Shown: one piece after another, positions 1 through 64,000 of the stretch | Layout: the number at the start of each line of letters is the position of its first letter | Numbering within the stretch: the stretch's first letter is position 1 | Assembly: GCA_964521955.1 (NCBI GenBank) | Contig: CAZFTX010000001.1 | Coordinates: 42,386 to 106,385, forward strand | Origin: an uncultured Candidatus Saccharibacteria bacterium | Lineage (GTDB): Bacteria; Patescibacteriota; Doudnabacteria; UBA920 | Direction of reading: 5' to 3' | DNA: 64,000 bases | Made by a program: the position numbers and the translations under genes | The notes under the pieces: generated by a model | Database searches by the model: none | Told to the model about the DNA's origin: nothing | What the model saw: the letters and a program-made list of their open reading frames with translations, nothing else

Positions 1-140
1 GCTCAATTGATTCCTTAAGACTTGCCAACAATTTTTCTTCATAAGCCAAGGTTTTTATTTCCGCTTGCAACATTCCGTGCTGTGCCTCTCCATCGAATAA
101 ACCTTCTCCCACATTTTTGATTTTTATCCATAAAATTAAT

Positions 141-1808
141 TTATTTCTTTGTCTTAACCACCGCTTTCATAAAACCATTAAACAAAGGGTGAGGGTTTAA
201 GGGGCGAGACTGAAACTCCGGGTGAAACTGACTTCCCACGAAAAAGGGATGGTCTTTTATTTCAATTATTTCTACCAGCTTACCGTCTGGGGTAGTACCG
301 GAAATAACCAAACCTGCTTCCACAAGCTTTTCCCTAAACTCGTTATTAAACTCATAACGATGGCGGTGGCGCTCGGAAATTTTGGCTTTGCCGGTCTTTT
401 TAATCAAACCTTGTTCTAAGTAAGCTTTTTCAGTTTTAGTCCCTCTGGCAATTACGCAGTCCCAAGCCCCAAGGCGCATGGTAGCCCCATATTCGCGGTT
501 TAAGAGCATTTTTTCCTGTTCAGGCATAATGTGTATGACCGGGTTAGAACTGTTTACGTCTACCTCAGTTGTGTTGGAATTTTTTAGTTTAGCTACATTT
601 CTGGCAAACTCAATAGTTGCCATTTGCATACCGTAACAAAGTCCTAAGTAAGGCACGCTGTGTTCACGGGCATACCTTATAGCTTCTATCATTCCCTCTG
701 TTCCCCTACTCCCAAACCCCCCCGGTACAACAATACCGTCAAAACCTTTTAAAATATTTTTTGCACCTTCTTTTTCTACTTTCACCGAGTCTATCCAAAC
801 TAAATTGGCTTTAACTTTGTTATTCCAAGAAGCATGCTTAATTGACTCAATAACCGAAACGTAAGAATCACTAAGCTGAAACTTACCTACGCCAAAATAT
901 TTTCCCACCACTGCAATATTTACTTCTTTTCTCAGACTCTTAATTCCGGAAACAAGTTTACGCCATTCTTTTAAGTCTTGCTTTCTTGGCTTAAGTTCTA
1001 ACTTTTGTAAAATTAATTCAGCGGCGTGCTGTTGTTCTAAAATTACCGGGACTTCGTAAATACTGGAAACATCCGGGTTAGAAAGCACGGCTTTTTTGTC
1101 TACATTACAAAACAACGCCACCCGCTCTTTACGCCTGTCGTCCACAGGAACACTGCTTCTACCGACAATTATGTCCGGCTCAATTCCCATGGAATTCAAC
1201 ATCCGCACCGACTGTTGAACCGGCTTAGACTTCATTTCCCCTAAATAAGAAGGTATGGGCAAGTAAGCTACATGAATATGAAGTATATCTTTTGGATTCC
1301 TCAATTTCATAATTCGAGTAGCTTCAAAAAAAATAGCATTTTGATATTCACCCACAGTACCACCCAATTCAACTATACAAAAATCATAACCTTTCCCGGC
1401 AACAGTCCATCTGCGAATTATTTCGTCGGTTACATGGGGTATTGCTTCTACGTCTTCTCCGTTATATTCAAAAGCACGTTCTTTTCTTAAAACTTCTGCG
1501 TAAATTTGCCCGGTGGTTATGTAATTAGCTTTATGAATCGGTTGGTCAATAAACCTTTCATAATGGCCCAAATCCTGGTCAGTTTCCATGCCGTCTTCGG
1601 TTACAAACACTTCCCCATGCTCTTGCGGACGAATGGTCCCGGCGTCCTGGTTTAAATACATGTCCACTTTAACCGGACTGACTGAAAAACCTTTACTTTT
1701 TAAAATCACCGCTATTGAAGCAGAGGTAATCCCTTTACCAATACCGGAAATAACCCCACCTGAAACAAAAATAAACTTTGTATTTTTTTTTGTGATTTTT
1801 TTCGCCAT
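141..1808 (-). CDS. pyrG: CTP synthase
   Basis: 555 aa. N-terminal synthetase domain (FVSGGVISGIGKG) plus C-terminal glutamine amidotransferase motifs (GLCYGMQ). Full-length collinear match to PyrG. Confidence 0.95.
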   Translation of the reverse strand: MAKKITKKNTKFIFVSGGVISGIGKGITSASIAVILKSKGFSVSPVKVDMYLNQDAGTIRPQEHGEVFVTEDGMETDQDLGHYERFIDQPIHKANYITTGQIYAEVLRKERAFEYNGEDVEAIPHVTDEIIRRWTVAGKGYDFCIVELGGTVGEYQNAIFFEATRIMKLRNPKDILHIHVAYLPIPSYLGEMKSKPVQQSVRMLNSMGIEPDIIVGRSSVPVDDRRKERVALFCNVDKKAVLSNPDVSSIYEVPVILEQQHAAELILQKLELKPRKQDLKEWRKLVSGIKSLRKEVNIAVVGKYFGVGKFQLSDSYVSVIESIKHASWNNKVKANLVWIDSVKVEKEGAKNILKGFDGIVVPGGFGSRGTEGMIEAIRYAREHSVPYLGLCYGMQMATIEFARNVAKLKNSNTTEVDVNSSNPVIHIMPEQEKMLLNREYGATMRLGAWDCVIARGTKTEKAYLEQGLIKKTGKAKISERHRHRYEFNNEFREKLVEAGLVISGTTPDGKLVEIIEIKDHPFFVGSQFHPEFQSRPLNPHPLFNGFMKAVVKTKK

Positions 1809-1869
1809 AAATGTGTTTGTTATTCCTGACTTAATTAGAAATCTTAAATATTGATTAATTTAGATTAAA

Positions 1870-2091
1870 CTATTCCTGAATATCGTTTAATTGAATTTGG
1901 TTAGTTCTTACTCTATGCACAGGCAAAGCACCTTCCGTCTCCAAATACAGCTGATTGCGGTAGTAATTCTGCGTAATGTACAACACAATTAAAACTGCTC
2001 CGCTGGCAATGAAGGTAAAAATTAAAACTAAAAACAAGTTTTTTAAACGAGTATTCTCTATGGGTAAATTTGGTTTTATTGAGTCTATCAT
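1870..2091 (-). CDS. small single-pass membrane protein, function unknown (weak FtsL/DivIC-like topology)
   Basis: 73 aa. One hydrophobic helix (LFLVLIFTFIASGAVLIVLYI). No recognisable family motif. Confidence 0.35.
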   Translation of the reverse strand: MIDSIKPNLPIENTRLKNLFLVLIFTFIASGAVLIVLYITQNYYRNQLYLETEGALPVHRVRTNQIQLNDIQE

Positions 2092-2137
2092 TTTTGTATG
2101 ATTCCTTCTTAAACTTAAAAAAGTAATATTTTCTATT

Positions 2138-2584
2138 CTACAAAGCTTCTACATTAATTTTTACACTTGCTAAAACCCCGGGAGCTAGCTTTATTTTTAT
2201 AGTATGCTCACCTAAAGTTTTTATTGGCGAAGCAATTTCTATTTGGCTTTTTTCAAACTCAGTTGAATGCTTACTGTTTACCGCTACAACAATTTCTTTT
2301 TCATGAACCGCCCCAAAAATTTGACCTTTAGCCCCCACTTTTACCTTTACAGAAAAAGTCTTTTTTTCTAAGTCTTGTTTTAAACTTTGGGCGTTTAAAA
2401 TTTGTTTCTGCTTTTTAGCCTCTTGTTCCTTAGCTTCTTTATTTAAACGGTTTTGCATGTCCACAGTAGCAACCTGAGCAAAACCTTTAGCAATTAAGAA
2501 GTTCTTGGCAAAACCATCCGAAACTTCTTTAACTTCCCCTCTCCTACCCTGATTTGGTGTGTCTTTTAAAAAAATTACTTTCAT
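2138..2584 (-). CDS. rplI: 50S ribosomal protein L9
   Basis: 148 aa. N-terminal MKVIFLKD..G..GEV..V..G.ARNFL is a typical L9 signature. Confidence 0.9.
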   Translation of the reverse strand: MKVIFLKDTPNQGRRGEVKEVSDGFAKNFLIAKGFAQVATVDMQNRLNKEAKEQEAKKQKQILNAQSLKQDLEKKTFSVKVKVGAKGQIFGAVHEKEIVVAVNSKHSTEFEKSQIEIASPIKTLGEHTIKIKLAPGVLASVKINVEAL

Positions 2585-2887
2585 ATAAATATAAGCCCAA
2601 TAAATTAAAAAATCTCGCCATGTGCGAGAGTCCGTTTAGCCCATTTACCTCAAACAACTTTTGGGCTCTTTTCTAGTATACTTAAATTTTAAAATAATGC
2701 AAATGTTATCCGCTGATACGCTGATTACTGCAGATTACACAGATTTTAGATAAAACTTTTAGAATCTGTGTATTTGCTTGTTTTTGCAACGAGGACTGTT
2801 TGAGCCCCACTCTTAATACAAAGACGGGGCGAGTTCCGCAGTAAAAAAACAAGCAAGTATATAGATTATTTAAAACAAACTAAACAA

Positions 2888-3811
2888 CTATATCTTTAAA
2901 TACTTACGTATAGCCATCATTGTAGAAACTATGGATAGCAATAAAGAAATTACTATCAACATAGCCAACAAATACCAATAACTAAAAACGTTCTGATTAA
3001 AAATAGTCAGTTCGGGGTTAATGAAAATGGCCACCTTAGGCATTATGCGGGTAAACACAGGTATAAACAAAAGTGCGGTAATTACCGTAGCAAAAATACT
3101 ATAAAGCATACTTTCCACCAAAAACGGCCCGCGAATATACCAATTAGTTGCACCCACTAAACGCATAATTTCCACTTCTTCTTTACGGTTGTAGATAGTC
3201 AAAGTAATGGTGTTAAAAATAACTAAAATAGCAATTAAAGAAAAGATTCCAATTAAACCCACGCCAAAAGAAACAATAAACTTCAAAATTCTATTCAGTC
3301 TCTCAATGGCACTTCTGGTTCTTTCGTCTTCATAACTTACTTTATCAATAAAATCCTGATACTTTTGATCTTGCAAAATTTCATGAATTTGAGGATAGTC
3401 CGAAAGTTCAAAAGCTTTAACATTCAAAGTTGCAGGCAGCGGGTTTTCTGTAAGTTCATTTAAAGAAGCTTGTATGAGAGGATCGTTTGCATGTTTCACT
3501 TTGAAGTCTTCAAAAGCTTGAATCGCACTGGTATATTTTATTTCTCTCACCTTTGGGTTAGATTTAATTTCGTCCTGAATACTAAAAATCCTTTCCTCAG
3601 CAAGGCCAATTTTAAAGTAAACACTTATATCTACGGTGTTCTCTATGGTTTTAAGCGAATAACTGGTGATTGCAAAAAGTAAGAATAAAATAGAAAAAAT
3701 TACCAAAGTTATACTCATAACCATGGTTGCGGTTGCTGAAAGCCAGAGATTGCGCCAAAAATTTACAAACCCGGTTTTTATAATTCTAAAAAATGAAATA
3801 GAGTCCAACAT
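2888..3811 (-). CDS. ftsX: cell-division ABC transporter permease FtsX
   Basis: 307 aa with four TM segments and a periplasmic loop. Lies directly downstream of ftsE. Confidence 0.85.
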   Translation of the reverse strand: MLDSISFFRIIKTGFVNFWRNLWLSATATMVMSITLVIFSILFLLFAITSYSLKTIENTVDISVYFKIGLAEERIFSIQDEIKSNPKVREIKYTSAIQAFEDFKVKHANDPLIQASLNELTENPLPATLNVKAFELSDYPQIHEILQDQKYQDFIDKVSYEDERTRSAIERLNRILKFIVSFGVGLIGIFSLIAILVIFNTITLTIYNRKEEVEIMRLVGATNWYIRGPFLVESMLYSIFATVITALLFIPVFTRIMPKVAIFINPELTIFNQNVFSYWYLLAMLIVISLLLSIVSTMMAIRKYLKI

Positions 3812-3927
3812 AAAAAATTTCTAATTAACCTAATATCTAATTATTCTAAAGAAATCAGAAACCCAAATGTTCTAAACTTAGAGCAATTAGGTCAATTAGT
3901 CCGCCAACTGGCGGAACTTAGAATAAT

Positions 3928-4605
3928 TTACAACTTATATTTACCTTTTTCTTGCTCCAAAGTAACTTTACCGTCTTCTATGGTAATAACTCGTTTTTTT
4001 ATTTTATTTACCAAATCGGCCGCGTGAGTAGCAAGAATAACCGTGGTTCCAAGGGTATTTATTTTTAAAAGTAAATCCAAAACTTCTTGGGCGTTTATTT
4101 CGTCCAAATTACCAGTTGGTTCGTCAGCCAAAAGTAAAACCGGCCTGTGAGACAAAGCCCTGGCAATTGCAACCCTTTGCTGTTCTCCTCCCGACATTTG
4201 AGTGGGAAAACTGTCATGTTTACGAGAAAGTCCCACTAAGTCTAAAATTTTCGGAACATCTTCAATAATTTTAGACATTTTATGCCCACAAACTTCCATA
4301 GCAAAAGCTACGTTTTCAAAAGCTGTTCTTTTCGGTAAAAGCTTAATATCCTGAAAAACTACCCCAATTTTTCGCCTTAAGTAAGGTAAGTCAGTTTTTC
4401 TTACCAAAGAAATGTCTATATCGTCAATTAAAATTTTCCCCCCATCTATACCTTCTTCCCCAATTATCAACTTTAAAAGCGTGGATTTACCGGCGCCACT
4501 TCTACCCACAAGCGAAACAAACTCTCCATGATGAATGTCTAAATTCAACCCATGCAAAGCCTTGTTATTTCCGTAATGTTTAGTAACGTTTTGAAATTTT
4601 ATCAT
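3928..4605 (-). CDS. ftsE: cell-division ATP-binding protein FtsE
   Basis: Walker A GRSGAGKST, ABC signature LSGGEQQR and Walker B LLLADEP. Start moved to the MIKFQNV methionine, because the longer ORF reads into a GC-rich structured spacer. Confidence 0.9.
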   Translation of the reverse strand: MIKFQNVTKHYGNNKALHGLNLDIHHGEFVSLVGRSGAGKSTLLKLIIGEEGIDGGKILIDDIDISLVRKTDLPYLRRKIGVVFQDIKLLPKRTAFENVAFAMEVCGHKMSKIIEDVPKILDLVGLSRKHDSFPTQMSGGEQQRVAIARALSHRPVLLLADEPTGNLDEINAQEVLDLLLKINTLGTTVILATHAADLVNKIKKRVITIEDGKVTLEQEKGKYKL

Positions 4606-4805
4606 AAGAAACCACTCCGACGTCCGCCAAAGGCGGAGTCCGGAGCCCCGATCCAAAGGCGTCGGGGCAGAGACGAAGATTACACAAATACTTCAAGATG
4701 TATTATACCAAATTTATAAAAATGATAAAAGAAAATTAGGTCGCCTTTACTTAACAACAAAGTTATGATTAAAAAACTTACCGCACCAAAGTCGAAAAAG
4801 ATGCG

Positions 4806-5852
4806 TTAGTTGAGAATATTAAAAAGCTTGATTCGCTTTCTTAGGTTTTGCGACCGACAGTGTTTTAAAACCCCGAGATAAGAACTTACTGTTTGTTTTA
4901 ATTTTTCAAGACTTATCTCTTCCCGTGTAAATTTAACAATTTTTCCATCGAGCTTTCTTAACATTCTATTTTTTGCTTTAGTTCGTAGGGACTGTCTATA
5001 AGGTAAAACTACATAGCCAAGAAAGTCTATTCCACGAGTTAGCTTATTCAAAAAAATCTTTTTAGGGTGCAGATTAAGTTTTAAATTTTCAGACAGGTAC
5101 GTTTCCATCTGGGGGATCAAGCCTTCCAGATATTTTTTATTATCGCTTACCATCACGAAATCATCTGTATAGCGTATGTAATATCTTACTTTCAGTTGAT
5201 GCTTAATAAATTTATCAAAGTTGTCGAGGTAAATGTTAGCGAATATTTGTGAAGTTAAGTTGCCAATCGGCAGTCCCTTGGCTAAATTTACTTGAAAACT
5301 ATCAATAATTTGATCAAGTAATTTCAATGCATTATGATCCGTGACCCGCCGTCGCAAGAGATCTTTGAGAATCGTATGGTCAACAGAAGCAAAAAATTTT
5401 CTAATGTCACATTTTAAGTAATAACATGGGCGGCGGTAATTCTGGCTAACTCCTTTTGTAAAGTTTTCCAAACGTTTAACCGCACGGTGAGTCCCTTTTC
5501 CGATACGGCAGGAGTAAGAATCGTAAATCAAGGTATGATCGAACAACGGGTATAAATTCCGAAAGACGGCATGATGAACAATTCTGTCACATACAGTTGC
5601 TTTGTGGATCTGGCGCAACTTAGGATCAAAGATAAGAAATGACTCATAAGGCTGGTGGGTATAAGTGTGGTTGACTAATTCATGGCGTAATTGAAAAAGG
5701 TTGTCCTCGAGGTTGCGTTCAAAATTCTGAACGTCAGGCTTACCCCGTTTACCAGCTTTAAATTCCTGCCATGACAATAATAAATTATCTAAACTAGTAA
5801 TTTGTTCAAATAATGTATGAGTTACATCCATAATGAAATTCCTATAATACAA
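4806..5852 (-). CDS. DGR-type reverse transcriptase
   Basis: 348 aa, compact for an RT. Motifs: FDPKLRQIHKATVCDRIVHHA (RT1/2), SYSCRIGKGTHRA, IRYTDDFVMVSD (YxDD catalytic) and GYVV thumb. It sits next to a cognate TR/VR. An alternative start is M8 (MDVTH, 5831). Confidence 0.9.
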   Translation of the reverse strand: MYYRNFIMDVTHTLFEQITSLDNLLLSWQEFKAGKRGKPDVQNFERNLEDNLFQLRHELVNHTYTHQPYESFLIFDPKLRQIHKATVCDRIVHHAVFRNLYPLFDHTLIYDSYSCRIGKGTHRAVKRLENFTKGVSQNYRRPCYYLKCDIRKFFASVDHTILKDLLRRRVTDHNALKLLDQIIDSFQVNLAKGLPIGNLTSQIFANIYLDNFDKFIKHQLKVRYYIRYTDDFVMVSDNKKYLEGLIPQMETYLSENLKLNLHPKKIFLNKLTRGIDFLGYVVLPYRQSLRTKAKNRMLRKLDGKIVKFTREEISLEKLKQTVSSYLGVLKHCRSQNLRKRIKLFNILN

Positions 5853-6167
5853 AAAACTTACGACCTATATAAAACAAATTACGAATATACAAAAACTTTC
5901 CCAAAAAGTGATAAATACGCCTTAGGCGAAAAATCTAAAGCAATTATTTTAGAGCTGCTAGAATTGCTAGTTGAGGCAGAAAATGCCAAGCGCGAATGGA
6001 AAGAACCAATTTTGGCAAAAGCCAGCAACAAATTAGCAGTTTTAAAACTTATGTTCCGGCTCGCCAATGAAACCAAAATCTTAGACAGCAAAAAATATTT
6101 GTCTTTAACCGACAAAAGTTTGGAAGTCGGCCGGATGCTCGGCGGCTGGCTAAAATCCGTTAAGTAG
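5817..6167 (+). CDS. avd: Avd-like accessory variability determinant (four-helix-bundle protein, TIGR02436-like)
   Basis: 116 aa and basic. Motifs FPKSDKYALGEKSKA and ...GRMLGGWLKS match the Avd / 23S-IVS four-helix-bundle family. It is encoded on the opposite strand to the RT and target, and its 5' end overlaps the RT start by 15-36 nt. Confidence 0.75.
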   Translation: MSYIHNEIPIIQKTYDLYKTNYEYTKTFPKSDKYALGEKSKAIILELLELLVEAENAKREWKEPILAKASNKLAVLKLMFRLANETKILDSKKYLSLTDKSLEVGRMLGGWLKSVK

Positions 6168-6216
6168 CCAAGGGCTCGGGTAAATCCCGAACCCTTGCGC
6201 CAAAAGAATAGACGTA

Positions 6217-6346
6217 ACGAGAAGCGACCCACGGCCGAACCGAAGTTGTGATTGGCATTATCGGTCCAGTTGTTGTCGAAGTTGAGCTTGTCATCGTTCC
6301 AGTACCAGTACAGCGAGTTGTTGAACTGGTCATCGGCATCCGGGTG
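6217..6346 (-). repeat. DGR template repeat (TR)
   Basis: About 130 bp, about 85% identical to 6746-6875. Of the 20 differences I could align, 19 sit where the TR has A on the minus strand (T on the plus strand as given). The TR reads as the Asn-rich template ...DADDQFNNSLYWYWNDDKLNFDNNWTDNANHNFGSAVGRFS. Confidence 0.85.
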
Positions 6347-6677
6347 ATTGTCTGGCTTCATCTAAAGCTGAAAAAGAAAAAATATCCTAATCCAGTCCCC
6401 AGGCCAAGCCGAGGAAAAATTTGTGGCGTCTTAAAACGCACTAAAGCCAGACAAGTAGTGTCTATCCTTTCTAAACTCACTTCTTAAAAGCAAAAGCTAT
6501 TTAAGAACTCTGGTTTAAAAAGTAAGGATTTCGGCGACCCTAATCCGTGGACAAGAGTGCATTAGCCTAATTTCCTTTTAAGTATACAGTAATTGTGGAT
6601 AACTAAAAAATTTTGCGAAGCAAGTATCAAGTATAGAAACATATGCAGAGGAAGTAATAAAATTTAAACAAAACAAA

Positions 6678-6730
6678 AGGACTTGGGAATCAAGAATCAA
6701 AAACAAATAGATTCATGATCCCAAGTCCTA
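6678..6730 (-). promoter_or_regulatory. stem-loop immediately 3' of the VR (DGR target-recognition hairpin)
   Basis: Inverted repeat aggacttggg(a)atc ... gat(c)cccaagtcct, a roughly 13-bp stem around a 25-nt AT-rich loop, about 15 nt beyond the target stop. It is absent from the TR copy. Confidence 0.6.
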
Positions 6731-6742
6731 AGTATCGAGCGA

Positions 6743-6875
6743 CTACGAGAAGCGACCCACGGCCGAACCGAAGCAGTGAAAGGCATCATCGGCCCAACCG
6801 CTGCCGAAGCCGAGCTCGTCATCGCTCCAGTACCAGAACAGCGAGTCGACGAACTGGTCATCGGCAACCGGGGCG
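6743..6875 (-). repeat. DGR variable repeat (VR) at the 3' end of the target gene, including the conserved IMH-like block
   Basis: The VR encodes ...VADDQFVDSLFWYWSDDELGFGSGWADDAFHCFGSAVGRFS*. Every TR AAC (Asn) position is a different residue in the VR. The last 27 nt (cttcggttcggccgtgggtcgcttctc on the coding strand) are identical in TR and VR and GC-rich, as expected for the conserved 3' IMH block. Homology stops there. Confidence 0.85.
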
Positions 6876-7866
6876 TAGCTGTTAGCCGGGCAGTCGATGC
6901 CTAGGTACTCGAACTTCGACATCCGGTCGGGCTGAGTAGCTATAGTGCTGCCGGTCATGATGCAGTCCTGGGGGAATTGGTTCTCCGCAAGAACGACCTT
7001 GACCCGGGACAGCCGTACCGAATGGCCGCTGTAGCTGTTGCCGGTGTTGGCACCGGCCGGAGCGAAGCAGAAGTCATCGTCCGTGGTCTCATGGAGTTTC
7101 TGCCACGTGATGATGCCTGCGGGTGTGAGCCGGACGTACTGGGCCGAAAGCTGCCCGTCGCGCCTGTTCTTGAAGCCGTGCTTGCCGAAAACCTTGCGGT
7201 AGGCCTTGCCGACTTCGGGAACGAAGTTGGCGACAACGGAGGCATAGGCTTCGCGTCCTTCGTCCGTGGTAGCGAGCGGATCGCCTTTGATGCCAAACAA
7301 CTTGGCCAGCGTGGAAAGCTTAAACCAGATCGGGATACCTTCGGTACCTTCTCCGGCCTTGGCTTCCTTGGCGAGCTTGAGGGCGGTGGCGACATTCAGC
7401 GTGGTCTTGGAGCCGAACATGTCGCGAGCGAGAGCCTGGTAGGCCGAGACATCTTCTTCCACCGGCAGGTATTTCCAGTCCGGCGGCGGCGTGAAGTGCT
7501 TTTCGGTCGAGATCTCGCCGTCGTAGAGTCCGGCAATGAACGGCCGGGCAATGGCGAAGGTTTCGGGTTGCAGGAAACAGCAAGCCTCGATCTGATCGAG
7601 CAGAACGTAAAACGGCACCTCGCTAGCCATCTGGTTGAACATGCCAGGCTCGCGGGTTTCCAAAGACAGGAACTGTCCGAGGGTTTCCGGCGTCAGCCAA
7701 GTCACTTGGAACGGCAAGCTGTCCTTGTAAGCCTGGAGAGCCTTGGCCAGTTCGGCATCAAACCGCGTGTTGTCACCTTTGTTTACGCGATCGGTTGCTT
7801 GACCGAGCGTGCGCAGGAGAGACTCCCGCTGTTCCAAAGCACCCTGATTTACAGTAGCGCTCATGA
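6743..7866 (-). CDS. DGR target (variable) protein with C-terminal VR, probably a C-type-lectin/FGE-like ligand-binding fold
   Basis: GC-rich ORF (about 57% GC against about 34% for the genome). Preferred start is the ATG at 7866, preceded by AAGGAGG. The ORF track extends to a TTG at 7996, which would add a hydrophobic leader MKLAFLLAILIAG. The C-terminal 45 aa are the VR. Confidence 0.8.
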
Positions 7867-8066
7867 TTGACCTCCTTAGTGGTCTGTTGTGTGCAAGTTG
7901 ATTTAGCCACGAGGACAAGTCCCCGAAGCTGGTTCTCACTTCCGATGAAATGAGCGTTCCGGCTATCAAAATCGCCAGCAAGAACGCTAATTTCAAAGGT
8001 TTAAAATTAGCGTATAATTATACCTGTTTTTTTAACTCCTGTCAAGGACTCCCTTTTCACAGAAAT

Positions 8067-9158
8067 TTACTTGGCAGTTTTTTCCAAATATTTTCCCACA
8101 AATTCGTCTAACTCCCCTTCTAAAACACCTTCAGGATCAGTTGACTCAAAGTTAGTTCTGTGGTCTTTAACCATTTTGTAAGGATGCAGAACGTAAGAAC
8201 GAATTTGGTTTCCCCATTCAGCGGACTTAAACTCACCCCTTAACTCAAGCTTTTCTTTTTGCAACTTTTCTTCTTCTAAAGCTTTTAATTTAGACATTAA
8301 AATTTTCATAGCCAATTCACGATTTTGATGCTGGCTTCTTTCATTTTGAATATTCACCCTTATTCCGGTTGGAATATGAGTAATGCGTATGGCCGAATAT
8401 GTTGTGTTTACACTCTGTCCCCCGTGACCAGAAGCCGTATTGGCTTCAATTTTTAAATCCTTAGGATTAACTTCAAACTTTTCTTTTTCTTCCAAAACCG
8501 GAAGTAGCTCTAAAAGCGCAAAAGAAGTCTCCCTTGTATGAGCCGGATTAAAAGGTGAAAGCCTAACCAAACGGTGCACCCCCGCTTCGCTTTTAAAAAG
8601 TCCGTAAGCAAAAGGACCTTTTACTTCCACCACTGCCGTTTTAACTCCGCCTTGTTCACCCTTTGAAAGTTCCAAAATTTCCGTGCTAAAACCTTTTTTT
8701 TCACTGTAACGCAAAAACATTCTTAAAAGCATCCCTGCCCAGTCTTGTGCATCTACCCCGCCGGCGCCACTGTGAAGGGAAAAAATTGCGCTATGGTCGT
8801 CATACTTTTTAGACAGCAAAGCCACAAAACGGTTTTTACTATACTCCTTTTCCAAAGTTTCAACTTGCTCTTGTAAATATTTTTTTGTTTCTTCTGACTC
8901 GTCTGTATTTTGCTTAACCAAATTTAAAGTTTCCTGAATATTTTTTTCTAAAGTATTCCAAAACTCTACAAATTTTTGCAGTTGGTTAAACTCCTGAGAA
9001 ATACTCTGTGCATGCGCGGAGTCGTTCCAAAAGTCAGAACCCTGCATTAAGTCTTGCAATTCCAAAGCTCTCTGCTCTTTTTGCGGCAGGTTTAAATGTG
9101 ACTTTATTTCTTCAACTTCTAAAAGTAGCTTTTCTAACTTTGAAATCAAATCTTTCAT
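8067..9158 (-). CDS. prfB: peptide chain release factor 2
   Basis: 363 aa. GGQ motif (ASGHGGQSVNTT) and the RF2-type SPF tripeptide region (RLSPFNPAHTRETSFA). Single uninterrupted ORF; no +1 frameshift site is evident. Confidence 0.85.
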   Translation of the reverse strand: MKDLISKLEKLLLEVEEIKSHLNLPQKEQRALELQDLMQGSDFWNDSAHAQSISQEFNQLQKFVEFWNTLEKNIQETLNLVKQNTDESEETKKYLQEQVETLEKEYSKNRFVALLSKKYDDHSAIFSLHSGAGGVDAQDWAGMLLRMFLRYSEKKGFSTEILELSKGEQGGVKTAVVEVKGPFAYGLFKSEAGVHRLVRLSPFNPAHTRETSFALLELLPVLEEKEKFEVNPKDLKIEANTASGHGGQSVNTTYSAIRITHIPTGIRVNIQNERSQHQNRELAMKILMSKLKALEEEKLQKEKLELRGEFKSAEWGNQIRSYVLHPYKMVKDHRTNFESTDPEGVLEGELDEFVGKYLEKTAK

Positions 9159-9294
9159 AACTTCAATATTATCCCAAAAATATCATTAAACATCAATAAA
9201 TAAAAGTACAAAAGCCCGTCGTTCGTTCTCCGACACAAGATACAACCCTCTACCCTCAGTTCACCTCCATATGTTCAAAAACTTTTACATGCTG

Positions 9295-10038
9295 CTACAA
9301 ATTTGGTTTTAAATCTTTTAAAGCAATTCTTCTCACCAAATCCCAAAGCTGATTATGAACCTCTAACGGAGTTAAAAGTCGGCCTTCAAAAGCGCATTCT
9401 AAAAGCTTTGTATTAGGAAAGAGCTTTGCAATTTCCAAATAAGCCTTTTCCGCTTCAATGGCATGACCTTTTTGAGACTCTAAAATATCCGGTTTTCTTT
9501 CCCATGCGCTACTTTTGCCAGATTTATATCTTTTGCTTAAAAGTTTACCTGCTAAATTTGCAGGCATATGCAAAATAATGTTTAAATCCGGCTTAGGCAC
9601 CTGAAATGTTTTGTATTCCAAATTATCCAACCATTTAAAAAACTTGACTCTTTCAACTGAATCGGAAAATTTTGCTCCTTGATGTCCGGCATTTGCAGTA
9701 ACATACCGGTCCGAAACCACAACCTTACCTTCCTTTAACCACTCTCGAATTTTAAAACCAGCATCAAAACGATCCACTGCAAAAAATATGGAAGCTGCAT
9801 AAGGATTTAGCTCACCATACTTACCACTTAAATACTCTTCTAAAACTCCGGCTGACTTTTCTCCGTATTGCGGAAATTTAATATATACGGCATCAAACCC
9901 TTCCGTCCTCAAAGTTTCCACCAACATACTTGCTTGAGTGGACTTTCCACTACCATCAGGCCCATCTACAACCACAAATCTTCCAAATTGTTTTTCAGGA
10001 ACTTTAGATTTCTTTTTCATTCCAAAGGGAAGTTTCAT
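9295..10038 (-). CDS. tmk: thymidylate (dTMP) kinase
   Basis: P-loop VVVDGPDGSGKSTQ, LID-like region and DRY motif (VVSDRY). Confidence 0.8.
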   Translation of the reverse strand: MKLPFGMKKKSKVPEKQFGRFVVVDGPDGSGKSTQASMLVETLRTEGFDAVYIKFPQYGEKSAGVLEEYLSGKYGELNPYAASIFFAVDRFDAGFKIREWLKEGKVVVSDRYVTANAGHQGAKFSDSVERVKFFKWLDNLEYKTFQVPKPDLNIILHMPANLAGKLLSKRYKSGKSSAWERKPDILESQKGHAIEAEKAYLEIAKLFPNTKLLECAFEGRLLTPLEVHNQLWDLVRRIALKDLKPNL

Positions 10039-10039
10039 A

Positions 10040-10576
10040 TTATGTAGTTATTATTTTTTCTAGTTTTTCGTACAGTTCCTCTAAACTGCCTATGTTTTCA
10101 ATTTTAAAATCTGCCTGCTTGCCCAAAACCGGAATATTTATTTCTGTTGGTTCTTGTTCCTGTTTTAAAAAACTCTCAAAATCCATACTGGCGTCATCTT
10201 GCTTTTCATGTCGGTTTTGGTAACGCTCAAACCGTATATTCACCGGTGCAGTAATATAGATTATTTTAGCCCCTATTTTTTTAATGTCTTCCATTTCATC
10301 CATGCGAATGCCGTTAACAACTACCAACCTTTCGTTAGCATCCAAAACCCTTTTTACCACAGCGGGCCCTAACACAGAACGTCCAAAAATATGCCTTAAA
10401 CCTAAACCTAAGTCTATTTCATTTCTTCTGGATATGGGCAAATTTAAAATACCCAAAATCTCGTCCAACAAATGACTAAAACGCACATGCTTTGCACCAT
10501 GTTTTTTTTCCAAATAATTTGCCACTGCGTCTTTGCCTGCAAACTTCTCCCCTACCAAACCAATAATTGTTTTCAT
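10040..10576 (-). CDS. deoxynucleoside-monophosphate kinase, phage T4 gp1-like
   Basis: P-loop GLVGEKFAGKD. The C-terminal IENIGSLEELYEKLEKI closely resembles the T4 gp1 C-terminus (ITNDGSLEELFSKIKN). Start moved to MKTIIG. Confidence 0.55.
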   Translation of the reverse strand: MKTIIGLVGEKFAGKDAVANYLEKKHGAKHVRFSHLLDEILGILNLPISRRNEIDLGLGLRHIFGRSVLGPAVVKRVLDANERLVVVNGIRMDEMEDIKKIGAKIIYITAPVNIRFERYQNRHEKQDDASMDFESFLKQEQEPTEINIPVLGKQADFKIENIGSLEELYEKLEKIITT

Positions 10577-10666
10577 ACAAAGTAGTATAACACGTGTAAA
10601 ATGTATGGAAAATACCAAAAAAGCCTTTAAAATAGTCTAAATTAATAATATTTGTTAAAATAAATC

Positions 10667-11263
10667 ATGACTTTAAAACGAGATCTAGAACTTTTGTATG
10701 AAGTGGGCAGTTTAAGGTTTATTGAACGTGCCTGGAAACAATTTTTAAACCCAGATTATGCTAACTTAGCCGAACATCATTTAAGAGTTATTTGGATTGC
10801 CCTTTTGCTTGCCAAATATGAAGGCAAGGGTAATGTGGAAAAAATCATGAAAATGGCTTTAGTACATGACGTAAGTGAAAGCCGTACAGGCGACGTAAAT
10901 TACATAGGCAGACAATATACCCAAAGAAATGAGCATAAAGCCATTAAAGACATATTTCATAACACAGAACTTGAAAAAGAAATGATTGCCTTATGGAATG
11001 AATACGAAGAAAAAAAGACTATTGAAGCTCAAATAGTAAAAGATGCCGATTTTTTGGACGTGGATTTAGAAATTAAAGAACAAAAAGCAAAAGGTAGAAA
11101 TCACATGAAAGCCTGGGAACCAAATCGCAAAATAGTCTACAATAAACTTTTTACCAAATCAGCAAAAAAAATCTGGAAAGCAATCCAAACTTCCAAACCG
11201 GAAGACTGGTTTATTAACTCGCCAAACCGCTTTAACGAAGGTGACATGAAACCAAAAAAATAA
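10667..11263 (+). CDS. HD-domain 5'-deoxynucleotidase (YfbR-like)
   Basis: H..HD..E..GD motif pattern (HHLRV...VHDVSESRTGD) of YfbR-family HD phosphohydrolases. Confidence 0.7.
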   Translation: MTLKRDLELLYEVGSLRFIERAWKQFLNPDYANLAEHHLRVIWIALLLAKYEGKGNVEKIMKMALVHDVSESRTGDVNYIGRQYTQRNEHKAIKDIFHNTELEKEMIALWNEYEEKKTIEAQIVKDADFLDVDLEIKEQKAKGRNHMKAWEPNRKIVYNKLFTKSAKKIWKAIQTSKPEDWFINSPNRFNEGDMKPKK

Positions 11264-11305
11264 TCTGTAGACATCCGTAGTTTTATAATTAATAAATCTG
11301 TAGCA

Positions 11306-11995
11306 ATGCACTCATACGAAATTGAAATCAAATCCTTACTTGGTGGCAAAGAAAAAGCAGATGAACTTTTAAGTAAAATGAAAGCTATTGACCCAGGCCT
11401 GATTGAAGTTGGTAGCCACAAGCAACTTAACCACTACTTTGTGGGTGGTAATTTACAAACTCTATACGAAAAAGTTAAAGAATTTTTAACCGAAGAAGAA
11501 CAAAAACGTTTACTAGATATTTCTGAAAAAGCAAAAGATTTTTCTGTACGTACCCGCCAAGCAGACGGCAAGATTATTTTGGTTATAAAAGCTTCGGTAG
11601 ACGATACTACCAGCTCAAACGGTACGGCTCGCTTAGAATTTGAAGCCAAACTAAATAACTTTACACTTAATAAACTTGATCAACTTTTACTTGACGCTGG
11701 TTTTGCCTACCAAGCTAAGTGGTCCAGGGAAAGACAAGACTATTTATATCATCCCAAAAACAGGCAGATTAGCGTAAGTATAGACAAAAACGCTGGTTAC
11801 GGCTTTCTTTCTGAATTTGAAGTTGTGGTAAATGACGAATCTAAAACAGAAGAAGTTAAAAATTTTATCCGCGAATCCATGAACGAACTTGGCATAACTG
11901 AACTTAACCAAGACCGTTTGGCCAGAATGTTTGAATACTACAACAAAAACTGGGAACAATATTACGGAACTGAAAATATATTTAATATTGAATAA
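11306..11995 (+). CDS. CYTH-domain (triphosphate tunnel metalloenzyme) protein
   Basis: N-terminal YEIEIK (the ExExK signature) and later acidic strands, consistent with a CyaB/ThTPase-like fold. Confidence 0.65.
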   Translation: MHSYEIEIKSLLGGKEKADELLSKMKAIDPGLIEVGSHKQLNHYFVGGNLQTLYEKVKEFLTEEEQKRLLDISEKAKDFSVRTRQADGKIILVIKASVDDTTSSNGTARLEFEAKLNNFTLNKLDQLLLDAGFAYQAKWSRERQDYLYHPKNRQISVSIDKNAGYGFLSEFEVVVNDESKTEEVKNFIRESMNELGITELNQDRLARMFEYYNKNWEQYYGTENIFNIE

Positions 11996-12003
11996 CAAAA
12001 ATC

Positions 12004-12972
12004 ATGAACAAACACCCGGAGTTTCAATATCTGGATCTTTTAAGAGAAATAAAAGAAAAAGGTTTTAGGAAAGTCGATCGCGGCACGGGCGATGCTTCTT
12101 ACAGTTTATTTGGCAAACAAATCCGCTTTAACCTTTCAGAGGGTTTTCCCATGCTTACTACCAAAAAAGTGTTTTGGAAAGGTGTAGTGGAAGAACTTTA
12201 CTGGTTTATGTCCGGTCAAAGCAACGTCTCTTACCTAACTAGAAAAGGTGTTCACATTTGGGATGACTATCCTTTTAAAATTTATAAAGAAAAAGTCAAA
12301 GTCGGCAAAATGCCGGAAATGTCTAAAGAAGAGTTTGTAAAAAAACTCGAAACCGACGACAGCTTTGCCAAAGAACACGGAGAACTTCCCCGTATTTACG
12401 GAGAACTTTGGCGCCGTTGGCCAACACGAACTCCGGGAAAAACCGTTGATCAACTCAAGTGGGCAATTACCGAAATTATGGAAGACCCAAACGCTCATAA
12501 CTGTATTGTAAATTCCTGGAACCCGGAATATCTTTACACCATGGCCGAATTTGAAGACGCTGCCCGCTACCCTATTTGTCACAACATGTTCCAAATAAAC
12601 CAAATTGGCGGAAAGCTTTCTTTAAACCTTTACCAAAGAAGTGCGGATATTTTCTTAGGTGTACCTTTTAACATTGCCTCTTACGCCCTCCTCACTCTCA
12701 TTCTTGCTCAAGTTACGGGTTACGAGCCCGGGGAGTTTGTACACACTTTTGGGGACGTTCACATTTACGAAAACCACATGGACCAAGTTACCGAACAACT
12801 TTCAAGAGAACCCAAACCTTTACCGAAAGTTGTACTCGACCCTACCATTAAAAATATTGACGACTTTAGACCTGAACACATAAAGCTAGAAAATTACGAA
12901 TCACACCCGGCTTTAAAGGCTGAACTTTCAGTTTCCGGAGGGTTCTTTGATAAAAGTACCAAAAAAAACTAG
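12004..12972 (+). CDS. thyA: thymidylate synthase
   Basis: RYPICHNMFQ (catalytic Cys), YQRSADIFLGVPFNIASYALL and HIYENHMDQ. The Asn in FNIAS indicates dUMP specificity rather than dCMP. Confidence 0.95.
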   Translation: MNKHPEFQYLDLLREIKEKGFRKVDRGTGDASYSLFGKQIRFNLSEGFPMLTTKKVFWKGVVEELYWFMSGQSNVSYLTRKGVHIWDDYPFKIYKEKVKVGKMPEMSKEEFVKKLETDDSFAKEHGELPRIYGELWRRWPTRTPGKTVDQLKWAITEIMEDPNAHNCIVNSWNPEYLYTMAEFEDAARYPICHNMFQINQIGGKLSLNLYQRSADIFLGVPFNIASYALLTLILAQVTGYEPGEFVHTFGDVHIYENHMDQVTEQLSREPKPLPKVVLDPTIKNIDDFRPEHIKLENYESHPALKAELSVSGGFFDKSTKKN

Positions 12973-12981
12973 TTATTTTTC

Positions 12982-13665
12982 ATGATTAAACTTATTGCTT
13001 TTGACTGGAATGGAACCATACTTTCAGACACTCTAGCTTCCTTAAAAGCCGACAATCAAGTTTACAAAGAGCTTGGAATAAACAAGAAGGTAACAATGTC
13101 TGAGTTTAGAAAAGCATTTAGAATCCCAATAATAAACTACTGGACAAACCTTGGTCTAGACAGAGAATATTTTGTAAAAAACGGTGAGCTAATTCATTCA
13201 ATATACGAAAAATACTATGAACTTTTTGAAAATAAAACCAGAACCAGAGCCGGAATTAAAGTATCACTTAAATGGCTCAAAAAAAATAAAATCGAAAGTA
13301 TAATTTTTAGTAACCACATTATCCCTAACATAAAAAGTCAACTTCACCGCTTAAAAATCCAAACATTGTTTAAAGAAGTCTTAGCAAGACCTGTTAATTC
13401 TGTAGACCACTTACATAACCGCAGTAAAGAAGCGAAGCTTAAAAACTATATCGACCAAAATAAAATAAAACCCGAGGAGGTCATTACTGTTGGCGATACT
13501 GACGAAGAAATAGAAATTGGTAAATTATTTGGCTATCATACCGTTGCAATTTCAGGTGGTATGCAAAATACTGCGTATTTAAAATCTCACAAGCCAGATT
13601 TTCTCATACACAACATGAAGGAGTTAATTAAAATAGTAAAAATTTTAAATGAATCCAAAAATTAG
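12982..13665 (+). CDS. HAD-superfamily hydrolase (phosphatase or nucleotidase-like)
   Basis: Motif I FDWNGT (a DxN variant) and motif IV VGDTDEEIE. Sits inside the dTMP-synthesis cluster. Confidence 0.55.
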   Translation: MIKLIAFDWNGTILSDTLASLKADNQVYKELGINKKVTMSEFRKAFRIPIINYWTNLGLDREYFVKNGELIHSIYEKYYELFENKTRTRAGIKVSLKWLKKNKIESIIFSNHIIPNIKSQLHRLKIQTLFKEVLARPVNSVDHLHNRSKEAKLKNYIDQNKIKPEEVITVGDTDEEIEIGKLFGYHTVAISGGMQNTAYLKSHKPDFLIHNMKELIKIVKILNESKN

Positions 13666-14134
13666 CTTAGTTGTTGCCATTTCAAAAAATCGGGCAATTG
13701 GCAAAGACAACAAATTACTTTTCTACATCCCCGAAGACTTAAAAAGGTTTAAAGAAATAACAAAAAACCACCCCATAGTCATGGGGGGAAGAACCTATGA
13801 GTCCATTGGCCATCCACTCCCCGACCGCACTAATATTGTTATTACCAATGACCCTAACCTTAAAGCCAAAGGCTGTGTGGTTTGTCATAGTGTGGAAGAA
13901 GCCTTAAAAGAAGCAAAAAAGCTTAACACTGACGAAATTTTTATCGTCGGTGGGGGTAAAATTTACGAACAAATCATGCCTCTTGCCAATAAGCTCTATA
14001 TAACTGTCATAGATACCATAGTAGAAGACGCTGACACTTTTTTTCCAGAATATTCAGAATTTACTAAAATTACCAAAGAAGAAAAAAAACAACACAACGG
14101 CCTAAACTATACTTTCTATGAACTAGAAAAATAG
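13649..14134 (+). CDS. folA: dihydrofolate reductase
   Basis: 161 aa. ISLVVAISKNRAIGKDNKLLF..IPEDLKRFKEITKNHPIVMGGRTYESIG is canonical DHFR. Confidence 0.9.
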   Translation: MNPKISLVVAISKNRAIGKDNKLLFYIPEDLKRFKEITKNHPIVMGGRTYESIGHPLPDRTNIVITNDPNLKAKGCVVCHSVEEALKEAKKLNTDEIFIVGGGKIYEQIMPLANKLYITVIDTIVEDADTFFPEYSEFTKITKEEKKQHNGLNYTFYELEK

Positions 14135-14238
14135 ACCGCTGATCTTTTAACACACACTGATAACACAGATATTGCAAAATTAAACTATCTGTATTATCGG
14201 TTTCATCAGTATTCAAATCCAAATCCGTATCATAAAAT

Positions 14239-15153
14239 ATGCAAATACTACAAATTATTCTTCCCACGTTTCTAATTATTGGTTTAGGATACATGGGGAA
14301 AAAATACAAAATTGTGGAAGAGTCTTGGGTTCACGCCCTAAATGGCTTTGCCTACTACGTTGCCTTGCCGGCAGTGGTAATTTCTTCGCTTTGGCAAATA
14401 AACCTTTCCGGCCAAACCTTAAAAGTTCTTTTTTACAACGCTTTGGTTATAGTTTGTTTTGGTGCCTTAACCATGCTGGCTTTAAGCTTAACTAAATTAA
14501 AAAAAGAGCAAAAAGCCGCGTTTTTGCTTATTGCTGTAGTCGGAAACTCCATTTACATGGGCTTCCCTATTGCACAAACAACTTTCGCCGGACATGTTTT
14601 CCCACTTATTGCCGCCGCAGGAACTATCCAACTGGTCTTAGGCATTGCTTTGGGGCTTTTAGCAGTTGAACACTGGAAAACCCATACCCACGGAGTCAAA
14701 ACTTATTTAAAAGACTTTTTCTTAAATCCGCTAATTTTAGCTTTACTTGCAGGCTTAATACTTTCGTATTTAAACTTTTCCGGATCCGGAATTGAAGTCT
14801 TAAAGAAAACCATTAGCTCTTTAGGCTCTACAGCCTCCCCAGTTGCGCTTTTCTCTTTAGGCGCTTTTATTTATGGTAAATATTCAAAAACCAATTTTAA
14901 ACTACTTGCTTACGCAAGTACTGTTAAGCTTATACTTATACCAATTTTTGTTTTCTTCTTTTTAAAATGGATCCAACCGGATCTTTTTATAGTAAACTCT
15001 GCTTTCCTGCTTGTGGGCATGCCGGCAGCAGCCACCACTTTTGTATTGGCTGAAAAGTTTAAACTAGACAAAACTTTTGTAGCCGAAGGCCTACTTGTCA
15101 CCACCGCGCTTTCTTTTGTTTCTATAAGTATACTTCTCTCATTTTTGCTATAA
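14239..15153 (+). CDS. AEC-family transporter (auxin efflux carrier / malate permease-like)
   Basis: 304 aa, about 10 TM helices, N-terminal ILPTFLIIGLGY typical of the AEC family. Confidence 0.6.
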   Translation: MQILQIILPTFLIIGLGYMGKKYKIVEESWVHALNGFAYYVALPAVVISSLWQINLSGQTLKVLFYNALVIVCFGALTMLALSLTKLKKEQKAAFLLIAVVGNSIYMGFPIAQTTFAGHVFPLIAAAGTIQLVLGIALGLLAVEHWKTHTHGVKTYLKDFFLNPLILALLAGLILSYLNFSGSGIEVLKKTISSLGSTASPVALFSLGAFIYGKYSKTNFKLLAYASTVKLILIPIFVFFFLKWIQPDLFIVNSAFLLVGMPAAATTFVLAEKFKLDKTFVAEGLLVTTALSFVSISILLSFLL

Positions 15154-15195
15154 AATAATCTTATTTACATTTAAAAAAGTAGTTGGAAATTCCAA

Positions 15196-15774
15196 CTACT
15201 TTTTTCTTACCTCTTGTGTAAGTTTAGAAGCTAAAGGTGAAGTTTGTCCTGCATATTTATTTCCCTTTTTTTTATAGTAAGGAACGTCTACCGGACTGGA
15301 CATTTCTTCAAAAGTAAAAGCGCAAATTCTCATACCAGGATACAAAGCTACCGGCATGACCCCTAAGTTCCCTAACTCCATTGTAGGTTTACCTATCCAG
15401 CCGGGATGAAAAACCGAAGCGGTACCGTGAACAATTATCCCCAACCTACCTAAAGAACTTCGCCCTTCAATACGGCCTAACAAGTCGTCCGACAACACCA
15501 AAGTTTCAACTGTAGTTACGAGTGCAAAATCCCCGGGTTGCATTATAAACGGCTCACCTTTTTTTACTACTATTTCTTTCATTAACTTGTCAGTATCCAC
15601 AGGCCCGGCTAAGTCTATGTAAGGATAAGAAGAATGTTTAAAAACCCTAAAAACATTACCCAAATGCAAGTCTATCATACAAGCATCCAATTGAGTTTTT
15701 AGGTCGGGCTTAGGAGTAATTTTTATCCTGCCACTAATAAGAGCTTTTTTTATGTCTCTGTCAGAAAGTGTCAT
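15196..15774 (-). CDS. dcd: dCTP deaminase
   Basis: 192 aa with full-length similarity to Dcd (GWIDPGF-like GWIGKPTMEL and the conserved Ser/Arg/Glu region). Confidence 0.85.
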   Translation of the reverse strand: MTLSDRDIKKALISGRIKITPKPDLKTQLDACMIDLHLGNVFRVFKHSSYPYIDLAGPVDTDKLMKEIVVKKGEPFIMQPGDFALVTTVETLVLSDDLLGRIEGRSSLGRLGIIVHGTASVFHPGWIGKPTMELGNLGVMPVALYPGMRICAFTFEEMSSPVDVPYYKKKGNKYAGQTSPLASKLTQEVRKK

Positions 15775-16134
15775 ACTTTAAGTTAAAATTAATTACTTAG
15801 ATATTCTACTATACTTATTTATATGAGTCTACATTATCATACATCAGCGCTATCTGCTCCTATCAGAGAATCCGCGGACGTTTTATTGACAAAATTTAAA
15901 GCTTAATATAACATAACTGCAATATGTTCATATTCACTATTTCCCCAATTAAGAATGCAATGAAGTCTTCCTTGAAGACCATGCTTTTGGGGTTAGTCAG
16001 AAAATGAAACTTTAACCAAAATAAATTTTCTAAAACCAACCCCTCAAGCATAGCTAAAGAAGAGGGGTTTTATAATACTTACATTTCCACTTGCCGAAAG
16101 CACTTTTAACAAAAAAGTTTTTTCGGGAGGTGGC

Positions 16135-16423
16135 AATGCCAGAGCCATTCAAAGCTAAGGTTACGGCTATGGATCGGGGCCTTTACTGGATACAACCAGT
16201 AGGAATGAACGAACAAGCCAGGGTGACAGTCATAGCAATCAAGCATGGACGCAACGAAACGCTCTTGATTTTCCACCCGGCAATACCCGCCGGGCAACCG
16301 AAGGGCGAAGTACAACATTTCAGCGCTGTGATCCCGCGAAACTCGGAACAGCACACAACTTGGTGCTTACCGGGAAAACTCTCTGAAGAGGAGTACAAAA
16401 AACTTACTCCGAAAGAGGAGTAA
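16135..16423 (+). CDS. hypothetical small protein (GC-rich island 2)
   Basis: GGAGG 5 nt upstream of the ATG. Local GC about 50%. No family match recognised. Confidence 0.45.
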
Positions 16424-16537
16424 TAACAAGGAGGAAAGAACAAAGAAATCACAACACACGAAAAGCGGCCCTAGAAAGGCTTGTCACTCAATATCCGCAC
16501 CGGGAAATGAGCATGACAAGCGAGGCCGCTTTTTCAA

Positions 16538-16566
16538 TTGACACAAATCTAAATTTTTCCTATCAT
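16538..16566 (+). promoter_or_regulatory. sigma70-like promoter (TTGACA-N17-TATCAT)
   Basis: Consensus -35 with 17-nt spacing and a near-consensus -10, inside the GC-rich island upstream of 16767..17090. Confidence 0.45.
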
Positions 16567-16654
16567 TCCCACATGAGACAACTTTCATCCATTGTCATTA
16601 TTATAAGCATTACTTCCTTCCAGGCAATGGGCTGAGTTCTTTAAAGTATTGTAA

Positions 16655-16693
16655 CCGTCCCGCCCTTGCTACAAAGGGCGAGACGGTTTTTTG
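16655..16693 (+). terminator. rho-independent terminator-like hairpin
   Basis: ccgtcccgccctt / aagggcgagacgg, a 13-bp stem with one mismatch, followed by TTTTTTG. Confidence 0.5.
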
Positions 16694-16766
16694 TTCCCTG
16701 CTAAGGGCTACGTTGTAGCCTTTGGCTGGTTACAAAACCAAAAAGACAACTTGAGAGGAGAGGACA

Positions 16767-17090
16767 ATGAACACACTTAGTTTTTCGGGAGATGGCCTCA
16801 TAACGCTTCAAGAACAGCGAGCGTTACTAAGCCGCCAAACCTTCCGGATCGTAGCCGGTCAAAATGAACAAGCGTTCTCCGTGGTTTCAGTCAGCCAGCA
16901 TTCTGTTGGCATTTTCTTAGTGGAATTAGTACACCAAGACAACATTCCCTGGTATGGAATCTTGATGATTCAGGATAATCCCGGACAAACAATCATGGTC
17001 CTACAATCCGAAGCGCCACAAGACCGCAACGATTGGAACCGTCTCATTCACCAGGCCAGGCTGATTTCCCAAGGCAACCCCAACCACTAA
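16767..17090 (+). CDS. hypothetical small protein (GC-rich island 2)
   Basis: GAGAGGAGAGG SD-like purine run before the ATG. 107 aa with no recognised domain. Confidence 0.45.
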   Translation: MNTLSFSGDGLITLQEQRALLSRQTFRIVAGQNEQAFSVVSVSQHSVGIFLVELVHQDNIPWYGILMIQDNPGQTIMVLQSEAPQDRNDWNRLIHQARLISQGNPNH

Positions 17091-17100
17091 GCAAAACGAA

Positions 17101-17140
17101 AATCGGCGCCCTCCACATGGAGGCGCGCCGATTTTGATTT
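17101..17140. terminator. bidirectional rho-independent terminator
   Basis: cggcgccctcc-acat-ggaggcgcgccg GC-rich hairpin flanked by gattttgatttt. Lies between the convergent 16767..17090 (+) ORF and the giant gene (-). Confidence 0.6.
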
Positions 17141-20100
17141 TAATCATCTAAAGATATATTTTGATTCACTACGCCTTGATTGTCTACTTTTATTATCTGA
17201 TTTTTCAACAAAATAACTTTATCTTCAACTGTCTGCATTACCCTAAGTATATATTCCCCTTTTGGCGCTTTTAAGAAAAATCTTCCTTTTTCATTTGTCA
17301 TTGCCTTACCCAATACAACAGAGGGGATTGATTTAGGACTAATCTCAATTATTAAGAAGTGTGTAGGATGATTTTGGCTAGTTAAGGAGCCCCAAAGTTT
17401 ACGATGTGGAATAAACCTTTTTAGAACAAATAATAACCCAAAAACACTCACAAAAATTAAGCCAAATAAATTTGGTTTCAACAACAGAGTCAGAAGGGAA
17501 AAACTTGCACTTCCCCAAAATATTATTTCAAGAATCACATGAAAGAAAGTTTCTAAACGTGGATGGAAATTTACATATTTTAACTTACCAGTCTGGTTCC
17601 AATCAAATGCTAAAGGGTCCATGGGAATATTCGGTGACAATACTTCCCCACTTTTTGTAATTTGCATTAATTCACCATGATATAAATTATCAAAAACCCC
17701 GTCCATTTTACCCAAAATCCTAACAGAAGGAAATTGATAATTGGTTTTTTTTGCTTTTATCAAAAAATTTCCTGGCTTATCCATAAAACCAAAACGTCCG
17801 CTTAAATCGGTTATGGCTTGCTCCGTAACTTTACCTGTTTCAAAATTTATCATTTCTACAATTACTGGATCCAAAGGCTGCTTAGTAACAGAGTCATACA
17901 CTGTACCCCAATAGCGACGTCTTCGTCTTAAACCAAAACTACTCATTAAACCTTGTAATGTCGCAACAATATGGAGCCAAAATTCGGTTAAATTGGTAAA
18001 GTTACCAAGCAACCCATATTTTGCCAAACTATATTCCATTACCAAAGAAGAAGGCGCTACAACCAAAGCAGAAACTGAAACTGCTAATTTTGTTTCAAAT
18101 TCTTGTAAAAATAAAGTACTTCCTTGTTTTAGAATTTTTTCTAAAGGTTGTATTGAAGTCTTGGAAACTGTAACTATTGTATCCTTAATAAAGTTGCCGG
18201 CGCTACTCAAACCTGAAACTAAGCCTTCTGAAACCGAAGCTACACTACTGGAAATGTTTTCAAATAAATTTGCTAAAGGTAGGTTGTTTGAAAGAGGCCC
18301 AGGACTAGCATCTGGCACTGGGGGAGTGTTTTGAGGAACCACCACTACAGGAGTTTCAATAGGTGGGTTTTCAATAACAACCACGGGAGGAGAAACTTGT
18401 GGCTCAACAACATTTACCAGTGCATCTTCAGCAGGTTCAACCAACACGCTAGCAAAACTTTCTACACTATTTACACCTCTCGTAACTTTAACTCTTATAG
18501 TATAAGCACCCGCTTTTGCAAAATTACAAACATTTCTATGAGTAACAAATTCGTTAGTTGTTCTTCGGGTTAACTCGTAAATGCCGTCATTTGTACAGTC
18601 ATACTCATAAGTAATTTGCCCTTTTGCTGTCCCAGAAACCGCAACTCTTAAACTTACGTTATTTAAAGGCTCCTCCCCAACCAATTTATCTGACCAAATC
18701 TTGCGATCCTTAGAAACAGTTAGTATAGCTGCTAAGGGCAAATTTTCAACCAAAGGAGGGTTAGGAGTTGGAGTTTTATCTTTAACCAAAAGCTGAATAC
18801 CGGAACTCACAGTTTGTTTTGCTTGCATTTGACTATTAAAATATTTTACATAAACTGTATAAAAACCAGCTCGACATGTTTTTTGTTCACACAAATTCCA
18901 CTGAGTGGACGTTGTGAATAATTGCAAAACCGCATTTTTAAAATCTGGCGTGTTTGAAATTGCCATATATGCAGTATCTGCGGTCGCTTGAAGAGTTAAA
19001 GTAGTTAGACTATCTACAGTTGTGCTCGCTCCAGCGTTTATAACTACACCAAATCCTCCCTCTAAAGGAGTTGGTACACCACCACCACCTCCGCCTCCTC
19101 CACCGCCTCCAGACCCTTCATCGTCTAAAGTGGAACAAGCAGCTGTTGACTGAGTTGTTGTTGAAGTGTAAGCAGTTTCTATATCACTACTGTTTCTAGC
19201 TTTAACTACAAAATCATATGAAGTACCACAAGTCAAGCCAGAAAAAATCTGAGATGTTGAAGAGCTCCAATCAGGACTAGTTGATGCAGTTGCATTTAAA
19301 ACATAGTATTCTGTCCCTGCCGGATTACTATTTGCATTCCACGAAGCAGTCAACTGTGTTTGAGAGTCTTGATTTAGACTTAAAGAAGTTGGTAAGTTTG
19401 CCAAAGTATAAATTGAAATTGTGACAGTAGAAGCATAATTACCGGCAACATCAAACACGTCGGCATAGAAGGTATAGGGAGTATTGGGAGTTAAGCCAGA
19501 AGAAAGCCAAGACAAAGCAGAAGTCGCGGAAGAATTTGTACCTGTAGTGGAGTTATTAAAAACGTAAGAAGCTGTTGCCAAACCAGACAAAGAATCCGAA
19601 GCTCCTGAAATTGTGGCCGTCAAAGAAGTTGGTGAGGTAGTTGCTAAAGTCAAACTACCTGCAGTAGGAACGACAGTGTCTAACTTAAAAGCAACCGCAC
19701 CAGAATTAGCTGTAGCATATGAAGAATTGGCTCCCAAATTATCTATAGTTTTCACTCGCCAATAATAACCATCTGAAGAATCGCTTAAAACCTGTCCAGT
19801 TGTACCCGTTGTGTAAGTTCCCGTACTGGTTGCTTGCCCAACTGTAAAACTAGCGCTACCTTGAGTCGCTGTTGCCGAAGTATAATCCAATAACAAAGTA
19901 GAAAAAGAGGAACTTGTAGAAATTTCAATCTTATATCGCACCGTATTGCCAACATCAGGGTCAGTAAGATTGAAAGTAAAAGTAGGAGTATTATCGTTTA
20001 TCCAACTTCCACCCACAACCGTTGATGGCCCAAGCGAAGTTGGGCTATTGGGTGCGTTATCAGAAATTAAGCTTAACTCTGGTAAATTTGCATACGAATC

Positions 20101-23100
20101 CAATACTGTCCCATCACTGTAAACCATCCTAAAATAATACGTTGCACCAAGTACGACATTACTTGGATCCAATACCCAATCATACTCTATATACTGTCCG
20201 GCATTTACCGCAAAAGGGTTTAAAGCTGTTGGATTCCCTTCCTGATAGGAACCTAAAATATCGGACGAAGGAAGTAAAACTGTAGAAATAGTTGTCGAAG
20301 AAGTTACTGAAGCATTATTATAAAAGTTCCATTGTGTACTGGTTGCACTTTGTTCCGTCTCAAAAGTACTGAAAATTCCTGCACCATTTTTATATTCTGC
20401 CTGTATCCAGCTTGGAGAGCGCACACTTGAAGAAAATCTTAATTCGTCAATTACTCCTGAAAAAAAGCCCATACCAGAAGCGCTGTTTGATCCAAAATAA
20501 TATCGGTCACCACCCGTCCAAAGCGTTGCTATAGAAGCAGCGGTTCCTTCTTCAACTCCGTTTAAATATACCCTCATATTTCCGCTGTTTTGTGCGACAG
20601 CTGTAACATAATACCAATTTGAAGGAGTTAATACGGTAGTTCCAAATACCGTTTTTGTTCCACCGTCAAAGGTATAAGATTCTATTGTGCCGGTAGCATT
20701 CATTCTCAACTGGTGTGACCAAGCAGCACCTGGTCCCGCGCTAGTAGTCCTCACAAAAATATTTATAGCAGTCGCATCAACCGGTTTAATCCATGCTGAA
20801 ATTGTATATGCAGTCGGATCCGTAGCATCGTTAATAATCACCCTATCATTGGAACCATCAAAATATTGTGCGCCATCCGAAATTTCAGTAGATGTGGCAT
20901 TTGGCTCAGTTGTTGAAAGCTTGGTTCCAATAATATTATTTGAAGTTGAGTCGTCTATAGTAGTGGTTGCAGTAGTGTCGTTTAAATGATGGACAAATCT
21001 AAAACCGCTATCCCATACCCCAGTCGTTGTAGAATTATCTGTCGCTCCCGGATTGTTATAATACATCCAAATATAATCGGTACTTGAAGCGCTACTAATT
21101 TGCGGAACTTTTACCCATACTGTTGAAGTTGAAGTTTCGTCCCATTTTTCAATTTCATAATTCAATAGAGTTGACCCGTCTGAGTCAACAAAACGAATAT
21201 CTTGTCCACTGTTTTGGGTTTTACTGTAATCAATATTACTACTTTCATTTAAATTAACCAGTACAGGAAAATCTGTTAAATTTTCGGTTGCAGAAGAATT
21301 ATTAAATACAATTTTCCTTCTATTTAACCAACTGTGGTCATACCATTCATCCGGATTTATACTAACATCGTTCCAATTTGAATTCGTGTATGACGAAACC
21401 TGAAGTTTAAAATTTGAAGTTGTAGTTGATAAATTATAATCGCTAACTAATAAATTCATTCTAAGCCTAATAGGACTTGATGTAGAAATTATTACCACAG
21501 ACGAATTCAAAGCACCTATATCTACTGTTGGCTGTAATTGGTTAATATTTTCATAAAATCTATAATCTCCTTGAGAAATAACCGCTTCAAAAATCCAGCC
21601 CTCATTATTACCCGAATCTGTTGAGTAAGTGCTTTGAGCATTAATATCTGAAGCATTGATATTGTAGGAATCTTTAACATCCAAATAAGAAATGCTTTCT
21701 GTGGCCTGCGAGTCTATCCTGGCTTGGGTGCCTGAGGCAGTACTTCGGATTGATAATACTCCCCCGCTTGCGCCGGTTAAAGTTAAGGTATTGGCAATCG
21801 TCTGAGTAGAAGTTGCGCTAAAGTACAGTGTAGCGGCCGTGGTGCTAGATTTGGTTAAATTATAATAAGTGGAAGTTCCAAAAATATATTGGTCAACGCC
21901 ATTTAAGTTAACAGTACCGTTATTATGGGTAAAGGTACTGGCGTCATTAAAAAAGTTTCCGGCAATATTCAAAGTAGAGGAAGTAGCTGTATAAGTCCCG
22001 CCACCAGATAAAGTCAAATGTTTATAATTGTAGTCTTTTATACTGACACTACTAGAAGTTGAATAAATGGCAGTTGAACCGCTTTGAAATTCTGGATAGG
22101 AACTATTAGTAGTAATAGTCTCCCCTCCCTGAAGTTTAAAAGTACCTCCGTCTTGAACTATTAATGTCCCGGAAGAACCGTTAACTGTAAGATTATATCC
22201 GTTAATATTAAAAGCACCCTCTACTATATTCAAGTCCTGCGAAGCTGCATCTAAAGTCAAAGCTGAGACTAACTGGACTTCGCCCCCTGATTTGTTAACA
22301 GTAATATCCCCATTGAAAATCCCTGTCGCACCAGTAAGATCAAATGTTTGTGTCGCTGAACCACCAAATGTTAGGGCTGTAGTACCGCCGTCAAAACCAG
22401 ACAAAATCCGAACACTCCCCCTTGCTTCCACGGTACCTGTATTCAAACTTCCGTCGGATAAAATTAAATCACCAGTAGCAACTAAAGTGTCATCAGAAGT
22501 AATTGTCCTAGAATAATTTCCCACTGAATTGTTAAACTGGAGTCTTTCAAAAGTCTGACTAGAATTAATATTAATAATACGACCACCTCCATCAGCGGGT
22601 CCAAAAACTGTAGATGAAGCGGAAACAAAAGTTCCCCCAGAAATTGTAAAGTAATCAGTAAAAGTTGTGGTGCTATTGCTACCCACAAAAGAACCGCCAG
22701 ATAAAGTAAAAGAACCAGAAAGTGTAAAAGTATAATTTCCTTGAGTATAAGTCCCGGCCGCCTGCTCCCAACTACCAGAGCCACCACTTCCAATAGTAAC
22801 AGCATAATTTCCAGCATTAGAAATTGGTATAGTACCCAAAAAATCAGGGGTAGTAGTAACACCAAAAAGAGAACTTGCCGTATTAAATAATATAGTATCC
22901 GTTGCGTCCGCTGCACTATTTAATCTTACTATCAAACCCGAACCTCCACTCAAAGACAAAGTTTGATTGACACTATCATTACCAAAATCCAAAACTGTTG
23001 TACCCCCGTCAAATGTAGAAGATTGATAAATATTACCCCTAACATCGACAGTGCCTGTATTCAAACTTCCGTCGGATAAAATTAAATCACCAGTTACAAT

Positions 23101-25749
23101 TAAAGTATCCCCTGATGTAATTGTTCTAGAATAATTTCCCACTGAATTGTTAAACTGGAGTCTTTCAAAAGTCTGACTAGAATTAATATTAATAATACGA
23201 CCACCTCCATCAGCGGGTCCAAAAACTGTAGATGAAGCGGAAACAAAAGTTCCCCCAGAAATTGTAAAGTAATCAGTAAAAGTTGTGGTGCTTGACCCTC
23301 CAACAAAAGTTCCGGAAGCCATTGTAAAATTTCCAATAACAGTAAAAGTATACCCATTTCCCTGAGTAAGCGTACCTGTATAACCTGCGGACATTGTAAG
23401 GCCGGCTATTGTGGTTGTGGTTGCTATTGTCGGACTACAATTAGTTACACAAGTATTGTCAAAAGTTGCTGTATCAGATGAACCAGGCACAATGTCACTA
23501 GACCAATTAGCCGCTGTTGTCCACTGAGCATCTCCACCTCCTCCGTCCCAAACGTATGCCGCATTAAAAGCTTCTGCACTCGCATCGCCGAATTGAAAAT
23601 TGAGTTTATGATTTGCGGTCCGCAAATCTAAATGAGAAACAGTTGCCACTTCACTACAATTCCAGTTTGGATAAAAAATTATATCCCCTTCTAAGATTTG
23701 TGCTCCACTAGTCCTATCTTCTTCACCACAAGTTAAAGTTGCAAACTGCATGTCATTTACAGTAGCCTGGTCCGCTGGAGTAATAATTAAATTTTCAGTA
23801 CCAACAGTTGTAAAATCTACATTCCAATATTCTCCCGCCACCGGTTGGGAGTGAATATTTAAAACTTGTATTTCTACTGTTGGGTCAACCACTACAGGAT
23901 AAACTGCTGTTTTTAGCCAGTTTTTATCTGGAGTCAAAGTAAGTAAATTTTTATTTACAGCAAACTTTAAACTCTTACTAATCTCACCTTCACTGTCAAT
24001 CATGTAAGGAGCAGACAAAACATATAAGAGTTTTAAAGACTTTCCTTTATACCCTTTTTCATAAAGTTGAATTTTTGAATCAGACTCCTGTATATAATCA
24101 AATTCATCTAAATTCAATAAATACCTAAAACGACTCGGGTGGTTTTTATTTTTTAAAACAATTGCTTCTTTCAAGCCCGACTCAGTTATCTCATATTCCA
24201 CATCTGTGTTTAAAAATGCTTCTTTATATGCAACTTTGTTATCAAGCCTCTCAGCAGTTGTAGAAGGCCTAGTGCCTGCCATTACCATCTGTAGTTTAGG
24301 AGATTGGTTCAAAGTGTTATTCCCAGAAAAAACAATTGGATTATCCAAATTTCCTGGCAAACTTAAATCCAAAGCCTCATTGGAAAATGACATCTTCAGA
24401 AACCCTTCGGGATCAAGCAACTTCGGAGACATCTCCAAGAGCTCGGTGTCAGTCAATTCACCCTTTTCTTGTTCATATCTAGTTTCCAACCAAACAGAAT
24501 CTAGAAAGAGTAAATCTTGGTTTTCACCTTTAAATTCAAAAGGTAACTGGTAAGAAAGTCTAATTTTCAACTCCGATACAAATTCAAAGAGTGCTTTTGA
24601 TAATGGTATATTAATAAACCCATTGTTCTGCAAATTCGAAACTCCTTTAGTTAAATCTATCTCAACCAATGACTGCCAAGTCGTGCTGGTAGTTTGATAT
24701 TCAACCAAAAGAACCGCTCCCGGCGTTTTTTTAGAAGCTAACGATAAATTTAAAGCAAAGCTTGAAAGAGTTTCGAAATCAAGTAAAGATAAATCTTGTG
24801 AGGAAAAATTAAAATATTCCAGTTTTGGAGAAGAAATTTTAGAATAAGTCTGTATTGGATCAGACTGCTTTTCAGGAATTATTTCTGAATCTTTATCTAA
24901 GATTATTTCCGGATTATTTAATTCACTAATTAAATTTTCAGATTGTGGTGTTGAAGTAGTAATTATTTCTTGAGTAGTGGTAGAAAGAAGTAAGTCATCA
25001 TAAACCAAATTGGTCTCGGTTGATGTTGGAGTTTTTCCAAAACTTTCATTTTCTGAATCACTTAATTCATCAGCGTTTTCTGAAACTAATGCTTTAAATT
25101 TTTGATTGGTTGAAAATAAATCTTTATCATAAAAATTTGTCGTTGTAGAATTTCTCTGTTCCTCAATTTGGGATACAGGTTCTTCTTTTTTATTTTCAAC
25201 ATCTAAATCTGTTTGTACCAAAATAATTTCTTGTGTCCATGCTGTTATTTCTGTTGAGCTACTTTTTACTTCCCCATCTGTTATCTTTTTTTGTTCTTCT
25301 GAAGTTTTATTTAGAGTTGGATCCTTTAATTCAGTTTTTAAATTTTCAGTTTCTAAAACACTGTCCATACTTGAAGTAGACAAAGGAATTTCTAAAGGTT
25401 CAGAAATTTGATTTTCTATTCCATTTTTAAAATTAAGAACCGTAGAATTAAAATCAGTAAACTCACTTAAAGACTGTTCTGGTCCTAAGTCGTTTTTAAA
25501 TGCCTGATTTGGATTTATCCATGAAAGTGTGGAAAGTGTATCTGTTGCAGTTATTGTTACTGAGCCTTTGGGAAAATATTGTTGAATAACAATATTACTT
25601 TCTAAAATTTCCGCATCTTTCAAAGCTTCGTTTGAAATTACCGAGGCAGCAAAAATTTGAGTCGGTATTGAAAATACAAGTAAAAAAATTACAAAATTTT
25701 TACATGTTGTAATGAATGTTTTTTTAATTTTATTTAGAATTATTTTCAC
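17140..25749 (-). CDS. giant secreted/surface protein (2869 aa) with LamG/concanavalin-like domain, beta-rich repeats and a C-terminal membrane-anchor module
   Basis: N-terminal signal peptide. Two near-identical internal repeats of about 100 aa. A LamG-like segment (…WYYVTAVAQNSGNMRVYLNGVEEG…IDELRFSS). A poly-Gly linker. The C-terminal ~350 aa contain CarboxypepD_reg-like domains plus TM helices, homologous to ORF 30924..31868. Confidence 0.85.
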   Translation of the reverse strand: MKIILNKIKKTFITTCKNFVIFLLVFSIPTQIFAASVISNEALKDAEILESNIVIQQYFPKGSVTITATDTLSTLSWINPNQAFKNDLGPEQSLSEFTDFNSTVLNFKNGIENQISEPLEIPLSTSSMDSVLETENLKTELKDPTLNKTSEEQKKITDGEVKSSSTEITAWTQEIILVQTDLDVENKKEEPVSQIEEQRNSTTTNFYDKDLFSTNQKFKALVSENADELSDSENESFGKTPTSTETNLVYDDLLLSTTTQEIITTSTPQSENLISELNNPEIILDKDSEIIPEKQSDPIQTYSKISSPKLEYFNFSSQDLSLLDFETLSSFALNLSLASKKTPGAVLLVEYQTTSTTWQSLVEIDLTKGVSNLQNNGFINIPLSKALFEFVSELKIRLSYQLPFEFKGENQDLLFLDSVWLETRYEQEKGELTDTELLEMSPKLLDPEGFLKMSFSNEALDLSLPGNLDNPIVFSGNNTLNQSPKLQMVMAGTRPSTTAERLDNKVAYKEAFLNTDVEYEITESGLKEAIVLKNKNHPSRFRYLLNLDEFDYIQESDSKIQLYEKGYKGKSLKLLYVLSAPYMIDSEGEISKSLKFAVNKNLLTLTPDKNWLKTAVYPVVVDPTVEIQVLNIHSQPVAGEYWNVDFTTVGTENLIITPADQATVNDMQFATLTCGEEDRTSGAQILEGDIIFYPNWNCSEVATVSHLDLRTANHKLNFQFGDASAEAFNAAYVWDGGGGDAQWTTAANWSSDIVPGSSDTATFDNTCVTNCSPTIATTTTIAGLTMSAGYTGTLTQGNGYTFTVIGNFTMASGTFVGGSSTTTFTDYFTISGGTFVSASSTVFGPADGGGRIININSSQTFERLQFNNSVGNYSRTITSGDTLIVTGDLILSDGSLNTGTVDVRGNIYQSSTFDGGTTVLDFGNDSVNQTLSLSGGSGLIVRLNSAADATDTILFNTASSLFGVTTTPDFLGTIPISNAGNYAVTIGSGGSGSWEQAAGTYTQGNYTFTLSGSFTLSGGSFVGSNSTTTFTDYFTISGGTFVSASSTVFGPADGGGRIININSSQTFERLQFNNSVGNYSRTITSDDTLVATGDLILSDGSLNTGTVEARGSVRILSGFDGGTTALTFGGSATQTFDLTGATGIFNGDITVNKSGGEVQLVSALTLDAASQDLNIVEGAFNINGYNLTVNGSSGTLIVQDGGTFKLQGGETITTNSSYPEFQSGSTAIYSTSSSVSIKDYNYKHLTLSGGGTYTATSSTLNIAGNFFNDASTFTHNNGTVNLNGVDQYIFGTSTYYNLTKSSTTAATLYFSATSTQTIANTLTLTGASGGVLSIRSTASGTQARIDSQATESISYLDVKDSYNINASDINAQSTYSTDSGNNEGWIFEAVISQGDYRFYENINQLQPTVDIGALNSSVVIISTSSPIRLRMNLLVSDYNLSTTTSNFKLQVSSYTNSNWNDVSINPDEWYDHSWLNRRKIVFNNSSATENLTDFPVLVNLNESSNIDYSKTQNSGQDIRFVDSDGSTLLNYEIEKWDETSTSTVWVKVPQISSASSTDYIWMYYNNPGATDNSTTTGVWDSGFRFVHHLNDTTATTTIDDSTSNNIIGTKLSTTEPNATSTEISDGAQYFDGSNDRVIINDATDPTAYTISAWIKPVDATAINIFVRTTSAGPGAAWSHQLRMNATGTIESYTFDGGTKTVFGTTVLTPSNWYYVTAVAQNSGNMRVYLNGVEEGTAASIATLWTGGDRYYFGSNSASGMGFFSGVIDELRFSSSVRSPSWIQAEYKNGAGIFSTFETEQSATSTQWNFYNNASVTSSTTISTVLLPSSDILGSYQEGNPTALNPFAVNAGQYIEYDWVLDPSNVVLGATYYFRMVYSDGTVLDSYANLPELSLISDNAPNSPTSLGPSTVVGGSWINDNTPTFTFNLTDPDVGNTVRYKIEISTSSSFSTLLLDYTSATATQGSASFTVGQATSTGTYTTGTTGQVLSDSSDGYYWRVKTIDNLGANSSYATANSGAVAFKLDTVVPTAGSLTLATTSPTSLTATISGASDSLSGLATASYVFNNSTTGTNSSATSALSWLSSGLTPNTPYTFYADVFDVAGNYASTVTISIYTLANLPTSLSLNQDSQTQLTASWNANSNPAGTEYYVLNATASTSPDWSSSTSQIFSGLTCGTSYDFVVKARNSSDIETAYTSTTTQSTAACSTLDDEGSGGGGGGGGGGGVPTPLEGGFGVVINAGASTTVDSLTTLTLQATADTAYMAISNTPDFKNAVLQLFTTSTQWNLCEQKTCRAGFYTVYVKYFNSQMQAKQTVSSGIQLLVKDKTPTPNPPLVENLPLAAILTVSKDRKIWSDKLVGEEPLNNVSLRVAVSGTAKGQITYEYDCTNDGIYELTRRTTNEFVTHRNVCNFAKAGAYTIRVKVTRGVNSVESFASVLVEPAEDALVNVVEPQVSPPVVVIENPPIETPVVVVPQNTPPVPDASPGPLSNNLPLANLFENISSSVASVSEGLVSGLSSAGNFIKDTIVTVSKTSIQPLEKILKQGSTLFLQEFETKLAVSVSALVVAPSSLVMEYSLAKYGLLGNFTNLTEFWLHIVATLQGLMSSFGLRRRRRYWGTVYDSVTKQPLDPVIVEMINFETGKVTEQAITDLSGRFGFMDKPGNFLIKAKKTNYQFPSVRILGKMDGVFDNLYHGELMQITKSGEVLSPNIPMDPLAFDWNQTGKLKYVNFHPRLETFFHVILEIIFWGSASFSLLTLLLKPNLFGLIFVSVFGLLFVLKRFIPHRKLWGSLTSQNHPTHFLIIEISPKSIPSVVLGKAMTNEKGRFFLKAPKGEYILRVMQTVEDKVILLKNQIIKVDNQGVVNQNISLDD
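22425..23300. repeat. intragenic direct repeat: two ~265-bp copies (22425-22690 and 23035-23300), essentially identical, period ~610 bp
   Basis: Read directly: identical stretches including ...tcccactgaattgttaaactggagtctttcaaaagtctgactagaattaatattaataatacgaccacctccatcagcgggtccaaaaactgtagatgaagcggaaacaaaagttcccccagaaattgtaaag... occur twice. They also produce identical spurious antisense ORFs. Confidence 0.8.
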
Positions 25750-26147
25750 TCTTTATGTCTGTAAAAGTTTATCTAAATTTTAAACAATTTTCTCATTTAA
25801 TATATTAATTATGTCATAAAATAATAACTTTTACTGACTAATTTTAATTTGTTTTTTACATTATTTAAAACAATTTTTACATGAAACCAATAAATATTAT
25901 TTTTTAAAATACTTTTAATATTTTACTATGAAAAAGTATAGAAATTATTTAATTTACACCACAAGGTTTTCTTAGATATTTTTTAGAAAATCTCAAACAA
26001 TTATATACAATATATGAAACACGATTTTTCTATAATTTTTACTACATATTAATCATTTATTAGAACATTATTATTGCGAATTATCCACAACAAAAAAACG
26101 CCCTTCCTTAAATGTAAGAAAGGGACGTTTTTTATATAAAACTTAAT

Positions 26148-26831
26148 TTAGAGTTTAATTTTTACCCCAGGGCCCATAGTAGAGTTCAAAGTAATAGAGG
26201 CTATAAACTGACCTTTAAAAGCTGCTGGTTTAGAAGCCATTAAGGCTGAATAAAAAGCTTTTAAATTTTCTAATAGCTTTGAAGTTTCAAAATCGCTTTT
26301 ACCAATAATCTGATGAATGTTACCTGAGTCATCGTTTTTAAAGTTTACTTTACCACCGGCAATTTCCTTTACCAACTCTGCTATATTCTCCCCTACCGTT
26401 CCGGTTTTAGGGTTTGGCATTAGACCCCTAGTTCCTAAAATCTTGGCGATCTGTGCCAATTTTGGCATCATCGCAGGTTCTGCAACGGCTACTTCAAAGT
26501 CAGTCTTTTCAGTTTCTTTAATAGTTTTAACCAACTCTTCGCCACCTACCAAGAAGGCTCCGGCTGCCTTAGCTTCTTTTTCCTTACTTTCGGTAACGAA
26601 AGCCGCTACCTTTTTTGACTTACCTGTTCCGTTTGGAAGCTTGGCTGTACCTCTTACGGCTTGTTCGGTTTTTTTAGCTTCAATGTTAGTTCTGACATGA
26701 ACTTCTATACTACCTACAAACTTAGTATTTGCAGTTTTTTTTGCTAACTCAATACCTTCTTCTGCGCTGTAAACTTTTTCACTGTCAACTAACTCATTGT
26801 TCGCTTTAACTCGCTTTGCTAACTTTGTCAT
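26148..26831 (-). CDS. rplA: 50S ribosomal protein L1
   Basis: 227 aa; GTRGLMPNPKTGTV and the L1 fold signature. Confidence 0.9.
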   Translation of the reverse strand: MTKLAKRVKANNELVDSEKVYSAEEGIELAKKTANTKFVGSIEVHVRTNIEAKKTEQAVRGTAKLPNGTGKSKKVAAFVTESKEKEAKAAGAFLVGGEELVKTIKETEKTDFEVAVAEPAMMPKLAQIAKILGTRGLMPNPKTGTVGENIAELVKEIAGGKVNFKNDDSGNIHQIIGKSDFETSKLLENLKAFYSALMASKPAAFKGQFIASITLNSTMGPGVKIKL

Positions 26832-26963
26832 ATATTTTTTCCTTCGTGGTATTCGATCTTAAAGATCTCCCACAAATTAATAATTCTTAATTTAATTAAT
26901 TATTTGATTGAATGATTAAATTTTAACAACCTTGTTAATCTTGATCATTCATAGTCAATTGTT

Positions 26964-27332
26964 TTAAACTTCTTTTCTTGCCATTTTCCAATGAAAATAC
27001 CAAACCGGTGTTGCAACCAAAAGCATTGCTAAAGCTTGAGCGGCATCTCTTTGTTTTTGAGAAGAACGTCTTTCTTTAGCTTCTTTTTCGTAAGTAGCCT
27101 TTTCATCTGCCGTACATTCAACCGACTCTCCTGTCATTGAACCTTCTATTTTAACCGGTACACTCCTGGACATACATGGACCATAGTAATAATCCAAAGT
27201 ATCAGCTTTTGTAAACACCCAAGTCTTAAGCGCCATATTAAGAAGCATAATAGCTCCTACTACTGCAATTATTAAAGAAATAACTGAAACTAAATAGAGA
27301 TATGCTTTTTTGAGGGACATAAAAGTCTCCAA
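26964..27332 (-). CDS. hypothetical membrane protein (two TM segments)
   Basis: 122 aa with N- and C-terminal hydrophobic helices. Adjacent to the SPFH gene; not a recognisable NfeD. Confidence 0.4.
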   Translation of the reverse strand: METFMSLKKAYLYLVSVISLIIAVVGAIMLLNMALKTWVFTKADTLDYYYGPCMSRSVPVKIEGSMTGESVECTADEKATYEKEAKERRSSQKQRDAAQALAMLLVATPVWYFHWKMARKEV

Positions 27333-27448
27333 ATTATTCTAATTATACTAATTGACCTAAATAAACTCTCAAACTATTAAATTCCAATTTAATATTTGGG
27401 TTTGATATTCTTTTAAAAATAGGTTAATTAAAATTAGAAATTTAATAA

Positions 27449-28207
27449 TTATTTATTTTCTGACTCCATAAATTTTTTAATTTCTTGCACAGTACTCATA
27501 AACTGAGCAGGAAAAATTATAGTAGAATTTTTTTCTATGCTTATTTCTGCCATAGTCTGCAAATTCCTTAACTGCAAAGCTATTGGGTGCGCGGCTATAA
27601 CATCAGCGGCTTCAGAAAGCTTCTGTGCTGACATAAACTCACCCTCAGCGGCAATTATTTTAGCTCTTTTTTCTCGTTCTGCTTCTGCCTGCTTTGCCAT
27701 AGCTCTCTGCATGTTTTCTGGAAGTTCAATATCTTTAATTTCAACTACCGAAACCACCACCCCCCACACTTCAGTATGCTGGTCTAACACTTTCCGAATT
27801 TCAGCGTTAATTGTGTCTCTTTCAGAAAGAATTTCATCTAACTGAAAACGACCGACAATATTCCTTAGGGTGGTTTGCGCAATTTGGTTAATTGCGGACA
27901 TAACATTCTCAATAGAAACTATACTCTTAACAGCGTCCACTATCTGGTAATATGCGACGGCAGAAACATCTACCGAAACATTGTCCTTAGTTATAATTTT
28001 CTGTGGTGGGATTGGCAAGGTAACAGTCCTAAAATCCACTTTTGTCATCCAGGAAATGTAAGGAATAATCCAAGTTAAACCAGGATTTTTTATACCGGTT
28101 ATTTTTCCCAAAACAAACACCACACCCTTTTGGTACTGTTGTACCACTCTAAGACCGGGAATGACAATAAAAAACAGAACTATAAGCACAACCCATAAAA
28201 TAGTCAT
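27449..28207 (-). CDS. SPFH/band-7 (stomatin/prohibitin-like) protein
   Basis: N-terminal TM, SPFH core and C-terminal coiled coil rich in AEAEREKRAKI. Confidence 0.8.
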   Translation of the reverse strand: MTILWVVLIVLFFIVIPGLRVVQQYQKGVVFVLGKITGIKNPGLTWIIPYISWMTKVDFRTVTLPIPPQKIITKDNVSVDVSAVAYYQIVDAVKSIVSIENVMSAINQIAQTTLRNIVGRFQLDEILSERDTINAEIRKVLDQHTEVWGVVVSVVEIKDIELPENMQRAMAKQAEAEREKRAKIIAAEGEFMSAQKLSEAADVIAAHPIALQLRNLQTMAEISIEKNSTIIFPAQFMSTVQEIKKFMESENK

Positions 28208-28357
28208 ATGTTTTATTTAAAAATAAATATCAAGCTTTAAAAATACACAGTCTCGGACAAGAGACAAAAAACATTTTTAATTTTGATTTTTTAAATTTAA
28301 ATTTTACAGATCCGTTACTTTTTTATGCCTTGAGGAATACCTGATCCTAAAAGAATA

Positions 28358-28783
28358 CTAATTTATAACTTCTACACCCATGCTTCTAGCTGTGCCTGCA
28401 ATAATCTTTTCTGCAGCTTCCAAAGAATGACAGTTTAAATCAGGCATTTTCTTTTCTGCAATTTCTCGTACTTGTTTTGCTGTAATTTTACCCACCTTTG
28501 TAGTAAGTGGGTTAGCAGAACCCTTAGCCAATCCAATTGCTTTCATTATTAAGTTTGCAGCCGGAGGAGTTTTGAGGATAAAAGTAAAAGTCCTGTCCTC
28601 AAAAATGGTCATTTCCACCGGAATAACCATGTCACCCATAGAAGCGGTTCGGTCGTTAAACTCTTTAACAAACTGGGCAATATTAATACCCTGCGGACCC
28701 AAAGCTGTACCTACTGGAGGTGCGGGAGTTGCTTTTGCAGCCGGAAGCTGCAACTTTACCATTGTTTTTACTTTCTTTGCCAT
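28358..28783 (-). CDS. rplK: 50S ribosomal protein L11
   Basis: 141 aa; [15 protein letters not shown] is the canonical L11 motif. Confidence 0.92.
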
Positions 28784-28938
28784 AATATTTTAGATGGTAG
28801 ATCGCTGCCTTTTTTCAAAGGCTTTTTAGTGCGACCATAGATCACAAGACGAGTCCGTGACCAACCATTCCTTTCTTTAAATTAATACTCCTATATTCTT
28901 TGTGTTATTAGTGTAAAATTCGTAATTTCGTGTCATTA

Positions 28939-29484
28939 TTATATTTTCTTTACCTGCAAAAAGTCCAATTCTACGGGAGTTTCGCGGCCAAAAATTGTAA
29001 CCATTACTTTCACTTTTCCATGAGCTTCGTCTAAACCACCAACCTTACCTTCGTAGTCTTTAAAAGGCCCATCTGTAATTCTTACTAGCTCGCCCATTTC
29101 AAAATCAACTTTAAATTTGGGATCTTCCTGACCCATGCGCTTTTTTAAGTAAGCTAACTCTTCCTCTGAAATTGGAGTAGGAATAGTTCCGCTTCCTACG
29201 AAACCGGTAACATTAGGGGTGTTTCTTACAACATACCAAGAGTCGTCAGTAACAATCATGTCTACAAGCACATAACCGGGAAAGATTTTTTCTTCAAACG
29301 TAGTTCTTTTACCATCTTTAATCTTAATTTTTTTCTCCTTTGGCACAATGGAGTCAAAAATCCTGTCTTGCATATCCATAGACTCAATACGTTGCTTTAA
29401 GTTAAAAGCAACACTATCTTCATATCCACTATAGGTATGTAAAACGTACCAATGTCTTTCTCCGGTAACTTGTTGTCTGCTCAT
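28939..29484 (-). CDS. nusG: transcription termination/antitermination factor NusG
   Basis: NGN domain (WYVLHTYSGYE) and KOW motif (ELVRITDGPFKDYEGKV). Confidence 0.9.
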   Translation of the reverse strand: MSRQQVTGERHWYVLHTYSGYEDSVAFNLKQRIESMDMQDRIFDSIVPKEKKIKIKDGKRTTFEEKIFPGYVLVDMIVTDDSWYVVRNTPNVTGFVGSGTIPTPISEEELAYLKKRMGQEDPKFKVDFEMGELVRITDGPFKDYEGKVGGLDEAHGKVKVMVTIFGRETPVELDFLQVKKI

Positions 29485-29488
29485 ATAT

Positions 29489-30037
29489 TTAACTTATTAA
29501 ATTAATAGCTGTTAAAATTGCTATCAAAATTATTAAAACTTCCAAATAAAAACTTAAATGTTTACTATAAATTTTTAAAAATAATATCGAATGTTTAAAG
29601 AAGTTCTTTTCCTCTATGGCTAATTTGGAACCCTCGTTTTTAAAAGCATAAAGCTTAGTACTAAATGGCCAAAGCCACATGATTCCGTATTCTATACTAT
29701 CTAAAAAGAGATGGCTCCAAGTTCCTAAGACTAACAGAAGACTAACAAGCTTCCAATACTCATTTGGCGCTAACCAGTAAGCAAAACCCCCTAAAACTAA
29801 CCACGTAACCGGTGCGTGAGTAAAAAACCTTCTATGATGCTGGTCTGACTGCGGAGAAACTAAAAATCCTTTAGTTTTAAAAAAGAACCAAAATTCATCT
29901 AAGTCAGGAATAAAACCAAACAACATACCCCAAGCATACAATTGATATATTTCCGCTAAAGCCAGTTCCGGCTTTAAAACCTTAACACTAACTACAGCTG
30001 TTAAAAAACCAGCGGCTACGTGTCCTGTTGGCAACAT
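29489..30037 (-). CDS. membrane-bound metal-dependent hydrolase-like protein (YdjM/DUF457-like)
   Basis: Multi-TM with conserved His/Asp residues (H..AG...D.D...HRR.TH...SH..LD). Inserted between secE and nusG. Confidence 0.45.
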   Translation of the reverse strand: MLPTGHVAAGFLTAVVSVKVLKPELALAEIYQLYAWGMLFGFIPDLDEFWFFFKTKGFLVSPQSDQHHRRFFTHAPVTWLVLGGFAYWLAPNEYWKLVSLLLVLGTWSHLFLDSIEYGIMWLWPFSTKLYAFKNEGSKLAIEEKNFFKHSILFLKIYSKHLSFYLEVLIILIAILTAINLIS

Positions 30038-30038
30038 T

Positions 30039-30221
30039 TTACTTATTTAAAATTCTCTCAAAAATCTTAAGTAAAGCAAAATCACCTGCACCGAGAATTA
30101 AAGAAACTACAATACTGAAAACAATAACAGTCACGGTATATTTTAAAGTTTCCGCTCTGGTTGGCCAGACAACTTTACCTAACTCATTTTTTACTTCCTT
30201 TAAAAATCCAATTGGGTTCAT
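30039..30221 (-). CDS. secE: preprotein translocase subunit SecE
   Basis: 60 aa with a single C-terminal TM and a KEV..ELKKV..WP-like N-terminus. Classic secE-nusG synteny. Confidence 0.85.
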   Translation of the reverse strand: MNPIGFLKEVKNELGKVVWPTRAETLKYTVTVIVFSIVVSLILGAGDFALLKIFERILNK

Positions 30222-30267
30222 TTTTTGCTAGATACCTTATTACATTATAAAATTTAATCACTTATGT

Positions 30268-30395
30268 ATTGAGTCAAATCCGAGGCAAAATGCGCGGATG
30301 ATTTGAGCCGTAGTTGACCTACGGTGAGAATCAACGCAAGCATTTTAACAAAGGAGTTGACCAAAGCTATTTTTAGAATCGGACTTTGCCCGAGC
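30268..30395 (+). repeat. intergenic repeat family A, copy 1 (structured, ~130-165 nt)
   Basis: Shares gagtcaa(a/g)t(c/t)cgaggcaaaatg(c/t)gc(g/a)gatgatt(t/c)gagccgtag-N4-5-ctacggtgagaa..caacgcaagcattttaac...ccaaagctactttagaatc + terminal hairpin with the copies at 48908-49058 and 51604-51749. This copy lacks the internal ccccaaaggggtctggctccgccag segment. Confidence 0.7.
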
Positions 30396-30497
30396 AAAAA
30401 AATAGCGTTACATAAGTTGATTTTTGTCTTTTTTAAAAGGCCTTGCAGGGCCTTTTTATAGAAACATTATACAAAACCTTTCAAAGTCTGTCAAATA

Positions 30498-30893
30498 CTA
30501 CTTAGACCTTGCCAAAGCCACAGCCACTCTTTCAACAACCTGCTTTAAATCCGTGTTTGTTTTAACAAAATACTCGTCAATCTTTAAGGCTTGGGCGCTT
30601 AAAATATCTTTTTCAGACCACAAGTTACTTAAAACTATAACAATAGTTTCTGCAATCGCCTTATCCTCATGCTTACGAATAGTTTTTAATACCTCATAGC
30701 CATCCGCCTCGGGCAAAAGCAAATCCAAAAGAATCAAATTAGGTTTTTTTTCATAAACCAATTCAATTGCTTTTTTCCCGTCTTCAGCCTTTAAAACTTC
30801 ATAATTTTGATTGCTAAGTTTGTCAAAAAGTATATTTAACAGGGAGATATCATCCTCCACAATCAAAACCTTTTTTTGTGTATTTTTTTCCAT
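30498..30893 (-). CDS. stand-alone response-regulator receiver domain (CheY-like)
   Basis: 131 aa; IVEDD...LLDLLLPEADG...K, the usual Asp/Asp/Lys triad arrangement. Confidence 0.8.
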   Translation of the reverse strand: MEKNTQKKVLIVEDDISLLNILFDKLSNQNYEVLKAEDGKKAIELVYEKKPNLILLDLLLPEADGYEVLKTIRKHEDKAIAETIVIVLSNLWSEKDILSAQALKIDEYFVKTNTDLKQVVERVAVALARSK

Positions 30894-30923
30894 ACGCTCT
30901 ATTTTAAATTTAGCTTAATTATA

Positions 30924-31868
30924 TTATACCACATAAATAGTTGGGTTGCATATTGACTCAGAACCAACTTTAAAGTCAACTGTTAATTCACTCTGTGACT
31001 TTAGGCTGCTACCTGCTGGTAATTTAATATAAATTTTATAAAAACCCGGGTTTAACCTTAAAAAAAACTTTCCGTCAGAACGGGTAACAGTCTTAGCTAA
31101 GACCAAATTAGGCAAACTTGGACTCTTAAGTTCCAACAAAGCTCCTGCAATTGGTTTAAAACTGCCACCCTCTCTCAACCTACCCCAAAGTCTGGGTTGC
31201 CTAACAATTTTTTCTAGTAGATACAGACTAAAAGAAACTAAAAATATCAAAAGAATAAATAAAGTTACCCTGTTAAAAGTAAGTTTGTTTAAATAAGAAA
31301 TTAAAATCCAAACGAAAGAAAATAAAAAAACAAACCAAAAAATTACAGAGACAAATTGTAAAATAAAATTTTTGAAGTAGGGATATTTTTTTATATAAGA
31401 ATCTTTTGCAGTCTGATTCCAATCAAACTTAATTGGATCCATAGGAATATTTGGTGCAACAACTTCTGAATTGTCGACCAAATTAAAAAGTTCACCCCTA
31501 TATAGATCTTCATAAAAACCGTCACTCGGAGAACTTGAAAGTTGAGAAGGAAACCTATAGTGAGTTTTCTGCGCTAAAATTTTGTAAGTGCCAGGCTCTA
31601 CCAAAAATCCATATCTCCCGGAAATATCAGTAATACAATTTTGCACCTCTTTCAAACCATCAGCCGAAACTAGCTTTACCATAACCGGATCAAGTGGTTT
31701 TTTTTCAACACTATCATAGACAATCCCCCAAAACTTTCTTGGTTTGCGCAATCCTAAAAAAACAAAAATTAAATTAAGAAATTTCTGAAAAAATAAAATC
31801 ACCTGAATGAATACAGGCAAATATGCTTTTTTTACAACTTTACTTTCAATACTATTCATTACCCACAA
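30924..31868 (-). CDS. membrane protein with CarboxypepD_reg-like domains; paralog of the giant protein's C-terminal anchor
   Basis: RKFWGIVYDSVEKKPLDPVMV...TDISGRYGF...NIPMDPIKFDWNQT plus TM helices and a second domain (GKFFLRLNPGFYKIYI). Collinear with the giant protein's C-terminus (RRYWGTVYDSVTKQPLDPVIV...NIPMDPLAFDWNQT...KGRFFLKAPKGEYILRV). Confidence 0.7.
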   Translation of the reverse strand: MWVMNSIESKVVKKAYLPVFIQVILFFQKFLNLIFVFLGLRKPRKFWGIVYDSVEKKPLDPVMVKLVSADGLKEVQNCITDISGRYGFLVEPGTYKILAQKTHYRFPSQLSSSPSDGFYEDLYRGELFNLVDNSEVVAPNIPMDPIKFDWNQTAKDSYIKKYPYFKNFILQFVSVIFWFVFLFSFVWILISYLNKLTFNRVTLFILLIFLVSFSLYLLEKIVRQPRLWGRLREGGSFKPIAGALLELKSPSLPNLVLAKTVTRSDGKFFLRLNPGFYKIYIKLPAGSSLKSQSELTVDFKVGSESICNPTIYVV

Positions 31869-32693
31869 TTATTTAGAGACTGCGACACTTAAGATATTTT
31901 TTAAAAGAAATGCCACCGTAATAGGACCAACCCCTCCAGGAACAGCTGAAAGAAACTTTGCTTTTTCTAAAACCTCCTCAACTTCTACATCTCCATAAAT
32001 ACTCCCATCTATTTCTGAAGCCCCCGCATCAATAACCACTGCACCTGGTTTAATCATAGCACCATTTATTAAACGAGGTTGACCGGTTGCTGTAATAACA
32101 ATATCCGCTTGCTTAATAATCTCCTCTTTATGGCTACTTTGTTTAGTCAAAGTATTTATTTGTAAACCTCGTTTTTTTAAAAGAAAAGCTAAAGGCTTGC
32201 CTACCAAAACTCCCTGGCCTATAACTAAAAAGTTCAACAACTTTAAATCTAAAGACAAAGTTTCAAGAATATGTAGAATTGCTGCTGCTGTTGGCGGAAC
32301 AAATCTTGAATAACCACTGTAAAAAAGACTGGAATTTTCTGTACCCATACAATCTACGTCCAACTTAGGATCAACAGCATCTAAAACAGCTTGCTGATTA
32401 AAAGTTGCAGGTAAGGGCAGCTGAACAATTAAACCACAAATGTTTTTTTTCTGGTTAGTTTCTTTAATTTTGGAGATTAGTTCATTTTCGTCAATATTTT
32501 CTGGCAAGCTAATATGTTGAAATTCAAAACCGTTTCTTTTTGCTACTCGTCCTTTTATTTTTATATACGAAAGCGAAACAGGATCACTCCCAACTGAAAT
32601 ATCGCAAAAAAGAGGTTGAAAACTTAAAGCTTCAACTTCTTTTTTTACATCTTTTAGTATTTCTTCAGCAATCTCTTTTCCGTTTATTAGCAT
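31869..32693 (-). CDS. folD: bifunctional methylenetetrahydrofolate dehydrogenase/cyclohydrolase
   Basis: GLIVQLPLP, the NAD(P)-binding VVIGQGVLVGKPLAFLL and DVGIN-like (VVIDAGA) motifs. Start moved to MLINGKEIA. Confidence 0.88.
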   Translation of the reverse strand: MLINGKEIAEEILKDVKKEVEALSFQPLFCDISVGSDPVSLSYIKIKGRVAKRNGFEFQHISLPENIDENELISKIKETNQKKNICGLIVQLPLPATFNQQAVLDAVDPKLDVDCMGTENSSLFYSGYSRFVPPTAAAILHILETLSLDLKLLNFLVIGQGVLVGKPLAFLLKKRGLQINTLTKQSSHKEEIIKQADIVITATGQPRLINGAMIKPGAVVIDAGASEIDGSIYGDVEVEEVLEKAKFLSAVPGGVGPITVAFLLKNILSVAVSK

Positions 32694-32766
32694 ACAACAA
32701 TTATACCCCATTCAAAAAAGACTGAATAGTACTTTAATTCTCAACGCGCGATAAAATTTAGGCATG

Positions 32767-32859
32767 GGTTCAAATCCTAGGCAAAATGTGCGCCTGCCTG
32801 CCGGCAAGGCAGGGCTGATTCGATAAATAAATAGCATCCTGAGGATCGGGCTTTGCCCG
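32767..32859 (+). repeat. intergenic repeat family A, diverged copy
   Basis: Keeps the 5' (ttcaaatcctaggcaaaatgtgcgc) and 3' (atcgggctttgcccgg) ends of family A with a different internal core (cctgcctgccggcaaggcaggg hairpin). Confidence 0.45.
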
Positions 32860-32918
32860 GCCGAAGGATACAATATGCAGGGGGAGGTATTGGAAGGGGG
32901 CGGTACGCCCCCTCCAAA

Positions 32919-34865
32919 CTAATTATTTTCATACCACCACTTTAGTGCCTCCCTAACAACCGGCACTGCTGCTGCGTGTCCTTCCCCACCTGCTTCCACT
33001 AAAACAGTGATAACAATCTCCGGGTCATCAAAAGGAGCGTAAGCGGTAAACCAAGCGTGAGTACGACTCGGGTCTGAACCGTCAAACTGAGAAGTTCCCG
33101 TTTTTCCTGCTGAGACAAAAGGTAAATCTAAAAGTTTTACACCTGAACCATATTCCACTGTCTGCCTCATCCCTTCTTGCACCATACGCAAGTTTTCATC
33201 ACTTGCAAATTTTTCCACAATTACTTCGGGGTTACTTTTGAAAACCACCTTTCCCTGCTCGTCTAAAATTTCTGACAATATTTTAGGTTTGTAACCGACA
33301 CCGTCATTTGCAATAATCGCTGTCCACATTGTAACCTGCAAAGGCGTAGTTAGCATATCACCCTGACCAATCCCTACATGATAAGTATCCCCTAAATACC
33401 ATTTACTTAAAATAGGGTTATTTTTAAAGTATTCAGACTTCCACTTTGGATCTGCTACTACTCCGGGTTTTTCGCCCCGCATGTCTATGCCGGTAAGTTT
33501 GTCTAAATTAAATTTTCTATAATACTCAGCTAATTTTTCCGCTCCTAGACCCTGTATTGGGGAACTAGGATGACCTCCTGCGAGAATATAAAAATAGATA
33601 TCACTACTTTTAGCAATTGCAGAGTAAACATTAACGGGACCAAGTCCATCCCTTTTCCAACTTACAAAATTATAAGCAATACTTGGGTCAAACTGGTTCG
33701 GTATAACCAAAACCCCTCTGTCCACAACCACAGTGTTTTCAGTAACGGTTTTTTCTTCCAAAGCAGCAAGTGCTACCATAGGTTTAACCGTTGACCCGGG
33801 CGGATAAGTTCCTGCAATACTTCGGTTGAACAATGGCAAAGTCTTGTCATTTAAAAGCTCTTGATATTCATGAGTTTTAATTCCATGAGCGAAAAGATTA
33901 TTATTAAATCCAGGTAAACTTAGCAAAGCCAGCACTTCCCCATTTTTTGGATTCATTGCTACAGCAACTGCCTTGGTTTTAGGATTATTTTTTGTAAGAT
34001 CAGCAAACAACTTTTTCTGCAAACCGGCGTCAATATTCAATTTAGCGGTCATTCCTGGAACTGGTTTTTTCTCACCCAATACACTTAGAAGCCTGCCGGA
34101 AGCATCCACCTCAATTAAATTTTCCCCATTTATACCATGTAAATAATTTTCATACTGCCTTTCTATGCCAGTCTTACCGGTAAAGTCAATACTACCATAC
34201 TTAGCTTTGTCTAAGACTAAAGCTTCTTCAGAGTTTAAAAACCCGGTATAACCGACAGTATGAGAAAAAACTAAGGGGTTTAAGTAATCTCTCACCGGAA
34301 TTTTTTGAATAGAAAATCCCGGAAACTCTGCGGCTTTAGTTTCAAAAAGTATACTCTCTTCTGAGCTTAAATCTTGTTTAATAATTAGAGGTTCTAAAGA
34401 CCGACTCCCAGCTTTTTCCAATTTTGCACTTGCCTCGTTCCGATCAAAAGCAAACAACGCTGAGAGCTTGTCTAGTTCTTCGTTTAAAGTTTCTTTCGGT
34501 AAGTCAAAAGGCACAACAACTAAGTTAAAACTAGCCGTATTTTGAACTAAAACCTCACCTTTTCTATCCTGGATTAACCCTCTAGGAGCTAAAATGACTT
34601 GTCTTCTTAAACGATTTTCTTCTGACATCAAACTAAAATTTTGCCCTCTTACAATTTGTAAGGTAAAAACTCTCGCTACCAAAACAAAAAAACCCGCAAA
34701 TAAAATTACAGATAAAAAAGTCAGTTTCGGCTTTAATCGGTCAGAATCAAAAACCCCCTCTTTCACAGATGCCTGAAAGTCAGCGGCAGATTCCTCCCAT
34801 TCCAAGCCCTTTGACTGGGAAGAAGAGTAGGAAGTTGTAACTTCAAAAGGATCTTTCATAAACAA
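32919..34865 (-). CDS. mrdA: penicillin-binding protein 2 (peptidoglycan D,D-transpeptidase)
   Basis: 648 aa. N-terminal TM, dimerisation domain, transpeptidase motifs STVK, SSD(i) and KTGT. Synteny mreBCD-mrdA. Confidence 0.88.
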   Translation of the reverse strand: MFMKDPFEVTTSYSSSQSKGLEWEESAADFQASVKEGVFDSDRLKPKLTFLSVILFAGFFVLVARVFTLQIVRGQNFSLMSEENRLRRQVILAPRGLIQDRKGEVLVQNTASFNLVVVPFDLPKETLNEELDKLSALFAFDRNEASAKLEKAGSRSLEPLIIKQDLSSEESILFETKAAEFPGFSIQKIPVRDYLNPLVFSHTVGYTGFLNSEEALVLDKAKYGSIDFTGKTGIERQYENYLHGINGENLIEVDASGRLLSVLGEKKPVPGMTAKLNIDAGLQKKLFADLTKNNPKTKAVAVAMNPKNGEVLALLSLPGFNNNLFAHGIKTHEYQELLNDKTLPLFNRSIAGTYPPGSTVKPMVALAALEEKTVTENTVVVDRGVLVIPNQFDPSIAYNFVSWKRDGLGPVNVYSAIAKSSDIYFYILAGGHPSSPIQGLGAEKLAEYYRKFNLDKLTGIDMRGEKPGVVADPKWKSEYFKNNPILSKWYLGDTYHVGIGQGDMLTTPLQVTMWTAIIANDGVGYKPKILSEILDEQGKVVFKSNPEVIVEKFASDENLRMVQEGMRQTVEYGSGVKLLDLPFVSAGKTGTSQFDGSDPSRTHAWFTAYAPFDDPEIVITVLVEAGGEGHAAAVPVVREALKWWYENN

Positions 34866-34869
34866 GAGT

Positions 34870-34990
34870 TTGGAGGGAACAACCTATAGGTTTTTCCCTT
34901 CCAACGTCCCGCCTCTGGCGGGACTGCTTCCCTTTTCCATAGCGTGTCCTTTCGGTCAGGCAAAGCCTGAACCTCCAGGACAAGCTATAA
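34870..34990 (+). repeat. intergenic structured repeat family B, copy 1 (contains the 24-bp palindrome GGGAACAACCTATAGGTTTTTCCC)
   Basis: Homologous in reverse orientation to 36551-36668. Shared segments are aacctataggtttttcccttccaacg, ctgc.tcccttttccata and the terminal gtcct..ttcgg.cagg...ggac. The internal GC hairpins differ in sequence but both still pair (gtcccgcc-tct-ggcgggac against tgccgac-ttc-gtcggca). Confidence 0.7.
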
Positions 34991-35017
34991 TTAGAATTTA
35001 TTAATTACCAATAAATA

Positions 35018-35554
35018 TTAGAACTTTTTTGTAGACAAATATTTTAAATTTACGTACTTTAAATATTCTACCAATTTATAAATTAAATACGAAACAAATA
35101 AACTGTAAAAGGCTTCAATTATAATCTGAATAAAATTTCCCCGTATGCTTAAGGTAAAATCTTCTAAATTCACAAAAACCAAGAAATTAGAATAAATCCA
35201 AAAAAGTAAATAAAACAAAGCAATACTTCCTAAAATAAAAGGTGCCCATGACTTCAAACTTAAACCTATGGAAAAAAAATAATTACTTAAAATATGAAAC
35301 CCAACACTCAAGAATAAAAAACTAAACATGTAACCCCCAAACAAACTACCATAATATGAATCTAAAAATAAACCGGAAACAAACGCAACAAATAAAAAAC
35401 TGTAATCTTTGTCTTTAAAAATTGCCAAAACCAAGACAAAAAGTAAAAGCAGATTTGGAAACGCCCCATATATTGAAAAAAGCGGCTGCAGTATCACTGT
35501 TAAAATAAATAAAACAAAAATTGTAAATAGGTAAAGCAGGTATTTCATATTCAA
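35018..35554 (-). CDS. mreD: rod shape-determining protein MreD
   Basis: 178 aa polytopic membrane protein located between mreC and mrdA. Confidence 0.7.
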   Translation of the reverse strand: MNMKYLLYLFTIFVLFILTVILQPLFSIYGAFPNLLLLFVLVLAIFKDKDYSFLFVAFVSGLFLDSYYGSLFGGYMFSFLFLSVGFHILSNYFFSIGLSLKSWAPFILGSIALFYLLFWIYSNFLVFVNLEDFTLSIRGNFIQIIIEAFYSLFVSYLIYKLVEYLKYVNLKYLSTKKF

Positions 35555-35624
35555 ATTATGTTTATAATCCTAATTATCCGAATATTATATTTGGGGCATT
35601 AGGATAGAATTCGGATCATTCGGA

Positions 35625-36425
35625 TTATGGTTTTACTACGAAGACAAAGTTAAGATTGTGAAAATCTATCGGACTAATAATAATTGCCTTTTTAAAAAGC
35701 TCATTACTACTTGAAACCAAATCCCCGATTTCTCCGACTAAAATATTTTTTGGAATTTTCTCACTTATTCCAGCAGTAATCACCAATGACCCTTTTTCAA
35801 TTTTGTCGTTTTGCGGGAGCTGATCAATAACCAAACCCGAACCAAAAGAACCCTTTACTAAACCTTGAGAATTTCCGGTTAAAATTTTTCCATCAGTTAA
35901 AAAATTAGACCCTGTAGCAAGCAAAACCGTACTTAAATTTTTACCTGCGCGAATAACTTTACCAATCAAATAACCTTGCGAAATAACACCCATACCTTCA
36001 CTAATTCCCGCCTCTTCCCCACAATTAATATACACTGAATCGCTCAATCCTATAACCGTTTCAGAAAGTGCTACGCAAGGTATCAACTTTAAATTTGAAG
36101 ACTTTACAAATTGCAACTCTTTTCTTAATGCCTCGTTTTCTTTTTTTTCTTGCTCATACAAAACCAACTCTTGTCTAAGTTGCCCTACTTCTAAAACTAA
36201 TTCAGTATTTTCGTTTGCAATTTGTCTTAAATGATAAAGACTGTAAAAAAATTCTTTCACCGGATAACCCACAGTCTTTGCTATGGAAATAAACGGTCTT
36301 GGGGCATACAGAAAAACTTTTTGAATACTTTCAAGTTTGCCAATTGAATTTAAAAATACAAAAACAAAAACAAGAAATAAAAAAGCAAAGAAAATTGCAA
36401 AAAGTCTGGTGTAAATAAATCGCAT
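35625..36425 (-). CDS. mreC: rod shape-determining protein MreC
   Basis: N-terminal TM, coiled coil (LRQELVLYEQEKKENEALRKELQ) and a C-terminal beta domain. Confidence 0.8.
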   Translation of the reverse strand: MRFIYTRLFAIFFAFLFLVFVFVFLNSIGKLESIQKVFLYAPRPFISIAKTVGYPVKEFFYSLYHLRQIANENTELVLEVGQLRQELVLYEQEKKENEALRKELQFVKSSNLKLIPCVALSETVIGLSDSVYINCGEEAGISEGMGVISQGYLIGKVIRAGKNLSTVLLATGSNFLTDGKILTGNSQGLVKGSFGSGLVIDQLPQNDKIEKGSLVITAGISEKIPKNILVGEIGDLVSSSNELFKKAIIISPIDFHNLNFVFVVKP

Positions 36426-36550
36426 AAGAAAATGACAAAAATAAATAAAAATTAAGAAAATGACAAAAATAATTTACATCAAATTTTTAACTTTCGCCTA
36501 TGAATGTTTATTGGTTTGACCAAATCCTAATACTGTTAAACTCAATAGAA

Positions 36551-36668
36551 GTCCGAAAGGTCAGGATTCCCCTGCCTGTAGGACTACATTATGGAAAAGG
36601 GAGGCAGCGATGCCGACGAAGTCGGCAGAGCGTTGGAAGGGAAAAACCTATAGGTTTTTCACTCCAAG
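36551..36668 (-). repeat. intergenic structured repeat family B, copy 2 (inverted; palindrome GGGAAAAACCTATAGGTTTTTCAC)
   Basis: See family B copy 1; this is its reverse complement, located between mreC and mreB. Confidence 0.7.
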
Positions 36669-36673
36669 ATGTT

Positions 36674-37729
36674 TTACTTCGGAATCATTCCAAAATCAGC
36701 AGGGACTAAAACATCCTTCAAAGTTTCCAAATCCTCAACTACAACACCTGTGCCTCTAACCACACAAGTAAGCGGATCTTCCGCAATAGTGATTGGCATA
36801 GCGGTGGCCTCTCCAACTAGTTTGTCTAAATCTCTTAAGAGCGCCCCGCCCCCGGCTAGTATTATTCCTCGGTTCATAATGTCAGAAATTATTTCCGGCG
36901 GAATCTCTTCTACAACACTTTTAATACTATTAACAATTGACTTTAAACTATGCATTAAAGCTTCCCTAGCTTGAGTATCTGAAATTGTTACTTCTTTAGG
37001 TAATCCAGTAACCAAATCCCTTCCGCGCATTTGGGTATACATTGCCTGTTCTTGGGGATAAGCACTCCCTACTCTAATTTTAACGTCTTCAGCAGTTCTC
37101 TCTCCCAAAAGTAAATTAAAATGCTCCCTTGCATACTGCATAATATTTTGATTCATTTCATCCCCGGCAATACGTAAAGACTTGGAAACCACTATTCCAC
37201 CCAAAGAAATAACTGCTATTTCCGTTGTTCCTCCACCAATATCAACTATCATAGAACCAGTTGCGTCTTGAACCGGCAACCTACTACCAATAGCTGCAGC
37301 CATAGGTTCTTCTATTAAAAACGCGGCTGATGCTCCTGCGTTTATAGCAGCATCTACCACAGCTCTTTTTTCTACTTCCGTTACACCGGAAGGTATTCCA
37401 ATAACCACCCTGGGTCTGCGTAAAAAAGCGTAAGTCTGACTATGGACTTTGTCTATAAAATACCTCAGCATGGCTTCTGTCACTTCAAAATCCGAAATCA
37501 CCCCGTCAACCAAAGGACGAGTCGCTACTATATAAGGAGGAGTACGACCAACCATTTTTCTGGCATCGTTACCAATTGCCAAAATTTGTTTAGTCCTTTG
37601 ATTAATAGCCACAACACTAGGCTCGTTAATCACAATCCCTTTGCCTTTTACATACACAAGAGTATTAGCAGTACCAAGGTCAATGCCAATGTCTTTTGAA
37701 AAATGTTGGTAGAGTCTATCAAAAATCAT
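36674..37729 (-). CDS. mreB: rod shape-determining actin homolog MreB
   Basis: IGIDLGTANTLVYV phosphate-1 motif and DIGGGTTE phosphate-2 motif. Start set to the ATG for MIFDRLY; the GTG-extended ORF would run into a palindrome. Confidence 0.95.
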   Translation of the reverse strand: MIFDRLYQHFSKDIGIDLGTANTLVYVKGKGIVINEPSVVAINQRTKQILAIGNDARKMVGRTPPYIVATRPLVDGVISDFEVTEAMLRYFIDKVHSQTYAFLRRPRVVIGIPSGVTEVEKRAVVDAAINAGASAAFLIEEPMAAAIGSRLPVQDATGSMIVDIGGGTTEIAVISLGGIVVSKSLRIAGDEMNQNIMQYAREHFNLLLGERTAEDVKIRVGSAYPQEQAMYTQMRGRDLVTGLPKEVTISDTQAREALMHSLKSIVNSIKSVVEEIPPEIISDIMNRGIILAGGGALLRDLDKLVGEATAMPITIAEDPLTCVVRGTGVVVEDLETLKDVLVPADFGMIPK

Positions 37730-37738
37730 TTGTGTTTT

Positions 37739-37774
37739 ACCCAGCACCACTTTTTTAAAAAAGTGGTGCTGGGT
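37739..37774. terminator. perfect 17-bp inverted repeat (acccagcaccactttttt|aaaaaagtggtgctgggt), probably a bidirectional terminator
   Basis: Exact palindrome read in the sequence, about 110 nt downstream of proS and just upstream of the mreB start. The T/A runs form the centre. Confidence 0.55.
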
Positions 37775-37882
37775 TTATCTTTCTTTTCATTTAGCTAAAA
37801 TTAAAAATATCCAAAAAACCAGATTTTGAATATTTTTAATGGGTTTTATTTTAAACCGAAAATTTTGTCGGGAAAATTTTAA

Positions 37883-39112
37883 CTAAACTTTTAAAAAACT
37901 TTGTAATTCTTTAAGAGGAACCAATTCGGTTTTTTCTTCAGATCGCCTTTTTGCCTCTACAGAGTCTTTTTCTATGGTTTTTGGAGAAACGACAATTCTA
38001 AGAGGAATTCCTATAAGGTCGCTGTCTGCAAATTTTACCCCAGCAGACACTTCTCTGTCATCCCATAATACCTCAATCCCCTGTTTAAGTAAATCCTCAT
38101 ACACCTTTTTACTTTCACTTTCCGCACCTTTAAGCGAAATTAAATGAACCCTAAAAGGCGCGACGCTTTCAGGCCAAATAATTCCTTTACTATCATGATA
38201 TTTTTCCACCAAAACCCCCATAAGACGACTTGTACCAATACCATAACAACCCATAAGCACTTTTTGTTTACTTCCTTCTGTGTCAGTAAATTGCAAATTA
38301 AAAGCTGCGGAAAACTTATCCATAAGTTTAAAAATATTTCCAACTTCTGAGGCTGTAGTCTCTCTCCAAGTTGTTTTACAACAATTTGTACATTCAATAC
38401 CTTGAGAAAATATCTCTTTGTTTTTAGCCATGTTACACTTTTCGCAAATATAAATTGTGTCTTCACCATTTTCAATTTCTACCTGAAATTCGTGTGAAAA
38501 TTTAGAAAAACTCCCCCCTGAAGCTTCTGTATAAATTGCTTTTAAGCCTAGGGCTTCAAAAACTTTTTTATACGCAGGAACTGCAACTTCGTTATAGTAT
38601 TTTTCCAAATCTTCTTCAGAAGCATGAAAACTGTAAAGGTCTTTCATCCTAAATTCACGGCCACGCATTAAACCGGACTTAGCCCGTGCCTCGTCTCTAA
38701 ACTTAGTTTGAATTTGGTAAACTGCCAAAGGCAAGTCTCTGTAACTGTTTATAATTGGCAAAGCCAATGGTGTCACAACTTCTTCATGGGTTGGACCTAG
38801 TGCATATTCGTAACCATGAATTGATTTAATTTTAAAAAGAATGTCTAAAGTCTTCCATCTATCTGTAGTCTCCCAGTTAGCTTTTGGGTGTAAAGAAGGC
38901 ATAAAAATTTCTTGACCGCCAATATTTTCCATCTCCTTTCTTACAATATTTTCAATTTTCGCCAAAACTTTCATCCCCAAAGGCAGATAAGAATACACTC
39001 CGGCCATTGTCTTTTGCACAAAACCACCCTGCTCTAAAAGCATAGCGTTTACAGAAACGTCATCTGCCGGTTTAGTCTTACTAGTTTTTAAGAAATATTT
39101 TGACTGTAGCAT
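37883..39112 (-). CDS. proS: prolyl-tRNA synthetase (short form lacking the editing insertion)
   Basis: Class II motifs (FRDEARAKSGLMRGREFRMKD, GCYGIGTSR) and a C-terminal anticodon-binding domain. 409 aa. Confidence 0.85.
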   Translation of the reverse strand: MLQSKYFLKTSKTKPADDVSVNAMLLEQGGFVQKTMAGVYSYLPLGMKVLAKIENIVRKEMENIGGQEIFMPSLHPKANWETTDRWKTLDILFKIKSIHGYEYALGPTHEEVVTPLALPIINSYRDLPLAVYQIQTKFRDEARAKSGLMRGREFRMKDLYSFHASEEDLEKYYNEVAVPAYKKVFEALGLKAIYTEASGGSFSKFSHEFQVEIENGEDTIYICEKCNMAKNKEIFSQGIECTNCCKTTWRETTASEVGNIFKLMDKFSAAFNLQFTDTEGSKQKVLMGCYGIGTSRLMGVLVEKYHDSKGIIWPESVAPFRVHLISLKGAESESKKVYEDLLKQGIEVLWDDREVSAGVKFADSDLIGIPLRIVVSPKTIEKDSVEAKRRSEEKTELVPLKELQSFLKV

Positions 39113-39115
39113 ATT

Positions 39116-40264
39116 CTAAATAATTCCTTTTACATCTTTAATTGTCACTAAAAGCATTAAAAGCAAAAGCAAAGCAAAACCTGCGGCATTTGCCCACTGT
39201 TCTATTTTTTGATTATTCTTTTTGCCTCGAATTTTTTCTACAATCAAAAACAAAACTCTTCCGCCATCCAACGCCGGAAAGGGAAGAATGTTTAATATAG
39301 CTAAATTCAAAGACAAAAATGAAGTAAACTGCAATAAATATACCCAACCTAAATCTGCCACTTCGCCGGTTAGTTTAGCAATCCTTACCGGTCCGCCTAA
39401 ATTGTCCAAAGAAGGTTTATTTGCAAAGAATTCATACAAACCCACAACTATGCTTTTCAACTGAAAAACCGTAGTTTTTGCGCCTTCAGCAAAAGCAGTA
39501 AAGACAGGATATTTTAACTTCCCCATATAAGCCAAAGCTATACCAGTAGGGCCCTGATCCTCAGTGGGCACTTGTGATTGAACTTTAATATCCTGGGTAC
39601 TTTCACCACGCTTAATGGTAAAAACCAATTCTTTTCCTGCGTTTTCTCTAATATAACTTTGCAAATCTTGCAAAATTGTTACATCTTGTCCGTCAATTTT
39701 TAAAACTATATCTGTTGGCTTAATTCCGGCTTTTTCTGCGGGAAAATCTTTAACTACTTCTATAATTGCTACTTGCTTATTTATAAATTGGGCATTTTTC
39801 GGCAAATCTTCAGGGTTGTCTAAAGCCACAGGCAAACCGGCAATATAACCGCCTGAAGTTAAAACCCAAGCTAAAATTACATTCATAGTCACCCCGGCAA
39901 CCAGTGTAAAAAACCTGCCCCAAAAAGGACGGTTAATAAACGAACGAGGGTCATTTTCCTGCTCGTTGTTTTCTCCCATAATTTTCACAAACCCACCAAG
40001 AGGAATTAAATTAATGGAATACAAAGTTGAATCAGGGGCTTGCCCCGTTTGATCCCCACCTTCAATAGGTAATTCTTTTGGATGACCAAAAACAACCTTC
40101 CAACCGCTAGACGTTTTTTTTACACCGATCAAACGGGGAGGAAAACCAAACCCAAACTCTTCCACTTTCATCCCGCTTTTTTTGGCAACAATAAAATGCC
40201 CAAATTCATGGACTAAAACCAAAACTGCAAGTACTGCTATAAAAATTAGAGCTGTGATTAACAT
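39116..40264 (-). CDS. rseP: RIP site-2 zinc metalloprotease RseP
   Basis: HEFGH zinc motif at the N-terminus, a PDZ domain, a C-terminal LDGG motif, multi-TM. Confidence 0.85.
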   Translation of the reverse strand: MLITALIFIAVLAVLVLVHEFGHFIVAKKSGMKVEEFGFGFPPRLIGVKKTSSGWKVVFGHPKELPIEGGDQTGQAPDSTLYSINLIPLGGFVKIMGENNEQENDPRSFINRPFWGRFFTLVAGVTMNVILAWVLTSGGYIAGLPVALDNPEDLPKNAQFINKQVAIIEVVKDFPAEKAGIKPTDIVLKIDGQDVTILQDLQSYIRENAGKELVFTIKRGESTQDIKVQSQVPTEDQGPTGIALAYMGKLKYPVFTAFAEGAKTTVFQLKSIVVGLYEFFANKPSLDNLGGPVRIAKLTGEVADLGWVYLLQFTSFLSLNLAILNILPFPALDGGRVLFLIVEKIRGKKNNQKIEQWANAAGFALLLLLMLLVTIKDVKGII

Positions 40265-40344
40265 ATATATAAACTTTTCTATTTCTTTCTATTATTCTTA
40301 ATTTTTGTCAATTTTGTTCAATTTTATTTATTTTTGTCATTACT

Positions 40345-40902
40345 CTACACTGTCATTATTTCTTTTTCTTTGCTTTCCGCGTGCTCTTTAATTTCTAAGT
40401 TTAACTTGTCTATAACTTCTTGTAATTTTTTTTGTCCGCCGGTCAAGTCATCTTTGCTTATTTTTCCATCCGCTTCTGCTTTTTTCATTTCTTTCATAAC
40501 TGACTCCCGAACATTTCTAACTCCAATTCTTGCTTTTTCCGCAGTCTGTCCGACCATTTTAACCATTTCTTTTCTTCTTTGTTCGTTTAAGGCGGGTAAA
40601 GTAATACGTATTACCGTGCCGTCACTGGAAGGGTTAAAACCCAAATTTGCAACTTGAATCCCTTTTTCAATAGCTTGCATTTGGCTTTTGTCCCAAGGAC
40701 TAATTACCAAAGTTTTTGCGTCTGAAACTGAAACACTAGCCACATGTTCCAGTGGCATTTTTGAACCGTAACTTTCTACCATAACAGTATTAAGCAAAGC
40801 TGGGTTTGCCCTTCCGGTTCTTATACCTGAAAGCTCGTGCAAAAAATGTTCTATGGCTTTGTCGAACTCGCTCTTACTACTTTCAATAATTTGTTGAATC
40901 AT
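40345..40902 (-). CDS. frr: ribosome recycling factor
   Basis: VIRITLPALNEQRRKEMVK is diagnostic of RRF. Start moved to MIQQIIES. Confidence 0.9.
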   Translation of the reverse strand: MIQQIIESSKSEFDKAIEHFLHELSGIRTGRANPALLNTVMVESYGSKMPLEHVASVSVSDAKTLVISPWDKSQMQAIEKGIQVANLGFNPSSDGTVIRITLPALNEQRRKEMVKMVGQTAEKARIGVRNVRESVMKEMKKAEADGKISKDDLTGGQKKLQEVIDKLNLEIKEHAESKEKEIMTV

Positions 40903-40994
40903 AAAAATGAAAAATGTAAACCTCAAACTGTAAAATATAGGTGTCCCGCTTCGCGGGACTCTATAATTTTCAATTTTGATTTTTAAAGTTTAAA

Positions 40995-42065
40995 TTACTC
41001 AATATATACTCCTGCATATACTATTTGTGGCAACTCAGGGTCTACTAAAATATAGTTCACAAACCCGTTTGTGGCAATGCCTTGAGTTTGCCACGAGCTA
41101 CCTCCGTCTAAAGACTTGTAAATTGTGCTTCCCACGCTCGTAAATACTATATTACTACTACTTCTAGCGATGTAAATAGCCCTTGCATTAGACTCACCTT
41201 CTTTAATTGGAAGTTTTAAAAGCTCCCAAACTCCACCACCGTTGGTTGTTTTATAAACCCCGTTACTTGTAGCTAAATAAATTAAATTGCTGCTAAATGG
41301 ATCTAAGTAAAACTGGTTAAATGCTTCTACCCCTTGAGTATTATAAGTTAAGCTAGAAAAATTAATATCCCTAGCCAAGGTCTTACTAATATTTTCAAAG
41401 CTCTCTGCAAAACCAACACTTTTAAACAACCCCTTGGTCCTGGTAAGAACATAAACAGAATTGTTTTGCCAAATAATTCTTTGAATCCTATCACTAAAAT
41501 TTGTAGCTAAAATCCAAGAACCTCCGCCGTCAGCACTTTTAATTAAACTCCCGGAAGCTGTGCCAATTAAAACCTGACTAGTGTTGTTTGGGTTTATGCT
41601 CACACTTCTAACTGGATTTTCTGTGCCTTGTTCATTGTAAACCTCCACCCAAGAAGCACCTCCATCAGTAGTTTTTAAAAGCTTTCCAAAAGTTCCAAAA
41701 AAACCGGCGGCATACATAACATTAGAATTGTTTGGATCAATGGCAAAGTCATAAACTCCAACCTTTGAAAGTATACTGTACCAACTTGCACCTGAATCGT
41801 CGCTTTTAGCAATACCTAAATTGTAGCTGGAAGCATACACCACTTCCCGGTGATGTGGATTTAAAGCTATTTTTGAAATAGCATAAGGGTTTAAAGTACC
41901 CTGAGTTTCGTCTTTAAAAATATTAGAAAACTGCCAATCCGCTCCACCATTTACAGTTTTAACTACTCCTGCAGTTTCCGCTTTCCTTAAAGGATTACAA
42001 GAAGCCCCTAAAAAAACTACTGAGATTAAAATAATAAATATTTTTGTTTTCTCTTTTGTTGTCAT
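40995..42065 (-). CDS. BNR/Asp-box repeat beta-propeller lipoprotein
   Basis: Lipobox LGASC, and at least five S/T-x-D-G-G-x-S/T-W Asp-box repeats (SDDSGASW, TTDGGASW, SADGGGSW, TTNGGGVW, SLDGGSSW). Confidence 0.7.
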   Translation of the reverse strand: MTTKEKTKIFIILISVVFLGASCNPLRKAETAGVVKTVNGGADWQFSNIFKDETQGTLNPYAISKIALNPHHREVVYASSYNLGIAKSDDSGASWYSILSKVGVYDFAIDPNNSNVMYAAGFFGTFGKLLKTTDGGASWVEVYNEQGTENPVRSVSINPNNTSQVLIGTASGSLIKSADGGGSWILATNFSDRIQRIIWQNNSVYVLTRTKGLFKSVGFAESFENISKTLARDINFSSLTYNTQGVEAFNQFYLDPFSSNLIYLATSNGVYKTTNGGGVWELLKLPIKEGESNARAIYIARSSSNIVFTSVGSTIYKSLDGGSSWQTQGIATNGFVNYILVDPELPQIVYAGVYIE

Positions 42066-42143
42066 TGTCGATTAATTCTTATTTATAATAAATTGCATAT
42101 TATTTTATCTGTGTAATCTGTCCGCCATCCGCGTATCAGCGGT

Positions 42144-42884
42144 CTATATTTTTAAAAACAAAGACTGTAAAAGCATTTTTTTGTTCCTGTTTAAATCTAA
42201 CTGTTTCAAAATTTCTGAAAAAACTCGAACCCTAGCAAAATTTTCCGGTCGCTGGCTTAAACTTTCAACTTCCAAATCTTGCCAAGTTTGCAAAACCTCC
42301 TTTAACTCAGCTATTTCTTTTTCTGCATATTCAGTAACTTTTAAAAGCCTGTCTGAAACAGAAGCTTTTTTTAATACTTTCAATTCATTTTCTAAGCTAG
42401 AAATATTTTCATTTTCAGTAAAATGAGCCCTTTGTTTTTGGGACGAGCGATTGAAATTTAAAGTTTGACACCTTGAAACTATAGTCGGTAAAAGCCTTTT
42501 GTTGGAAATCAGTATTAAGACAGCGGCTGGAGGCGGTTCTTCCAAAGTTTTAAGTAGCGCGTTTGAGCTTTGTTCATTTAAATTTTGGGCGTTGTCTATA
42601 ACAGCAACTTTAAATTTTGAAATAAAAGGTTTAAAAGAAACTTGGGTAATAAACTGCCTAACCTTTTCAACTCCAATTTCTTCTTGTGACTCTAAAATCT
42701 GAAAGTCAGGATGAGTTTCTAATTTTTCATTTTTTAAAACTGCTTTTGCAAATTCTAAGGCCAAAGCTTTTTTTCCGATAGAATTAGGACCATAAAACCA
42801 GTAAGCGTGAGGCAATCTGCCTGAAGCTTCTTGTTTTTCTAAAATATGTTTTACATTCTCGTGACCTAAAGTTTTCCATTCCAT
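42144..42884 (-). CDS. holB: DNA polymerase III delta' subunit
   Basis: AAA+ clamp-loader fold with GPNSIGKK in place of a full Walker A, and a T.EEPP box (LEEPPPAAV). Confidence 0.75.
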   Translation of the reverse strand: MEWKTLGHENVKHILEKQEASGRLPHAYWFYGPNSIGKKALALEFAKAVLKNEKLETHPDFQILESQEEIGVEKVRQFITQVSFKPFISKFKVAVIDNAQNLNEQSSNALLKTLEEPPPAAVLILISNKRLLPTIVSRCQTLNFNRSSQKQRAHFTENENISSLENELKVLKKASVSDRLLKVTEYAEKEIAELKEVLQTWQDLEVESLSQRPENFARVRVFSEILKQLDLNRNKKMLLQSLFLKI

Positions 42885-42978
42885 AACAACCTTTACTAAT
42901 TACTAATTTATACAAATATATGAATTTTTATAACACATTAGTATATTGGTAAGTTATTAGTATTTCGTAAATACTAAA

Positions 42979-43515
42979 TTATCTAGCACTAACATTAATT
43001 GAACCGAATACTGAAGAATTTAAGTGATCATGAAACTTCCAATTTCCGGCTTTTAAAAAAGTAAACTGCCACTTTGCCCCACTCGCGATTGGGTCTTTTG
43101 GGTCAAATTCAGGGTAGTCTGTATGAGTAGGGTGAGGAGCTGAAGCGGGCCACATATCCCCTTCGCTTTTATTTCTAAAGACTACTATATCTCCAACCTT
43201 AATATTAAGAGTAGCGGGAGAAAAAGCCTTACCGTCGTATACTATTTCAGAAACTAAAATATCAGGCGCCAAACCTTCAGCTTCACTGCCATCACTAAAA
43301 GTACTGGGTGCAGGTTTTTTTAATTCCGGTACCTGTTCAGGCTCAGTACCTAGATCGTTTATTGCCACCTGAGTTTGGGGAGAGTTTGTGTCTTTGATTT
43401 CAGAATCTTGCTCTTGATTGCTTGGAGCTATCGCTTTTTTGCTGTTTTGAGTATAAAAATAAAACCCAACACCAGCTAATATTAAAACCCCAATTATAAT
43501 TGATATTTTTTTCAT
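42979..43515 (-). CDS. secreted/membrane-anchored cupredoxin-like (CopC/plastocyanin-fold) protein, function unknown
   Basis: N-terminal TM, His-rich HPTHTD and FHDH motifs with a beta-rich C-terminus. No Cys ligand, so not a classical blue-copper site. Confidence 0.35.
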   Translation of the reverse strand: MKKISIIIGVLILAGVGFYFYTQNSKKAIAPSNQEQDSEIKDTNSPQTQVAINDLGTEPEQVPELKKPAPSTFSDGSEAEGLAPDILVSEIVYDGKAFSPATLNIKVGDIVVFRNKSEGDMWPASAPHPTHTDYPEFDPKDPIASGAKWQFTFLKAGNWKFHDHLNSSVFGSINVSAR

Positions 43516-43571
43516 AAAGATTTAATCCTAATCTTAAAATAATGCTATAATTATAGCATAAAATTGATTTT

Positions 43572-43712
43572 TATGAGAAAAAACAAGATTGAAGACGTCT
43601 TTATAAAAGCAAAACGCCGGGAAATTAAGAAACGCCCGAGAATGAAAGTTCACGGTCTTTCTTTAAAACTGAAAAATGCTCATGGCGGAAAAAAATTGGT
43701 GTCACAAAAGTA
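43572..43712 (+). CDS. possible small basic protein (46 aa), unannotated in the ORF track
   Basis: ATG..TAA ORF MRKNKIEDVFIKAKRREIKKRPRMKVHGLSLKLKNAHGGKKLVSQK in an otherwise empty 250-bp spacer upstream of miaA. No SD and no family recognised. Confidence 0.2.
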
Positions 43713-43764
43713 AATTTAGACATCCCCCCGAGCGAATCCCGACCAGATCGGGACGAACCGAGGG

Positions 43765-44706
43765 GTGCCCAATAAACCTATGAATTTAAAAAAAATTCTT
43801 GTCTTAATCGGACCCACAGCTTCGGGCAAGTCTGAACTAGGTGTCAGTCTCGCTAAAAAATTCAATGGAGAAATTATTTCTGCTGACAGTCGCCAAATTT
43901 ACAAAGATATGGACTTAGGTACAGGTAAGGTGGAGGGTAAATGGAAAAAAGATATTTTTATTTACAAAAATATCCCTCACCACTGCATTGATTTTATAAA
44001 TCCAAAAGTTAGGTTCTCTGTAGCACGTTTTCAAAAAAATACCAAAAAAATAATTGCCGATATTTTAAAGCGCGGCAAATTGCCTATTTTAGTAGGAGGA
44101 ACCGGCCACTACATAGACGCGGTTGTTTACAATATACAACTGCCAAACGTAAAACCCAATCTTGCCTTAAGAAAAAAATTAGAGCAATTCCCTACCGAAC
44201 GCCTATTTGCACAAATTAAAAACAAAGACCCAATTAGGGCAAAAACTATCGACCCTCACAACCGTCGTCGCCTCATCCGTGCCCTGGAAATAATCCTTAC
44301 CACCGGCAAACCGGTTCCTGTTCTACCTACAAGCTACGAGCTACAAGCTAACAACTATGATTCCTTATGGCTCGGCATTACCCTCCCCCAAGAAACACTC
44401 TATAAAAAAATAGAAAAACGCCTGAAGGAAAGACTTAAGTTAGGAATGATTAAAGAAGTTGAAAAACTTAAAAAATCAGGGCTCTCCTACAAACGCCTTG
44501 AGTCTTTTGGTTTGGAGTATAAATTCATAGCACTGTATTTACAAAAGAAAATTACTTACAAAGAAATGGAAGAAAAACTTCTCTTTGCAATTAAACACTA
44601 TTCCAAAAGACAACTCACTTGGTGGAAAAAAAACAAGGAAATTCACTGGATAAAACCAAACTTAACCAAAGCTACTAAACTGACTCAACAATTTTTATCC
44701 CAATAG
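43765..44706 (+). CDS. miaA: tRNA dimethylallyltransferase
   Basis: P-loop GPTASGKS and SADSRQIYKDMDLGTGK are canonical MiaA. Confidence 0.9.
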   Translation: MPNKPMNLKKILVLIGPTASGKSELGVSLAKKFNGEIISADSRQIYKDMDLGTGKVEGKWKKDIFIYKNIPHHCIDFINPKVRFSVARFQKNTKKIIADILKRGKLPILVGGTGHYIDAVVYNIQLPNVKPNLALRKKLEQFPTERLFAQIKNKDPIRAKTIDPHNRRRLIRALEIILTTGKPVPVLPTSYELQANNYDSLWLGITLPQETLYKKIEKRLKERLKLGMIKEVEKLKKSGLSYKRLESFGLEYKFIALYLQKKITYKEMEEKLLFAIKHYSKRQLTWWKKNKEIHWIKPNLTKATKLTQQFLSQ

Positions 44707-44782
44707 TCTTCTCTGTTCACTAAGCTTAAACCTTGACTTAGGTTTTTTAGTTACATACAATTCCTGTGCCAAGGAGGCAGTT

Positions 44783-45022
44783 ATGAACACACCTGCGACA
44801 GCAGGCTCACGCATCACGAAGAGTTTCGAGACATCCCCTGATGATCAAGTGAAAATCGCAAGGAGCTTGTTTCCAGCTTGTCACAGCGACCTAATCACAA
44901 GCAACTTCTTTGAACCTGGCAAGAAACCACCCGTCACCTGCCCTGACACGGACAGTGACTCGCCTACATACCAGTTTCCCACACCACTAAACGGCATTCC
45001 GTTCATGACGGAAAACGACTAA
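44783..45022 (+). CDS. hypothetical small protein (GC-rich island 3)
   Basis: AAGGAGG 6 nt before the ATG; about 55% GC; no recognised domain. Confidence 0.4.
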   Translation: MNTPATAGSRITKSFETSPDDQVKIARSLFPACHSDLITSNFFEPGKKPPVTCPDTDSDSPTYQFPTPLNGIPFMTEND

Positions 45023-45043
45023 CAATCAACCTAGGAGGCAAGC

Positions 45044-45265
45044 ATGCCATACCAAACAAGAAACGGCACAGTGATTAAAACAGTGACCTATGATAAAACC
45101 ACTGGGAACATGAAAGTCGAAATTGCCCCTGATCGCGACCCAAGGATCGACGAAGCACTGGCAGAATTCCAGCGCCTAACGGCAGGCATGTTGGACGCAG
45201 CAACCCGCGACAGTGTTGACCGAGCTTTCGTGCAACTTGCAGAGAAACTCCTTCTGGAAAACTGA
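45044..45265 (+). CDS. hypothetical small protein (GC-rich island 3)
   Basis: TAGGAGG SD before the ATG; 73 aa. Confidence 0.4.
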   Translation: MPYQTRNGTVIKTVTYDKTTGNMKVEIAPDRDPRIDEALAEFQRLTAGMLDAATRDSVDRAFVQLAEKLLLEN

Positions 45266-45272
45266 CGACACC

Positions 45273-45413
45273 ATGACTGACAACTATCAACCCTTGCCTG
45301 AAGAGGAACCCTCTGAAACCAATGTCATACCAGCACAGTCGCAAGAACCCCAGTCAGCCGATCCCCATCCAGCCGCCGACCACACTTCTGTGCCCGAGGA
45401 TTACCATTGGTAG
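45273..45413 (+). CDS. hypothetical small acidic protein (GC-rich island 3)
   Basis: In-frame ATG (MTDNYQPLPEEE...) 7 nt after the previous stop. Weak support. Confidence 0.25.
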   Translation: MTDNYQPLPEEEPSETNVIPAQSQEPQSADPHPAADHTSVPEDYHW

Positions 45414-45429
45414 ACTCTCGACACTCGCA

Positions 45430-45473
45430 AAACGCCGCCTCCGACACTCTCGGAAGCGGCGTTCCCTTTTTTC
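45430..45473 (+). terminator. rho-independent terminator
   Basis: aacgccgcctccg-N7-cggaagcggcgtt stem followed by cccttttttc. Confidence 0.6.
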
Positions 45474-45499
45474 TTGCCCTAATTACTTAGCGCTTAGCC

Positions 45500-46975
45500 C
45501 TATCCCAGCTTCTTCTTAAGAAGTTGATTGATCACTCCCGGATTCCCTTTACCCTTCAATTCTTTCATTGTCTGACCAACTAAAAACCCAAAAGACTTTT
45601 GTTCACCGGCTTTAAAATCTTGCACAGCTTTCTCATTTGCTTTTATAACTTTTTCAACAGCAACTTCAATAGCACTTTCGTCGCTCACCTGTTCTAAACC
45701 TAAGTCAGCTACAATATTGTCCGGCTCCCCGCCTTTTTCAAACATGACTTTAAACACTTGCTTAGCTGCACTGCCGGAAATTTTTCCCTGATCAATCAAT
45801 TTAATTAATTCAGCAAAATTTTCCGCAGTAACACAAGAATCCTTTGGATTAAAAAGTTTTTGGTTTAACGCAGCTGAAAACTCTTGCAAACACCAATTCG
45901 CAGCTTGCTTAATCAAACCCTGTCTATCCAAACCTTTTTCTTCTATCATCCACCCGTCCAGCTCACTAACCACTTCTTCAAAAAAATAAGCAAGTTCTTT
46001 CCAGTTAACCAAATTTTCAACATCCATCTCTGTTAAACCAAATTCTTCTTTAAACCTGGTTCTCTTTTGTGCCGGCAGTTCAGGGATACGTGCTTTTAAT
46101 TTTTCTAAAAACTCTTTATCAAATTTCAAAATTGGCAAATCCGGTTCCGGAAAATACCTATAATCATTCGCTTCTTCTTTACTTCTTTGCTCAACAGTTA
46201 CGTTTTCTTTTTCGTTCCAGCCCATGGTAACTTGTTTAGGCATGTCACCATTTTTTAAACTTTGAGTTTGCCTGACAATTTCATAATTAATTGCACTCTC
46301 AGCAAACTTAAAGGAGTTAATGTTTTTAACTTCCACTTTGTACTTTGGCAATGTTTCTTCACCGGGTTTTCTTACTGAAATGCTTGGCTCACAACGCATG
46401 GTACCTTTTTCCATGTCACAAGAAGAGGCTCCAACATAACGAATAATATTTCTAAGTTCTGTTAAAAATATCCTGGCTTCTTCCCCGCTTTCAATGTCTG
46501 GTTCGGTCACAACTTCTAAAAGCGGCGCACCTGCGCGGTTGTAATCAACTAAACTGTAAGACAAACCTTCAGGGTGAATATTTTTCCCAGCGTCTTCTTC
46601 TAAATGAGCACGTGTAATACGAACTCGTTTAACTTTGCCTTGCACGGTTATATCTAAATAGCCATTCTTAGCAATTGGTTGGTCAAACTGAGAAATTTGG
46701 TATCCTTTTGGCAAGTCAGGATAAAAGTAATGCTTTCGGTCAAACTTTGAAAATTCCGGAATTTCACAATTCAAAGCCAAACCTACCATAGCTGCAAGAC
46801 GTATAGCTTCTTTGTTAGCCACAGGTAAAGTTCCGGGCTGCCCAGTAACTATTTCGTCTATGTTAGTGTTAGGAACAGTTTCGTCGGGGTTATTTGGAGC
46901 AGGCGAAAACATCTTACTCTTTGTAGCAAGTTGTACGTGTATTTCAAGTCCAATTACTGGTCTAAATTCCGACAT
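45500..46975 (-). CDS. gatB: Asp/Glu-tRNA amidotransferase subunit B
   Basis: FRPVIGLEIHVQL N-terminus and GatB/YqeY C-terminal domain. Start moved to MSEFRPV; the upstream extension would overlap gatA. Confidence 0.9.
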   Translation of the reverse strand: MSEFRPVIGLEIHVQLATKSKMFSPAPNNPDETVPNTNIDEIVTGQPGTLPVANKEAIRLAAMVGLALNCEIPEFSKFDRKHYFYPDLPKGYQISQFDQPIAKNGYLDITVQGKVKRVRITRAHLEEDAGKNIHPEGLSYSLVDYNRAGAPLLEVVTEPDIESGEEARIFLTELRNIIRYVGASSCDMEKGTMRCEPSISVRKPGEETLPKYKVEVKNINSFKFAESAINYEIVRQTQSLKNGDMPKQVTMGWNEKENVTVEQRSKEEANDYRYFPEPDLPILKFDKEFLEKLKARIPELPAQKRTRFKEEFGLTEMDVENLVNWKELAYFFEEVVSELDGWMIEEKGLDRQGLIKQAANWCLQEFSAALNQKLFNPKDSCVTAENFAELIKLIDQGKISGSAAKQVFKVMFEKGGEPDNIVADLGLEQVSDESAIEVAVEKVIKANEKAVQDFKAGEQKSFGFLVGQTMKELKGKGNPGVINQLLKKKLG

Positions 46976-46997
46976 TAATTTAAAAATGTTTAAATGT

Positions 46998-48485
46998 TTA
47001 AATGCTTGGATGTTTTTTATGCCACTGTGTAATTTGCTGATAAGCATGTCCTACGTTAAACACAACTTGCTCTCCCCATTGAGGACCAATAATCTGCATA
47101 CCAACAGGCAACCCGTCAACCGAAGGGCTTTCTCCTTCAGAGGGTCTTGAAAAACCTACCGGAACTGAAACTGCTGGAAGCCCTGCTAAAGAAGAAGGTA
47201 TGTTTAACTGGTCAGCAATGTATCCAAAAAGCGGGTTGTCTTTGGCTTTACCCAAAGGTACAGCAACGTTTGGTGAAGCGGGTGCAACTAAAACGTCTAC
47301 CTGTTTAAAAATTTCTTCAAACTCATTTATTATCAACCTTCTCACCTTCTGAGCTTTTTTGTAATAAGCGTCATAGTATCCGGCAGAAAGCACATAAGTT
47401 CCGGTAAGAATGCGTCTTTTAGCTTCAATCCCAAAATATTCTCCTCGAGTTTTATTATAAACTTCAAAAAGATCTTTTGCGTTTTTAGAACTGGACCCAT
47501 AACGAATACCGTCGTAACGCATGAGGTTAGAAGAAACTTCACTGGGACAAATAATTGCATAAACTAATGAACCAAATTTGGTATTGGGTAAATTTACTTC
47601 TTTAATTTCGGCGCCCATTTTTTTGAGTTCTTCAACAGCTTCCATAACCTTTACTCTAACACCTTCTTCCATACCATCCACAAAGTATTCTTTTGGTACA
47701 CCAACTTTCAAACCTTTAATATCAGTATTTAAATTTTTTGCAAAAAAAGGAACTTCTCCTCCTCCGGTTGTAGAATCCTTTTCATCTACTCCAGAAATTA
47801 CTTCTGCTATATGCGCCAAATCTTTCACGGAAAAAGCCACGGCTCCCGGCGAATCCAAAGAACTGCCCATAGAAATAACCCCGTACCGACTCACTCGGCC
47901 GTAAGTAGGCTTCCAACCGGAAACACCGCACAAACTACTTGGCTGACGAATGCTTCCACCCGTTTCAGTAGCCGTTGCCCAAGGGGTTAAGCCTAAAGCC
48001 AAAGCAGCTGTACTGCCTCCGGAGGAACCTCCTGGAATGCGAGTTTTGTCCCAAGGATTCTTTGTTGCACCGAATGCTGAAGTCTCTGTTGAGGACCCGT
48101 GTGCAAATTCGTCTAAATTTGTTTTGCCCAACAAAACACTTTTTTGTTCTTTAAGTTTGGCAGTGACTGTCCCGTCATAAGGAGGTAAATAGTTATCTAA
48201 AATTTTAGAACTCGCCGTAGTTCTTAAACCCTGCGTGCAAAACAAATCCTTAGACGCATAAGGTATCCCACATAAAAAAGGATTCTCACCGGGAGAGTTA
48301 ATAAACTCATCAGCTTCAGCAGCGTTTTTTAAAGCTTCTTCTTCTGTAACCGTAACAAAAGAATTCAAATCCTTGTCTAAAGATTTTATACGCTCCAAAA
48401 AATGCTTCGTCAACTCAACTGAAGAAACTTTTTTCTCATCCAATATTTTTCTAAGCTCCGTAAGCTCTAAAAACTCTAACTGCAT
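46998..48485 (-). CDS. gatA: Asp/Glu-tRNA amidotransferase subunit A (amidase)
   Basis: Amidase signature GGSSGGSTAALA and a Ser-cisSer-Lys triad context. Confidence 0.92.
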   Translation of the reverse strand: MQLEFLELTELRKILDEKKVSSVELTKHFLERIKSLDKDLNSFVTVTEEEALKNAAEADEFINSPGENPFLCGIPYASKDLFCTQGLRTTASSKILDNYLPPYDGTVTAKLKEQKSVLLGKTNLDEFAHGSSTETSAFGATKNPWDKTRIPGGSSGGSTAALALGLTPWATATETGGSIRQPSSLCGVSGWKPTYGRVSRYGVISMGSSLDSPGAVAFSVKDLAHIAEVISGVDEKDSTTGGGEVPFFAKNLNTDIKGLKVGVPKEYFVDGMEEGVRVKVMEAVEELKKMGAEIKEVNLPNTKFGSLVYAIICPSEVSSNLMRYDGIRYGSSSKNAKDLFEVYNKTRGEYFGIEAKRRILTGTYVLSAGYYDAYYKKAQKVRRLIINEFEEIFKQVDVLVAPASPNVAVPLGKAKDNPLFGYIADQLNIPSSLAGLPAVSVPVGFSRPSEGESPSVDGLPVGMQIIGPQWGEQVVFNVGHAYQQITQWHKKHPSI

Positions 48486-48543
48486 TTTATGTCTTTAATA
48501 AATTATGTTCAATTTTATTTAATTTTGATCAATTTTGTCATTT

Positions 48544-48825
48544 CTAGAGTATTTCTCTAACCTTATAAAACTCATCTTTCACTTCGGGTGCTTGGGCTAA
48601 TATTTCCTCTCTATTATTACCAAGTTTGGACTCATCCATTCTTTGCACATTGACTAAACCGGTTACTTGAGAAACCTCGTCCAACCCTTCCGTATTCAGC
48701 CCTTGCAACTCTTTTACATACTCCAAAACAGCGGAAACTCCGCTTTGGAGCACTTCCACTTCTTCGTCTGAAAGCTCAATTCGAGCTAAAAGAGCAACTT
48801 TTTCTACTTCTTCTTTAGTGAGCAT
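48544..48825 (-). CDS. gatC: Asp/Glu-tRNA amidotransferase subunit C
   Basis: 93 aa; VEKVA.LARIEL..EE pattern; gatCAB order. Confidence 0.85.
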   Translation of the reverse strand: MLTKEEVEKVALLARIELSDEEVEVLQSGVSAVLEYVKELQGLNTEGLDEVSQVTGLVNVQRMDESKLGNNREEILAQAPEVKDEFYKVREIL

Positions 48826-48907
48826 AAGAGCACTAATTATAGCAAAGCCTCAAAAGCCTTTCAAATGCTTAATACTAAAAAATATCAACTATCACAAAGT
48901 CTATATA

Positions 48908-49058
48908 TTGAGCCAAGTTCGAGGCAAAATGCGCGGATGATTCGAGCCGTAGTGAACCTACGGTGAGAAACAACGCAAGCATTTTAACGAAGCCCCCAAA
49001 GGGGTCTGGCTCCGCCAGAAAATTGGCCAAAGCTACTTTAGAAATCGGGCTATGCCCG
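48908..49058 (+). repeat. intergenic repeat family A, copy 2
   Basis: Full-length copy between secA and gatC, including the cccccaaaggggtctggctccgccag segment. Confidence 0.7.
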
Positions 49059-49087
49059 TTTCAAAAGTAGCGGTATATTGACTTTAA

Positions 49088-51457
49088 CTAGAGTAAATTT
49101 TTTTGAAGAAGAAGAACAAACAAAGACTTAATAAACTGCTTTTGAATCCCTTTACCCATTTCTTCAAACAAATTTTTACTCTCTAAAATAAATTCAATGA
49201 GCGGGTCTTCAGAAGCATAAGAAAGTAACCCAGCCTCTTCCTTTAAAACATCCATAAGTTCTAAATGATCACTCCAGTGATTGTCTATAATTTGTAGGAT
49301 CAACTGCTGACTAGCCTCCCAAGTCTCTGGGTTTTCTTTTAAAAGCCCGGCTCTAGTTTGCAAATATGTAGAAAATTTATCTACCGCTACATTGGCTTTT
49401 TCCGAAAGTTTGTTTTTATCCTGCTTGTTAGAAAAATATTCTTCTAACTCATGCGGGTTAACTTCTACACTAAACACATCTCTCAAATTTTCTGCAACTA
49501 ACTTTGGTTCTGCAAGCAAAAAAGCAAAACTTACCAAATCTGAAATGGTTTGGTTTAAAAATTTTTCAAATTCAACTTCGTTTTCTAAAAGCCTGTCCCT
49601 TAAAGCATAAACTTCACTGCGTTGAAAATTTATAACTCTGTCGTATTTATACAAATAAATTCTACCATCATAATTTTTACTTTCTACAAAATCTTGGGCT
49701 TTCTTAAATTCTTCGTCCAAACTTTTCCCAGAAATGTATTCGTCTTCAGGAATATCATACTCCTCTAAAGCGTCAATAATTCTTTCGCTACCAAACATTT
49801 GCATAATTTCATCTTCCATCGAAATCAAAAACTGGCTTTCACCTGCCTCACCTTGTCTGCCGCTTCTTCCAATTAACTGGTCGTCTATTCTTCTGGATTC
49901 ATGTCTTTCAGTTCCAATTACATAAAGACCACCCAAAGCTTCAACGCCTGGACCTAAAAGTATGTCCGTACCCCGACCTGCCATGTTAGTTGCAACTGTA
50001 ATCATACCTTCTAGTCCTGCCTTGGAAATTTTTTCCGCTTCAGCTCTGTGGTCAGACGCTGTTAAAAGCTGGAAAGGCATTTCTTCTGTTTCCAACATGT
50101 CGGCCAACGCATGGGCAGTTTCTACAGTTCGTGCACAAAGTAAAATTGGCTGACCGCGTTTATGAATTTGTTTCAGTTTTTTTAAAAGTCCAGCAAATTT
50201 TCCTTTTTGAGTCTTAAAAAACAAATCCGAATGGTCAACCCTGGTAACTGCCTTGTTTGTGGGAATTTTCACAACTTCCAAATTATATACTTGCATAAAC
50301 TCATCCCTAGCGCGCATAACCGTTCCGGACATACCGGAAAGTTTTTCATACATTGGGAAAAAGTTTTGAAATGTTAAAGCTGCAACCGTTCGGTCAGAAT
50401 CTTTCACTAAAACTTTTTCTTTTGCTTCAATTGCTTGGTGCACTCCGTCCGTAAACCTTCTGCCAGGCAAAACTCTTCCAGTAAACTCATCCACAATTTC
50501 CACCCCAGTTTCAGTAACAATATAGTCTCTGTCTTTTTCAAAAAGCGTTTTAGCTCTTAAACACACGTCTAAATAAAAAACATACATGGGATTTTCCTTT
50601 GAAAACATTGGCGAACCAATTAACTTTTCCATTTTATCCAAACCCGTAGAAGTTAAACTTACGTTTTTGTGTTGGTAGTCAACTTTAAAATCTTTATCTT
50701 CCTCTAAACTAGCGACATTTTTTGTAAACAAATCATACAAACTTCTTTGTTCTTTTACTGTCGCCGCAATAATTAAAGGCGTACGCGACTCGTCAATGAG
50801 TATACTGTCTATTTCATCTACAATTCCAAAATGCAAAGGATTTTCTTTCCTTAAAACCCTGTCACTTTTTGAAAAAACTAAATTATCCCTTAAATAATCA
50901 AAGCCTAAGTCTTGGTTAGTTACATAAGTTATGTCAGCCGCATAAGCTTTTCGTCTGTCTTCACTTTTCATGGCCGAAGTCACAAAACCAGTACTCAAGC
51001 CTAAGAAAGAATAAAGTTTATTCATTTCTTTTGCGTCTCTTTCTGCTAAATAGTCGTTAGTAGTAATTACATGCACGCCTTTTCCTAAAAGCGCGTTCAA
51101 ATAAACCGGCATTGTTTCAGTTAAAGTTTTGCCTTCTCCGGCTTTCATTTCAGCAATTTTTCCTAAGTGGATTACTAACCCACCTAAAATTTGTACTTCA
51201 TACGGAGTTTTACCAAACATTCTTCTTGCGGCTTCACACACTAAAGCAAACCCCGGCACAACCAACGAATCTAAAGACTTGCCTTTTTTCAAGTCATCTT
51301 TAAAAGCTAAAGTAGCCAGCCTAAGTTCTTTGTCTGCCCAACTTTTTAGTTCTTCACGATTTTTTAAAATCAAATCCACCCTGTGCTCCAAAGAACCCAA
51401 AGCTTTTGTATCAATGTAACCGTTTATTTTGTCTTTTAAAGAATCAATAAAACCCAT
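49088..51457 (-). CDS. secA: preprotein translocase ATPase SecA (short, 789 aa)
   Basis: DEAD-like motor (MKAGEGKT, DEIDSILIDE) and the preprotein cross-linking domain. It lacks the long C-terminal tail. Confidence 0.92.
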   Translation of the reverse strand: MGFIDSLKDKINGYIDTKALGSLEHRVDLILKNREELKSWADKELRLATLAFKDDLKKGKSLDSLVVPGFALVCEAARRMFGKTPYEVQILGGLVIHLGKIAEMKAGEGKTLTETMPVYLNALLGKGVHVITTNDYLAERDAKEMNKLYSFLGLSTGFVTSAMKSEDRRKAYAADITYVTNQDLGFDYLRDNLVFSKSDRVLRKENPLHFGIVDEIDSILIDESRTPLIIAATVKEQRSLYDLFTKNVASLEEDKDFKVDYQHKNVSLTSTGLDKMEKLIGSPMFSKENPMYVFYLDVCLRAKTLFEKDRDYIVTETGVEIVDEFTGRVLPGRRFTDGVHQAIEAKEKVLVKDSDRTVAALTFQNFFPMYEKLSGMSGTVMRARDEFMQVYNLEVVKIPTNKAVTRVDHSDLFFKTQKGKFAGLLKKLKQIHKRGQPILLCARTVETAHALADMLETEEMPFQLLTASDHRAEAEKISKAGLEGMITVATNMAGRGTDILLGPGVEALGGLYVIGTERHESRRIDDQLIGRSGRQGEAGESQFLISMEDEIMQMFGSERIIDALEEYDIPEDEYISGKSLDEEFKKAQDFVESKNYDGRIYLYKYDRVINFQRSEVYALRDRLLENEVEFEKFLNQTISDLVSFAFLLAEPKLVAENLRDVFSVEVNPHELEEYFSNKQDKNKLSEKANVAVDKFSTYLQTRAGLLKENPETWEASQQLILQIIDNHWSDHLELMDVLKEEAGLLSYASEDPLIEFILESKNLFEEMGKGIQKQFIKSLFVLLLQKNLL

Positions 51458-51603
51458 TTAACTTTGTATATTTTTGTTTCTAAAGTTTGCTTATTTTGAG
51501 ATAATTATACCATAAAAACCGCAGATGTGCTATAATAAATTTACTTTAAATTAACTCGCACGCGAAGAAAAAGCGTTGTCGAAGAAATAGAATTTTACGC
51601 ATT

Positions 51604-51749
51604 AAGTCAAGTTCGAGGCAAAATGTGCAGATGATTCGAGCCGTAGTCTACTACGGTGAGAAGAAACGCAAACATTTTAACAAAGCCCCAAAGGGGTCTG
51701 GCTCCGCCAGAAAATTGACCAAAGCTACTTTTAGAATCTGGCTCAGCCA
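51604..51749 (+). repeat. intergenic repeat family A, copy 3
   Basis: Full-length copy between secA and lemA. The terminal hairpin is ctggctcagccag, against gggctatgccc in copy 2. Confidence 0.7.
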
Positions 51750-51764
51750 GTTCAGAAAATAGCA

Positions 51765-52337
51765 ATGCGAGAAATTCTAAACAAAAATATGGATATTGGA
51801 ATATATATAATTATTGCGTTAGTAATCTTAGGAATCTACTTCTACAACTCCATGGTTTCTTCCAGAAACCGCGTAGAAGAAGCTTGGAGCGACATAGAAG
51901 TTCAACTCAAAAGGCGTTATGACCTCATTCCTAACTTAGTGGAAACCGTCAAAGGCTACGCCAAACAGGAATCTTCTGTTTTGGAAAATGTGACCAAAGC
52001 TAGAAACATGGCCATGAACGCTGGCAGCATGCAAGAAAAACTTCAAGACGAAAACATGCTTTCCGGTGCTTTAAAATCTCTTTTTGCAGTTTCAGAAAAT
52101 TACCCTGACTTAAAAAGCAATACTAACTTCATGCAAATGCAAAGAGACTTAACAGACACCGAAGACAAAATTCAGGCCGCTCGCAGGTTTTACAACGGCA
52201 CAGTCAGAGACTACAACACTTTACTTCAAACTTTCCCAAGAAACATAGTTGCTCCTATGCTAGGTTTTAGCGTTAAGCAATTCTTTGACATTGACGAAAA
52301 AGGCCCTGAAGCCCAACCTGTTAAAGTTTCTTTTTAA
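51765..52337 (+). CDS. lemA: LemA-family protein
   Basis: N-terminal TM and the LemA core (WSDIEVQLKRRYDLIPNLVETVKGYAKQE). Confidence 0.85.
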   Translation: MREILNKNMDIGIYIIIALVILGIYFYNSMVSSRNRVEEAWSDIEVQLKRRYDLIPNLVETVKGYAKQESSVLENVTKARNMAMNAGSMQEKLQDENMLSGALKSLFAVSENYPDLKSNTNFMQMQRDLTDTEDKIQAARRFYNGTVRDYNTLLQTFPRNIVAPMLGFSVKQFFDIDEKGPEAQPVKVSF

Positions 52338-52466
52338 AGAAACTTTAACCTTGAGCGAAGTCGAAAGATTAAAGTCCAATTCTAATCATTTAAACATTTA
52401 AGCATACAAGCATAAAAAATTTTGCTAATGTAAGCATGCTTAAATGTTAAATGTTTAAATGAATAA

Positions 52467-53396
52467 ATGCTGACATACGATCACATTTCTAAAAACAAAA
52501 CCGAAAGCTGGATACTCATATTCAGCTTTTTAGTAATTATTTCCCTTTTAGGTTTTGTTTTTTCTCAAATTTACAACACTCCGCAAATTCTGTATTTTGC
52601 GGTTGGTTTTAGCATTATTACTTCTTTTATTTCTTACTACTTTTCCGACTCTATAACTTTAGCCATGTCCCAGGCTAAAGAAGTTAACAGACAGTCTGCG
52701 CCGGATCTTTTTAGGTTAGTGGAAAACTTAACCATTGCTGCAGGGCTTCCCATGCCTAAAGTCTACGTTATAGAAGACACAGCTTTGAATGCTTTTGCCA
52801 CCGGCAGAGACCCCGAGCATGCAGTTGTTTGTTTTACCACGGGAATACTGCAGCGCTTAGAAAAAACTGAACTAGAAGGAGTGGTAGCCCATGAACTTTC
52901 CCACATTGGCAACTACGACATTCGCGTCATGACTTTAGTCGTAGTTTTAGTGGGCACCATTACCTTACTTGCAGACTGGATGCTAAGAGCTTCTTTTTTT
53001 GGCAACCGAAAGTCCAGTGACCGCGAAGGTGGCGGACAAATAAAGCTGATTTTGATGATTGCCGGAATTCTTTTAGCTATCCTTTCCCCAATTATTGCTA
53101 CAGTTATAAAGTTAGCAGTTTCCAGAAAACGCGAATTTTTAGCCGACGCTTCCGGTGCTCTTTTAACCCGTTACCCGGAAGGCTTGGCCCGCGCTTTAGA
53201 AAAAATATCCAGCGACAAAGAACCCTTGGAAGCCGCAAACAAAGCCACAGCTCACATGTACATAGTCAATCCTTTTCATGAAGACTCAAAGTTAAACGCT
53301 AATTCCGCAAAAAGCAGAGGGTGGTTTTCTTCACTTTTCAACACCCATCCGCCGGTAGAAGAAAGAATTCGTCGTTTACGTGAAATGAATCTTTAA
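52467..53396 (+). CDS. htpX: M48 zinc metalloprotease HtpX
   Basis: HELSHI zinc motif, four TM helices, a downstream Glu. Confidence 0.88.
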   Translation: MLTYDHISKNKTESWILIFSFLVIISLLGFVFSQIYNTPQILYFAVGFSIITSFISYYFSDSITLAMSQAKEVNRQSAPDLFRLVENLTIAAGLPMPKVYVIEDTALNAFATGRDPEHAVVCFTTGILQRLEKTELEGVVAHELSHIGNYDIRVMTLVVVLVGTITLLADWMLRASFFGNRKSSDREGGGQIKLILMIAGILLAILSPIIATVIKLAVSRKREFLADASGALLTRYPEGLARALEKISSDKEPLEAANKATAHMYIVNPFHEDSKLNANSAKSRGWFSSLFNTHPPVEERIRRLREMNL

Positions 53397-53902
53397 AAAA
53401 CTACTTTTGAAATTACGTTTGTTCTGAACCCCTTACTCGCTAACTTTTTGGCCAGTTTTTGCTTTACCTCGTATAAATCACTGCTTGCAGTGATTTCCGT
53501 GCTAGATTTTGCTACATGCTTCTTAACAAATCTCTTAGCAATTTCCAACTCTTCTTCTTCACTTAAACCCTCGCTCAAAGTCTTTTCAATGAGCTCAGAA
53601 GGTAATCTTTTTTCAATAAACTTTTTTTTAATTCCAAAATACCCAAAATTTTTATACTTTTTTAAATTTTCCAAAAAAACCTGTGCATATCTTTCATCGT
53701 CTAAATACTTTAAACCTTTTAGTTCCTCAATAACTTCTTCAATAATTTTTTCATTTTGATATTTAATTTTTAGTTTTGCTTTTATTTCCCCTTCAGTTCT
53801 CAGCTTTAAACTCAGTAAATAAACAGCATATGCATATGCCCTTTCTTTCTGCTCTTGAGTTTTATTTGCAAATTGATCTATAAGCATCAGTGTTATCCGC
53901 AT
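53393..53902 (-). CDS. recX: RecX-family regulatory protein
   Basis: 169 aa; three-repeat helical pattern (YAVYLLSLKLRTEGEIKAKL...). Confidence 0.6.
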   Translation of the reverse strand: MRITLMLIDQFANKTQEQKERAYAYAVYLLSLKLRTEGEIKAKLKIKYQNEKIIEEVIEELKGLKYLDDERYAQVFLENLKKYKNFGYFGIKKKFIEKRLPSELIEKTLSEGLSEEEELEIAKRFVKKHVAKSSTEITASSDLYEVKQKLAKKLASKGFRTNVISKVVF

Positions 53903-53920
53903 GTTTTAAAAAATCTGTGG

Positions 53921-53947
53921 TTAGCACTCTCTTGACTTGAGTGATAA
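53921..53947 (+). promoter_or_regulatory. CIRCE operator (HrcA-binding inverted repeat) upstream of clpC
   Basis: TTAGCACTC-tcttgactt-GAGTGaTAA. This matches the consensus TTAGCACTC-N9-GAGTGCTAA at 17 of 18 positions. A TTGACT -35-like hexamer lies in the spacer. Confidence 0.75.
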
Positions 53948-54094
53948 TTTATCATAACATATATATAGATGTTATAATTACATATATAATAGCATTTTCA
54001 ATTAAAGACTATTTTAAGAAAACTATAGGATTGAGCCGAACTTCCGAATATCTGTTGCATCAGTCCTATTTAGTCCTATAAGGCCTATTCACAA

Positions 54095-56659
54095 ATGACA
54101 AATTTTACATACATATTAGAACGCTTAAGCAGTAGAGCAAAAAATGCTCTTATTTTAGCTCAAATGGTTTCTGAAGAACTTAAGCACGACCATATTGGTA
54201 CCGAACATTTGCTTTTTGGTGTGGTTTCAGAAAAAAGTTCTTTTGCTGCAGAAATTTTAGCAAAAACCAAGCTCAGCCCTGAAGCAGTAAAAGAAGAGCT
54301 TATTTTAGTTAACACCAACAACACCATTACTAGCTGGAAGCCTGTGCTTTCCGAAAACTTAAAACAAGCTATAGAAAAAGCTGCAATTATTGCCAGCCAA
54401 TATGGTTACCAATTTATTGGTACCGAACATTTTCTTTATGGCTTACTTTCAAGCAAACTCAACAAAGCCAGGGTGATTTTCTCAAAACTAGGAATTGATA
54501 CTAGTGAACTCCAGCAAAATTTAGAAAATGTTTTTGAAAATATTTCAAAATTTCCCGAAATGCCGGGAATAGGACCGGAAGCTACTGGTGGTTTTCAAAA
54601 TCCCGGAGCAAACCCCGGACAAATTCCTCAAAACCCTCGCATGAACGGACAAAAGCAAAACTTATTGGAATATTTCACCACCGACTTAACTAAAAAAGCC
54701 TTAACTGGTTTAATTGACCCGGTTATTGGCAGAAAAAATGAAATTGAAAGACTGGTCTCTATTTTAAACCGTAGAACTAAGAACAATCCCCTACTTATTG
54801 GCGAAGCCGGCGTAGGCAAAACCGCAATTGTTGAAGGTTTAGCTTTAGCAATTTCCAAACGCGAAGTACCTGACTCTTTGCTCGATAAAAAAATACTTTC
54901 TTTAGACTTAGCCCTCATTGTAGCTGGCTCCATGTTCAGAGGTGAATTTGAAAACCGTTTAAAGCAAATTATAGACGAAGTAAAAGCTGACAAAAACGTC
55001 ATTTTGTTTATAGACGAACTTCACACCATGGTTGGCGCAGGCGCCACTACTGGCTCTTTAGATGCGGCTAATATTTTAAAACCTGCCTTAGCCCGCGGCG
55101 AACTCCGGGCAATTGGTGCCACTACGCTTTCGGAATACAAACAACACATTGAAAAAGACGCTGCTTTGGAAAGAAGGTTCCAACCTATTTTAGTAGAAGA
55201 ACCTAGCCGTGACGAAACTGTAGAAATTTTACAAGGCTTAAAACCTTCTTACGAGAAACACCATAACGTTACCATTACTGACGAAGCCATTCGCAGTGCT
55301 GTTGACCTTTCTTCCCGCTACATTCAAGACCGCTTCTTACCTGACAAAGCTGTAGATTTGATTGATGAAACCGCTGCCTTTTTAAGAAGTATTAACTCTT
55401 CTTCCAAGCTTCTTCGAACTACCAAAAAAATAGAAGCTGACTTACTGGCTCTAGAAGAAGAAAAAACCAAGGCTGTTTTAAGTCAAGATTTTACAACAGC
55501 TTTACACTTAAGGGCTCAGGAAGAAAAACTTTTAAAACAAAAAGCCGATCTTTCCAAAAGTCTCAGTGTTGAATCACAAATTCCAACCCACACCATTTCC
55601 GGCGAAGACATTGCACATACCGTTTCCATGATGACAAAAATTCCGCTTGCTCGCCTTACTAAAACCGAAATTGGCAGACTGGCTAACTTAGAAAAAATTC
55701 TCAAATCTAAAATTGTTGGTCAAAACGAAGGCGTGGAAGAAATTGCCAAAGCAATTCGCCGTTCCCGCGCGGGCATTGCTGACCCCAAAAGGCCTTTAGG
55801 TTCTTTTATTTTCTTAGGTCCTACCGGAGTGGGTAAAACTGAAACTGCCAAAGTTTTAGCTAAAGAAATTTTTGAAGACGAAGAAGCTTTAATCCGGGTA
55901 GACATGTCGGAATTCATGGAAAGACACAACGTTTCCCGTCTTATTGGCGCTCCGGCCGGTTATGTAGGCTACGGCGAGGGCGGCAGACTTACGGAAGCTG
56001 TCAGAAGAAAACCCTACTCAGTTGTGCTTTTTGACGAAATTGAAAAAGCAAACCCGGACGTGTTCAACATTTTCCTGCAAATTTTAGAAGACGGACAACT
56101 CACAGACGCGGAAGGTAAAAAGGTTTCTTTTAGAAACACGGTCATAATTATGACCTCCAACTTAGGCATGCAGGAACTGACAATGCAAGCCGCCAAAATT
56201 GGTTTTGCCGACCGGGAAGAAAAACCGGACCAAAAAAAACAACTGGAAAAAGAATATGAAAACATTAAAGCCGGCGTGTTAGAAACCTTGCGTCAGTCCT
56301 TTAGACCGGAGTTTTTAAACCGCATAGACAAAATTATTGTTTTCAAACCCCTGGGTTTTTCTGAACTCAAAGAAATTACCAAACTTCAAATTGCTCAACT
56401 TCAAAACCGACTTTTGGAACAAAATGTCCAACTTAAAATTGCACCTGCAATTTACAAATTCATTGCAGAAAAAAGTTTTGACCCGGCCCAAGGCGCCAGA
56501 TTCGTTCGAAAAAACATTCAGGACTTACTGGAAGACCCTATGGCAGAAAAAATTATTGCCGGCAGAACTAAAGGTGGCGTAAGAATTTCCGCTGACGTAA
56601 AAAACGATAAAATATCCTTTACTGTTCAAAAAACCGAAAGAGTCCTTGTCCCAGCATAA
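54095..56659 (+). CDS. clpC: ATP-dependent Clp protease ATPase subunit ClpC (Hsp100)
   Basis: Two Clp_N repeats, AAA-1 (GEAGVGKT), a UVR-like linker, AAA-2 (GPTGVGKT, sensor/arginine finger) and the C-terminal D2-small domain. Confidence 0.92.
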
Positions 56660-56771
56660 TAGAGATTCCCTCTTTCCCTCTCCTGCCTTGCGGGAGAGGG
56701 TGTCCCGAAGAGACGAGTGAGGGCAAATAATTATATCGACAATTCTTAAATAAAATAAGTCACCATTTTTT

Positions 56772-56801
56772 ATCCCGCCCCTATACAGGGCGGGATTTTT
56801 G
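56772..56801 (+). terminator. rho-independent terminator of clpC
   Basis: atcccgccc-ctataca-gggcgggat plus TTTTT. Confidence 0.7.
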
Positions 56802-56804
56802 GTA

Positions 56805-56833
56805 TTTACAAAACCTCTCATATATTGTATAAA
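56805..56833 (+). promoter_or_regulatory. sigma70-like promoter (TTTACA-N17-TATAAA) for the island-4 ORF
   Basis: Read directly; positioned 30 nt upstream of AAGGAGG-ATG. Confidence 0.4.
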
Positions 56834-56863
56834 TATCATTAACCGATCCAAGGAGGATCACTT

Positions 56864-57181
56864 ATGCCCCATCAACCCGCTATCGCCACTCAGGTTTCCT
56901 GGTTAGCGATAAGAAGGATTCGGGAACAAACCGATTCCACCAACAAAAGTCATCCTGGGCAGTCTCACGCCAGCGCACGTAAAGCAGAATTGCGCTCTGC
57001 TCGCAGAAAAGAACATGGTGCGAGCATTGCGAAAATCGGACTGCAACAGGTCATGGAAGAAGAGGACAAGCGGTTTCAAAACGCCAAAAAATTCATGACC
57101 GGAGGCACCAAACCGACCACTATCACCGCCGCCAATCCTGTCATGAAAGCTCCGTCGTATTCAGGTCGTTACTACTACTGA
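56864..57181 (+). CDS. hypothetical small basic protein (GC-rich island 4)
   Basis: CAAGGAGG SD; 105 aa; no recognised domain. Confidence 0.4.
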   Translation: MPHQPAIATQVSWLAIRRIREQTDSTNKSHPGQSHASARKAELRSARRKEHGASIAKIGLQQVMEEEDKRFQNAKKFMTGGTKPTTITAANPVMKAPSYSGRYYY

Positions 57182-57200
57182 TCGACGACCACTCCGCCAC

Positions 57201-57246
57201 TCACCTCCCCGCACGTAGCCTAGTTGCGGGGAGGTGTTCTTTTTTT
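57201..57246 (+). terminator. rho-independent terminator
   Basis: cacctccccgca-N11-tgcggggaggtg, a perfect 12-bp stem, then ttcttttttt. Confidence 0.7.
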
Positions 57247-57321
57247 ACCCAAACTTGATACAATATTAGCATAAAGTAATGTCCTTCATTTTTATTTAAT
57301 TTTGATCAATTTTGGTCAATT

Positions 57322-58056
57322 ATGGTCAATTTACTAAAGCCTTTTTTTAAAGACCTACAAACTTTCTTTCTAGACACCCTTTTTCCCATTTACTGCCTTT
57401 CCTGCGGCAAAGAAGGAAATTTTTTATGTACCAATTGCCAAAAAACTATAACTTTTTTGAAGCACCAAACTTGTATTTACTGTAAAAAAGTCAGTTTAGG
57501 CGGGCAAACCCATTCCAGCTGTTTAAAACCTTTTAGCCCGGAAGGTTTAGTTTCTCTTTTAGACTACCGGGACGAAGTCGTGTCTGAACTTATTATTCAA
57601 GGAAAATATTACTTCGTTAAAAGTACGTTTGAACTTTTAGGACAACTCATGGCTCAAAAGCTTAAAAAAGACTATTCAAATTTAATTTTAGGAAAAGACT
57701 ATACAAACGAATTCATTCTTTGCCCAATCCCCTTACATAGTTGGCGCCACCGTTGGCGTGGTTTTAACCAATCAGAAGTTTTGTGTAAGGCAATTTCAGA
57801 AAATTTAAACTTAGAAGTGAGGGAATTTTTAGAAAGAAAAAAATCTACCCTCACACAAAAGGATTTAAAAAAAGACCAAAGGCAACAAAACATGGAAAAT
57901 GCTTTTGGTTTAAAAACCGGAGTAAACATTAAAGGAAAAAATATTTTTCTGGTAGACGACGTAACCACTACCGGCTTTACTTTACTTGAAGCTGTAAAGG
58001 CTTTAAAAAGAAACGGCGCCAACCAAGTATGGTGTTTAACCGCCGCAAAAGAATAG
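57322..58056 (+). CDS. comFC: ComF-family competence protein (phosphoribosyltransferase-like, ComFC)
   Basis: N-terminal Cys-rich zinc ribbon (CLSCGKEGNFLCTNC...CIYCKK) and a C-terminal PRTase motif (VDDVTTTGFTL). Confidence 0.8.
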   Translation: MVNLLKPFFKDLQTFFLDTLFPIYCLSCGKEGNFLCTNCQKTITFLKHQTCIYCKKVSLGGQTHSSCLKPFSPEGLVSLLDYRDEVVSELIIQGKYYFVKSTFELLGQLMAQKLKKDYSNLILGKDYTNEFILCPIPLHSWRHRWRGFNQSEVLCKAISENLNLEVREFLERKKSTLTQKDLKKDQRQQNMENAFGLKTGVNIKGKNIFLVDDVTTTGFTLLEAVKALKRNGANQVWCLTAAKE

Positions 58057-58104
58057 CAAAAAGAAATACCGCGGGGTTCTTGAGCCCCGCGGTGACGACT
58101 TAAG

Positions 58105-58353
58105 TCAGGAATCACTTTTTTGAAGAGCCAGACTTGCAAGCAAAGCCTCAAGCTTATCGGCTCTTTCTTCAAGCGTGTCAACTCGATCCGCAAGAGAAGG
58201 CCCGTAACATTTAAGCGCATCCCTAACCGCACGTCGACAGAATCCAGATACGTCATCGCCGAGGCTTCTTGCGACTGACTCAATCAAATCGTAATCGGAC
58301 TCTGGAAGGCGAAAATTGACTTGCCTGCGTTTTTGAGGCGTTCCTCTTCTCAT
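58105..58353 (-). CDS. ribbon-helix-helix (CopG/Arc/MetJ-like) DNA-binding protein (GC-rich island 5)
   Basis: A beta-strand VNFRLPES followed by two helices (DYDLIESVARSLG / DVSGFCRRAVRDAL). GGAGG SD before the ATG. Confidence 0.5.
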   Translation of the reverse strand: MRRGTPQKRRQVNFRLPESDYDLIESVARSLGDDVSGFCRRAVRDALKCYGPSLADRVDTLEERADKLEALLASLALQKSDS

Positions 58354-58417
58354 GATGTTCCTCCGTCCTGTTGAAATACGCCTATTATAATGCTACATTT
58401 CAACCCAAAAGTCAATA

Positions 58418-58438
58418 CTAAAAAGCTGCATAACGCAG
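58418..58438 (-). terminator. terminator-like hairpin downstream of the alkD-like gene
   Basis: aaagctgc-ataac-gcagcttt, an 8-bp stem flanked by a T/A-rich run. Confidence 0.4.
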
Positions 58439-58463
58439 CTTTAAAATTCCTAATTCAAACTTT

Positions 58464-59165
58464 TTACTTCAAATACTTTTGTCTCAACTTTTCCGGAAAC
58501 CTTTCTATAGCATACCTTAACATGGTTCTAGGCATTTTTTGATAATGCTTTTGTAGAAAAACTTCTTCAGTTTTTTGACTAACTCTTTTGCCAACTTCTC
58601 GGAGCATCCACCCTACGGCTTTGTGAATTAAGTCATGTGTGTCTGAAAGTAAAATTTCAGCAATTTTAAAAGTATCTTTAAACTCTCCTTGGTTTATAAA
58701 AGCAAAAGTAGAAAGTATGGCAATTCTTTTCTCCCATAAATTTTTTGACTTTGCCAACTTAAACAAAATACTTCGGTCTTTGTCTTTTAAAAAATCACCT
58801 ACTATGTAAGGAGCGCTAGAGTCTACCAAATCCCAGTTATTAACCTGTTTAGCATTTTTTATATACCACTGATAAATTTCCTTTTTTATTTGAAATTTTT
58901 TATACTTATAAACCGCCACAAACAAAGCAGTCAACCTTTCTTCATGAACCTTGCTTTTAATTAAACTTGAAAGATCTTGGAGACTTAAGTCCAAATATTT
59001 TTTTGCAATTTTTCTTTGCTTCGGAACAGTTATACCCAAAAAGACATCCCCCTCACCATACTGTCCTTTCCCGGTTTTAAAAAAACGTTTTAAAAAAGCT
59101 GCCTTGTTAAAGTCAGCGTTTTTTAAAAGCTCGGCTCTTAAATTCTTCAAGCTTGAAGTTTTCAT
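58464..59165 (-). CDS. DNA alkylation repair protein (AlkD/AlkC-like HEAT-repeat glycosylase family)
   Basis: 233 aa all-helical protein with the DNA_alkylation-family pattern (…KRFFKTGKGQYGEGDVFLGITVP…WDLVDSSAPYIVG…). Confidence 0.6.
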   Translation of the reverse strand: MKTSSLKNLRAELLKNADFNKAAFLKRFFKTGKGQYGEGDVFLGITVPKQRKIAKKYLDLSLQDLSSLIKSKVHEERLTALFVAVYKYKKFQIKKEIYQWYIKNAKQVNNWDLVDSSAPYIVGDFLKDKDRSILFKLAKSKNLWEKRIAILSTFAFINQGEFKDTFKIAEILLSDTHDLIHKAVGWMLREVGKRVSQKTEEVFLQKHYQKMPRTMLRYAIERFPEKLRQKYLK

Positions 59166-61609
59166 TTTTTCATTTTATCTTCCACGGCCTTTATTTGCAA
59201 AGTCGCTTTTAAAACTGTGTCCGGGTTTAAAGAAATACTGTCTATACCCTCTCTTACTAAAAATTCAGCAAATTCCGGAAAATCCGAAGGCCCCTGTCCG
59301 CAAATACCCACCTTTAAACCCAAAGCATGCGCTTTAACTATGAGATGATGAATAAGTTTTAATACAGCATGGTTTTTTTCATTACCCACATGCGCAACCA
59401 ACTTACTGTCCCTGTCCAAACCTAAAGTCAACTGGGTTAAGTCATTACTGCCAATGGAAAATCCGTCAAAAATTTTAGCAAAATCTTCTACCAATAAAAT
59501 ATTTGAAGGTATTTCAGCCATGACCCAAACTTGCAAATCACCTTTTTTTCGGTCTTTTTTGGGTTTTCGCTTAAGACCGTTCTTTGCCATTTCCGCGACA
59601 ACGCTCTCACCTTCCTCTGGAGTTCGGCAAAACGGAATCATTACTTGTAAATTTTTCAAACCCATTTCTTCCCTTACTTTCAACACAGCTTGGCATTCAA
59701 GAGCGAAAGCCGCAGAAAAGCCCTGGTCATAATACCTGCTCGCTCCACGCCAGCCAATCATAGGGTTTTCTTCATGCGGTTCATAGTCTGTACCGCCAAT
59801 TAAACCAGCATACTCGTTGGTCTTAAAGTCTGAAAATCTAAGCAAAACCTCATTTGGATAAAAAGCCGAGGCAATAATTCCAATACCGTAGGCCAGCTTT
59901 TGCACATAAAAATCTACCGGAGAACCAAAACCCGAAGAGAGTTCGTCTATTTGTTTTTTTACTTCCGGCTTTTCAATTTTGTTGTAATTTAAAAGCGCAT
60001 TCGGGTGAACTTTAATGTAATTGGTAATTACAAACTCTTCCCTTAAAAGCCCGACCCCCTTGTTGGGTATGAAAGAATGGCCAAAAACCAGTTCAGGATT
60101 GGCAACAATCATTTTAATCTCTGTTTTGGGCTGGGAAAAATCCTTTAAATTATGTTTGTCAATTTTAAACTTTAACCTACCTTCGTAAACCTTACCTGCC
60201 TCGCCTTCGCTGCAGGACACGGTTACTTCAGTACCGGTTGAAACTTTTTCCGTAGCGTTACCACACCCAACCACTGCCGGAATCCCAAGTTCCCTGGAAA
60301 CAATAGCCGCGTGACTGGTACGCCCCCCACTGTTAGTTACAATAGCACTTGCCATTTTCATAATCGGCTCCCAGTCGGGATCGGTTATTTCTGTTACCAA
60401 AACTTCACCGGGTTTAAATTCACTAATTTGGGAAGCGTCCTTAATAAAGTGCGCTTTGCCTTGGCCAATTTTGGCTCCCACAGCCGCACCTTGGCACAAA
60501 ACTTTCCCTGTTTCCAAAAGTACATATTCTTCCAAAACATTTACATCCCTTCTCGCTTGCACGGTTTCCGGCCTGGCTTGAACAATAAACAACTTTTTAG
60601 TTTCACCGTCATAAGCCCATTCTATGTCCATTGGCCTTTGGTAATGATCTTCAATCATTGCTCCCCAACGTGCCAGCTGCAAAATTTGTTCATCAGAAAA
60701 AACAAAACGCTTTCGGTCTTGTTCCGAAACCACAGCTTCCTTAGTAGGGCTTATACCCTCGGAAGAATAAATCAACTTTTTTTCTTTACTTCCCAACTTT
60801 TTGCTAATTATGGCTTTAAAATTCTGTTTCAAGGTTGGTTTAAAAACCATATACTCGTCTGGAGTAACCACACCCTTAACCACATACTCACCAAGCCCGT
60901 AAGACGCGTTAATTAAAACCACATCCTTAAAACCGCTTTCCGTGTCCAAAGTAAACATAACTCCGCTTGCGCCTCTGTCAGACCTAACCATTTTTTGCAC
61001 AGTTACAGAAAGCGCAATTTTAAAATGGTCAAAATTTTTGTCTACCCGGTAAGAAATAGCCCGATTGGTAAACAAAGAAGCAATAGCCTTTTTAATTGCT
61101 TCCTGCAGTTGATACTGACCTTTTACGTTTAAATACGACTCCTGCTGACCGGCAAAAGAAGCATCCGGCAAATCTTCAGCTGTAGCCGAACTACGCACCG
61201 CCACGTCTAGGTCAACTTCAGAAACTTTTAACTTCTTTGCCAACTCCGTATAGGCTTTGTTAATGTCGGCCTGTAAATCCTCGGGGAAAGTTGTAGCTAA
61301 AATTACCTGCCTGACTTTTTGACCCTTGTCTTCTAACTGTTTTAAGTCTCCGGTGTTTAAACCTTTTAAAATGTCAGCAATCTTCTTGTCCAAACCAGTC
61401 ACAGACACAAAATACCTGTATGCTGCCGCAGTTACTGCAAAACCGTAAGGTACTGCTATTTGTTCGCCCGGAAAAAGCTTTGACTTAGCCTTAGTCAAAT
61501 TCTGGAACATTTCCCCCAAATTTGCGTTTTTCCCTCCCACTAAAGGAATATCGTTTTTGCTAATTTCGTCAAACCACAAAATAAAAGTCTCTTGCCTGGT
61601 TTTGGGCAT
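59162..61609 (-). CDS. ppsA: phosphoenolpyruvate synthase (pyruvate, water dikinase)
   Basis: 815 aa. N-terminal ATP-grasp-like PPDK_N, central phosphohistidine domain (GGRTSHAAIVSRELGIPAVVG) and a C-terminal PEP-utilising TIM barrel. Confidence 0.88.
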   Translation of the reverse strand: MPKTRQETFILWFDEISKNDIPLVGGKNANLGEMFQNLTKAKSKLFPGEQIAVPYGFAVTAAAYRYFVSVTGLDKKIADILKGLNTGDLKQLEDKGQKVRQVILATTFPEDLQADINKAYTELAKKLKVSEVDLDVAVRSSATAEDLPDASFAGQQESYLNVKGQYQLQEAIKKAIASLFTNRAISYRVDKNFDHFKIALSVTVQKMVRSDRGASGVMFTLDTESGFKDVVLINASYGLGEYVVKGVVTPDEYMVFKPTLKQNFKAIISKKLGSKEKKLIYSSEGISPTKEAVVSEQDRKRFVFSDEQILQLARWGAMIEDHYQRPMDIEWAYDGETKKLFIVQARPETVQARRDVNVLEEYVLLETGKVLCQGAAVGAKIGQGKAHFIKDASQISEFKPGEVLVTEITDPDWEPIMKMASAIVTNSGGRTSHAAIVSRELGIPAVVGCGNATEKVSTGTEVTVSCSEGEAGKVYEGRLKFKIDKHNLKDFSQPKTEIKMIVANPELVFGHSFIPNKGVGLLREEFVITNYIKVHPNALLNYNKIEKPEVKKQIDELSSGFGSPVDFYVQKLAYGIGIIASAFYPNEVLLRFSDFKTNEYAGLIGGTDYEPHEENPMIGWRGASRYYDQGFSAAFALECQAVLKVREEMGLKNLQVMIPFCRTPEEGESVVAEMAKNGLKRKPKKDRKKGDLQVWVMAEIPSNILLVEDFAKIFDGFSIGSNDLTQLTLGLDRDSKLVAHVGNEKNHAVLKLIHHLIVKAHALGLKVGICGQGPSDFPEFAEFLVREGIDSISLNPDTVLKATLQIKAVEDKMKK

Positions 61610-61680
61610 ATATTTTTGTTTCTTTTTGTTTGCTTATTACTATAATATTATACCACCAAATAATTCTTTTGTGTATTTTT

Positions 61681-61718
61681 TAGGTTAATTAGGTTAATTA
61701 GGTTAATTAGGTTAATTC
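61681..61718. repeat. tandem repeat (AGGTTAATT)x4.2
   Basis: taggttaattaggttaattaggttaattaggttaattc read directly. It overlaps the last three codons and the stop of yggU, and lies about 70 nt upstream of the ppsA start. Confidence 0.85.
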
Positions 61719-61925
61719 TATTATCTTTTGCTTCGCCCTCTGCCCCCTAACTATTTTCAGGCGCGTTTTAGGCACACTTAAAAAAGCGGCCAAAGCTTCT
61801 AAAACGGCTTTATTCGCTTCCCCTTCTTTAGGCAAAGCTTTTACCCGCACCTCAAAATGACTTGGGTCTTTTTGCAAAACCTGAGTCTCTCTTGCTCGAG
61901 TCTTCACACTTACAAATAACTTCAT
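61707..61925 (-). CDS. yggU: DUF167/YggU-family protein
   Basis: VKALPKEGEANKAVLEALAAFLSVPKTRLKIVRGQRAKQK matches the UPF0235 core. Confidence 0.7.
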   Translation of the reverse strand: MKLFVSVKTRARETQVLQKDPSHFEVRVKALPKEGEANKAVLEALAAFLSVPKTRLKIVRGQRAKQKIIELT

Positions 61926-62006
61926 AAAAAACTTCACGAATTAACCATGGATCTAAAAATTTATTTTTAAATTTTCAAATCCATAATACATTAAACGAAG
62001 CGTTAG

Positions 62007-62098
<92 letters not shown>

Positions 62099-62233
62099 CG
62101 ACCTCTCCAAATACTTACATATTTTACTTAAAAAAAGCCTATTGGTCAATAAAAATACGGACGGGGGTCAGAGGCCTTAGCCTTCAGCCCGCCGTCCGCG
62201 AATTTCGGTCTTGCGAGAGAACTGTGGTTGCGG

Positions 62234-62827
62234 TTAGAGCGCCGAGACCTTCGAAAGCACTTTCGCCCAGCCGTCGGGGTGCAATCCCAGTTCCACACCT
62301 TCCAAGGTATGATAACTGAAATATTCCCGAGACAAATCAAAAGTGCCTTTAACTGCGCAGACCGCAAGGTCAATCATCGGGCCATGACCGAAGGCAACGC
62401 CCAACTCACCTTCTTCAAGCTGCGCAAACATCTGGGAGACTCCACCTCGGACAATTTCTGCCCACTCATCCACCACCTTTGCCACTCCATGACATGCGAG
62501 CATGGCATGAATGTTCCCTCCCGAAGCTGCAAGCGCCCGAAACGTGCTAGGCGACGTAATTTCAGAAAGCAACTCCTTAGTGCCAATTTGGGAAACAACA
62601 GGCGCAACCCTACCCACATGCCCGTGCCCCACAATGAACGAAGCCGCGGTCTGAGCCGTGCAGACATGCGGTCCGTGAAAAACGCAATCAATCCCAAACC
62701 GATCACTCATTGCACGATACGCAAGCCCAACATCACGGGCTAAATCTAATCCAGCAAGACTGAGGAATTTGAGCGATTCGCTCGCTTCTTCATCGGCATC
62801 GGCATGAGTGAGATAAATCAATCTCTT
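62234..62827 (-). CDS. hypothetical protein, weakly SixA/histidine-phosphatase-like (GC-rich island 6)
   Basis: The N-terminus MKRLIYLTHADADEEASESLKFLSLAGLD parallels SixA (IMRHGDAALDAASDSVRPLTTNG), but RHG is replaced by THA. AAGGAGAAGGAA SD. About 58% GC. Confidence 0.3.
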   Translation of the reverse strand, partial: KRLIYLTHADADEEASESLKFLSLAGLDLARDVGLAYRAMSDRFGIDCVFHGPHVCTAQTAASFIVGHGHVGRVAPVVSQIGTKELLSEITSPSTFRALAASGGNIHAMLACHGVAKVVDEWAEIVRGGVSQMFAQLEEGELGVAFGHGPMIDLAVCAVKGTFDLSREYFSYHTLEGVELGLHPDGWAKVLSKVSAL

Positions 62828-63081
62828 CATTTCCTTCTCCTTCTTCATTTCAGATTTCGGACACAACAGGCAAGGGTCAAAAAACCACTACCCGTTGTGT
62901 CCAACTTAAAAAGAAGAAAACTAACCGCAAATTGTTAAAGTTCATTCGCAAATCACATTTCAGGCTTAAATCCGTCTACCTTTGGTAGACAAACTTAGGC
63001 ACCAAACCGTGATCTAGCATTATAGCACTTTTTTTGCTCCTTGTCAATGGTGATCTTTTCATACTTGCTATGCTAAGATTT

Positions 63082-64000
63082 ATGTATAATTCTCATACTA
63101 TGAATTCAATTACTAAAGAAAAGTTAGTCAAAATAATTAAAACTAATCACTGGTTAATCCAAGGGTTTAATGGTTTGCCAATTTACCTTCATAACGTTGC
63201 TACCAATACCGGATGGATGATAAAAAATATTACGGGAGTTACATATTCCCACTTTTTTTTAAGAATGCACGAAAGTAGGGCAAAATACTATTACGACGAG
63301 TCAGACTTAATTGCTATAGGTAATGGGTACTTTAAAAAAAATAAAAATGTAAAAGATTTAATTACCTTTAGACAAATTCAAAAAATAGACTACCTCAAAG
63401 CCAGAAAAACAAGTGGTCAGGTTCCTCAAAATTTAAATTCCCTGAATTTACGCCAACTAGTTTCTTTAGCAAAAAATTTGTCTTTTGAGTTAACTATGTC
63501 TATTGGTATCTCTCACTCAATAGAAGGCATTTCTTTTGTTAGTGAACAAAAATTAAAAGAATTACTAAACCAAAGAAACTCTAACACTCATGAAAATTTT
63601 CACCTTCTATCGTCTCCTACCAAGCCTTCATTTCTTTCTTTAGCTCAAACAGCTTTATGGAAAATAAAAAAATCCAAAGGCATACTACAAGAAAAATTAA
63701 TCAAAAAGTTTTTAAAAAGTTTTGGATGGATTGAAAATAGTTATGTTAGAGGGAAAATATTGTCTAAAAAACATGTTTTAGAAAAAGCCAAACACCAAAA
63801 ACATTTTTATTCCCCGAATGTCTTAAAAAAAACCAAAGCGGATAAAGCTAGCTTAATTAAAAAGCTACATTTAAACAAACAAGAACAATTTGTTGTTCAG
63901 ACCATTGAACTTTGTACAAGCTGGCAGGATGATAGAAAAAAATTCCTAATGCAAACCATTGGACGTTTTGAGCCTGTTTTGGAAGAAATCGCTAAAAGAT
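63082..64000 (+). CDS. hypothetical protein, 5' partial (runs off the window end)
   Basis: Uninterrupted reading frame of about 306 codons from an ATG to the end of the window, with host-like AT-rich codon usage. Not listed in the ORF track, presumably because it has no stop. Confidence 0.5.
   Translation, partial: MYNSHTMNSITKEKLVKIIKTNHWLIQGFNGLPIYLHNVATNTGWMIKNITGVTYSHFFLRMHESRAKYYYDESDLIAIGNGYFKKNKNVKDLITFRQIQKIDYLKARKTSGQVPQNLNSLNLRQLVSLAKNLSFELTMSIGISHSIEGISFVSEQKLKELLNQRNSNTHENFHLLSSPTKPSFLSLAQTALWKIKKSKGILQEKLIKKFLKSFGWIENSYVRGKILSKKHVLEKAKHQKHFYSPNVLKKTKADKASLIKKLHLNKQEQFVVQTIELCTSWQDDRKKFLMQTIGRFEPVLEEIAKR

Follow-up and report, generated by a model that had tools for sequence, protein, structure and literature searches.

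Phage morons, the subject of work by Hendrix and colleagues, are reportedly autonomous promoter/terminator units that carry one or a few small genes, deviate in base composition and sit inserted between other genes. In the leader-peptide attenuators of trp and ilv, a promoter is followed by a very short ORF and then by an intrinsic terminator that precedes the structural gene; integron cassettes are small, often orphan ORFs that serve as exchangeable units. Closest to the DNA described here are the minimal mobile elements (MMEs) of Neisseria (Saunders & Snyder 2002; Snyder et al. 2007), which, as far as the definition in PMC3082526 goes, are alternative whole-gene cassettes, or cassettes present in some and absent from other related strains, between two conserved genes, moved by recombination in these flanks after DNA uptake.

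Here we describe six GC-rich islands in a 64-kb window, that is, the whole stretch of DNA that was analyzed, from an uncultured, Doudnabacteria-like lineage of CPR bacteria (Patescibacteria). Our best reading of the focal module (island 2), to which we assign a probability of about 0.55, is that it is a lineage-specific accessory module, one of a set of clade-restricted, MME-like cassettes exchanged by recombination. In the terms of that definition, the islands resemble MMEs in that conserved flanking genes of related strains enclose different whole-gene cassettes or none, in that integrase, transposase, any other mobility gene and terminal repeats are lacking, and in the atypical composition of the cargo. 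Homologous recombination between conserved flanking sequences would also be the best explanation for exchange here, the lineage having competence genes. The setting differs, being an uncultured CPR lineage in which both transformation and recombination are deduced from sequence. Unlike MMEs, moreover, each island cassette is a complete promoter-Shine-Dalgarno (SD)-ORF-terminator unit, the recombination borders of I2b and island 5 coincide with regulatory elements, and the cargo throughout has a higher GC content and an SD, in a genome where SD sites are scarce.

The other systems fit less well. Like morons, the islands are autonomous units of deviant base composition between genes, but they lie next to housekeeping genes (dcd, miaA/gatB, clpB/comF) rather than in a prophage; with no prophage context, no IMG/VR match and no informative PHROG match (the RHH protein alone matched, weakly, a PHROG without assigned function), this assignment was rejected. 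Similarly, integron cassettes share the small, often orphan ORFs, but the islands have their own promoters and are scattered singly. Pfam found no integrase or transposase domain, and searches for flanking direct or inverted repeats, a repeated hairpin family, attC-type sites, target-site duplications and arrays came back empty, leading us to reject an integron or a transposon.

The window has a mean GC content of 37.7%. The six segments listed in the earlier note, which put them at 50-58%, have 52.7, 47.0, 52.0, 52.1, 47.9 and 51.9% GC; the enrichment is real, but the range was too high for the focal segment (47.0%) and the segment with the RHH gene (47.9%). The signal is much stronger at synonymous sites than in overall GC: GC3 is 0.316 ± 0.045 in host genes (maximum 0.403) and 0.50-0.75 in island ORFs (z = 4.1 to 9.7), the RHH gene (0.373) being the exception. 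Four-fold site usage of the islands is likewise unlike that of host genes, ribosomal protein genes included. High-expression codon bias was ruled out as the cause, as rplA, rplK and nusG of the window have host-like codon usage. A GGAGG- or AGGAG-type SD lies 4-8 nt 5′ of the ATG in 8 of 9 island ORFs versus 1 of 49 host genes (Fisher p = 4e-8), bearing out the claim of canonical SDs before island ORFs in a host mostly devoid of them; the one host gene is rplA.

Scanning both strands of the 64 kb for the sigma-70 consensus TTGACA-N17-TATAAT at a cut-off of ≥11/12 yielded five sites. Three of them, at 16538 (+), 8045 (-) and 63047 (-), drive islands, as expected from the near-consensus promoters previously claimed for three islands; the promoters of islands 3 and 4 match at 10/12. 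A GC-rich hairpin followed by a T-run terminates every island. These terminators, also part of the earlier description, are indeed there but are not island-specific, because host genes have the same kind. The island observation is thus real, as was the description of self-contained expression modules of atypical composition. They do not form one family, though, as had been claimed: the proteins are mutually unrelated, with no significant match in an all-against-all BLASTP, and a NEQA motif seemingly common to I2a and I2b (E = 0.4) was rejected as a sign of kinship. Besides the focal module, the islands carry unrelated cargo in the same style, namely a target gene of a diversity-generating retroelement (DGR), a three-ORF unit, a basic protein, an RHH regulator and a degenerate histidine-phosphatase-like protein.

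The focal module itself is made of two tandem units, each with a promoter, a leaderless small ORF, a terminator and an SD-led ORF, closed by a final terminator (Table 1). Previously placed at 16091-17140, the module exists, but its conserved part starts at 15886: in two relatives (L043 and L045), the sequence 5′ of this position is unrelated and everything 3′ of it is conserved. sORF1 is open and in frame in 7/7 sequences, which differ by conservative amino-acid substitutions, and the leader fold around its hairpin has a z-score of -4.95. The hairpin between the units is 96-97% conserved in L041 and L043. At position 16681, relatives have a G, restoring a C-G pair in the stem of the sORF2 terminator. 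A permissive Rfam scan of the region gave only chance matches of the microRNA type.

Table 1. Features of the focal module, of the retroelement of island 1 and of islands 3 to 6 in the window.
Feature	Position	Strand	Properties	Evidence
DGR reverse transcriptase	4806..5831	-	Host-like GC3, 0.35	Pfam RVT_1, 2e-20
DGR accessory protein bAvd	5817..6167	+		Pfam bAvd, 4e-22
DGR template repeat (TR)	6217..6344	-		84% identical to VR
Island 1, DGR target gene	6743..7864	-	373 aa; GC 59%, GC3 0.75; SD AAGGAGGT	
Variable region (VR)	6745-6872		3′ end of DGR target gene	
Promoter of DGR target gene	8045-8017	-	Perfect consensus	
Promoter P1	15886..15914	+	TTGACA-N17-TAACAT; true left edge of module	Promoter scan, 10/12
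sORF1	15924..16007	+	27 aa (MFIFTISPIKNAMKSSLKTMLLGLVRK); leaderless or nearly so	Start ~10 nt past -10 box
Intrinsic terminator-like hairpin	16038..16071	+	3′ of sORF1, attenuator position	Sequence; kept in all relatives
Predicted hairpin pairing with I2a SD	16087..16133	+	SD GGGAGGUGG	MFE and centroid structures concur
I2a	16136..16423	+	SD-led, 95 aa; GC 50%, GC3 0.53	
Long imperfect hairpin/bidirectional terminator	16460..16535	Both	Between the units	Terminator scan matches on both strands
Promoter P2	16538..16566	+	TTGACA-N17-TATCAT	11/12
sORF2	16573..16635	+	20 aa (MRQLSSIVIIISITSFQAMG); leaderless	ATG 7 nt past -10 box; kept in 6 sequences
Intrinsic terminator	16653..16693	+	3′ of sORF2, 5′ of I2b, attenuator position	Scan; fold z = -5.6
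I2b	16767..17090	+	SD-led, 107 aa; GC 48%, GC3 0.53; hypervariable allele of module	
Bidirectional terminator	17099..17141	Both	Shared with convergent surface-protein gene	98-100% conserved in L041, L043
Giant surface-protein gene	17140-25749	-	2869 aa; convergent to module	
Island 3	44733..45472	+	Promoter, I3a-I3c, terminator; between miaA and gatB	
I3a	44783-45022	+		
I3b	45044-45265	+		
I3c	45273-45413	+		
Island 4	56805..57246	+	Promoter, basic 105-aa ORF (56864-57181), terminator; between clpB and comF	
Island 5	58094..58415	-	Solo RHH ORF (58105-58353), own promoter; between comF and DNA-alkylation-repair gene	
Island 6	62151..63047	-	Promoter, leader of ~180 nt, 198-aa histidine-phosphatase-like ORF (62234-62830), terminator; adjoins tRNA-Ser	
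Promoter of island 6	63047-63019	-	Perfect consensus	

The order of promoter, small ORF and terminator is present and conserved in both units. Repeated twice in tandem, it is the order of the trp and ilv attenuators; unlike those, the small ORFs are leaderless and the downstream genes are orphans rather than biosynthetic enzymes. The units are predicted attenuators in which we saw no antiterminator alternative. As we envisage it, the SD-led genes would be conditionally expressed through read-through of the leader-ORF/terminator attenuator, and I2a would additionally be gated by opening of the predicted hairpin that occludes its SD, a thermodynamic prediction for which the relatives are too alike to offer covariation. 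Alternatively, the small ORFs could encode small proteins in their own right, or peptides resembling type I toxins.

Per-run assemblies from at least nine sequencing runs contain the module, in each case with dcd on one side and the giant surface-protein gene on the other. Compared with L043, whose flanking genes are 80-86% identical with a dS of ~1.0, I2a has a dS of 0.27 and the non-coding parts of the module are 88-97% identical; I2b is merely 41% identical at the nucleotide and 23% at the amino-acid level, with the borders of divergence at its ATG and terminator. Compared with L041, the order is reversed, and the dS of I2a (0.42) exceeds that of the flanks (0.13-0.28). Taken together, the two comparisons reveal phylogenetic discordance of module and flanks, and because the history of the module disagrees with that of its flanks, we conclude that horizontal exchange happens. 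The high non-coding conservation could instead be due to strong constraint at the RNA level, and the apparent replacement of the I2b allele could be extreme divergence in place.

Variation of this kind is found at other sites as well. The miaA/gatB, clpB/comF and comF/alkylation-repair synteny is kept in dozens of loci, different whole-gene cassettes occupy the comF/alkylation-repair site in the window and in L042, and, among relatives of 94-97% identity, island 4 and the DGR cassette each occur in some but not in others. In the exchange model that we favor, cassettes would circulate among related lineages via homologous recombination, for which conserved flanks and regulatory sequences would supply the matching DNA, probably after natural DNA uptake. 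The only competence-related gene within the window is comF.

Of the remaining islands, island 3 was reproduced by independent assemblies, and L056 has a homologue of I3b (42%) at the same site. Island 4 is missing from L042, whose flanks are ~94% identical. A distant homologue of island 4 occupies the same site in L056 (independent HMM match, E = 4e-8), and an ORF of L049, a locus that was part of the HMM build and is weak in pairwise comparison, has the island-4 motif THPGQxxAxARK. The island-5 product had been called an RHH DNA-binding protein; matches to Pfam RHH_1 and a NikA-like family exist, but at E = 1e-3 they are weak and below the Pfam cut-off. This ORF stands alone between promoter and terminator, without an adjacent toxin gene (RelB match, E = 8e-3), and a type II toxin-antitoxin system was rejected for want of a co-transcribed neighboring toxin. 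At this site, L042 carries an unrelated SD-led zinc-ribbon ORF, bounded by the -35 border and the terminator that also bound the RHH ORF.

Island 6 has homologues with 63% identity in L042 and 26% in L066. The SixA-like label given to its protein depends on one of five family members, a distant homologue that matches His_Phos_1 (8.7e-5); a Pfam search with the window protein gave no match. The window copy reads L-T-H-A at the position of the R-H-G motif, and R-H-A is kept in L066.

The earlier note took the islands for repeated horizontal insertions. Such recent acquisition from a higher-GC organism (episymbiont host, plasmid or phage) via competence, with SD and GC as donor signatures, would account for GC3 z-scores of 4-10 and deviant four-fold usage, for the confinement of SDs to island genes and for the patchy strain distribution. 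It could also draw on a weak likeness between the RHH protein and two plasmid proteins, NikA and MbpA, and on documented horizontal gene transfer into Patescibacteria (PMC12455944). We nevertheless regard it as quite unlikely. For I2a, I2b and I6, sets of 5.8 billion and 1.84 billion sequences hold no relative outside this CPR clade; for the other island proteins, the search covered family libraries and IMG/VR. No IMG/VR relative was found for I1, I2a, I2b, I5 or I6, no viral structure matched the island proteins, and a DNA search of 50,697 phage and 72,556 plasmid records gave no match. Thus, none of the proposed donors was found, and where protein relatives were searched for, they lie within the CPR clade only. 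SD-using relatives of higher GC were also rejected as donors, as in relatives with a GC content of 39-49% the conserved genes are likewise without an SD.

The composition of the cargo argues against import in other ways. Cargo GC lies 5-20 points above that of every host genome examined, even in relatives of ~50% GC. Substitutions in I2a are balanced, with 13 GC-to-AT versus 16 AT-to-GC changes where ~2:1 would be expected for decay to host composition (p = 0.008); that is, I2a does not decay toward the AT content of its host. For islands 2, 3b, 4 and 6, homologues occupy the matching syntenic positions in other, related species and genera, out to relatives with ~80% core protein identity. Calling the islands "not native" was therefore too strong, and these shared sites come near to what the earlier note itself had set down as counting against it. 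Patchiness and exchange stand as the valid part of the insertion claim, but we saw no evidence of insertion from a distant higher-GC donor.

Island 1 makes a related point. The segment 6170-7996, said to encode small ORFs, actually holds the DGR target gene of 373 aa and a template repeat. DGRs of CPR bacteria are said to have been described by Paul et al. in 2017. Island 1 has the parts that identify a DGR: a reverse transcriptase, a TR/VR pair of 128 nt in which 19 of 20 mismatches fall at TR adenines (read from the alignment), and a target gene that ends, at its 3′ side, with the VR. Among the six islands, it alone resembles the reviewed DGRs of CPR bacteria (PMC10221324), with reverse transcriptase, bAvd, adenine-specific TR/VR and 3′ VR; it differs from them in that the target is GC-rich and SD-led. 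None of the remaining five islands contains a TR-like repeat. The TR has a single VR partner within the window, and remote targets were rejected. The entire cassette (~4720-8060) is missing from L001, a strain 96.6% identical, with no target-site duplication at its borders. Reverse transcriptase and Avd are host-like while the target has 59% GC, and this mixed composition inside a single cassette means that GC content is not a mark of one donor, a further point against foreign origin.

Could the islands be artefacts, either chimeras of assembly or binning, or noncoding RNA genes of high GC content mistaken for ORFs? In AT-rich genomes, a GC-rich island is often an RNA gene, and the MAG origin makes chimeras conceivable. 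However, all six island junctions were reproduced in independent Logan or JGI assemblies, so the islands are not chimeras, a risk that the earlier note had raised. Structured-RNA genes were rejected as well, as Rfam at gathering thresholds finds tRNA-Ser alone and nothing credible in the focal region, and the codon-position bias of substitutions, with dN/dS below 1, speaks for coding sequence. Assemblies, Rfam and codon positions have already refuted this barely credible alternative.

Extending the view to relatives, we find the islands to be part of a clade-wide class of small, fast-evolving, SD-led orphan genes in intergenic hot spots between housekeeping genes. The same hot spots hold other small SD-led ORFs there, whose GC content mostly exceeds that of the respective genome by 5-12 points (up to ~20). 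At the relatives' loci, an SD precedes 49 GC-rich ORFs at the correct spacing versus 11 at a control offset (p = 8e-7), and rplA is again the only SD-bearing host gene. The SD is kept in I6 alleles with identities of 63% and 26% and in I2b alleles with 23%. A search for the anti-SD at the 16S 3′ end gave no match in any of the loci searched.

These data invite the view of a native, vertically inherited class with special expression. In a lineage that elsewhere starts translation without SDs, selection would preserve SD dependence and a high GC content in a small set of fast-evolving proteins, for instance to make translation conditional or to stabilize the mRNA, mobility being incidental. The clade-wide, position-specific association of SDs with GC-rich small ORFs, SD retention in strongly diverged alleles, a GC content that is not decaying, persistence at syntenic sites, and predicted leader structures that occlude the SD are all consistent with it, as is the case of rplA, a gene known for translational autoregulation. 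Even so, we consider it unlikely: dS discordance with the flanks and whole-cassette swaps imply real exchange, the anti-SD is reportedly missing from the 16S rRNA of about half of Parcubacteria (PMC9297842), and selection holding GC3 at 0.5-0.75 in tiny genes would be unusual. A broader proposal, tentative and in our estimate rather doubtful, is that in a mostly SD-free clade selection may hold hypervariable small orphan genes SD-dependent and GC3-rich, several of them gated by attenuators or hairpins, as a "conflict or host-interaction" set whose alleles are shuffled through regulatory flanks, rather than as decaying foreign DNA.

The recombining, MME-like cassettes that we favor matter for how such genomes are read. 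CPR/Patescibacteria genomes are tiny and largely unannotatable, and their accessory genes probably encode dealings with hosts, phages and each other. If our reading is true, a small ORF with a canonical SD and a GC3 well above that of the genome would be a rule for recognizing this accessory fraction, and exchange via conserved promoter/terminator flanks, without mobility genes, would be a model for its movement. It also raises the question of why the SD is kept for one gene class in a lineage largely without SD-led initiation. For annotation, the island segments are genuine and should not be dropped as contamination or chimeras, one of them being an ordinary DGR target.

Finally, judged by their substitutions, I2a and I2b are truly protein-coding and under moderate purifying selection, with a dN/dS of 0.21 and 0.33, respectively, and third-position bias, compared with 0.008-0.045 for dcd and Mem_trans. 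Among 5.8 billion sequences, their homologues fall into no more than 2-4 protein clusters, and a profile search for a focal-module protein against 1.84 billion representatives returned only the protein itself and a spurious satellite-repeat protein; at the level of these searches, neither has detectable relatives outside the Doudnabacteria-like clade. Pfam, PHROGs, NCBIfam and PADLOC had no match for the focal-module proteins, and a defence system was rejected on the PADLOC result. The I2b profile gave 23 matches to P0011 (1659 aa), which is a tandem repeat in translation and not a homologue. The hypervariable I2b may have a profilin/Eag-chaperone/immunity-like alpha/beta fold, and we would guess at a role in inter-microbial or phage conflict, for instance as an immunity or adaptor protein.

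Assembly artefact can be ruled out as a source of the six GC-rich islands, which recur in per-run Logan and JGI assemblies. Focal island 2 (15886-17141) was found with identical neighbours in SRR31968663, SRR31968662, SRR16481186, SRR16481187 and SRR8893623, and in diverged versions in SRR32414321, SRR14271343, ERR3169464 and SRR5722986; SRR16481186 and SRR16481187 also reproduce islands 1, 3, 4 and 5, and a JGI metagenome reproduces island 6. The islands are real, atypical in composition and translation signals, and each is an autonomous expression unit.

We treat the genome as Doudnabacteria-like Patescibacteria; its dcd protein is 77-85% identical to MAGs labelled Candidatus Doudnabacteria, Saccharibacteria or Patescibacteria, and typical CPR features of the window include a 2869-aa surface protein and a diversity-generating retroelement (DGR). 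Against 37.7% GC over the 64 kb, a 200-bp scan placed the main peaks at the segments singled out earlier, with 52.7, 47.0, 52.0, 52.1, 47.9 and 51.9% GC for islands 1 to 6; the elevation holds, while the quoted range of 50-58% was somewhat high for the focal island and for island 5 with its RHH gene. The contrast is far sharper at synonymous sites than in overall GC. Host GC3 is 0.316 +/- 0.045 (maximum 0.403, n=47 genes), and island ORFs reach 0.50-0.75 (z = 4-10), except the RHH gene at 0.37; C occupies 29-35% of four-fold sites in islands versus 14-16% in host genes. Ordinary expression-linked codon bias is excluded as the cause, because the ribosomal-protein and nusG genes of the window are host-like.

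Scanning 4-10 nt upstream of start codons, we found a canonical Shine-Dalgarno (SD) motif at 8/9 island ORFs versus 1/49 host genes (Fisher p = 4e-8). Host upstream regions are A/T-rich, often with a -10-like box directly beside the start codon. TTGACA-N17-TATAAT occurs at 11/12 or better at only five sites in the window, three of which drive islands 1, 2 and 6. A GC-rich hairpin plus T-run terminates every island, although host genes have such terminators too. The GC3, SD and promoter scans therefore agree with the earlier note's picture of GC-rich, strong-SD segments with their own promoters and terminators in an SD-poor window. The one host gene with an SD-like motif (AAGGA) is rplA, for ribosomal protein L1 (26148-26831); an SD also precedes rplA in the relatives L007, L015 and L016, which suggests that the anti-SD works in this lineage. 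Separately, arrays of T(C/T)AATTTTG-like units with a 10-bp period lie directly upstream of gene starts (40287-40336, 48498-48537 and 57285-57334, the last before comF at 57322) and look like putative phased sites for a regulator.

The six segments had been taken as one kind, a view that fails for island 1, which lies beside a reverse transcriptase, a bAvd gene and a TR/VR (template/variable) repeat pair and is a DGR target, because the 3' end of its 373-aa gene consists of the VR. TR and VR differ at 20 positions, 19 of them adenines in the TR copy. The target has 59% GC, GC3 of 0.75, a perfect consensus promoter and the SD AAGGAGGT, unlike the RT and Avd genes, whose composition is host-like. 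L001, a strain 96.6% identical, lacks the entire cassette of ~3.3 kb; its ABC-transporter gene directly adjoins prfB at this site. Since one unit of gain or loss holds both compositions, GC content is unlikely to be the stamp of one donor genome. The reading frame of the target ORF (6743-7996) continues without a stop beyond its SD-led ATG (7864), reaching back to a TTG at 7996; both starts are possible, and the longer form would have a hydrophobic, signal-anchor-like N-terminus (MKLAFLLAILIAGTLISS...). Between prfB and tmk (window about 9160-9290), L001 carries at 1880-2400 an extra 141-aa orphan ORF absent from the window; with about 43% GC and no SD, it indicates that the GC-rich, SD-led style is not universal among variable inserts of the lineage.

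Features of the DGR and of the focal module, with positions in the window
Feature	Position	Remark
Reverse transcriptase	4806-5831	RVT_1, 2e-20
bAvd	5817-6167	Pfam bAvd, 4e-22
TR/VR repeat pair, 128 nt	6217-6344 (TR) and 6745-6872 (VR)	
Promoter P1	15886-15914	step 1 of module
sORF1, near-leaderless, 27 aa	15924-16007	open in all lineages, conservative changes
Terminator hairpin	16038-16071	after sORF1
Predicted hairpin pairing with I2a SD	16087-16133	leader fold z = -4.95
I2a	16136-16423	
Long hairpin	16460-16535	between I2a and P2
Promoter P2	16538-16566	11/12 match
sORF2, leaderless, 20 aa	16573-16635	
Terminator	16653-16693	upstream of I2b; leader fold z = -5.6
I2b	16767-17090	
Bidirectional terminator	ends 17141	common to I2b and convergent giant gene

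In an alignment of seven versions of the focal module, conservation began exactly at the -35 box of P1 (15886) and ran to the 17141 terminator; beyond the left edge at 15886, the sequences of L043 and L045 do not resemble that of the window. A single design occurs twice: promoter, small ORF, terminator, SD-led ORF. This layout resembles a leader-peptide attenuator, although the antiterminator part of that design was not found in the module leaders; small leader ORF, terminator and SD-occluding hairpin would together make expression conditional. On the minus strand, a 10/12 promoter-like site (16600-16627, TTGCCT-N16-TATAAT) points antisense into sORF2 and P2; it could yield an antisense RNA as in type I toxin-antitoxin layouts, or be a chance match. 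The island 6 leader (62831-63012, minus strand, ~180 nt between consensus promoter and SD) echoes the design with a 22-codon hydrophobic small ORF, MNFNNLRLVFFFLSWTQRVVVF, overlapping a strong hairpin.

The two larger SD-led ORFs, I2a (95 aa) and I2b (107 aa), are protein-coding, with third-position bias and dN/dS versus L041 of 0.21 and 0.33 (compare 0.008 for dcd and 0.045 for Mem_trans). Among 5.8 billion proteins they matched 4 and 2 clusters, respectively, all from the focal locus; profiles run against 1.84 billion representatives added solely a translated satellite repeat, and no family library searched held either. AlphaFold models of both were moderately confident; that of I2a (pLDDT 79) shows a small beta protein, for which no match was informative. 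A conflict-related role may be proposed for I2b, at low confidence.

Comparison with relatives pointed to mobility of the module. Against L041, flanks are about 95% and intergenic parts 96% identical, I2a 86.5% and I2b 79.9%. Against L043, DHFR, Mem_trans, dcd and the giant gene are 80-86% identical in nucleotides (dS about 1.0 for Mem_trans and dcd), module non-coding parts 88-97%, I2a 91% and I2b 41% (23% aa, E = 1e-6), the I2b divergence running from ATG to terminator stem. The window I2a is thus nearer to L043 (dS 0.27) than to L041 (dS 0.42) while the flanks show the opposite order, a discordance suggesting that members of the clade have exchanged the module horizontally; I2b would then be a deeply diverged allele. 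Alternatively, the non-coding parts may be under exceptional constraint. In L042, whose flanks are about 94% identical to the window, island 4 is absent (clpB-comF gap 75 bp versus 663 bp), and an unrelated SD-led zinc-ribbon ORF replaces the RHH gene between the same -35 border and terminator. The islands are evidently variable and exchanged among relatives, and exchange would proceed by homologous recombination following DNA uptake. No mobility genes, terminal repeats or target-site duplications were found at them; cassette swaps, presence/absence and lack of mobility genes fit minimal mobile elements as defined in the literature (PMC3082526), and the islands are best filed as cassettes like these or morons, in a CPR lineage. 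An Rfam search of the window returned tRNA-Ser only; tRNA-Ser(GCT) at 62017-62108 is 99% identical to L042 10786-10888 but inverted relative to conserved flanks, its immediate flanks differing.

In relatives fetched via dcd and an M48 peptidase, gene order is conserved and other small canonical-SD ORFs recur upstream of dcd, in miaA-gatB and clpB-comF, and downstream of comF. They lie mostly 5-12, and up to about 20, GC points over their own genome, even where that has about 50% GC. Distant homologues of window cargo occur at the same site for I3b (L056, 42% identical), the I4 family (L056, independent HMM match, E = 4e-8) and I6 (L042, 63%; L066, 26%, E = 4e-16); an L049 ORF with the I4 core motif THPGQxxAxARK is part of the HMM and weak in pairwise BLASTP. 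The tested islands 2, 3b, 4 and 6 are clade-restricted, fast-evolving and syntenically persistent. In some 60 loci, ORFs of 40-250 aa that start with ATG and exceed their own locus by 8 or more GC points had an SD at the correct spacing in 49 cases versus 11 at a control offset (p = 8e-7), and AT-rich ORFs of these loci showed no SD enrichment. Judging from these loci, GC-rich, SD-led small ORFs are a clade-wide class, not a one-off.

The earlier note took the islands for horizontally inserted foreign DNA, possibly with a higher-GC source. Our results speak against a distant donor: the island proteins searched (I2a, I2b and I6) had no homologue beyond this CPR clade, DNA, protein and structure searches gave no phage or plasmid match, and singleton-inferred I2a substitutions were balanced (13 GC-to-AT versus 16 AT-to-GC). 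That balance departs from the ~2:1 predicted for decay toward host composition (p = 0.008), with the caveat of few substitutions and of recombination as a possible confounder. Nor are higher-GC relatives obvious SD-using donors, since in relatives of 39-49% GC no SD precedes the conserved host genes. That this gene class alone is GC3-rich and SD-led may be due to selection that keeps up a separate, SD-dependent class of translation, to biased gene conversion in recombination hot spots, or to a CPR mobilome not yet sampled. The selection hypothesis hinges on the 16S anti-SD, a feature that roughly half of Parcubacteria reportedly do not have (PMC9297842).

Two other repeats deserve mention. A ~180-nt intergenic family with conserved hairpins (for example GAGCCGTAGT..ACCTACGGTGAGAA) and no Rfam match occurs at 30258-30401, 48897-49071 and 51591-51763, with a partial copy at 32754-32791; for the copy at 30258-30470, a perfect TTGACA-N17-TATAAT promoter (minus strand, 30494 to 30466) stands immediately upstream. 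The family may represent small RNAs or a MITE-like element. Finally, 44-nt inverted repeats (34870-34913 and 36624-36667, 89% complementary) enclose a 1.7-kb AT-rich segment with minus-strand ORFs (35018-35554, 35625-36425) that may be invertible or mobile.

Follow-up and report, generated by a model that had tools for sequence, protein, structure and literature searches.

The gene at 17140..25749 (minus strand, as for all parts of its product and for its upstream region below) lies in a 64,000-nt stretch of Patescibacteria DNA, here called the window, and encodes a mosaic giant protein. As judged from sequence comparisons, the module at its C-terminus is a large, widespread and unnamed Patescibacteria family in which many large secreted proteins of these bacteria end. 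A further member of this family is encoded by a stand-alone gene of the same window. The giant itself is judged an ordinary CPR giant surface protein, adhesin-like and of a kind to be expected in these bacteria; the uncharacterised module that it carries is probably more than an anchor.

An intact gene for a mosaic giant

The gene comprises 2,869 codons plus a stop, starts with GTG and runs for 8,610 nt (13.5% of the window) without an internal stop, in good agreement with the sequence-only reading, which had named it the largest gene of the window (8.6 kb, about 13%); the second-longest open reading frame (ORF) encodes 854 aa. At least 15 related giants in other genomes share its end-to-end layout, so that neither a frameshift nor a chimera accounts for the ORF. 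The size of the ORF and its GTG start are the sole points in favour of an assembly chimera, a two-gene read-through or a decaying pseudogene, and such an origin is hardly credible given 8.6 kb devoid of stops, the match of P0092 (2,958 aa) to both ends of the giant (34% over aa 260-1566, 40% over aa 2495-2867) and the presence of head, stalk and module as a single ORF in at least 14 other loci. The AT-rich upstream region of ~400 nt (25750..26147) contains the rplA intrinsic terminator, a terminator-like hairpin of 10 pairs at 26101-26124 plus a T-run, so that the giant gene should have a promoter of its own. The gene is inserted between rplA and dcd, where relatives have only 0.1-2 kb. Relatives are also found as tandem arrays of several giants.

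The N-terminus (aa 1-35, 25645..25749), MKIILNKIKKTFITTCKNFVIFLLVFSIPTQIFA/AS, reads as signal-peptide-like, in line with the earlier proposal: a basic n-region and a hydrophobic core (hydrophobic window at aa 18-39, KD 2.25) precede an A-x-A-like end. It is followed by an acidic, S/T-rich low-complexity region (aa 36-310, 24820..25644; D+E ~20%, S+T 22-27%) that has no match in Pfam. Serine and threonine make up 25% of the ectodomain as a whole, in line with the serine/threonine-rich β repeats of the earlier description. Alignment next delimits a conserved β-rich ‘head’ (aa 311-735, 23545..24819) that is common to relatives and carries the motifs HPxxFxY and YPVxxDPTVE. The head family is rare (7 matches among 5.8 billion proteins); its AF2 model is all-β (pLDDT 67), and structural comparison yielded no informative match. 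The G/S/T-rich repetitive region that follows (aa 736-1400, 21550..23544) matched nothing in Pfam and no sequence in the PDB. It may be β-helix-like, as suggested by sub-threshold matches to the MinC β-helix; searches for this assignment gave no significant match. Within it lies a recent internal duplication (copy 1, aa 792-940, 22930..23376; copy 2, aa 999-1145, 22315..22755), 87% identical in the core at the amino acid level and 89% identical in DNA over 300 nt. This is the one sequence-detectable repeat behind the ‘modular repeats’ noted earlier, the rest being divergent Ig/fn3-like domains.

Closer to the C-terminus, DUF2341 (PF10102; aa 1515-1590, 20980..21207; E 4.9e-16, 59.4 bits vs a cutoff of 23.4) precedes Laminin_G_3 (PF13385; aa 1631-1783, 20401..20859; E 7e-19 to 6e-20), a concanavalin-A-like lectin domain that scores 68.9-72.4 bits against a Pfam cutoff of 27.6 and covers profile positions 1-151 of 151; the domain search thus confirmed the LamG/concanavalin-like domain recognised by the sequence-only reading. 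Like other proteins with DUF2341 and Laminin_G_3, the giant has both above the Pfam cutoffs and in the usual order; here, however, the pair makes up only ~10% of the protein and is an exchangeable cassette, missing from the relative L013. The β-sandwich and fn3/Ig-like domains at aa 1800-2205 (19135..20352) were matched below the Pfam cutoffs (fn3 at 24.7 bits, just under 25, and Ig_Rha78A_N), and in the PDB by the fn3 domain of chitinase A1 (E 0.002). The flexible linker at aa 2212-2224 (19078..19116), previously given as Gly13, is in fact G-S-G11. It leads into Ig-like and PKD-like domains (the latter a weak match, E 0.07), followed by a juxtamembrane linker that is rich in Pro and helical (aa 2225-2554, 18088..19077 for domains and linker together), a region that matches the start of P0004. 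Among the giant’s relatives, head, stalk and module are held in common and the LamG and fn3 cassettes are swapped; the giant is thus a mosaic whose cassettes are exchanged among relatives.

A candidate surface fibre

On balance we favour the view that the giant is exported by Sec as a type-I membrane protein of Doudnabacteria-like Patescibacteria, with an external mosaic fibre of ~2,500 residues, a ~315-aa module in the membrane and β-sandwiches in the cytoplasm; we infer export, topology, fibre shape and adhesin role alike. From the far end inwards, the fibre would consist of a disordered acidic tip, the conserved β-rich head and a β-helix-like stalk, and nearer to the cell of the lectin-like DUF2341-LamG pair, several Ig/fn3/PKD-like domains and the Gly11 hinge. 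Its most likely target would be a glycan or protein surface, on either a host cell or a substrate.

By analogy with proteins described elsewhere, the giant is a plausible host-attachment adhesin. In CPR bacteria such as Vampirococcus lugosii, giant membrane proteins have been inferred to be host-attachment factors (PMC8080830), and lectin-domain adhesins are essential to the epibiotic growth of the cultivated Saccharibacterium Southlakia epibionticum (PMC10633639). These proteins resemble the giant in being larger than 1,400 aa, predicted to be membrane-bound, equipped with adhesion- or lectin-type domains, encoded by ultra-small CPR bacteria and assigned an inferred role in attachment. The likeness is one of description: the C-terminal module is not in those papers (PMC8080830, PMC10633639), and the lineage studied here is Doudnabacteria-like and belongs to neither Saccharibacteria nor Absconditabacteria.

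Rather less probable, though a serious contender, is that the ectodomain belongs to a cell-anchored nutrient-capture protein that binds or degrades polysaccharide, or to a structural envelope or S-layer-like fibre. The LamG/ConA-like ‘lectin/glucanase’ domain and DUF2341 would suit such a function, as would a G/S/T-rich region with a putative β-helix-like fold, as in polysaccharide lyases, and tandem arrays of giants are expected of abundant structural or variable surface components. However, searches of Pfam, NCBIfam and the PDB assigned the giant to no catalytic family, and cassette shuffling, the recent internal duplication and the variable genomic location are more in keeping with surface recognition that diversifies than with a housekeeping structure.

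Several established classes of surface protein were rejected. The giant is not a sortase/LPXTG-anchored protein, having neither LPxTG nor NPxTG anywhere in its sequence and no match to an NCBIfam LPXTG anchor. It follows the same logic as the LPXTG-anchored MSCRAMM adhesins of monoderms (a signal peptide, a long modular β-rich ectodomain, a C-terminal hydrophobic segment and then a basic patch), but where those proteins end, it continues for ~260 conserved residues past the basic patch. T9SS cargo was dismissed on the lack of an NCBIfam/Pfam CTD match and on TM helices that precede the last domain; an RTX/T1SS giant adhesin of the LapA, SiiE or MpIBP type, on the lack of an RTX/HemolysinCabind match and on the signal-peptide-like N-terminus. 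A type V autotransporter is at odds with a C-terminus of helical TM segments plus β-sandwich and with the lack of an autotransporter match in Pfam, and a DGR variable protein with the lack of a copy of the window’s template repeat (6217-6344) inside the giant gene.

A module family with a stand-alone core member

BLASTP, alignments and AF2 delimit the conserved C-terminal module at aa 2555-2869 (17143..18087). The family counts 3,350 cluster representatives at E<=1e-3, of which 745 reach E<=1e-30, with phmmer E-values down to 1e-103; in the best 150 of the 3,350 the match is always C-terminal, in proteins of 265-3,490 aa. Among newly found module proteins 63 of 134 have at least 1,000 aa; of 86 module ORFs, about half are long forms, in which the module runs up to the stop codon. 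At least 560 loci occur in GTDB species genomes, nearly all of them named Patescibacteria, ‘bacterium’ or ‘uncultured bacterium’; the sole taxonomic exception, a 1.6-kb contig labelled Gammaproteobacteria, we take to be mis-binned. Neither Pfam nor NCBIfam has a model specific to the module. Both copies in the window belong to this family: an alignment with 77 homologues covers them from end to end and has 15 invariant columns, and the motifs WGxVYDSxxKQPLDP (in the first sandwich) and NIPMDPxxFDWNQ are family-specific. The module, which is easy to recognise, marks thousands of large secreted Patescibacteria proteins and offers a sequence handle for surface-proteome catalogues; if it were only an anchor, this would be a useful annotation of an ordinary biological feature.

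The stand-alone short form (30924..31868, minus strand; ORF314) has 314 aa as listed and 311 aa from its likely ATG start. Pairwise alignment of the giant’s C-terminus to it is significant (BLASTP, 39% identity over 239 aa, E 7e-60), and the motif pairs quoted by the sequence-only reading are present in both proteins. The collinearity claimed there is therefore real, but extends over ~240-265 aa and not ~350 aa. Nor is the module ‘duplicated as a stand-alone gene’: in an NJ tree ORF314 falls within a syntenic short clade (~40 short forms from other genomes) and the giant’s module among the long clades, and the latter is 43-50% identical to long forms of other genomes as against 39% to the stand-alone copy. 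On these sequence relationships, separate clades and lower identity make the two ancient paralogues rather than products of a recent duplication. The short form occupies the same position in at least 36 loci (mreC-PBP2-folD-[short form]-response regulator-secE-nusG-rplK-rplA), which marks it as the conserved core-genome member of the pair, a module without ectodomain within a core block of envelope and translation genes.

Predicted topology of the module and linkage to CheY-like regulators

The module consists, in order, of helix a (2555-2581), amphipathic helix b (2586-2607), RRRRR (2608-2612), β-sandwich 1 (~2613-2722), TM2 (2728-2757), TM3 (2761-2781) and β-sandwich 2 (2787-2869). Its AlphaFold (AF2) model (pLDDT 87.9) predicts a helix, a seven-stranded transthyretin-like β-sandwich, a TM hairpin and a second β-sandwich, an arrangement that matched no known protein (whole-model TM-score <=0.23). 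Against CarboxypepD_reg (PF13620, cutoff 32.3 bits) ORF314 scores above the cutoff (38.1) and the giant’s module below it (29.6). The β-sandwich domains resemble those of carboxypeptidase D, SdrD B-repeats, CnaB and NOMO (BOS complex), but the module’s sandwiches are predicted to be cytoplasmic and their motifs are family-specific.

The positive-inside rule predicts that both sandwiches are cytoplasmic: across 126 long forms, K+R counts are high behind helix b (4.3), ahead of TM2 (3.2) and behind TM3 (2.6) but low in the a-b loop (0.33) and the TM2-TM3 loop (0.32). Helix a would accordingly span the membrane and helix b lie juxtamembrane, followed by the poly-Arg/Lys patch, the highly conserved transthyretin/CarboxypepD_reg-like sandwich, the two-helix hairpin and the second sandwich, so that this Patescibacteria-specific module would hold the giant in the membrane. 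Of 113 long forms beginning with Met, 91 carry a hydrophobic N-terminus. Short forms have neither helix a nor a signal peptide, and their helix b is often weakly hydrophobic (mean KD 1.24). In ORF314 itself, however, helix b is strongly hydrophobic (KD 2.1), a point against the cytoplasmic placement.

Since helices a and b are both moderately hydrophobic (KD 1.68 and 1.40), some probability, albeit a low one, attaches to a four-span model in which they form a hairpin and the module is an extracytoplasmic anchor, both sandwiches binding peptidoglycan, S-layer or Ca2+ outside and fixing the fibre in the wall. Transthyretin/CnaB-like domains are extracytoplasmic as a rule, and the sandwich folds are like those of wall-associated proteins (CnaB, SdrD-B, pilins, the carboxypeptidase D domain), with Pfam SdrD_B scoring 32.4 bits for ORF314; furthermore, the hydrophobicity of helix a would suffice for a membrane span and the short form sits among the cell-wall genes mreBCD-PBP2. 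However, this topology would place ~10 K/R outside and <1 inside, breaking the positive-inside rule in 126 sequences, it sits poorly with short forms that have no signal peptide and an often weakly hydrophobic helix b, and it leaves unexplained why genes for cytoplasmic CheY-like proteins recur as partners. Amino acid composition of the sandwiches failed to discriminate between cytoplasmic proteins and membrane-proximal periplasmic ones.

With the sandwiches predicted to be inside, the ‘envelope-anchoring module’ of the sequence-only reading stands as a conserved membrane-embedded C-terminal block, but anchoring is probably an incomplete account, because a passive anchor needs neither cytoplasmic-side sandwiches nor linkage to a CheY-like gene. 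To our knowledge, beyond type IV pili little is known of how ultra-small CPR bacteria hold their hosts and how this hold is regulated, and the predicted cytoplasmic domains together with the CheY-like pairing suggest a testable route for control of a surface fibre. More speculatively, and with genetic linkage as its support, the module may be a Patescibacteria-specific transmembrane coupling device, an idea we consider doubtful: the two cytoplasmic sandwiches would dock a cognate single-domain CheY-like regulator whose phosphorylation state controls the display, clustering or release of giants or, conversely, would signal outside contact inwards, and variable long forms would associate with the short form as a conserved core subunit. 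An analogy in working is LapA/LapD-LapG, where a second-messenger or signalling protein governs retention of a giant adhesin from the cytoplasm, which a tie between the module and a CheY-like regulator would parallel; LapA leaves diderm cells through a T1SS and answers to a c-di-GMP receptor encoded separately, whereas here, with no homology between the systems, adhesin and putative receiver-binding part form one protein.

A single-domain CheY-like response regulator (30498..30893, minus strand) lies directly downstream of the short form in the window, and none is adjacent to the giant gene. Short forms have such a gene at +1 in 29 of 40 loci, long forms in 7/43 loci of GTDB genomes and 10/43 of metagenome contigs (~16-25%), against a background rate of ~1%. 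Regulators beside long forms and those beside short forms fall into separate clades, and at least three distinct gene neighbourhoods show the pairing. Contig L096, from a metagenome, encodes a giant of >3,635 aa, the short form and the response regulator directly side by side.

The giant gene and its surroundings

The giant gene (17140..25749, minus strand) is an uninterrupted frame of 2,869 codons with a GTG start and is the longest ORF of the window, the runner-up encoding 854 aa; on both points the sequence-only reading of this DNA holds. It is divided from the upstream rplA by a strong terminator-like hairpin (26101-26124) with a T-run and by ~350 nt of AT-rich DNA, which argues that the giant gene probably has its own promoter. 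In line with the LamG domain claimed earlier, our Pfam search placed Laminin_G_3 at aa 1631-1783 (E 7e-19) and DUF2341 at aa 1515-1590 (E 5e-16), both far over the cutoff; the fn3, Ig and PKD matches were marginal, and aa 1-1400 had zero Pfam matches. No segment of the giant matched NCBIfam above noise, and a sequence search of the PDB with the whole protein and with its stalk (aa 736-1400) returned a marginal fn3 match only. The N-terminus, MKIILNKIKKTF...FVIFLLVFSIPTQIFA/AS, resembles a Sec signal peptide when the sequence is read by eye, and to this extent the signal peptide noted before is supported. The linker described as Gly13 is indeed a glycine linker, but its composition is G-S-G11 (aa 2212-2224). 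The proposed modular repeats come down to a recent internal duplication between aa 792-940 and aa 999-1145 (87% protein and 89% DNA identity), the sole repeat detectable by sequence. With these small corrections, the original observation was confirmed. LPXTG/sortase anchoring was considered and rejected, the signal being absent from the protein.

Giant proteins are to be expected in CPR genomes, and the closest whole-protein relative of this one stands at 34-40% identity. P0092, a 2,958-aa protein from another contig, matches it at 34% over aa 260-1566 and at 40% over aa 2495-2867, with the middle unmatched. The gene for P0092 lies within a tandem array (L001 1..23134) of at least four giants on one strand (>1,415, 2,958, 2,624 and 1,856+ aa), two of which end in the same C-terminal module, and this arrangement suggests paralogous expansion of surface fibres. 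At least 14 other loci encode relatives built on a common head (aa ~280-770), stalk and module, among which DUF2341-LamG and fn3 cassettes have been gained or lost. The head is rare: 5.8 billion proteins yielded seven matches, small proteins (433-636 aa) among them. Its AlphaFold2 model, built on a seven-sequence alignment, reached a pLDDT of 67, and Foldseek with this model gave TM-scores of at most 0.19, to generic MSCRAMM-like β-sandwiches, too low for the head to be given a function. Mosaicism combined with recent internal duplication is what one would expect of surface-recognition proteins that diversify rapidly, and the cassette swaps and the duplication support, short of proof, a putative adhesin role for the giant. 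Others have suggested such a role both for giant membrane proteins in Vampirococcus (PMC8080830) and for the lectin-domain adhesins that were found essential in Southlakia (PMC10633639).

The window is an unremarkable piece of Patescibacteria (CPR) chromosome, with pyrG, rplI, ftsEX, prfB, tmk, thyA, folA, dcd, mreBCD, PBP2, folD, nusG, rplK, rplA, secA, clpB, gatAB and others, and encodes the CPR-typical DUF5671. Synteny delimits a conserved block, mreC-mreD-PBP2-folD-ORF314-RR-(secE)-ydjM-nusG-rplK-SPFH-DUF5671-rplA (26148..36425, minus strand), where ORF314 (30924..31868, minus strand) is a stand-alone relative of the giant's C-terminus and RR (30498..30893, minus strand) is a CheY-like response regulator. 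The block was found again, as mreC-(mreD)-PBP2-folD-[ORF314]-RR-(secE)-ydjM-nusG-rplK-(SPFH)-rplA, in at least 36 Doudnabacteria-like loci, labelled Doudnabacteria, Patescibacteria or (TPA-labelled) Saccharibacteria. Between rplK and rplA, SPFH and DUF5671 genes are inserted, and rplJ/rplL/rpoB are not downstream of rplA in the block. In relatives, rplA and dcd are 0.1-2 kb apart, usually with a 125-149-aa response regulator between them, whereas the stretch in the window (15775..26147) is ~10 kb long and holds the giant and two ORFs without a Pfam match (16091..16423 and 16767..17090, plus strand). There is no response regulator between rplA and dcd in the window, and no remnant of the post-rplA regulator near the giant. 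The difference in spacing argues that the giant belongs to the flexible genome and was inserted in an otherwise conserved backbone; the interval marks an insertion or replacement hotspot.

Elsewhere in the window lies a complete diversity-generating retroelement (4806..7996, minus strand). It comprises the reverse transcriptase ORF (4806..5852; RVT_1, E 2e-20), the template repeat (~6217-6344), the variable repeat (~6745-6872) and a 417-aa target ORF without a Pfam match (6743..7996), the last ~42 codons of which are the variable repeat. Mismatches fall at template adenines in 19 of 20 cases, and the GC content of the region is 0.52, compared with ~0.37 elsewhere. A link between this element and the giant was rejected, as no variable repeat lies inside the giant. 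Among the housekeeping genes we also observed a 356-aa protein with Sortilin-Vps10/BNR-like repeats (40995..42065, minus strand) and a 178-aa cupredoxin-like protein (42979..43515, minus strand), which may be further surface or redox proteins.

A module family of the Patescibacteria

What is uncharacterised is the family to which the giant's C-terminal module (~315 aa, aa 2555-2869) belongs. It is large and restricted to one lineage, it is predicted to have a twin β-sandwich in the cytoplasm, and its genes pair with those of CheY-like regulators. A phmmer search with aa 2530-2869 as query, run exhaustively against 1.84 billion representatives, returned 3,350 proteins at E<=1e-3, of which 745 reach E<=1e-30; when each GTDB species is represented by one genome, the module loci number at least 560. 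The module was always C-terminal in the best 150 matches, the proteins that carry it being 265-3,490 aa long; among newly found module proteins, 63 of 134 have at least 1,000 aa and 25 at least 2,000 aa. The closest module in the collections searched has 50% identity. The matches listed come from named Patescibacteria lineages or are labelled plain 'bacterium' or 'uncultured bacterium', with the exception of one 1.6-kb 'Gammaproteobacteria' contig and one 'archaeon' fragment, which look like mis-binning. Neither Pfam nor NCBIfam has a family-specific model for the module, which draws only the generic CarboxypepD_reg, at or below cutoff; source annotations read 'hypothetical' or 'carboxypeptidase-like regulatory domain-containing', and no published description of the family was found in the part of the literature covered. 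As a family, the module is large, specific to its lineage and without a name.

ORF reconstruction at 84 loci yielded ~43 long forms (450-2,993 aa), in which the module is fused to an ectodomain, and ~42 stand-alone short forms (275-336 aa), with the stop codon directly closing the module in every case. In several genomes a single short copy is accompanied by two or more long ones. In the window, the giant's C-terminus and ORF314 are collinear as had been described, with 39% identity over 239 aa (E 7e-60) and both of the quoted motif pairs present. The further claim that the module had been duplicated as a stand-alone gene did not stand as worded: a neighbour-joining tree of 80+ modules separates the copies, nesting ORF314 in a clade of short, syntenic stand-alone genes only and placing the giant's module among the long forms, closest to that of locus L007. 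The two copies are old paralogues, and ORF314 is the conserved core gene of the pair. Since ORF314 shares 38-45% identity with its orthologues, compared with 84-91% for nusG, 76-88% for SPFH and 70-83% for rplA between genomes, the short form is a conserved yet fast-evolving core gene at a fixed position.

Other contigs arrange the two forms differently. On one metagenome contig (L096 2..12203), the position held by folD in other genomes is taken by a giant of >3,635 aa whose module is of the long type; this giant ends 2 nt before a 292-aa short-form gene, itself followed by a CheY-like regulator and the ydjM-nusG-rplK...rplA block. At three further loci the module appears as a separate, unfused gene (398-515 aa) beside a large upstream surface protein (1,400-1,700 aa), following it by 2-8 nt (L085 788..6548 and L086 1..6248) or after an intervening 189-aa ORF (L087 64..6197); one of the three large proteins has He_PIG, CLIPPER and sortase domains. 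These three loci suggest that the module and large ectodomain proteins have undergone fusion or fission.

Structure and topology of the module

The AlphaFold2 model of the module (79-sequence alignment; pLDDT 87.9, pTM 0.74; residue 1 is aa 2530) comprises a low-confidence helix at 7-48 containing a hydrophobic 'helix a', 'helix b' at 58-75, a first β-sandwich at 86-183, two helices forming a membrane hairpin (201-228 and 232-250) and a second β-sandwich at 258-337. The first sandwich is very highly conserved, with motifs including WGxVYDSxxKQPLDP and NIPMDPxxFDWNQ, and it contains or is flanked by all but one of the 15 invariant columns of the alignment; the second is far less conserved.

For 126 long forms we took the maximum of a 19-aa KD window for each helix and the mean K+R count of each flank. 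Hydropathy was 1.68 for helix a, 1.40 for helix b, 2.08 for TM2 and 1.95 for TM3; basic residues averaged 2.0 before helix a, 0.33 in the a-b loop, 4.3 after helix b, 3.2 before TM2, 0.32 in the TM2-TM3 loop and 2.6 after TM3. Were helix a to span the membrane, helix b to lie on the cytoplasmic face and TM2/TM3 to form a hairpin, both sandwiches would be cytoplasmic, with ~10 basic residues inside and ~2 outside. Four spans, with both sandwiches outside, would instead put ~10 basic residues outside and <1 inside. Amino-acid composition proved uninformative, since at 21-26% charged residues the sandwiches are like the window's cytoplasmic proteins and the periplasmic PBP2/MreC domains alike; by the positive-inside rule, we consider it rather probable that the sandwiches are cytoplasmic. 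The sequence-only reading had called the shared C-terminus an envelope-anchoring module: a membrane module is common to both proteins, but 'anchor' is probably too narrow.

A hydrophobic, signal-peptide-like N-terminus is found in 91 of the 113 long forms that start with Met. Short forms have neither helix a nor any signal peptide, and the mean hydropathy of their helix b is low (KD 1.24); on this evidence they would be cytoplasmic proteins held by the hairpin. Helix b of ORF314 is more hydrophobic (KD 2.1), and its N-tail may therefore cross the membrane.

CheY-like regulators beside module genes

At the GTDB loci, a single-domain regulator (Pfam Response_reg, 126-147 aa) lies directly downstream of 29 of 40 short forms and 7 of 43 long forms, compared with ~16 such regulators among ~1,170 other ORFs of the same loci (binomial tail 2e-6, on counts that are not phylogenetically independent). 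An independent metagenome sample, some contigs of which overlap the GTDB set, has regulators by 12 of 18 short forms and 10-12 of 45 long forms, against a background of 4 in 523. In total, ~50 adjacent pairs of module gene and regulator have been found at these loci. The regulators beside long forms make up one clade, those beside short forms another and those at the post-rplA position a third. The giant of the window has no adjacent response regulator. Gene adjacency is a lead: a cytoplasmic receiver protein may be a partner of the module, and such a link fits the cytoplasmic topology predicted for the sandwiches; that the module serves surface fibres as a coupling or signalling device across the membrane is an unlikely, speculative extension. 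No histidine kinase adjoins the pairs of long form and regulator. These pairs occur in at least two contexts, DEAD helicase-long form-regulator on the same strand and TlyA-long form with a convergent regulator, and their neighbours include DEAD helicase, BipA, a PG_binding protein, TlyA/FtsJ, a PilB-like ATPase and a P-type ATPase.

Follow-up and report, generated by a model that had tools for sequence, protein, structure and literature searches.

The window, by which we mean the whole 64-kb stretch of DNA that was analysed, contains an intergenic repeat family of three full copies (A, C and D) and one mosaic (B), hosted by unrelated spacers and all in a single orientation. That there are four co-oriented copies had been claimed by an earlier sequence-only reading, and repeat search, 16-mer matching, nhmmer and a covariance model agree on it. 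The 16-mer YCKAGGCAAAATGYGC matches exactly at the four copy sites (chance expectation, 0.18), and nhmmer and the covariance model, run over the 64 kb, found the same four copies and no others. The spacers had been placed beside secE, folD/mrdA, secA/gatC and secA/lemA, and Pfam confirmed the flanking genes (SecE, response regulator, FolD, PBP2, GatC, SecA and LemA). The copies, their optional modules and the nearby promoters are as follows.

30256-30422: copy A, 167 nt, short form (P4-P5 module lacking), 169.6 bits with covariance model R1; in the spacer between a response-regulator gene (stop 30498) and secE (start 30221)
30466-30494, minus strand: sigma-70 consensus promoter TTGACA-17-TATAAT (12/12 positions), directly upstream of copy A and outside the repeat
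About 32749-32882: copy B, mosaic or degenerate; in the PBP2-folD spacer (PBP2 stop 32919, folD start 32711)
48864-48836, minus strand: gatC promoter, with copy C upstream of it
48896-49085: copy C, 190 nt, long form, 218 bits with the covariance model; begins 2 nt past the secA stop codon (49088-49090)
48993-49019: optional two-hairpin module P4-P5 of copy C (P4 CCCC/GGGG, P5 TCTGGC/GCCAGA)
51512-51504, minus strand: candidate extended -10 promoter TGgTATAAT, picked out by eye in the secA/lemA spacer
51528-51536, plus strand: candidate extended -10 promoter TGcTATAAT, its divergent partner, also by eye
51588-51779: copy D, 192 nt, long form, 206.8 bits with the covariance model; in the spacer of the divergent secA and lemA genes
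51686-51711: optional two-hairpin module P4-P5 of copy D

The full copies are thus 167-192 nt long, and the lengths and ends first reported for them were too short, because beyond the reported ends there lie a copy-specific closing helix of 10-14 bp (P0) and the outer stem GCTAYTTT/AAARTAGC. The final 15 nt of copy D overlap the first ATG of the lemA ORF (51765), so the true lemA start is probably at 51789. Copy B retains only the 5' block TGGGTTCAAATCCTAGGCAAAATGTGCGC (32765-32793; nhmmer E = 0.0011) and the P6/P7 hairpin domain (32834-32871), the latter alone scoring under the covariance model (19.8 bits), while an unrelated hairpin, CCTGCC/GGCAGG (32797-32813), takes the place of the family sequence in its middle. 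The copies diverge from each other by 10-20%, each has unique flanks, and they were found again in independent assemblies from at least six samples, which rules out the earlier concern that they might be assembly-collapsed duplicates.

A predicted fold of ten helices is supported by covariation among the copies. The fold was evaluated on both strands by pairing cells, both-side changes, slid controls and 500 shuffles. On the plus strand, pairing was kept in 93.6% of cells, 10 pairs were altered on both sides and one of the 500 shuffles was as good; on the minus strand, the values were 96.2%, 11 pairs and none of the 500. Slid controls paired in only 26-44%. Covariation is significant in the ten helices, and the compensatory stem changes that had been noticed by eye are real and more numerous than stated. 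Every full copy has a fold z-score of -3.7 to -7.5 on both strands against dinucleotide shuffles, whereas copy B reaches merely about -1.6 to -1.8. Watson-Crick pairs number 49 of 54 in copy A and 63 of 64 in copy C, the most perfect of the copies. The 3' hairpin had been said to change its sequence and keep its pairing; its compensatory changes are indeed real, but the stem given for copy A as ggg/ccc is actually CGGAC/GCCCG, in which a plus-strand A.C mismatch reads as G.U on the minus strand.

Each full copy ends in the inverted repeat P0, the sequence of which is distinct in every copy (AATCACTTATGTA in A, AAAGTCTATATA in C and TAGAATTTTACGCA in D) with its pairing always kept; the common part is only the inner stretch of about 8 nt, TYTAYRYA, which covaries. 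Inside P0 are predicted a long irregular hairpin, P6-P7, and a junction domain, Pi/Pj/Pk-P1-P2-P3, with a tandem GA/GA loop. The junction elements GAGGC, GAUGA...GAGAA and tandem GA/GA are invariant, and GTAG is located solely in the P3 stem, within the hairpin CCGTAG...CTACGG. The P4-P5 module (26-27 nt) is carried by C and D and missing in A.

Comparison with related strains revealed that the copies differ in persistence. The copy A site is occupied likewise in L136, L137, L138, L140 and L141, copy D is at the identical site in L131, L161, L162 and L163, and retention of these two sites extends to strains of 88-92% nucleotide identity. Copies B and C, on the other hand, are confined to the window lineage among the strains compared. 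Copy B is missing in the 97%-identical L136 and L137, where its place is taken by family X, an unrelated repeat with a long hairpin and a T-rich tail; copy C is missing in L131 and L162, again with family X instead, and in L161, which has a gene of 1140 aa there. In relatives at about 70% SecA identity, the syntenic spacers measure just 51-57 nt, and no element was detected there by the covariance model. Spacers beside essential genes (secE, secA, gatCAB, folD) are exchanged between at least two repeat families in strains a few percent apart. Moreover, the short-read contigs L120, L121 and L122 end within copy C.

The copies also vary internally between strains. The P4-P5 module of the window copy D is missing from the orthologous D of L131, L161 and L162, which points to its having been gained, or converted in, within the window lineage. 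The orthologous A of L136 carries a variant module of the same shape (TCAC/GTGA and CCCC/GGGG), which is absent from the window A, and also a scrambled stretch of roughly 14 nt that breaks P1. One copy, judged from its sequence, is a gene-conversion mosaic with a broken helix, and copy C seems to be the youngest copy. Identity of copy D between strains (97.6%, against 98.2% for the adjacent lemA) indicates no extra constraint.

With regard to transcription, the positions of the copies are inconsistent: A lies downstream of the perfect promoter, which is kept in L136; C comes 2 nt behind the secA stop, ahead of the gatC promoter; and D probably falls within the plus-sense lemA 5' UTR. Promoter and terminator scans found no promoter or terminator common to the copies on either strand, promoter-like sites near them vary in strand, spacing and quality, and no terminator was called within any copy. 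An independent sRNA gene was rejected, there being no own promoter or terminator conserved in position across the paralogues. The earlier suggestion of a structured sRNA is accordingly unsupported, given also the inconsistent positions and the broken helices in two of the six distinct copy variants. Neither is there a conserved ORF among the copies, as reading frames differ from copy to copy. Minus-strand ORFs of 47-52 aa exist, with a frameshift in D and no ATG in the A of L136; A-versus-C changes in them are mostly non-synonymous, and a profile search of 5.8 billion proteins gave no match to the encoded peptides. A small protein or type I toxin gene was rejected on the absence of a conserved ORF, the frameshift in D and the lack of a protein match.

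The Rfam/Infernal search that had been proposed matched no family to the elements: with Rfam 15 at the gathering threshold, the sole hit in the window was tRNA-Ser at 62020-62108, and relaxing the scans to E values of up to 10 over 30000-33200 and 48800-51900 gave only chance-level scores of 16-22 bits, none plausible. ARAGORN found no tRNA or tmRNA at the copies. The earlier reading had offered a MITE as its other possibility, and this was borne out in behaviour (strain gain and loss, module indels, gene conversion and contig breaks) but not in target-site duplication or a common TIR sequence. As in MITEs, the elements are short (under about 500 bp), non-coding, multi-copy and dispersed, and presence and absence of B and C differ between close relatives, though the alternative alleles there carry other sequence and no clean empty site was seen among the strains compared. 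No target-site duplication was found: the flanks of C and D outside P0 have no direct repeat of at least 3 nt, and those of A have only TTT/TTT, in AT-rich DNA. TA lies directly inside P0 in A and C only. No transposase or recombinase is present in the gene tables of the loci compared, and a scan of ten window ORFs, those adjoining the copies among them, matched no transposase family.

We consider that the copies probably belong to a lineage-specific, modular, structured, non-coding dispersed intergenic repeat family of the ERIC/bcr1/BOX/Correia-type kind, in a Doudnabacteria-related CPR host. The lack of a target-site duplication, of a common TIR sequence and of a transposase or recombinase among the scanned window ORFs or in the compared loci counts against this reading. 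Allele replacement by homologous recombination between strains could also mimic mobility, because the alternative alleles carry other sequence. Moreover, the compensatory changes seen in ten helices, together with a closing helix that covaries freely, are equally what one classically expects of a functional RNA. It is possible, albeit unlikely, that the copies are paralogous functional RNAs, either a trans-acting sRNA family or a cis-acting leader or 3'-UTR element, in which the conserved junction and loops are active and the closing helix need only pair. The covariation, a P0 that is wholly different in each copy yet paired, the retained A and D sites and the perfect promoter just upstream of A on the gene strand would all fit such RNAs, which would be new, as Rfam has no match. 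However, besides the absence of common transcription signals, the flanking genes are unrelated in function, position relative to promoters varies (C and D are upstream of the promoter of the downstream gene), D probably has the opposite direction of transcription and belongs to the lemA leader, B has no P1-P3 and the A of L136 has a broken P1, sister strains do without B and C, and D is no more conserved than lemA. The ten-helix fold of about 190 nt might even be a new class of structured RNA or ssDNA with its own activity in a Doudnabacteria-like CPR lineage, which we regard as very unlikely; it could then act, as RNA or ssDNA, together with a recombinase or nuclease encoded in trans, by analogy with bridge RNA or omega-RNA, or be a processing or ribozyme module, possibly with the invariant junction as active core and P0 merely closing it.

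Placement past stop codons raises another explanation, namely terminator or insulator cassettes, in which P6-P7 followed by UUUGG on the gene strand (UAUUUAUUUAU in copy B) ends the upstream transcript and selection for termination explains the swaps of family X and this family in one spacer. B and C do start 2-40 nt past the PBP2 and secA stop codons, family X with its T-rich tail sits at both places in sister strains, B keeps the P6-P7 hairpin with a U-rich tail, and the SPRITE repeats of pneumococcus are a precedent for terminator-like mobile repeats (PMC3184786). We nevertheless think it quite unlikely: the scan calls no terminator within the copies, the U tract is just 3 nt and is taken up by pairing in helix Pi, the placement of A and D is at odds with such a role (A is downstream of a separate terminator-like hairpin and D has no upstream gene on the gene strand), and about 120 nt of conserved structure outside the hairpin is left unexplained. 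Uniform orientation, in turn, might reflect an ssDNA substrate of a Y1 (HUH) transposase, like IS200/IS605-derived PATE or REP/RAYT, with folding on the lagging-strand template accounting also for the absent TIR and target-site duplication. GC skew of the plus strand is negative across the whole window, which puts the minus-strand sequence of the four co-oriented copies, all on one replichore, on the lagging-strand template; hairpins lie near both ends, and single-sided stem changes are mostly G.T when read on the minus strand. On the other hand, co-orientation of four out of four copies is not significant at this number (p = 0.125), the flanks of the copies have no conserved tetra- or pentanucleotide in common, no Y1 transposase is in any locus table, and the wobble asymmetry may be ordinary leading-strand mutation bias, because the recent substitutions in D, four in number, all read C-to-T on the minus strand and one of them lies at an unpaired position. 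This explanation appears highly improbable.

The dispersed repeat family that we favour resembles several known systems. ERIC/IRU of Enterobacteriaceae are imperfect palindromes of about 127 nt, classed as MITEs, with TIRs, target duplications and flanking TA (PMC3184786). Like them, the present elements are intergenic, non-coding, between about 100 and 200 nt and fold back as a whole unit, have short and long forms via internal insertions at fixed points, lie within or beside transcription units and vary in presence among strains; unlike them, they have no target-site duplication, a copy-specific P0 and a branched ten-helix fold rather than one long hairpin. The likeness rests on form and behaviour, as sequence similarity was not seen. 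Similarly, bcr1 comprises dispersed repeats of about 150 nt with a predicted RNA of two stem-loop domains closed by paired ends, though in another phylum and with another sequence. A bcr1 element is recognised by a consensus of its own and by duplication of its target, and no target duplication was found at the copies here. BOX, RUP and SPRITE of Streptococcus pneumoniae share the stable predicted RNA structure and the presence or absence of modules, as in boxA-B-C, and some are terminator-like and near gene 3' ends (PMC3184786); the copies here, in contrast, lack tandem boxB-like arrays, a known mobilising IS and a canonical terminator signature. The size, intergenic site, strain variation and ends pairing as a long helix recall classical TIR-MITEs and the Correia elements (CREE) of Neisseria. 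The latter are marked by a 26-bp TIR of constant sequence, a TA duplication, promoters and an IHF site, none of which was found in the copies here. REP/BIME and PATEs resemble the copies in their hairpin-based structure, in a single orientation (here four of four), in lacking a common TIR sequence and a target-site duplication, and in a GTAG/CTAC hairpin; however, the present copies have no conserved flanking target motif and no Y1 transposase in the loci compared. REPs are simple, GC-rich palindromes of 20-40 nt with a conserved GTAG head, occurring in hundreds of copies in genomes that have a RAYT gene. Assignment to REP/BIME (RAYT-associated) was rejected on the unit length, the ten helices and the restriction of GTAG to P3.

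The analysis shows that the single strand of each unit folds into one closed multi-hairpin shape, and that the family is in flux among strains: copies arise in spacers just past stop codons and ahead of promoters, displacing other hairpin repeats, with modules gained or lost at orthologous copies and segments exchanged among copies. Spread and homogenisation may proceed by recombination or gene conversion, or through a trans-encoded enzyme acting on the folded single strand. The fold may be retained since propagation requires it, or since the closed bundle of hairpins does no harm in a transcript or is of slight use there, possibly as a 3'-end or insulator structure standing in for the displaced hairpin. 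A role as gene-specific regulator or discrete trans-acting RNA is unlikely.

Finally, genomes of CPR/Patescibacteria are streamlined, at about 1 Mb, and a literature search turned up no account of mobile repeats of this small, structured kind there. The present family shows that streamlined CPR genomes too keep fast-turning intergenic hairpin elements. Short-read assemblies of such organisms are interrupted by these repeats, which could also be useful for telling strains apart. Should a transcriptome reveal a discrete RNA from them, a new RNA family would be defined by the present covariance model.

The window holds a four-copy, co-oriented intergenic repeat family, as a sequence-only reading had proposed. 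Direct reading and a repeat search placed the copies near 30.26, 32.75, 48.90 and 51.59 kb in one shared orientation, and their core 16-mer, YCKAGGCAAAATGYGC, is present exactly four times in the window (chance expectation, 0.18). Three full copies (218, 206.8 and 169.6 bits in the covariance model) and one partial copy were recovered both by an HMM built from the full copies and by an unfiltered covariance-model search, and neither gave a further copy anywhere in the 64 kb. Pfam bore out the flanking genes listed below. The full units proved longer than the ~130-165 nt first assigned to them.

Window 30256-30422, 167 nt: copy A, between the response regulator and SecE genes
Window about 32749-32882: copy B, mosaic, between the PBP2 and FolD genes
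Window 48896-49085, 190 nt: copy C, between the SecA and GatC genes
Window 51588-51779, 192 nt: copy D, between the divergent SecA and LemA genes

Of the full unit, copy B retains the 5' block (32765-32793) and the 3' hairpin domain (32834-32871), and the hairpin that separates them is unrelated to the family. The full copies are only 80-90% identical to one another, their flanks are unique and the copies recur in independent assemblies, which excludes an assembly artefact such as the collapsed duplicates considered earlier. A GC-rich hairpin, GGAAGGGGGCGGTACGCCCCCTCC (window 32885-32912), separates copy B from the PBP2 stop codon; it is unusual at 37% GC and is missing from the corresponding allele of a sister strain (locus L136).

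The fold was first read from the copies by eye and was afterwards tested on alignments. One ten-helix fold is common to all the full copies (helices named on the plus strand).

P0: closing helix, 10-14 bp
Pi (TTG/CAA), Pj (GYCAA/TTGRC) and Pk (TTCG/CGAA): together form the junction
P1: AAAATGYGCG, paired with CGC-AA-RCATTTT
P2: TTC/GAA, then a tandem GA/GA internal loop
P3: CCGTAG/CTACGG, with a variable loop
P4 (CCCC/GGGG) and P5 (TCTGGC/GCCAGA): optional module
P6 (GCTAYTTT/AAARTAGC), enclosing P7 (CKGGC/GCCMG): long irregular hairpin

On either strand, the full copies are far more stably folded than their dinucleotide shuffles (z -3.7 to -7.5), and copy B gives only z -1.6 to -1.8. On the plus-strand alignment of six sequences, 93.6% of cells were paired and 10 pairs were changed on both sides, which was equalled by 1 of 500 shuffles; on the minus-strand alignment of four sequences, the values were 96.2% and 11 pairs, equalled by none of 500, and seven of the ten helices were 100% paired. 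Sliding the partners by 1-3 columns lowered pairing to 35-44% (0-2 double changes) for the plus-strand alignment and to 26-43% for the minus-strand one. The double changes are located in P0 (six pairs), Pj, P1, P6 and P7, with one also in P5 on the minus-strand alignment. Thus, the compensatory stem changes noticed from the sequence were correct and even understated, with 10-11 double-sided pair changes within the ten-helix fold. These counts come from no more than four to six sequences, which include orthologues and from which the structure itself was derived.

With regard to the strand that folds, stem changes on one side only mostly give A.C on plus, equivalent to G.U on minus (~7 to 2 favouring minus), and the minus-strand alignment also shows the higher pairing. 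Minimum free energies differ little between the strands, being equal or slightly better for plus, and only in the plus sense does the invariant GA/GA loop make a stable motif. The wobble asymmetry can be accounted for by mutation bias, because the window copy D is parted from its orthologues by four substitutions, every one of which is C-to-T in the minus sense and one of which is at an unpaired position. The plus-strand GC skew is negative throughout the window (~37% GC, most genes on the minus strand), which marks the minus strand as the leading strand, and C-to-T on this strand is what leading-strand mutation bias predicts. At best, the minus strand is slightly favoured as the folded one.

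To compare strains, the same loci were recovered by exact-protein look-ups; their plus strand corresponds to the minus strand of the window. By nucleotide identity to the window they were grouped into strain 2 (L136 and L161, ~97%), strain 3 (L137 and L162, ~97%) and strain 4 (L131, ~88-89%). Four other loci (L138, L140, L163 and L164) carry the window's copies and match its sequence at 99.8-100% identity, and L120-L123 belong to the window lineage and have the element at site C. The comparison covers the window lineage and strains 2 and 3 for sites A and B, and also strain 4 for sites C and D.

State of the four sites in the window and in the sister strains (family X is an unrelated hairpin repeat)
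Site A: short form in the window; a P4-P5 variant with P1 broken in strain 2; the same copy as strain 2 in strain 3
Site B: present in the window; family X instead in strains 2 and 3
Site C: present in the window; a 1140-aa beta-helix gene instead in strain 2; family X instead in strains 3 and 4
Site D: present with the P4-P5 module in the window; present without the module in strains 2, 3 and 4

By parsimony, A and D would be old, and B, C and the module of D would be recent gains in the window lineage. Copy C, the youngest on this ground, is also the most perfect (63 of 64 pairs Watson-Crick). The L136 copy of A contains an extra two-hairpin module (TCAC/GTGA and CCCC/GGGG), which has the P4-P5 shape with partly different sequence, and in an adjoining stretch of ~14 nt about six positions differ and P1 is broken. 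Such a module and a scrambled stretch within flanks of ~97% identity are the signature of gene conversion from another family member. In more distant relatives (~70% SecA identity, L132-L135), the covariance model found no element; in L133-L135 the spacers on either side of secA, towards lemA and towards gatC, measure only 51-57 nt, and L132 has a secA-gatC spacer of 54 nt and a 116-aa ORF between lemA and secA. Moreover, short-read contigs stop inside or directly beside copies. This turnover between strains, the absence from relatives and the contig ends are how a dispersed repeat that recombines or is mobile behaves. In the comparison of the window with L162, identity is 97.6% in D, 98.2% in lemA and 96.9% in the D-secA spacer, values that give no sign of special constraint on D. 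It is only 91.7% in secA (window 49088-51457, compared with L161 and L162), and this value beside that of lemA suggests that secA is a recombinant segment or allele.

Several other differences were seen at these loci. Family X is a second dispersed repeat (L136:3345-3470, L131:2675-2800 and L162:12371-12480), made of a long AT-rich hairpin (aatctacaRatRyctacaRatttt ... aagatYYgtagacatYYgtagattt), then gttt and a cgSWagatttgagg tail. It fills the PBP2-folD and secA-gatC spacers of the sister strains at the exact positions of B and C, with 85% identity between the two sites, and is absent from the window. The beta-helix protein gene between secA and gatC lies at L161:12580-16002, and the same locus has a 23S_rRNA_IVP-family gene inserted between gatA and gatB (L161:18103-18459). 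The secA 5' UTR carries strain-specific small hairpin insertions, e.g. CCCTCTCC...GGAGAGGG in L162.

The conserved fold might be taken as the mark of a structured sRNA, one of the two options first proposed. The transcriptional context, which was read from consensus scans only, argues against this. On the gene strand, copy A is preceded by a promoter that matches the sigma-70 consensus perfectly (TTGACA-17-TATAAT, 12/12; minus strand, 30494-30466). Copy C begins 2 nt past the secA stop codon, upstream of a gatC promoter at 48864-48836 (11/12 matches plus TG). From a candidate extended -10 box read by eye on the plus strand (TGcTATAAT, 51528-51536), D would be wholly within the plus-sense lemA 5' UTR, and a candidate secA promoter (TGgTATAAT, minus strand, 51512-51504) lies beyond D. 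The elements thus occupy 5' UTR, 3' UTR and antisense-oriented UTR positions beside unrelated genes, which would make a gene-specific regulator or a discrete sRNA gene unlikely. In these scans no terminator-like site was found inside any copy and no promoter was common to the copies, and of the six distinct variants, two (B and the L136 copy of A) have lost helices. A functional RNA is a rather improbable reading, and a new active RNA class, though possible, is less likely still. Within 30434-30494 on the minus strand, the perfect promoter has the response-regulator stop codon on one side and a terminator-like hairpin, AAAAAGGCCCTGCAAGGCCTTTT, on the other; any transcript begun at this promoter would open with the hairpin.

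Known RNAs and other look-alikes did not account for the family either. The Rfam scan called for earlier gave no family at the gathering threshold at the copies and none plausibly matching at E up to 10, and ARAGORN called no tRNA or tmRNA there; the T-arm-like GGTTCAAATCC of copy B is a resemblance only. A small-ORF or toxin reading was rejected: the 47-52-aa minus-strand ORFs are not conserved in frame, being frameshifted in D and deprived of the start codon in the L136 copy of A; differences between A and C are mainly non-synonymous; and a profile of the three encoded peptides had no match among 5.8 billion proteins. GAUGA and UGAG recall a Box C/D or K-turn motif, but the 3-nt bulge is missing and the D-box does not adjoin the stem. 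The hammerhead core would need CUGAUGA in place of CGGAUGA, and there is no three-way junction. Group II intron domain V is matched by GAGCCGUA, but the stem is only 7 bp, without bulge or GNRA loop. The closing inverted repeats of a retron msr/msd are present and the reverse transcriptase gene is absent; an integron attC would have R'/R'' core sites, which are missing, and the neighbours are housekeeping genes. TTGACT/TTGACC hexamers could indicate a promoter-bearing cassette, but no -10 box stands at a consistent spacing.

The second option, a MITE, agrees with the dispersed, mobile-type behaviour between strains, but the copies do not conform to the strict definition by TIR plus TSD. No target-site duplication was found at the copies, and no clean empty site among the strain loci compared. 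The P0 sequence differs from copy to copy (A, AATCACTTATGTA; C, AAAGTCTATATA; D, TAGAATTTTACGCA); only its inner ~8 nt (TYTAYRYA) can be aligned, and these covary. The end pairing may be selected copy by copy; alternatively, palindromes already present at a site may receive the core at their centre.

Some features of the window were noted besides the family. A 10-nt periodic motif, TCAATTTTG, and its variants form two to three phased units at 40293-40336, 48494-48547 and 57291-57334; the first two arrays are in intra-operon spacers (between frr and the M50 peptidase gene, and between gatC and gatA), and the third overlaps the ORF at 57322-58056 at its 5' end. A phased array for protein binding is one possibility. 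On the minus strand, 17140-25749 is a giant ORF (2869 aa) with an internal 300-nt repeat pair (22411-22710/23029-23328, 89% identity), and the 73-kb contig of a sister strain stops ~200 nt past the start codon of this gene. A direct repeat pair of 128 nt (84% identity, 528 nt apart) lies at 6217-6344 and 6745-6872.

Beyond the window, a collection of genome contigs was scanned with TYCKAGGCAAAATGYGC, a pattern for which ~555 chance matches are expected. Among the matches listed, the only genome with multiple matches was the Chlamydiales MAG JACKPM01, in which the 17-mer is part of an unrelated TIR-MITE of ~165 nt. Similarity past the 17-mer was not significant (28 of 500 shuffles as high), and the shared 17-mer is probably due to chance. 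This TIR-MITE (ATGGTGTCGTCAAATTTTCTCCTTTGT...ACAAAGGAGAAAATTTGACGACACCAT; HK-STAS-VERR_A-1) was sampled in at least 27 copies, at loci including L001, L012, L019, L025, L026, L028 and L029; it is flanked by CTAG and is nested or tandem in some loci, and its inner segment, enclosed by the inverted repeats GCAAAATGCGC and GCGCATTTTGC, is found in either orientation. Two patterns gave nothing related in viral contigs. The scan of JGI metagenomes gave chance matches only, yet it missed Ga0099942_1016, a JGI contig that carries an element copy and whose strain has two copies matching the scan pattern; absence from the collections scanned thus carries no weight. The closest named relatives by SecA are Candidatus Doudnabacteria and Patescibacteria (63-67% identity), and the nearest unnamed ones reach 72%.

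Finally, a full-text literature search gave no report of such repeats in CPR bacteria, and the family has no detectable relationship to any described repeat family. It is best read as a structured and modular intergenic repeat that is dispersed and specific to its lineage, of one kind with the ERIC, bcr1, BOX/SPRITE and Correia repeats, which have been reviewed together (PMC3184786).
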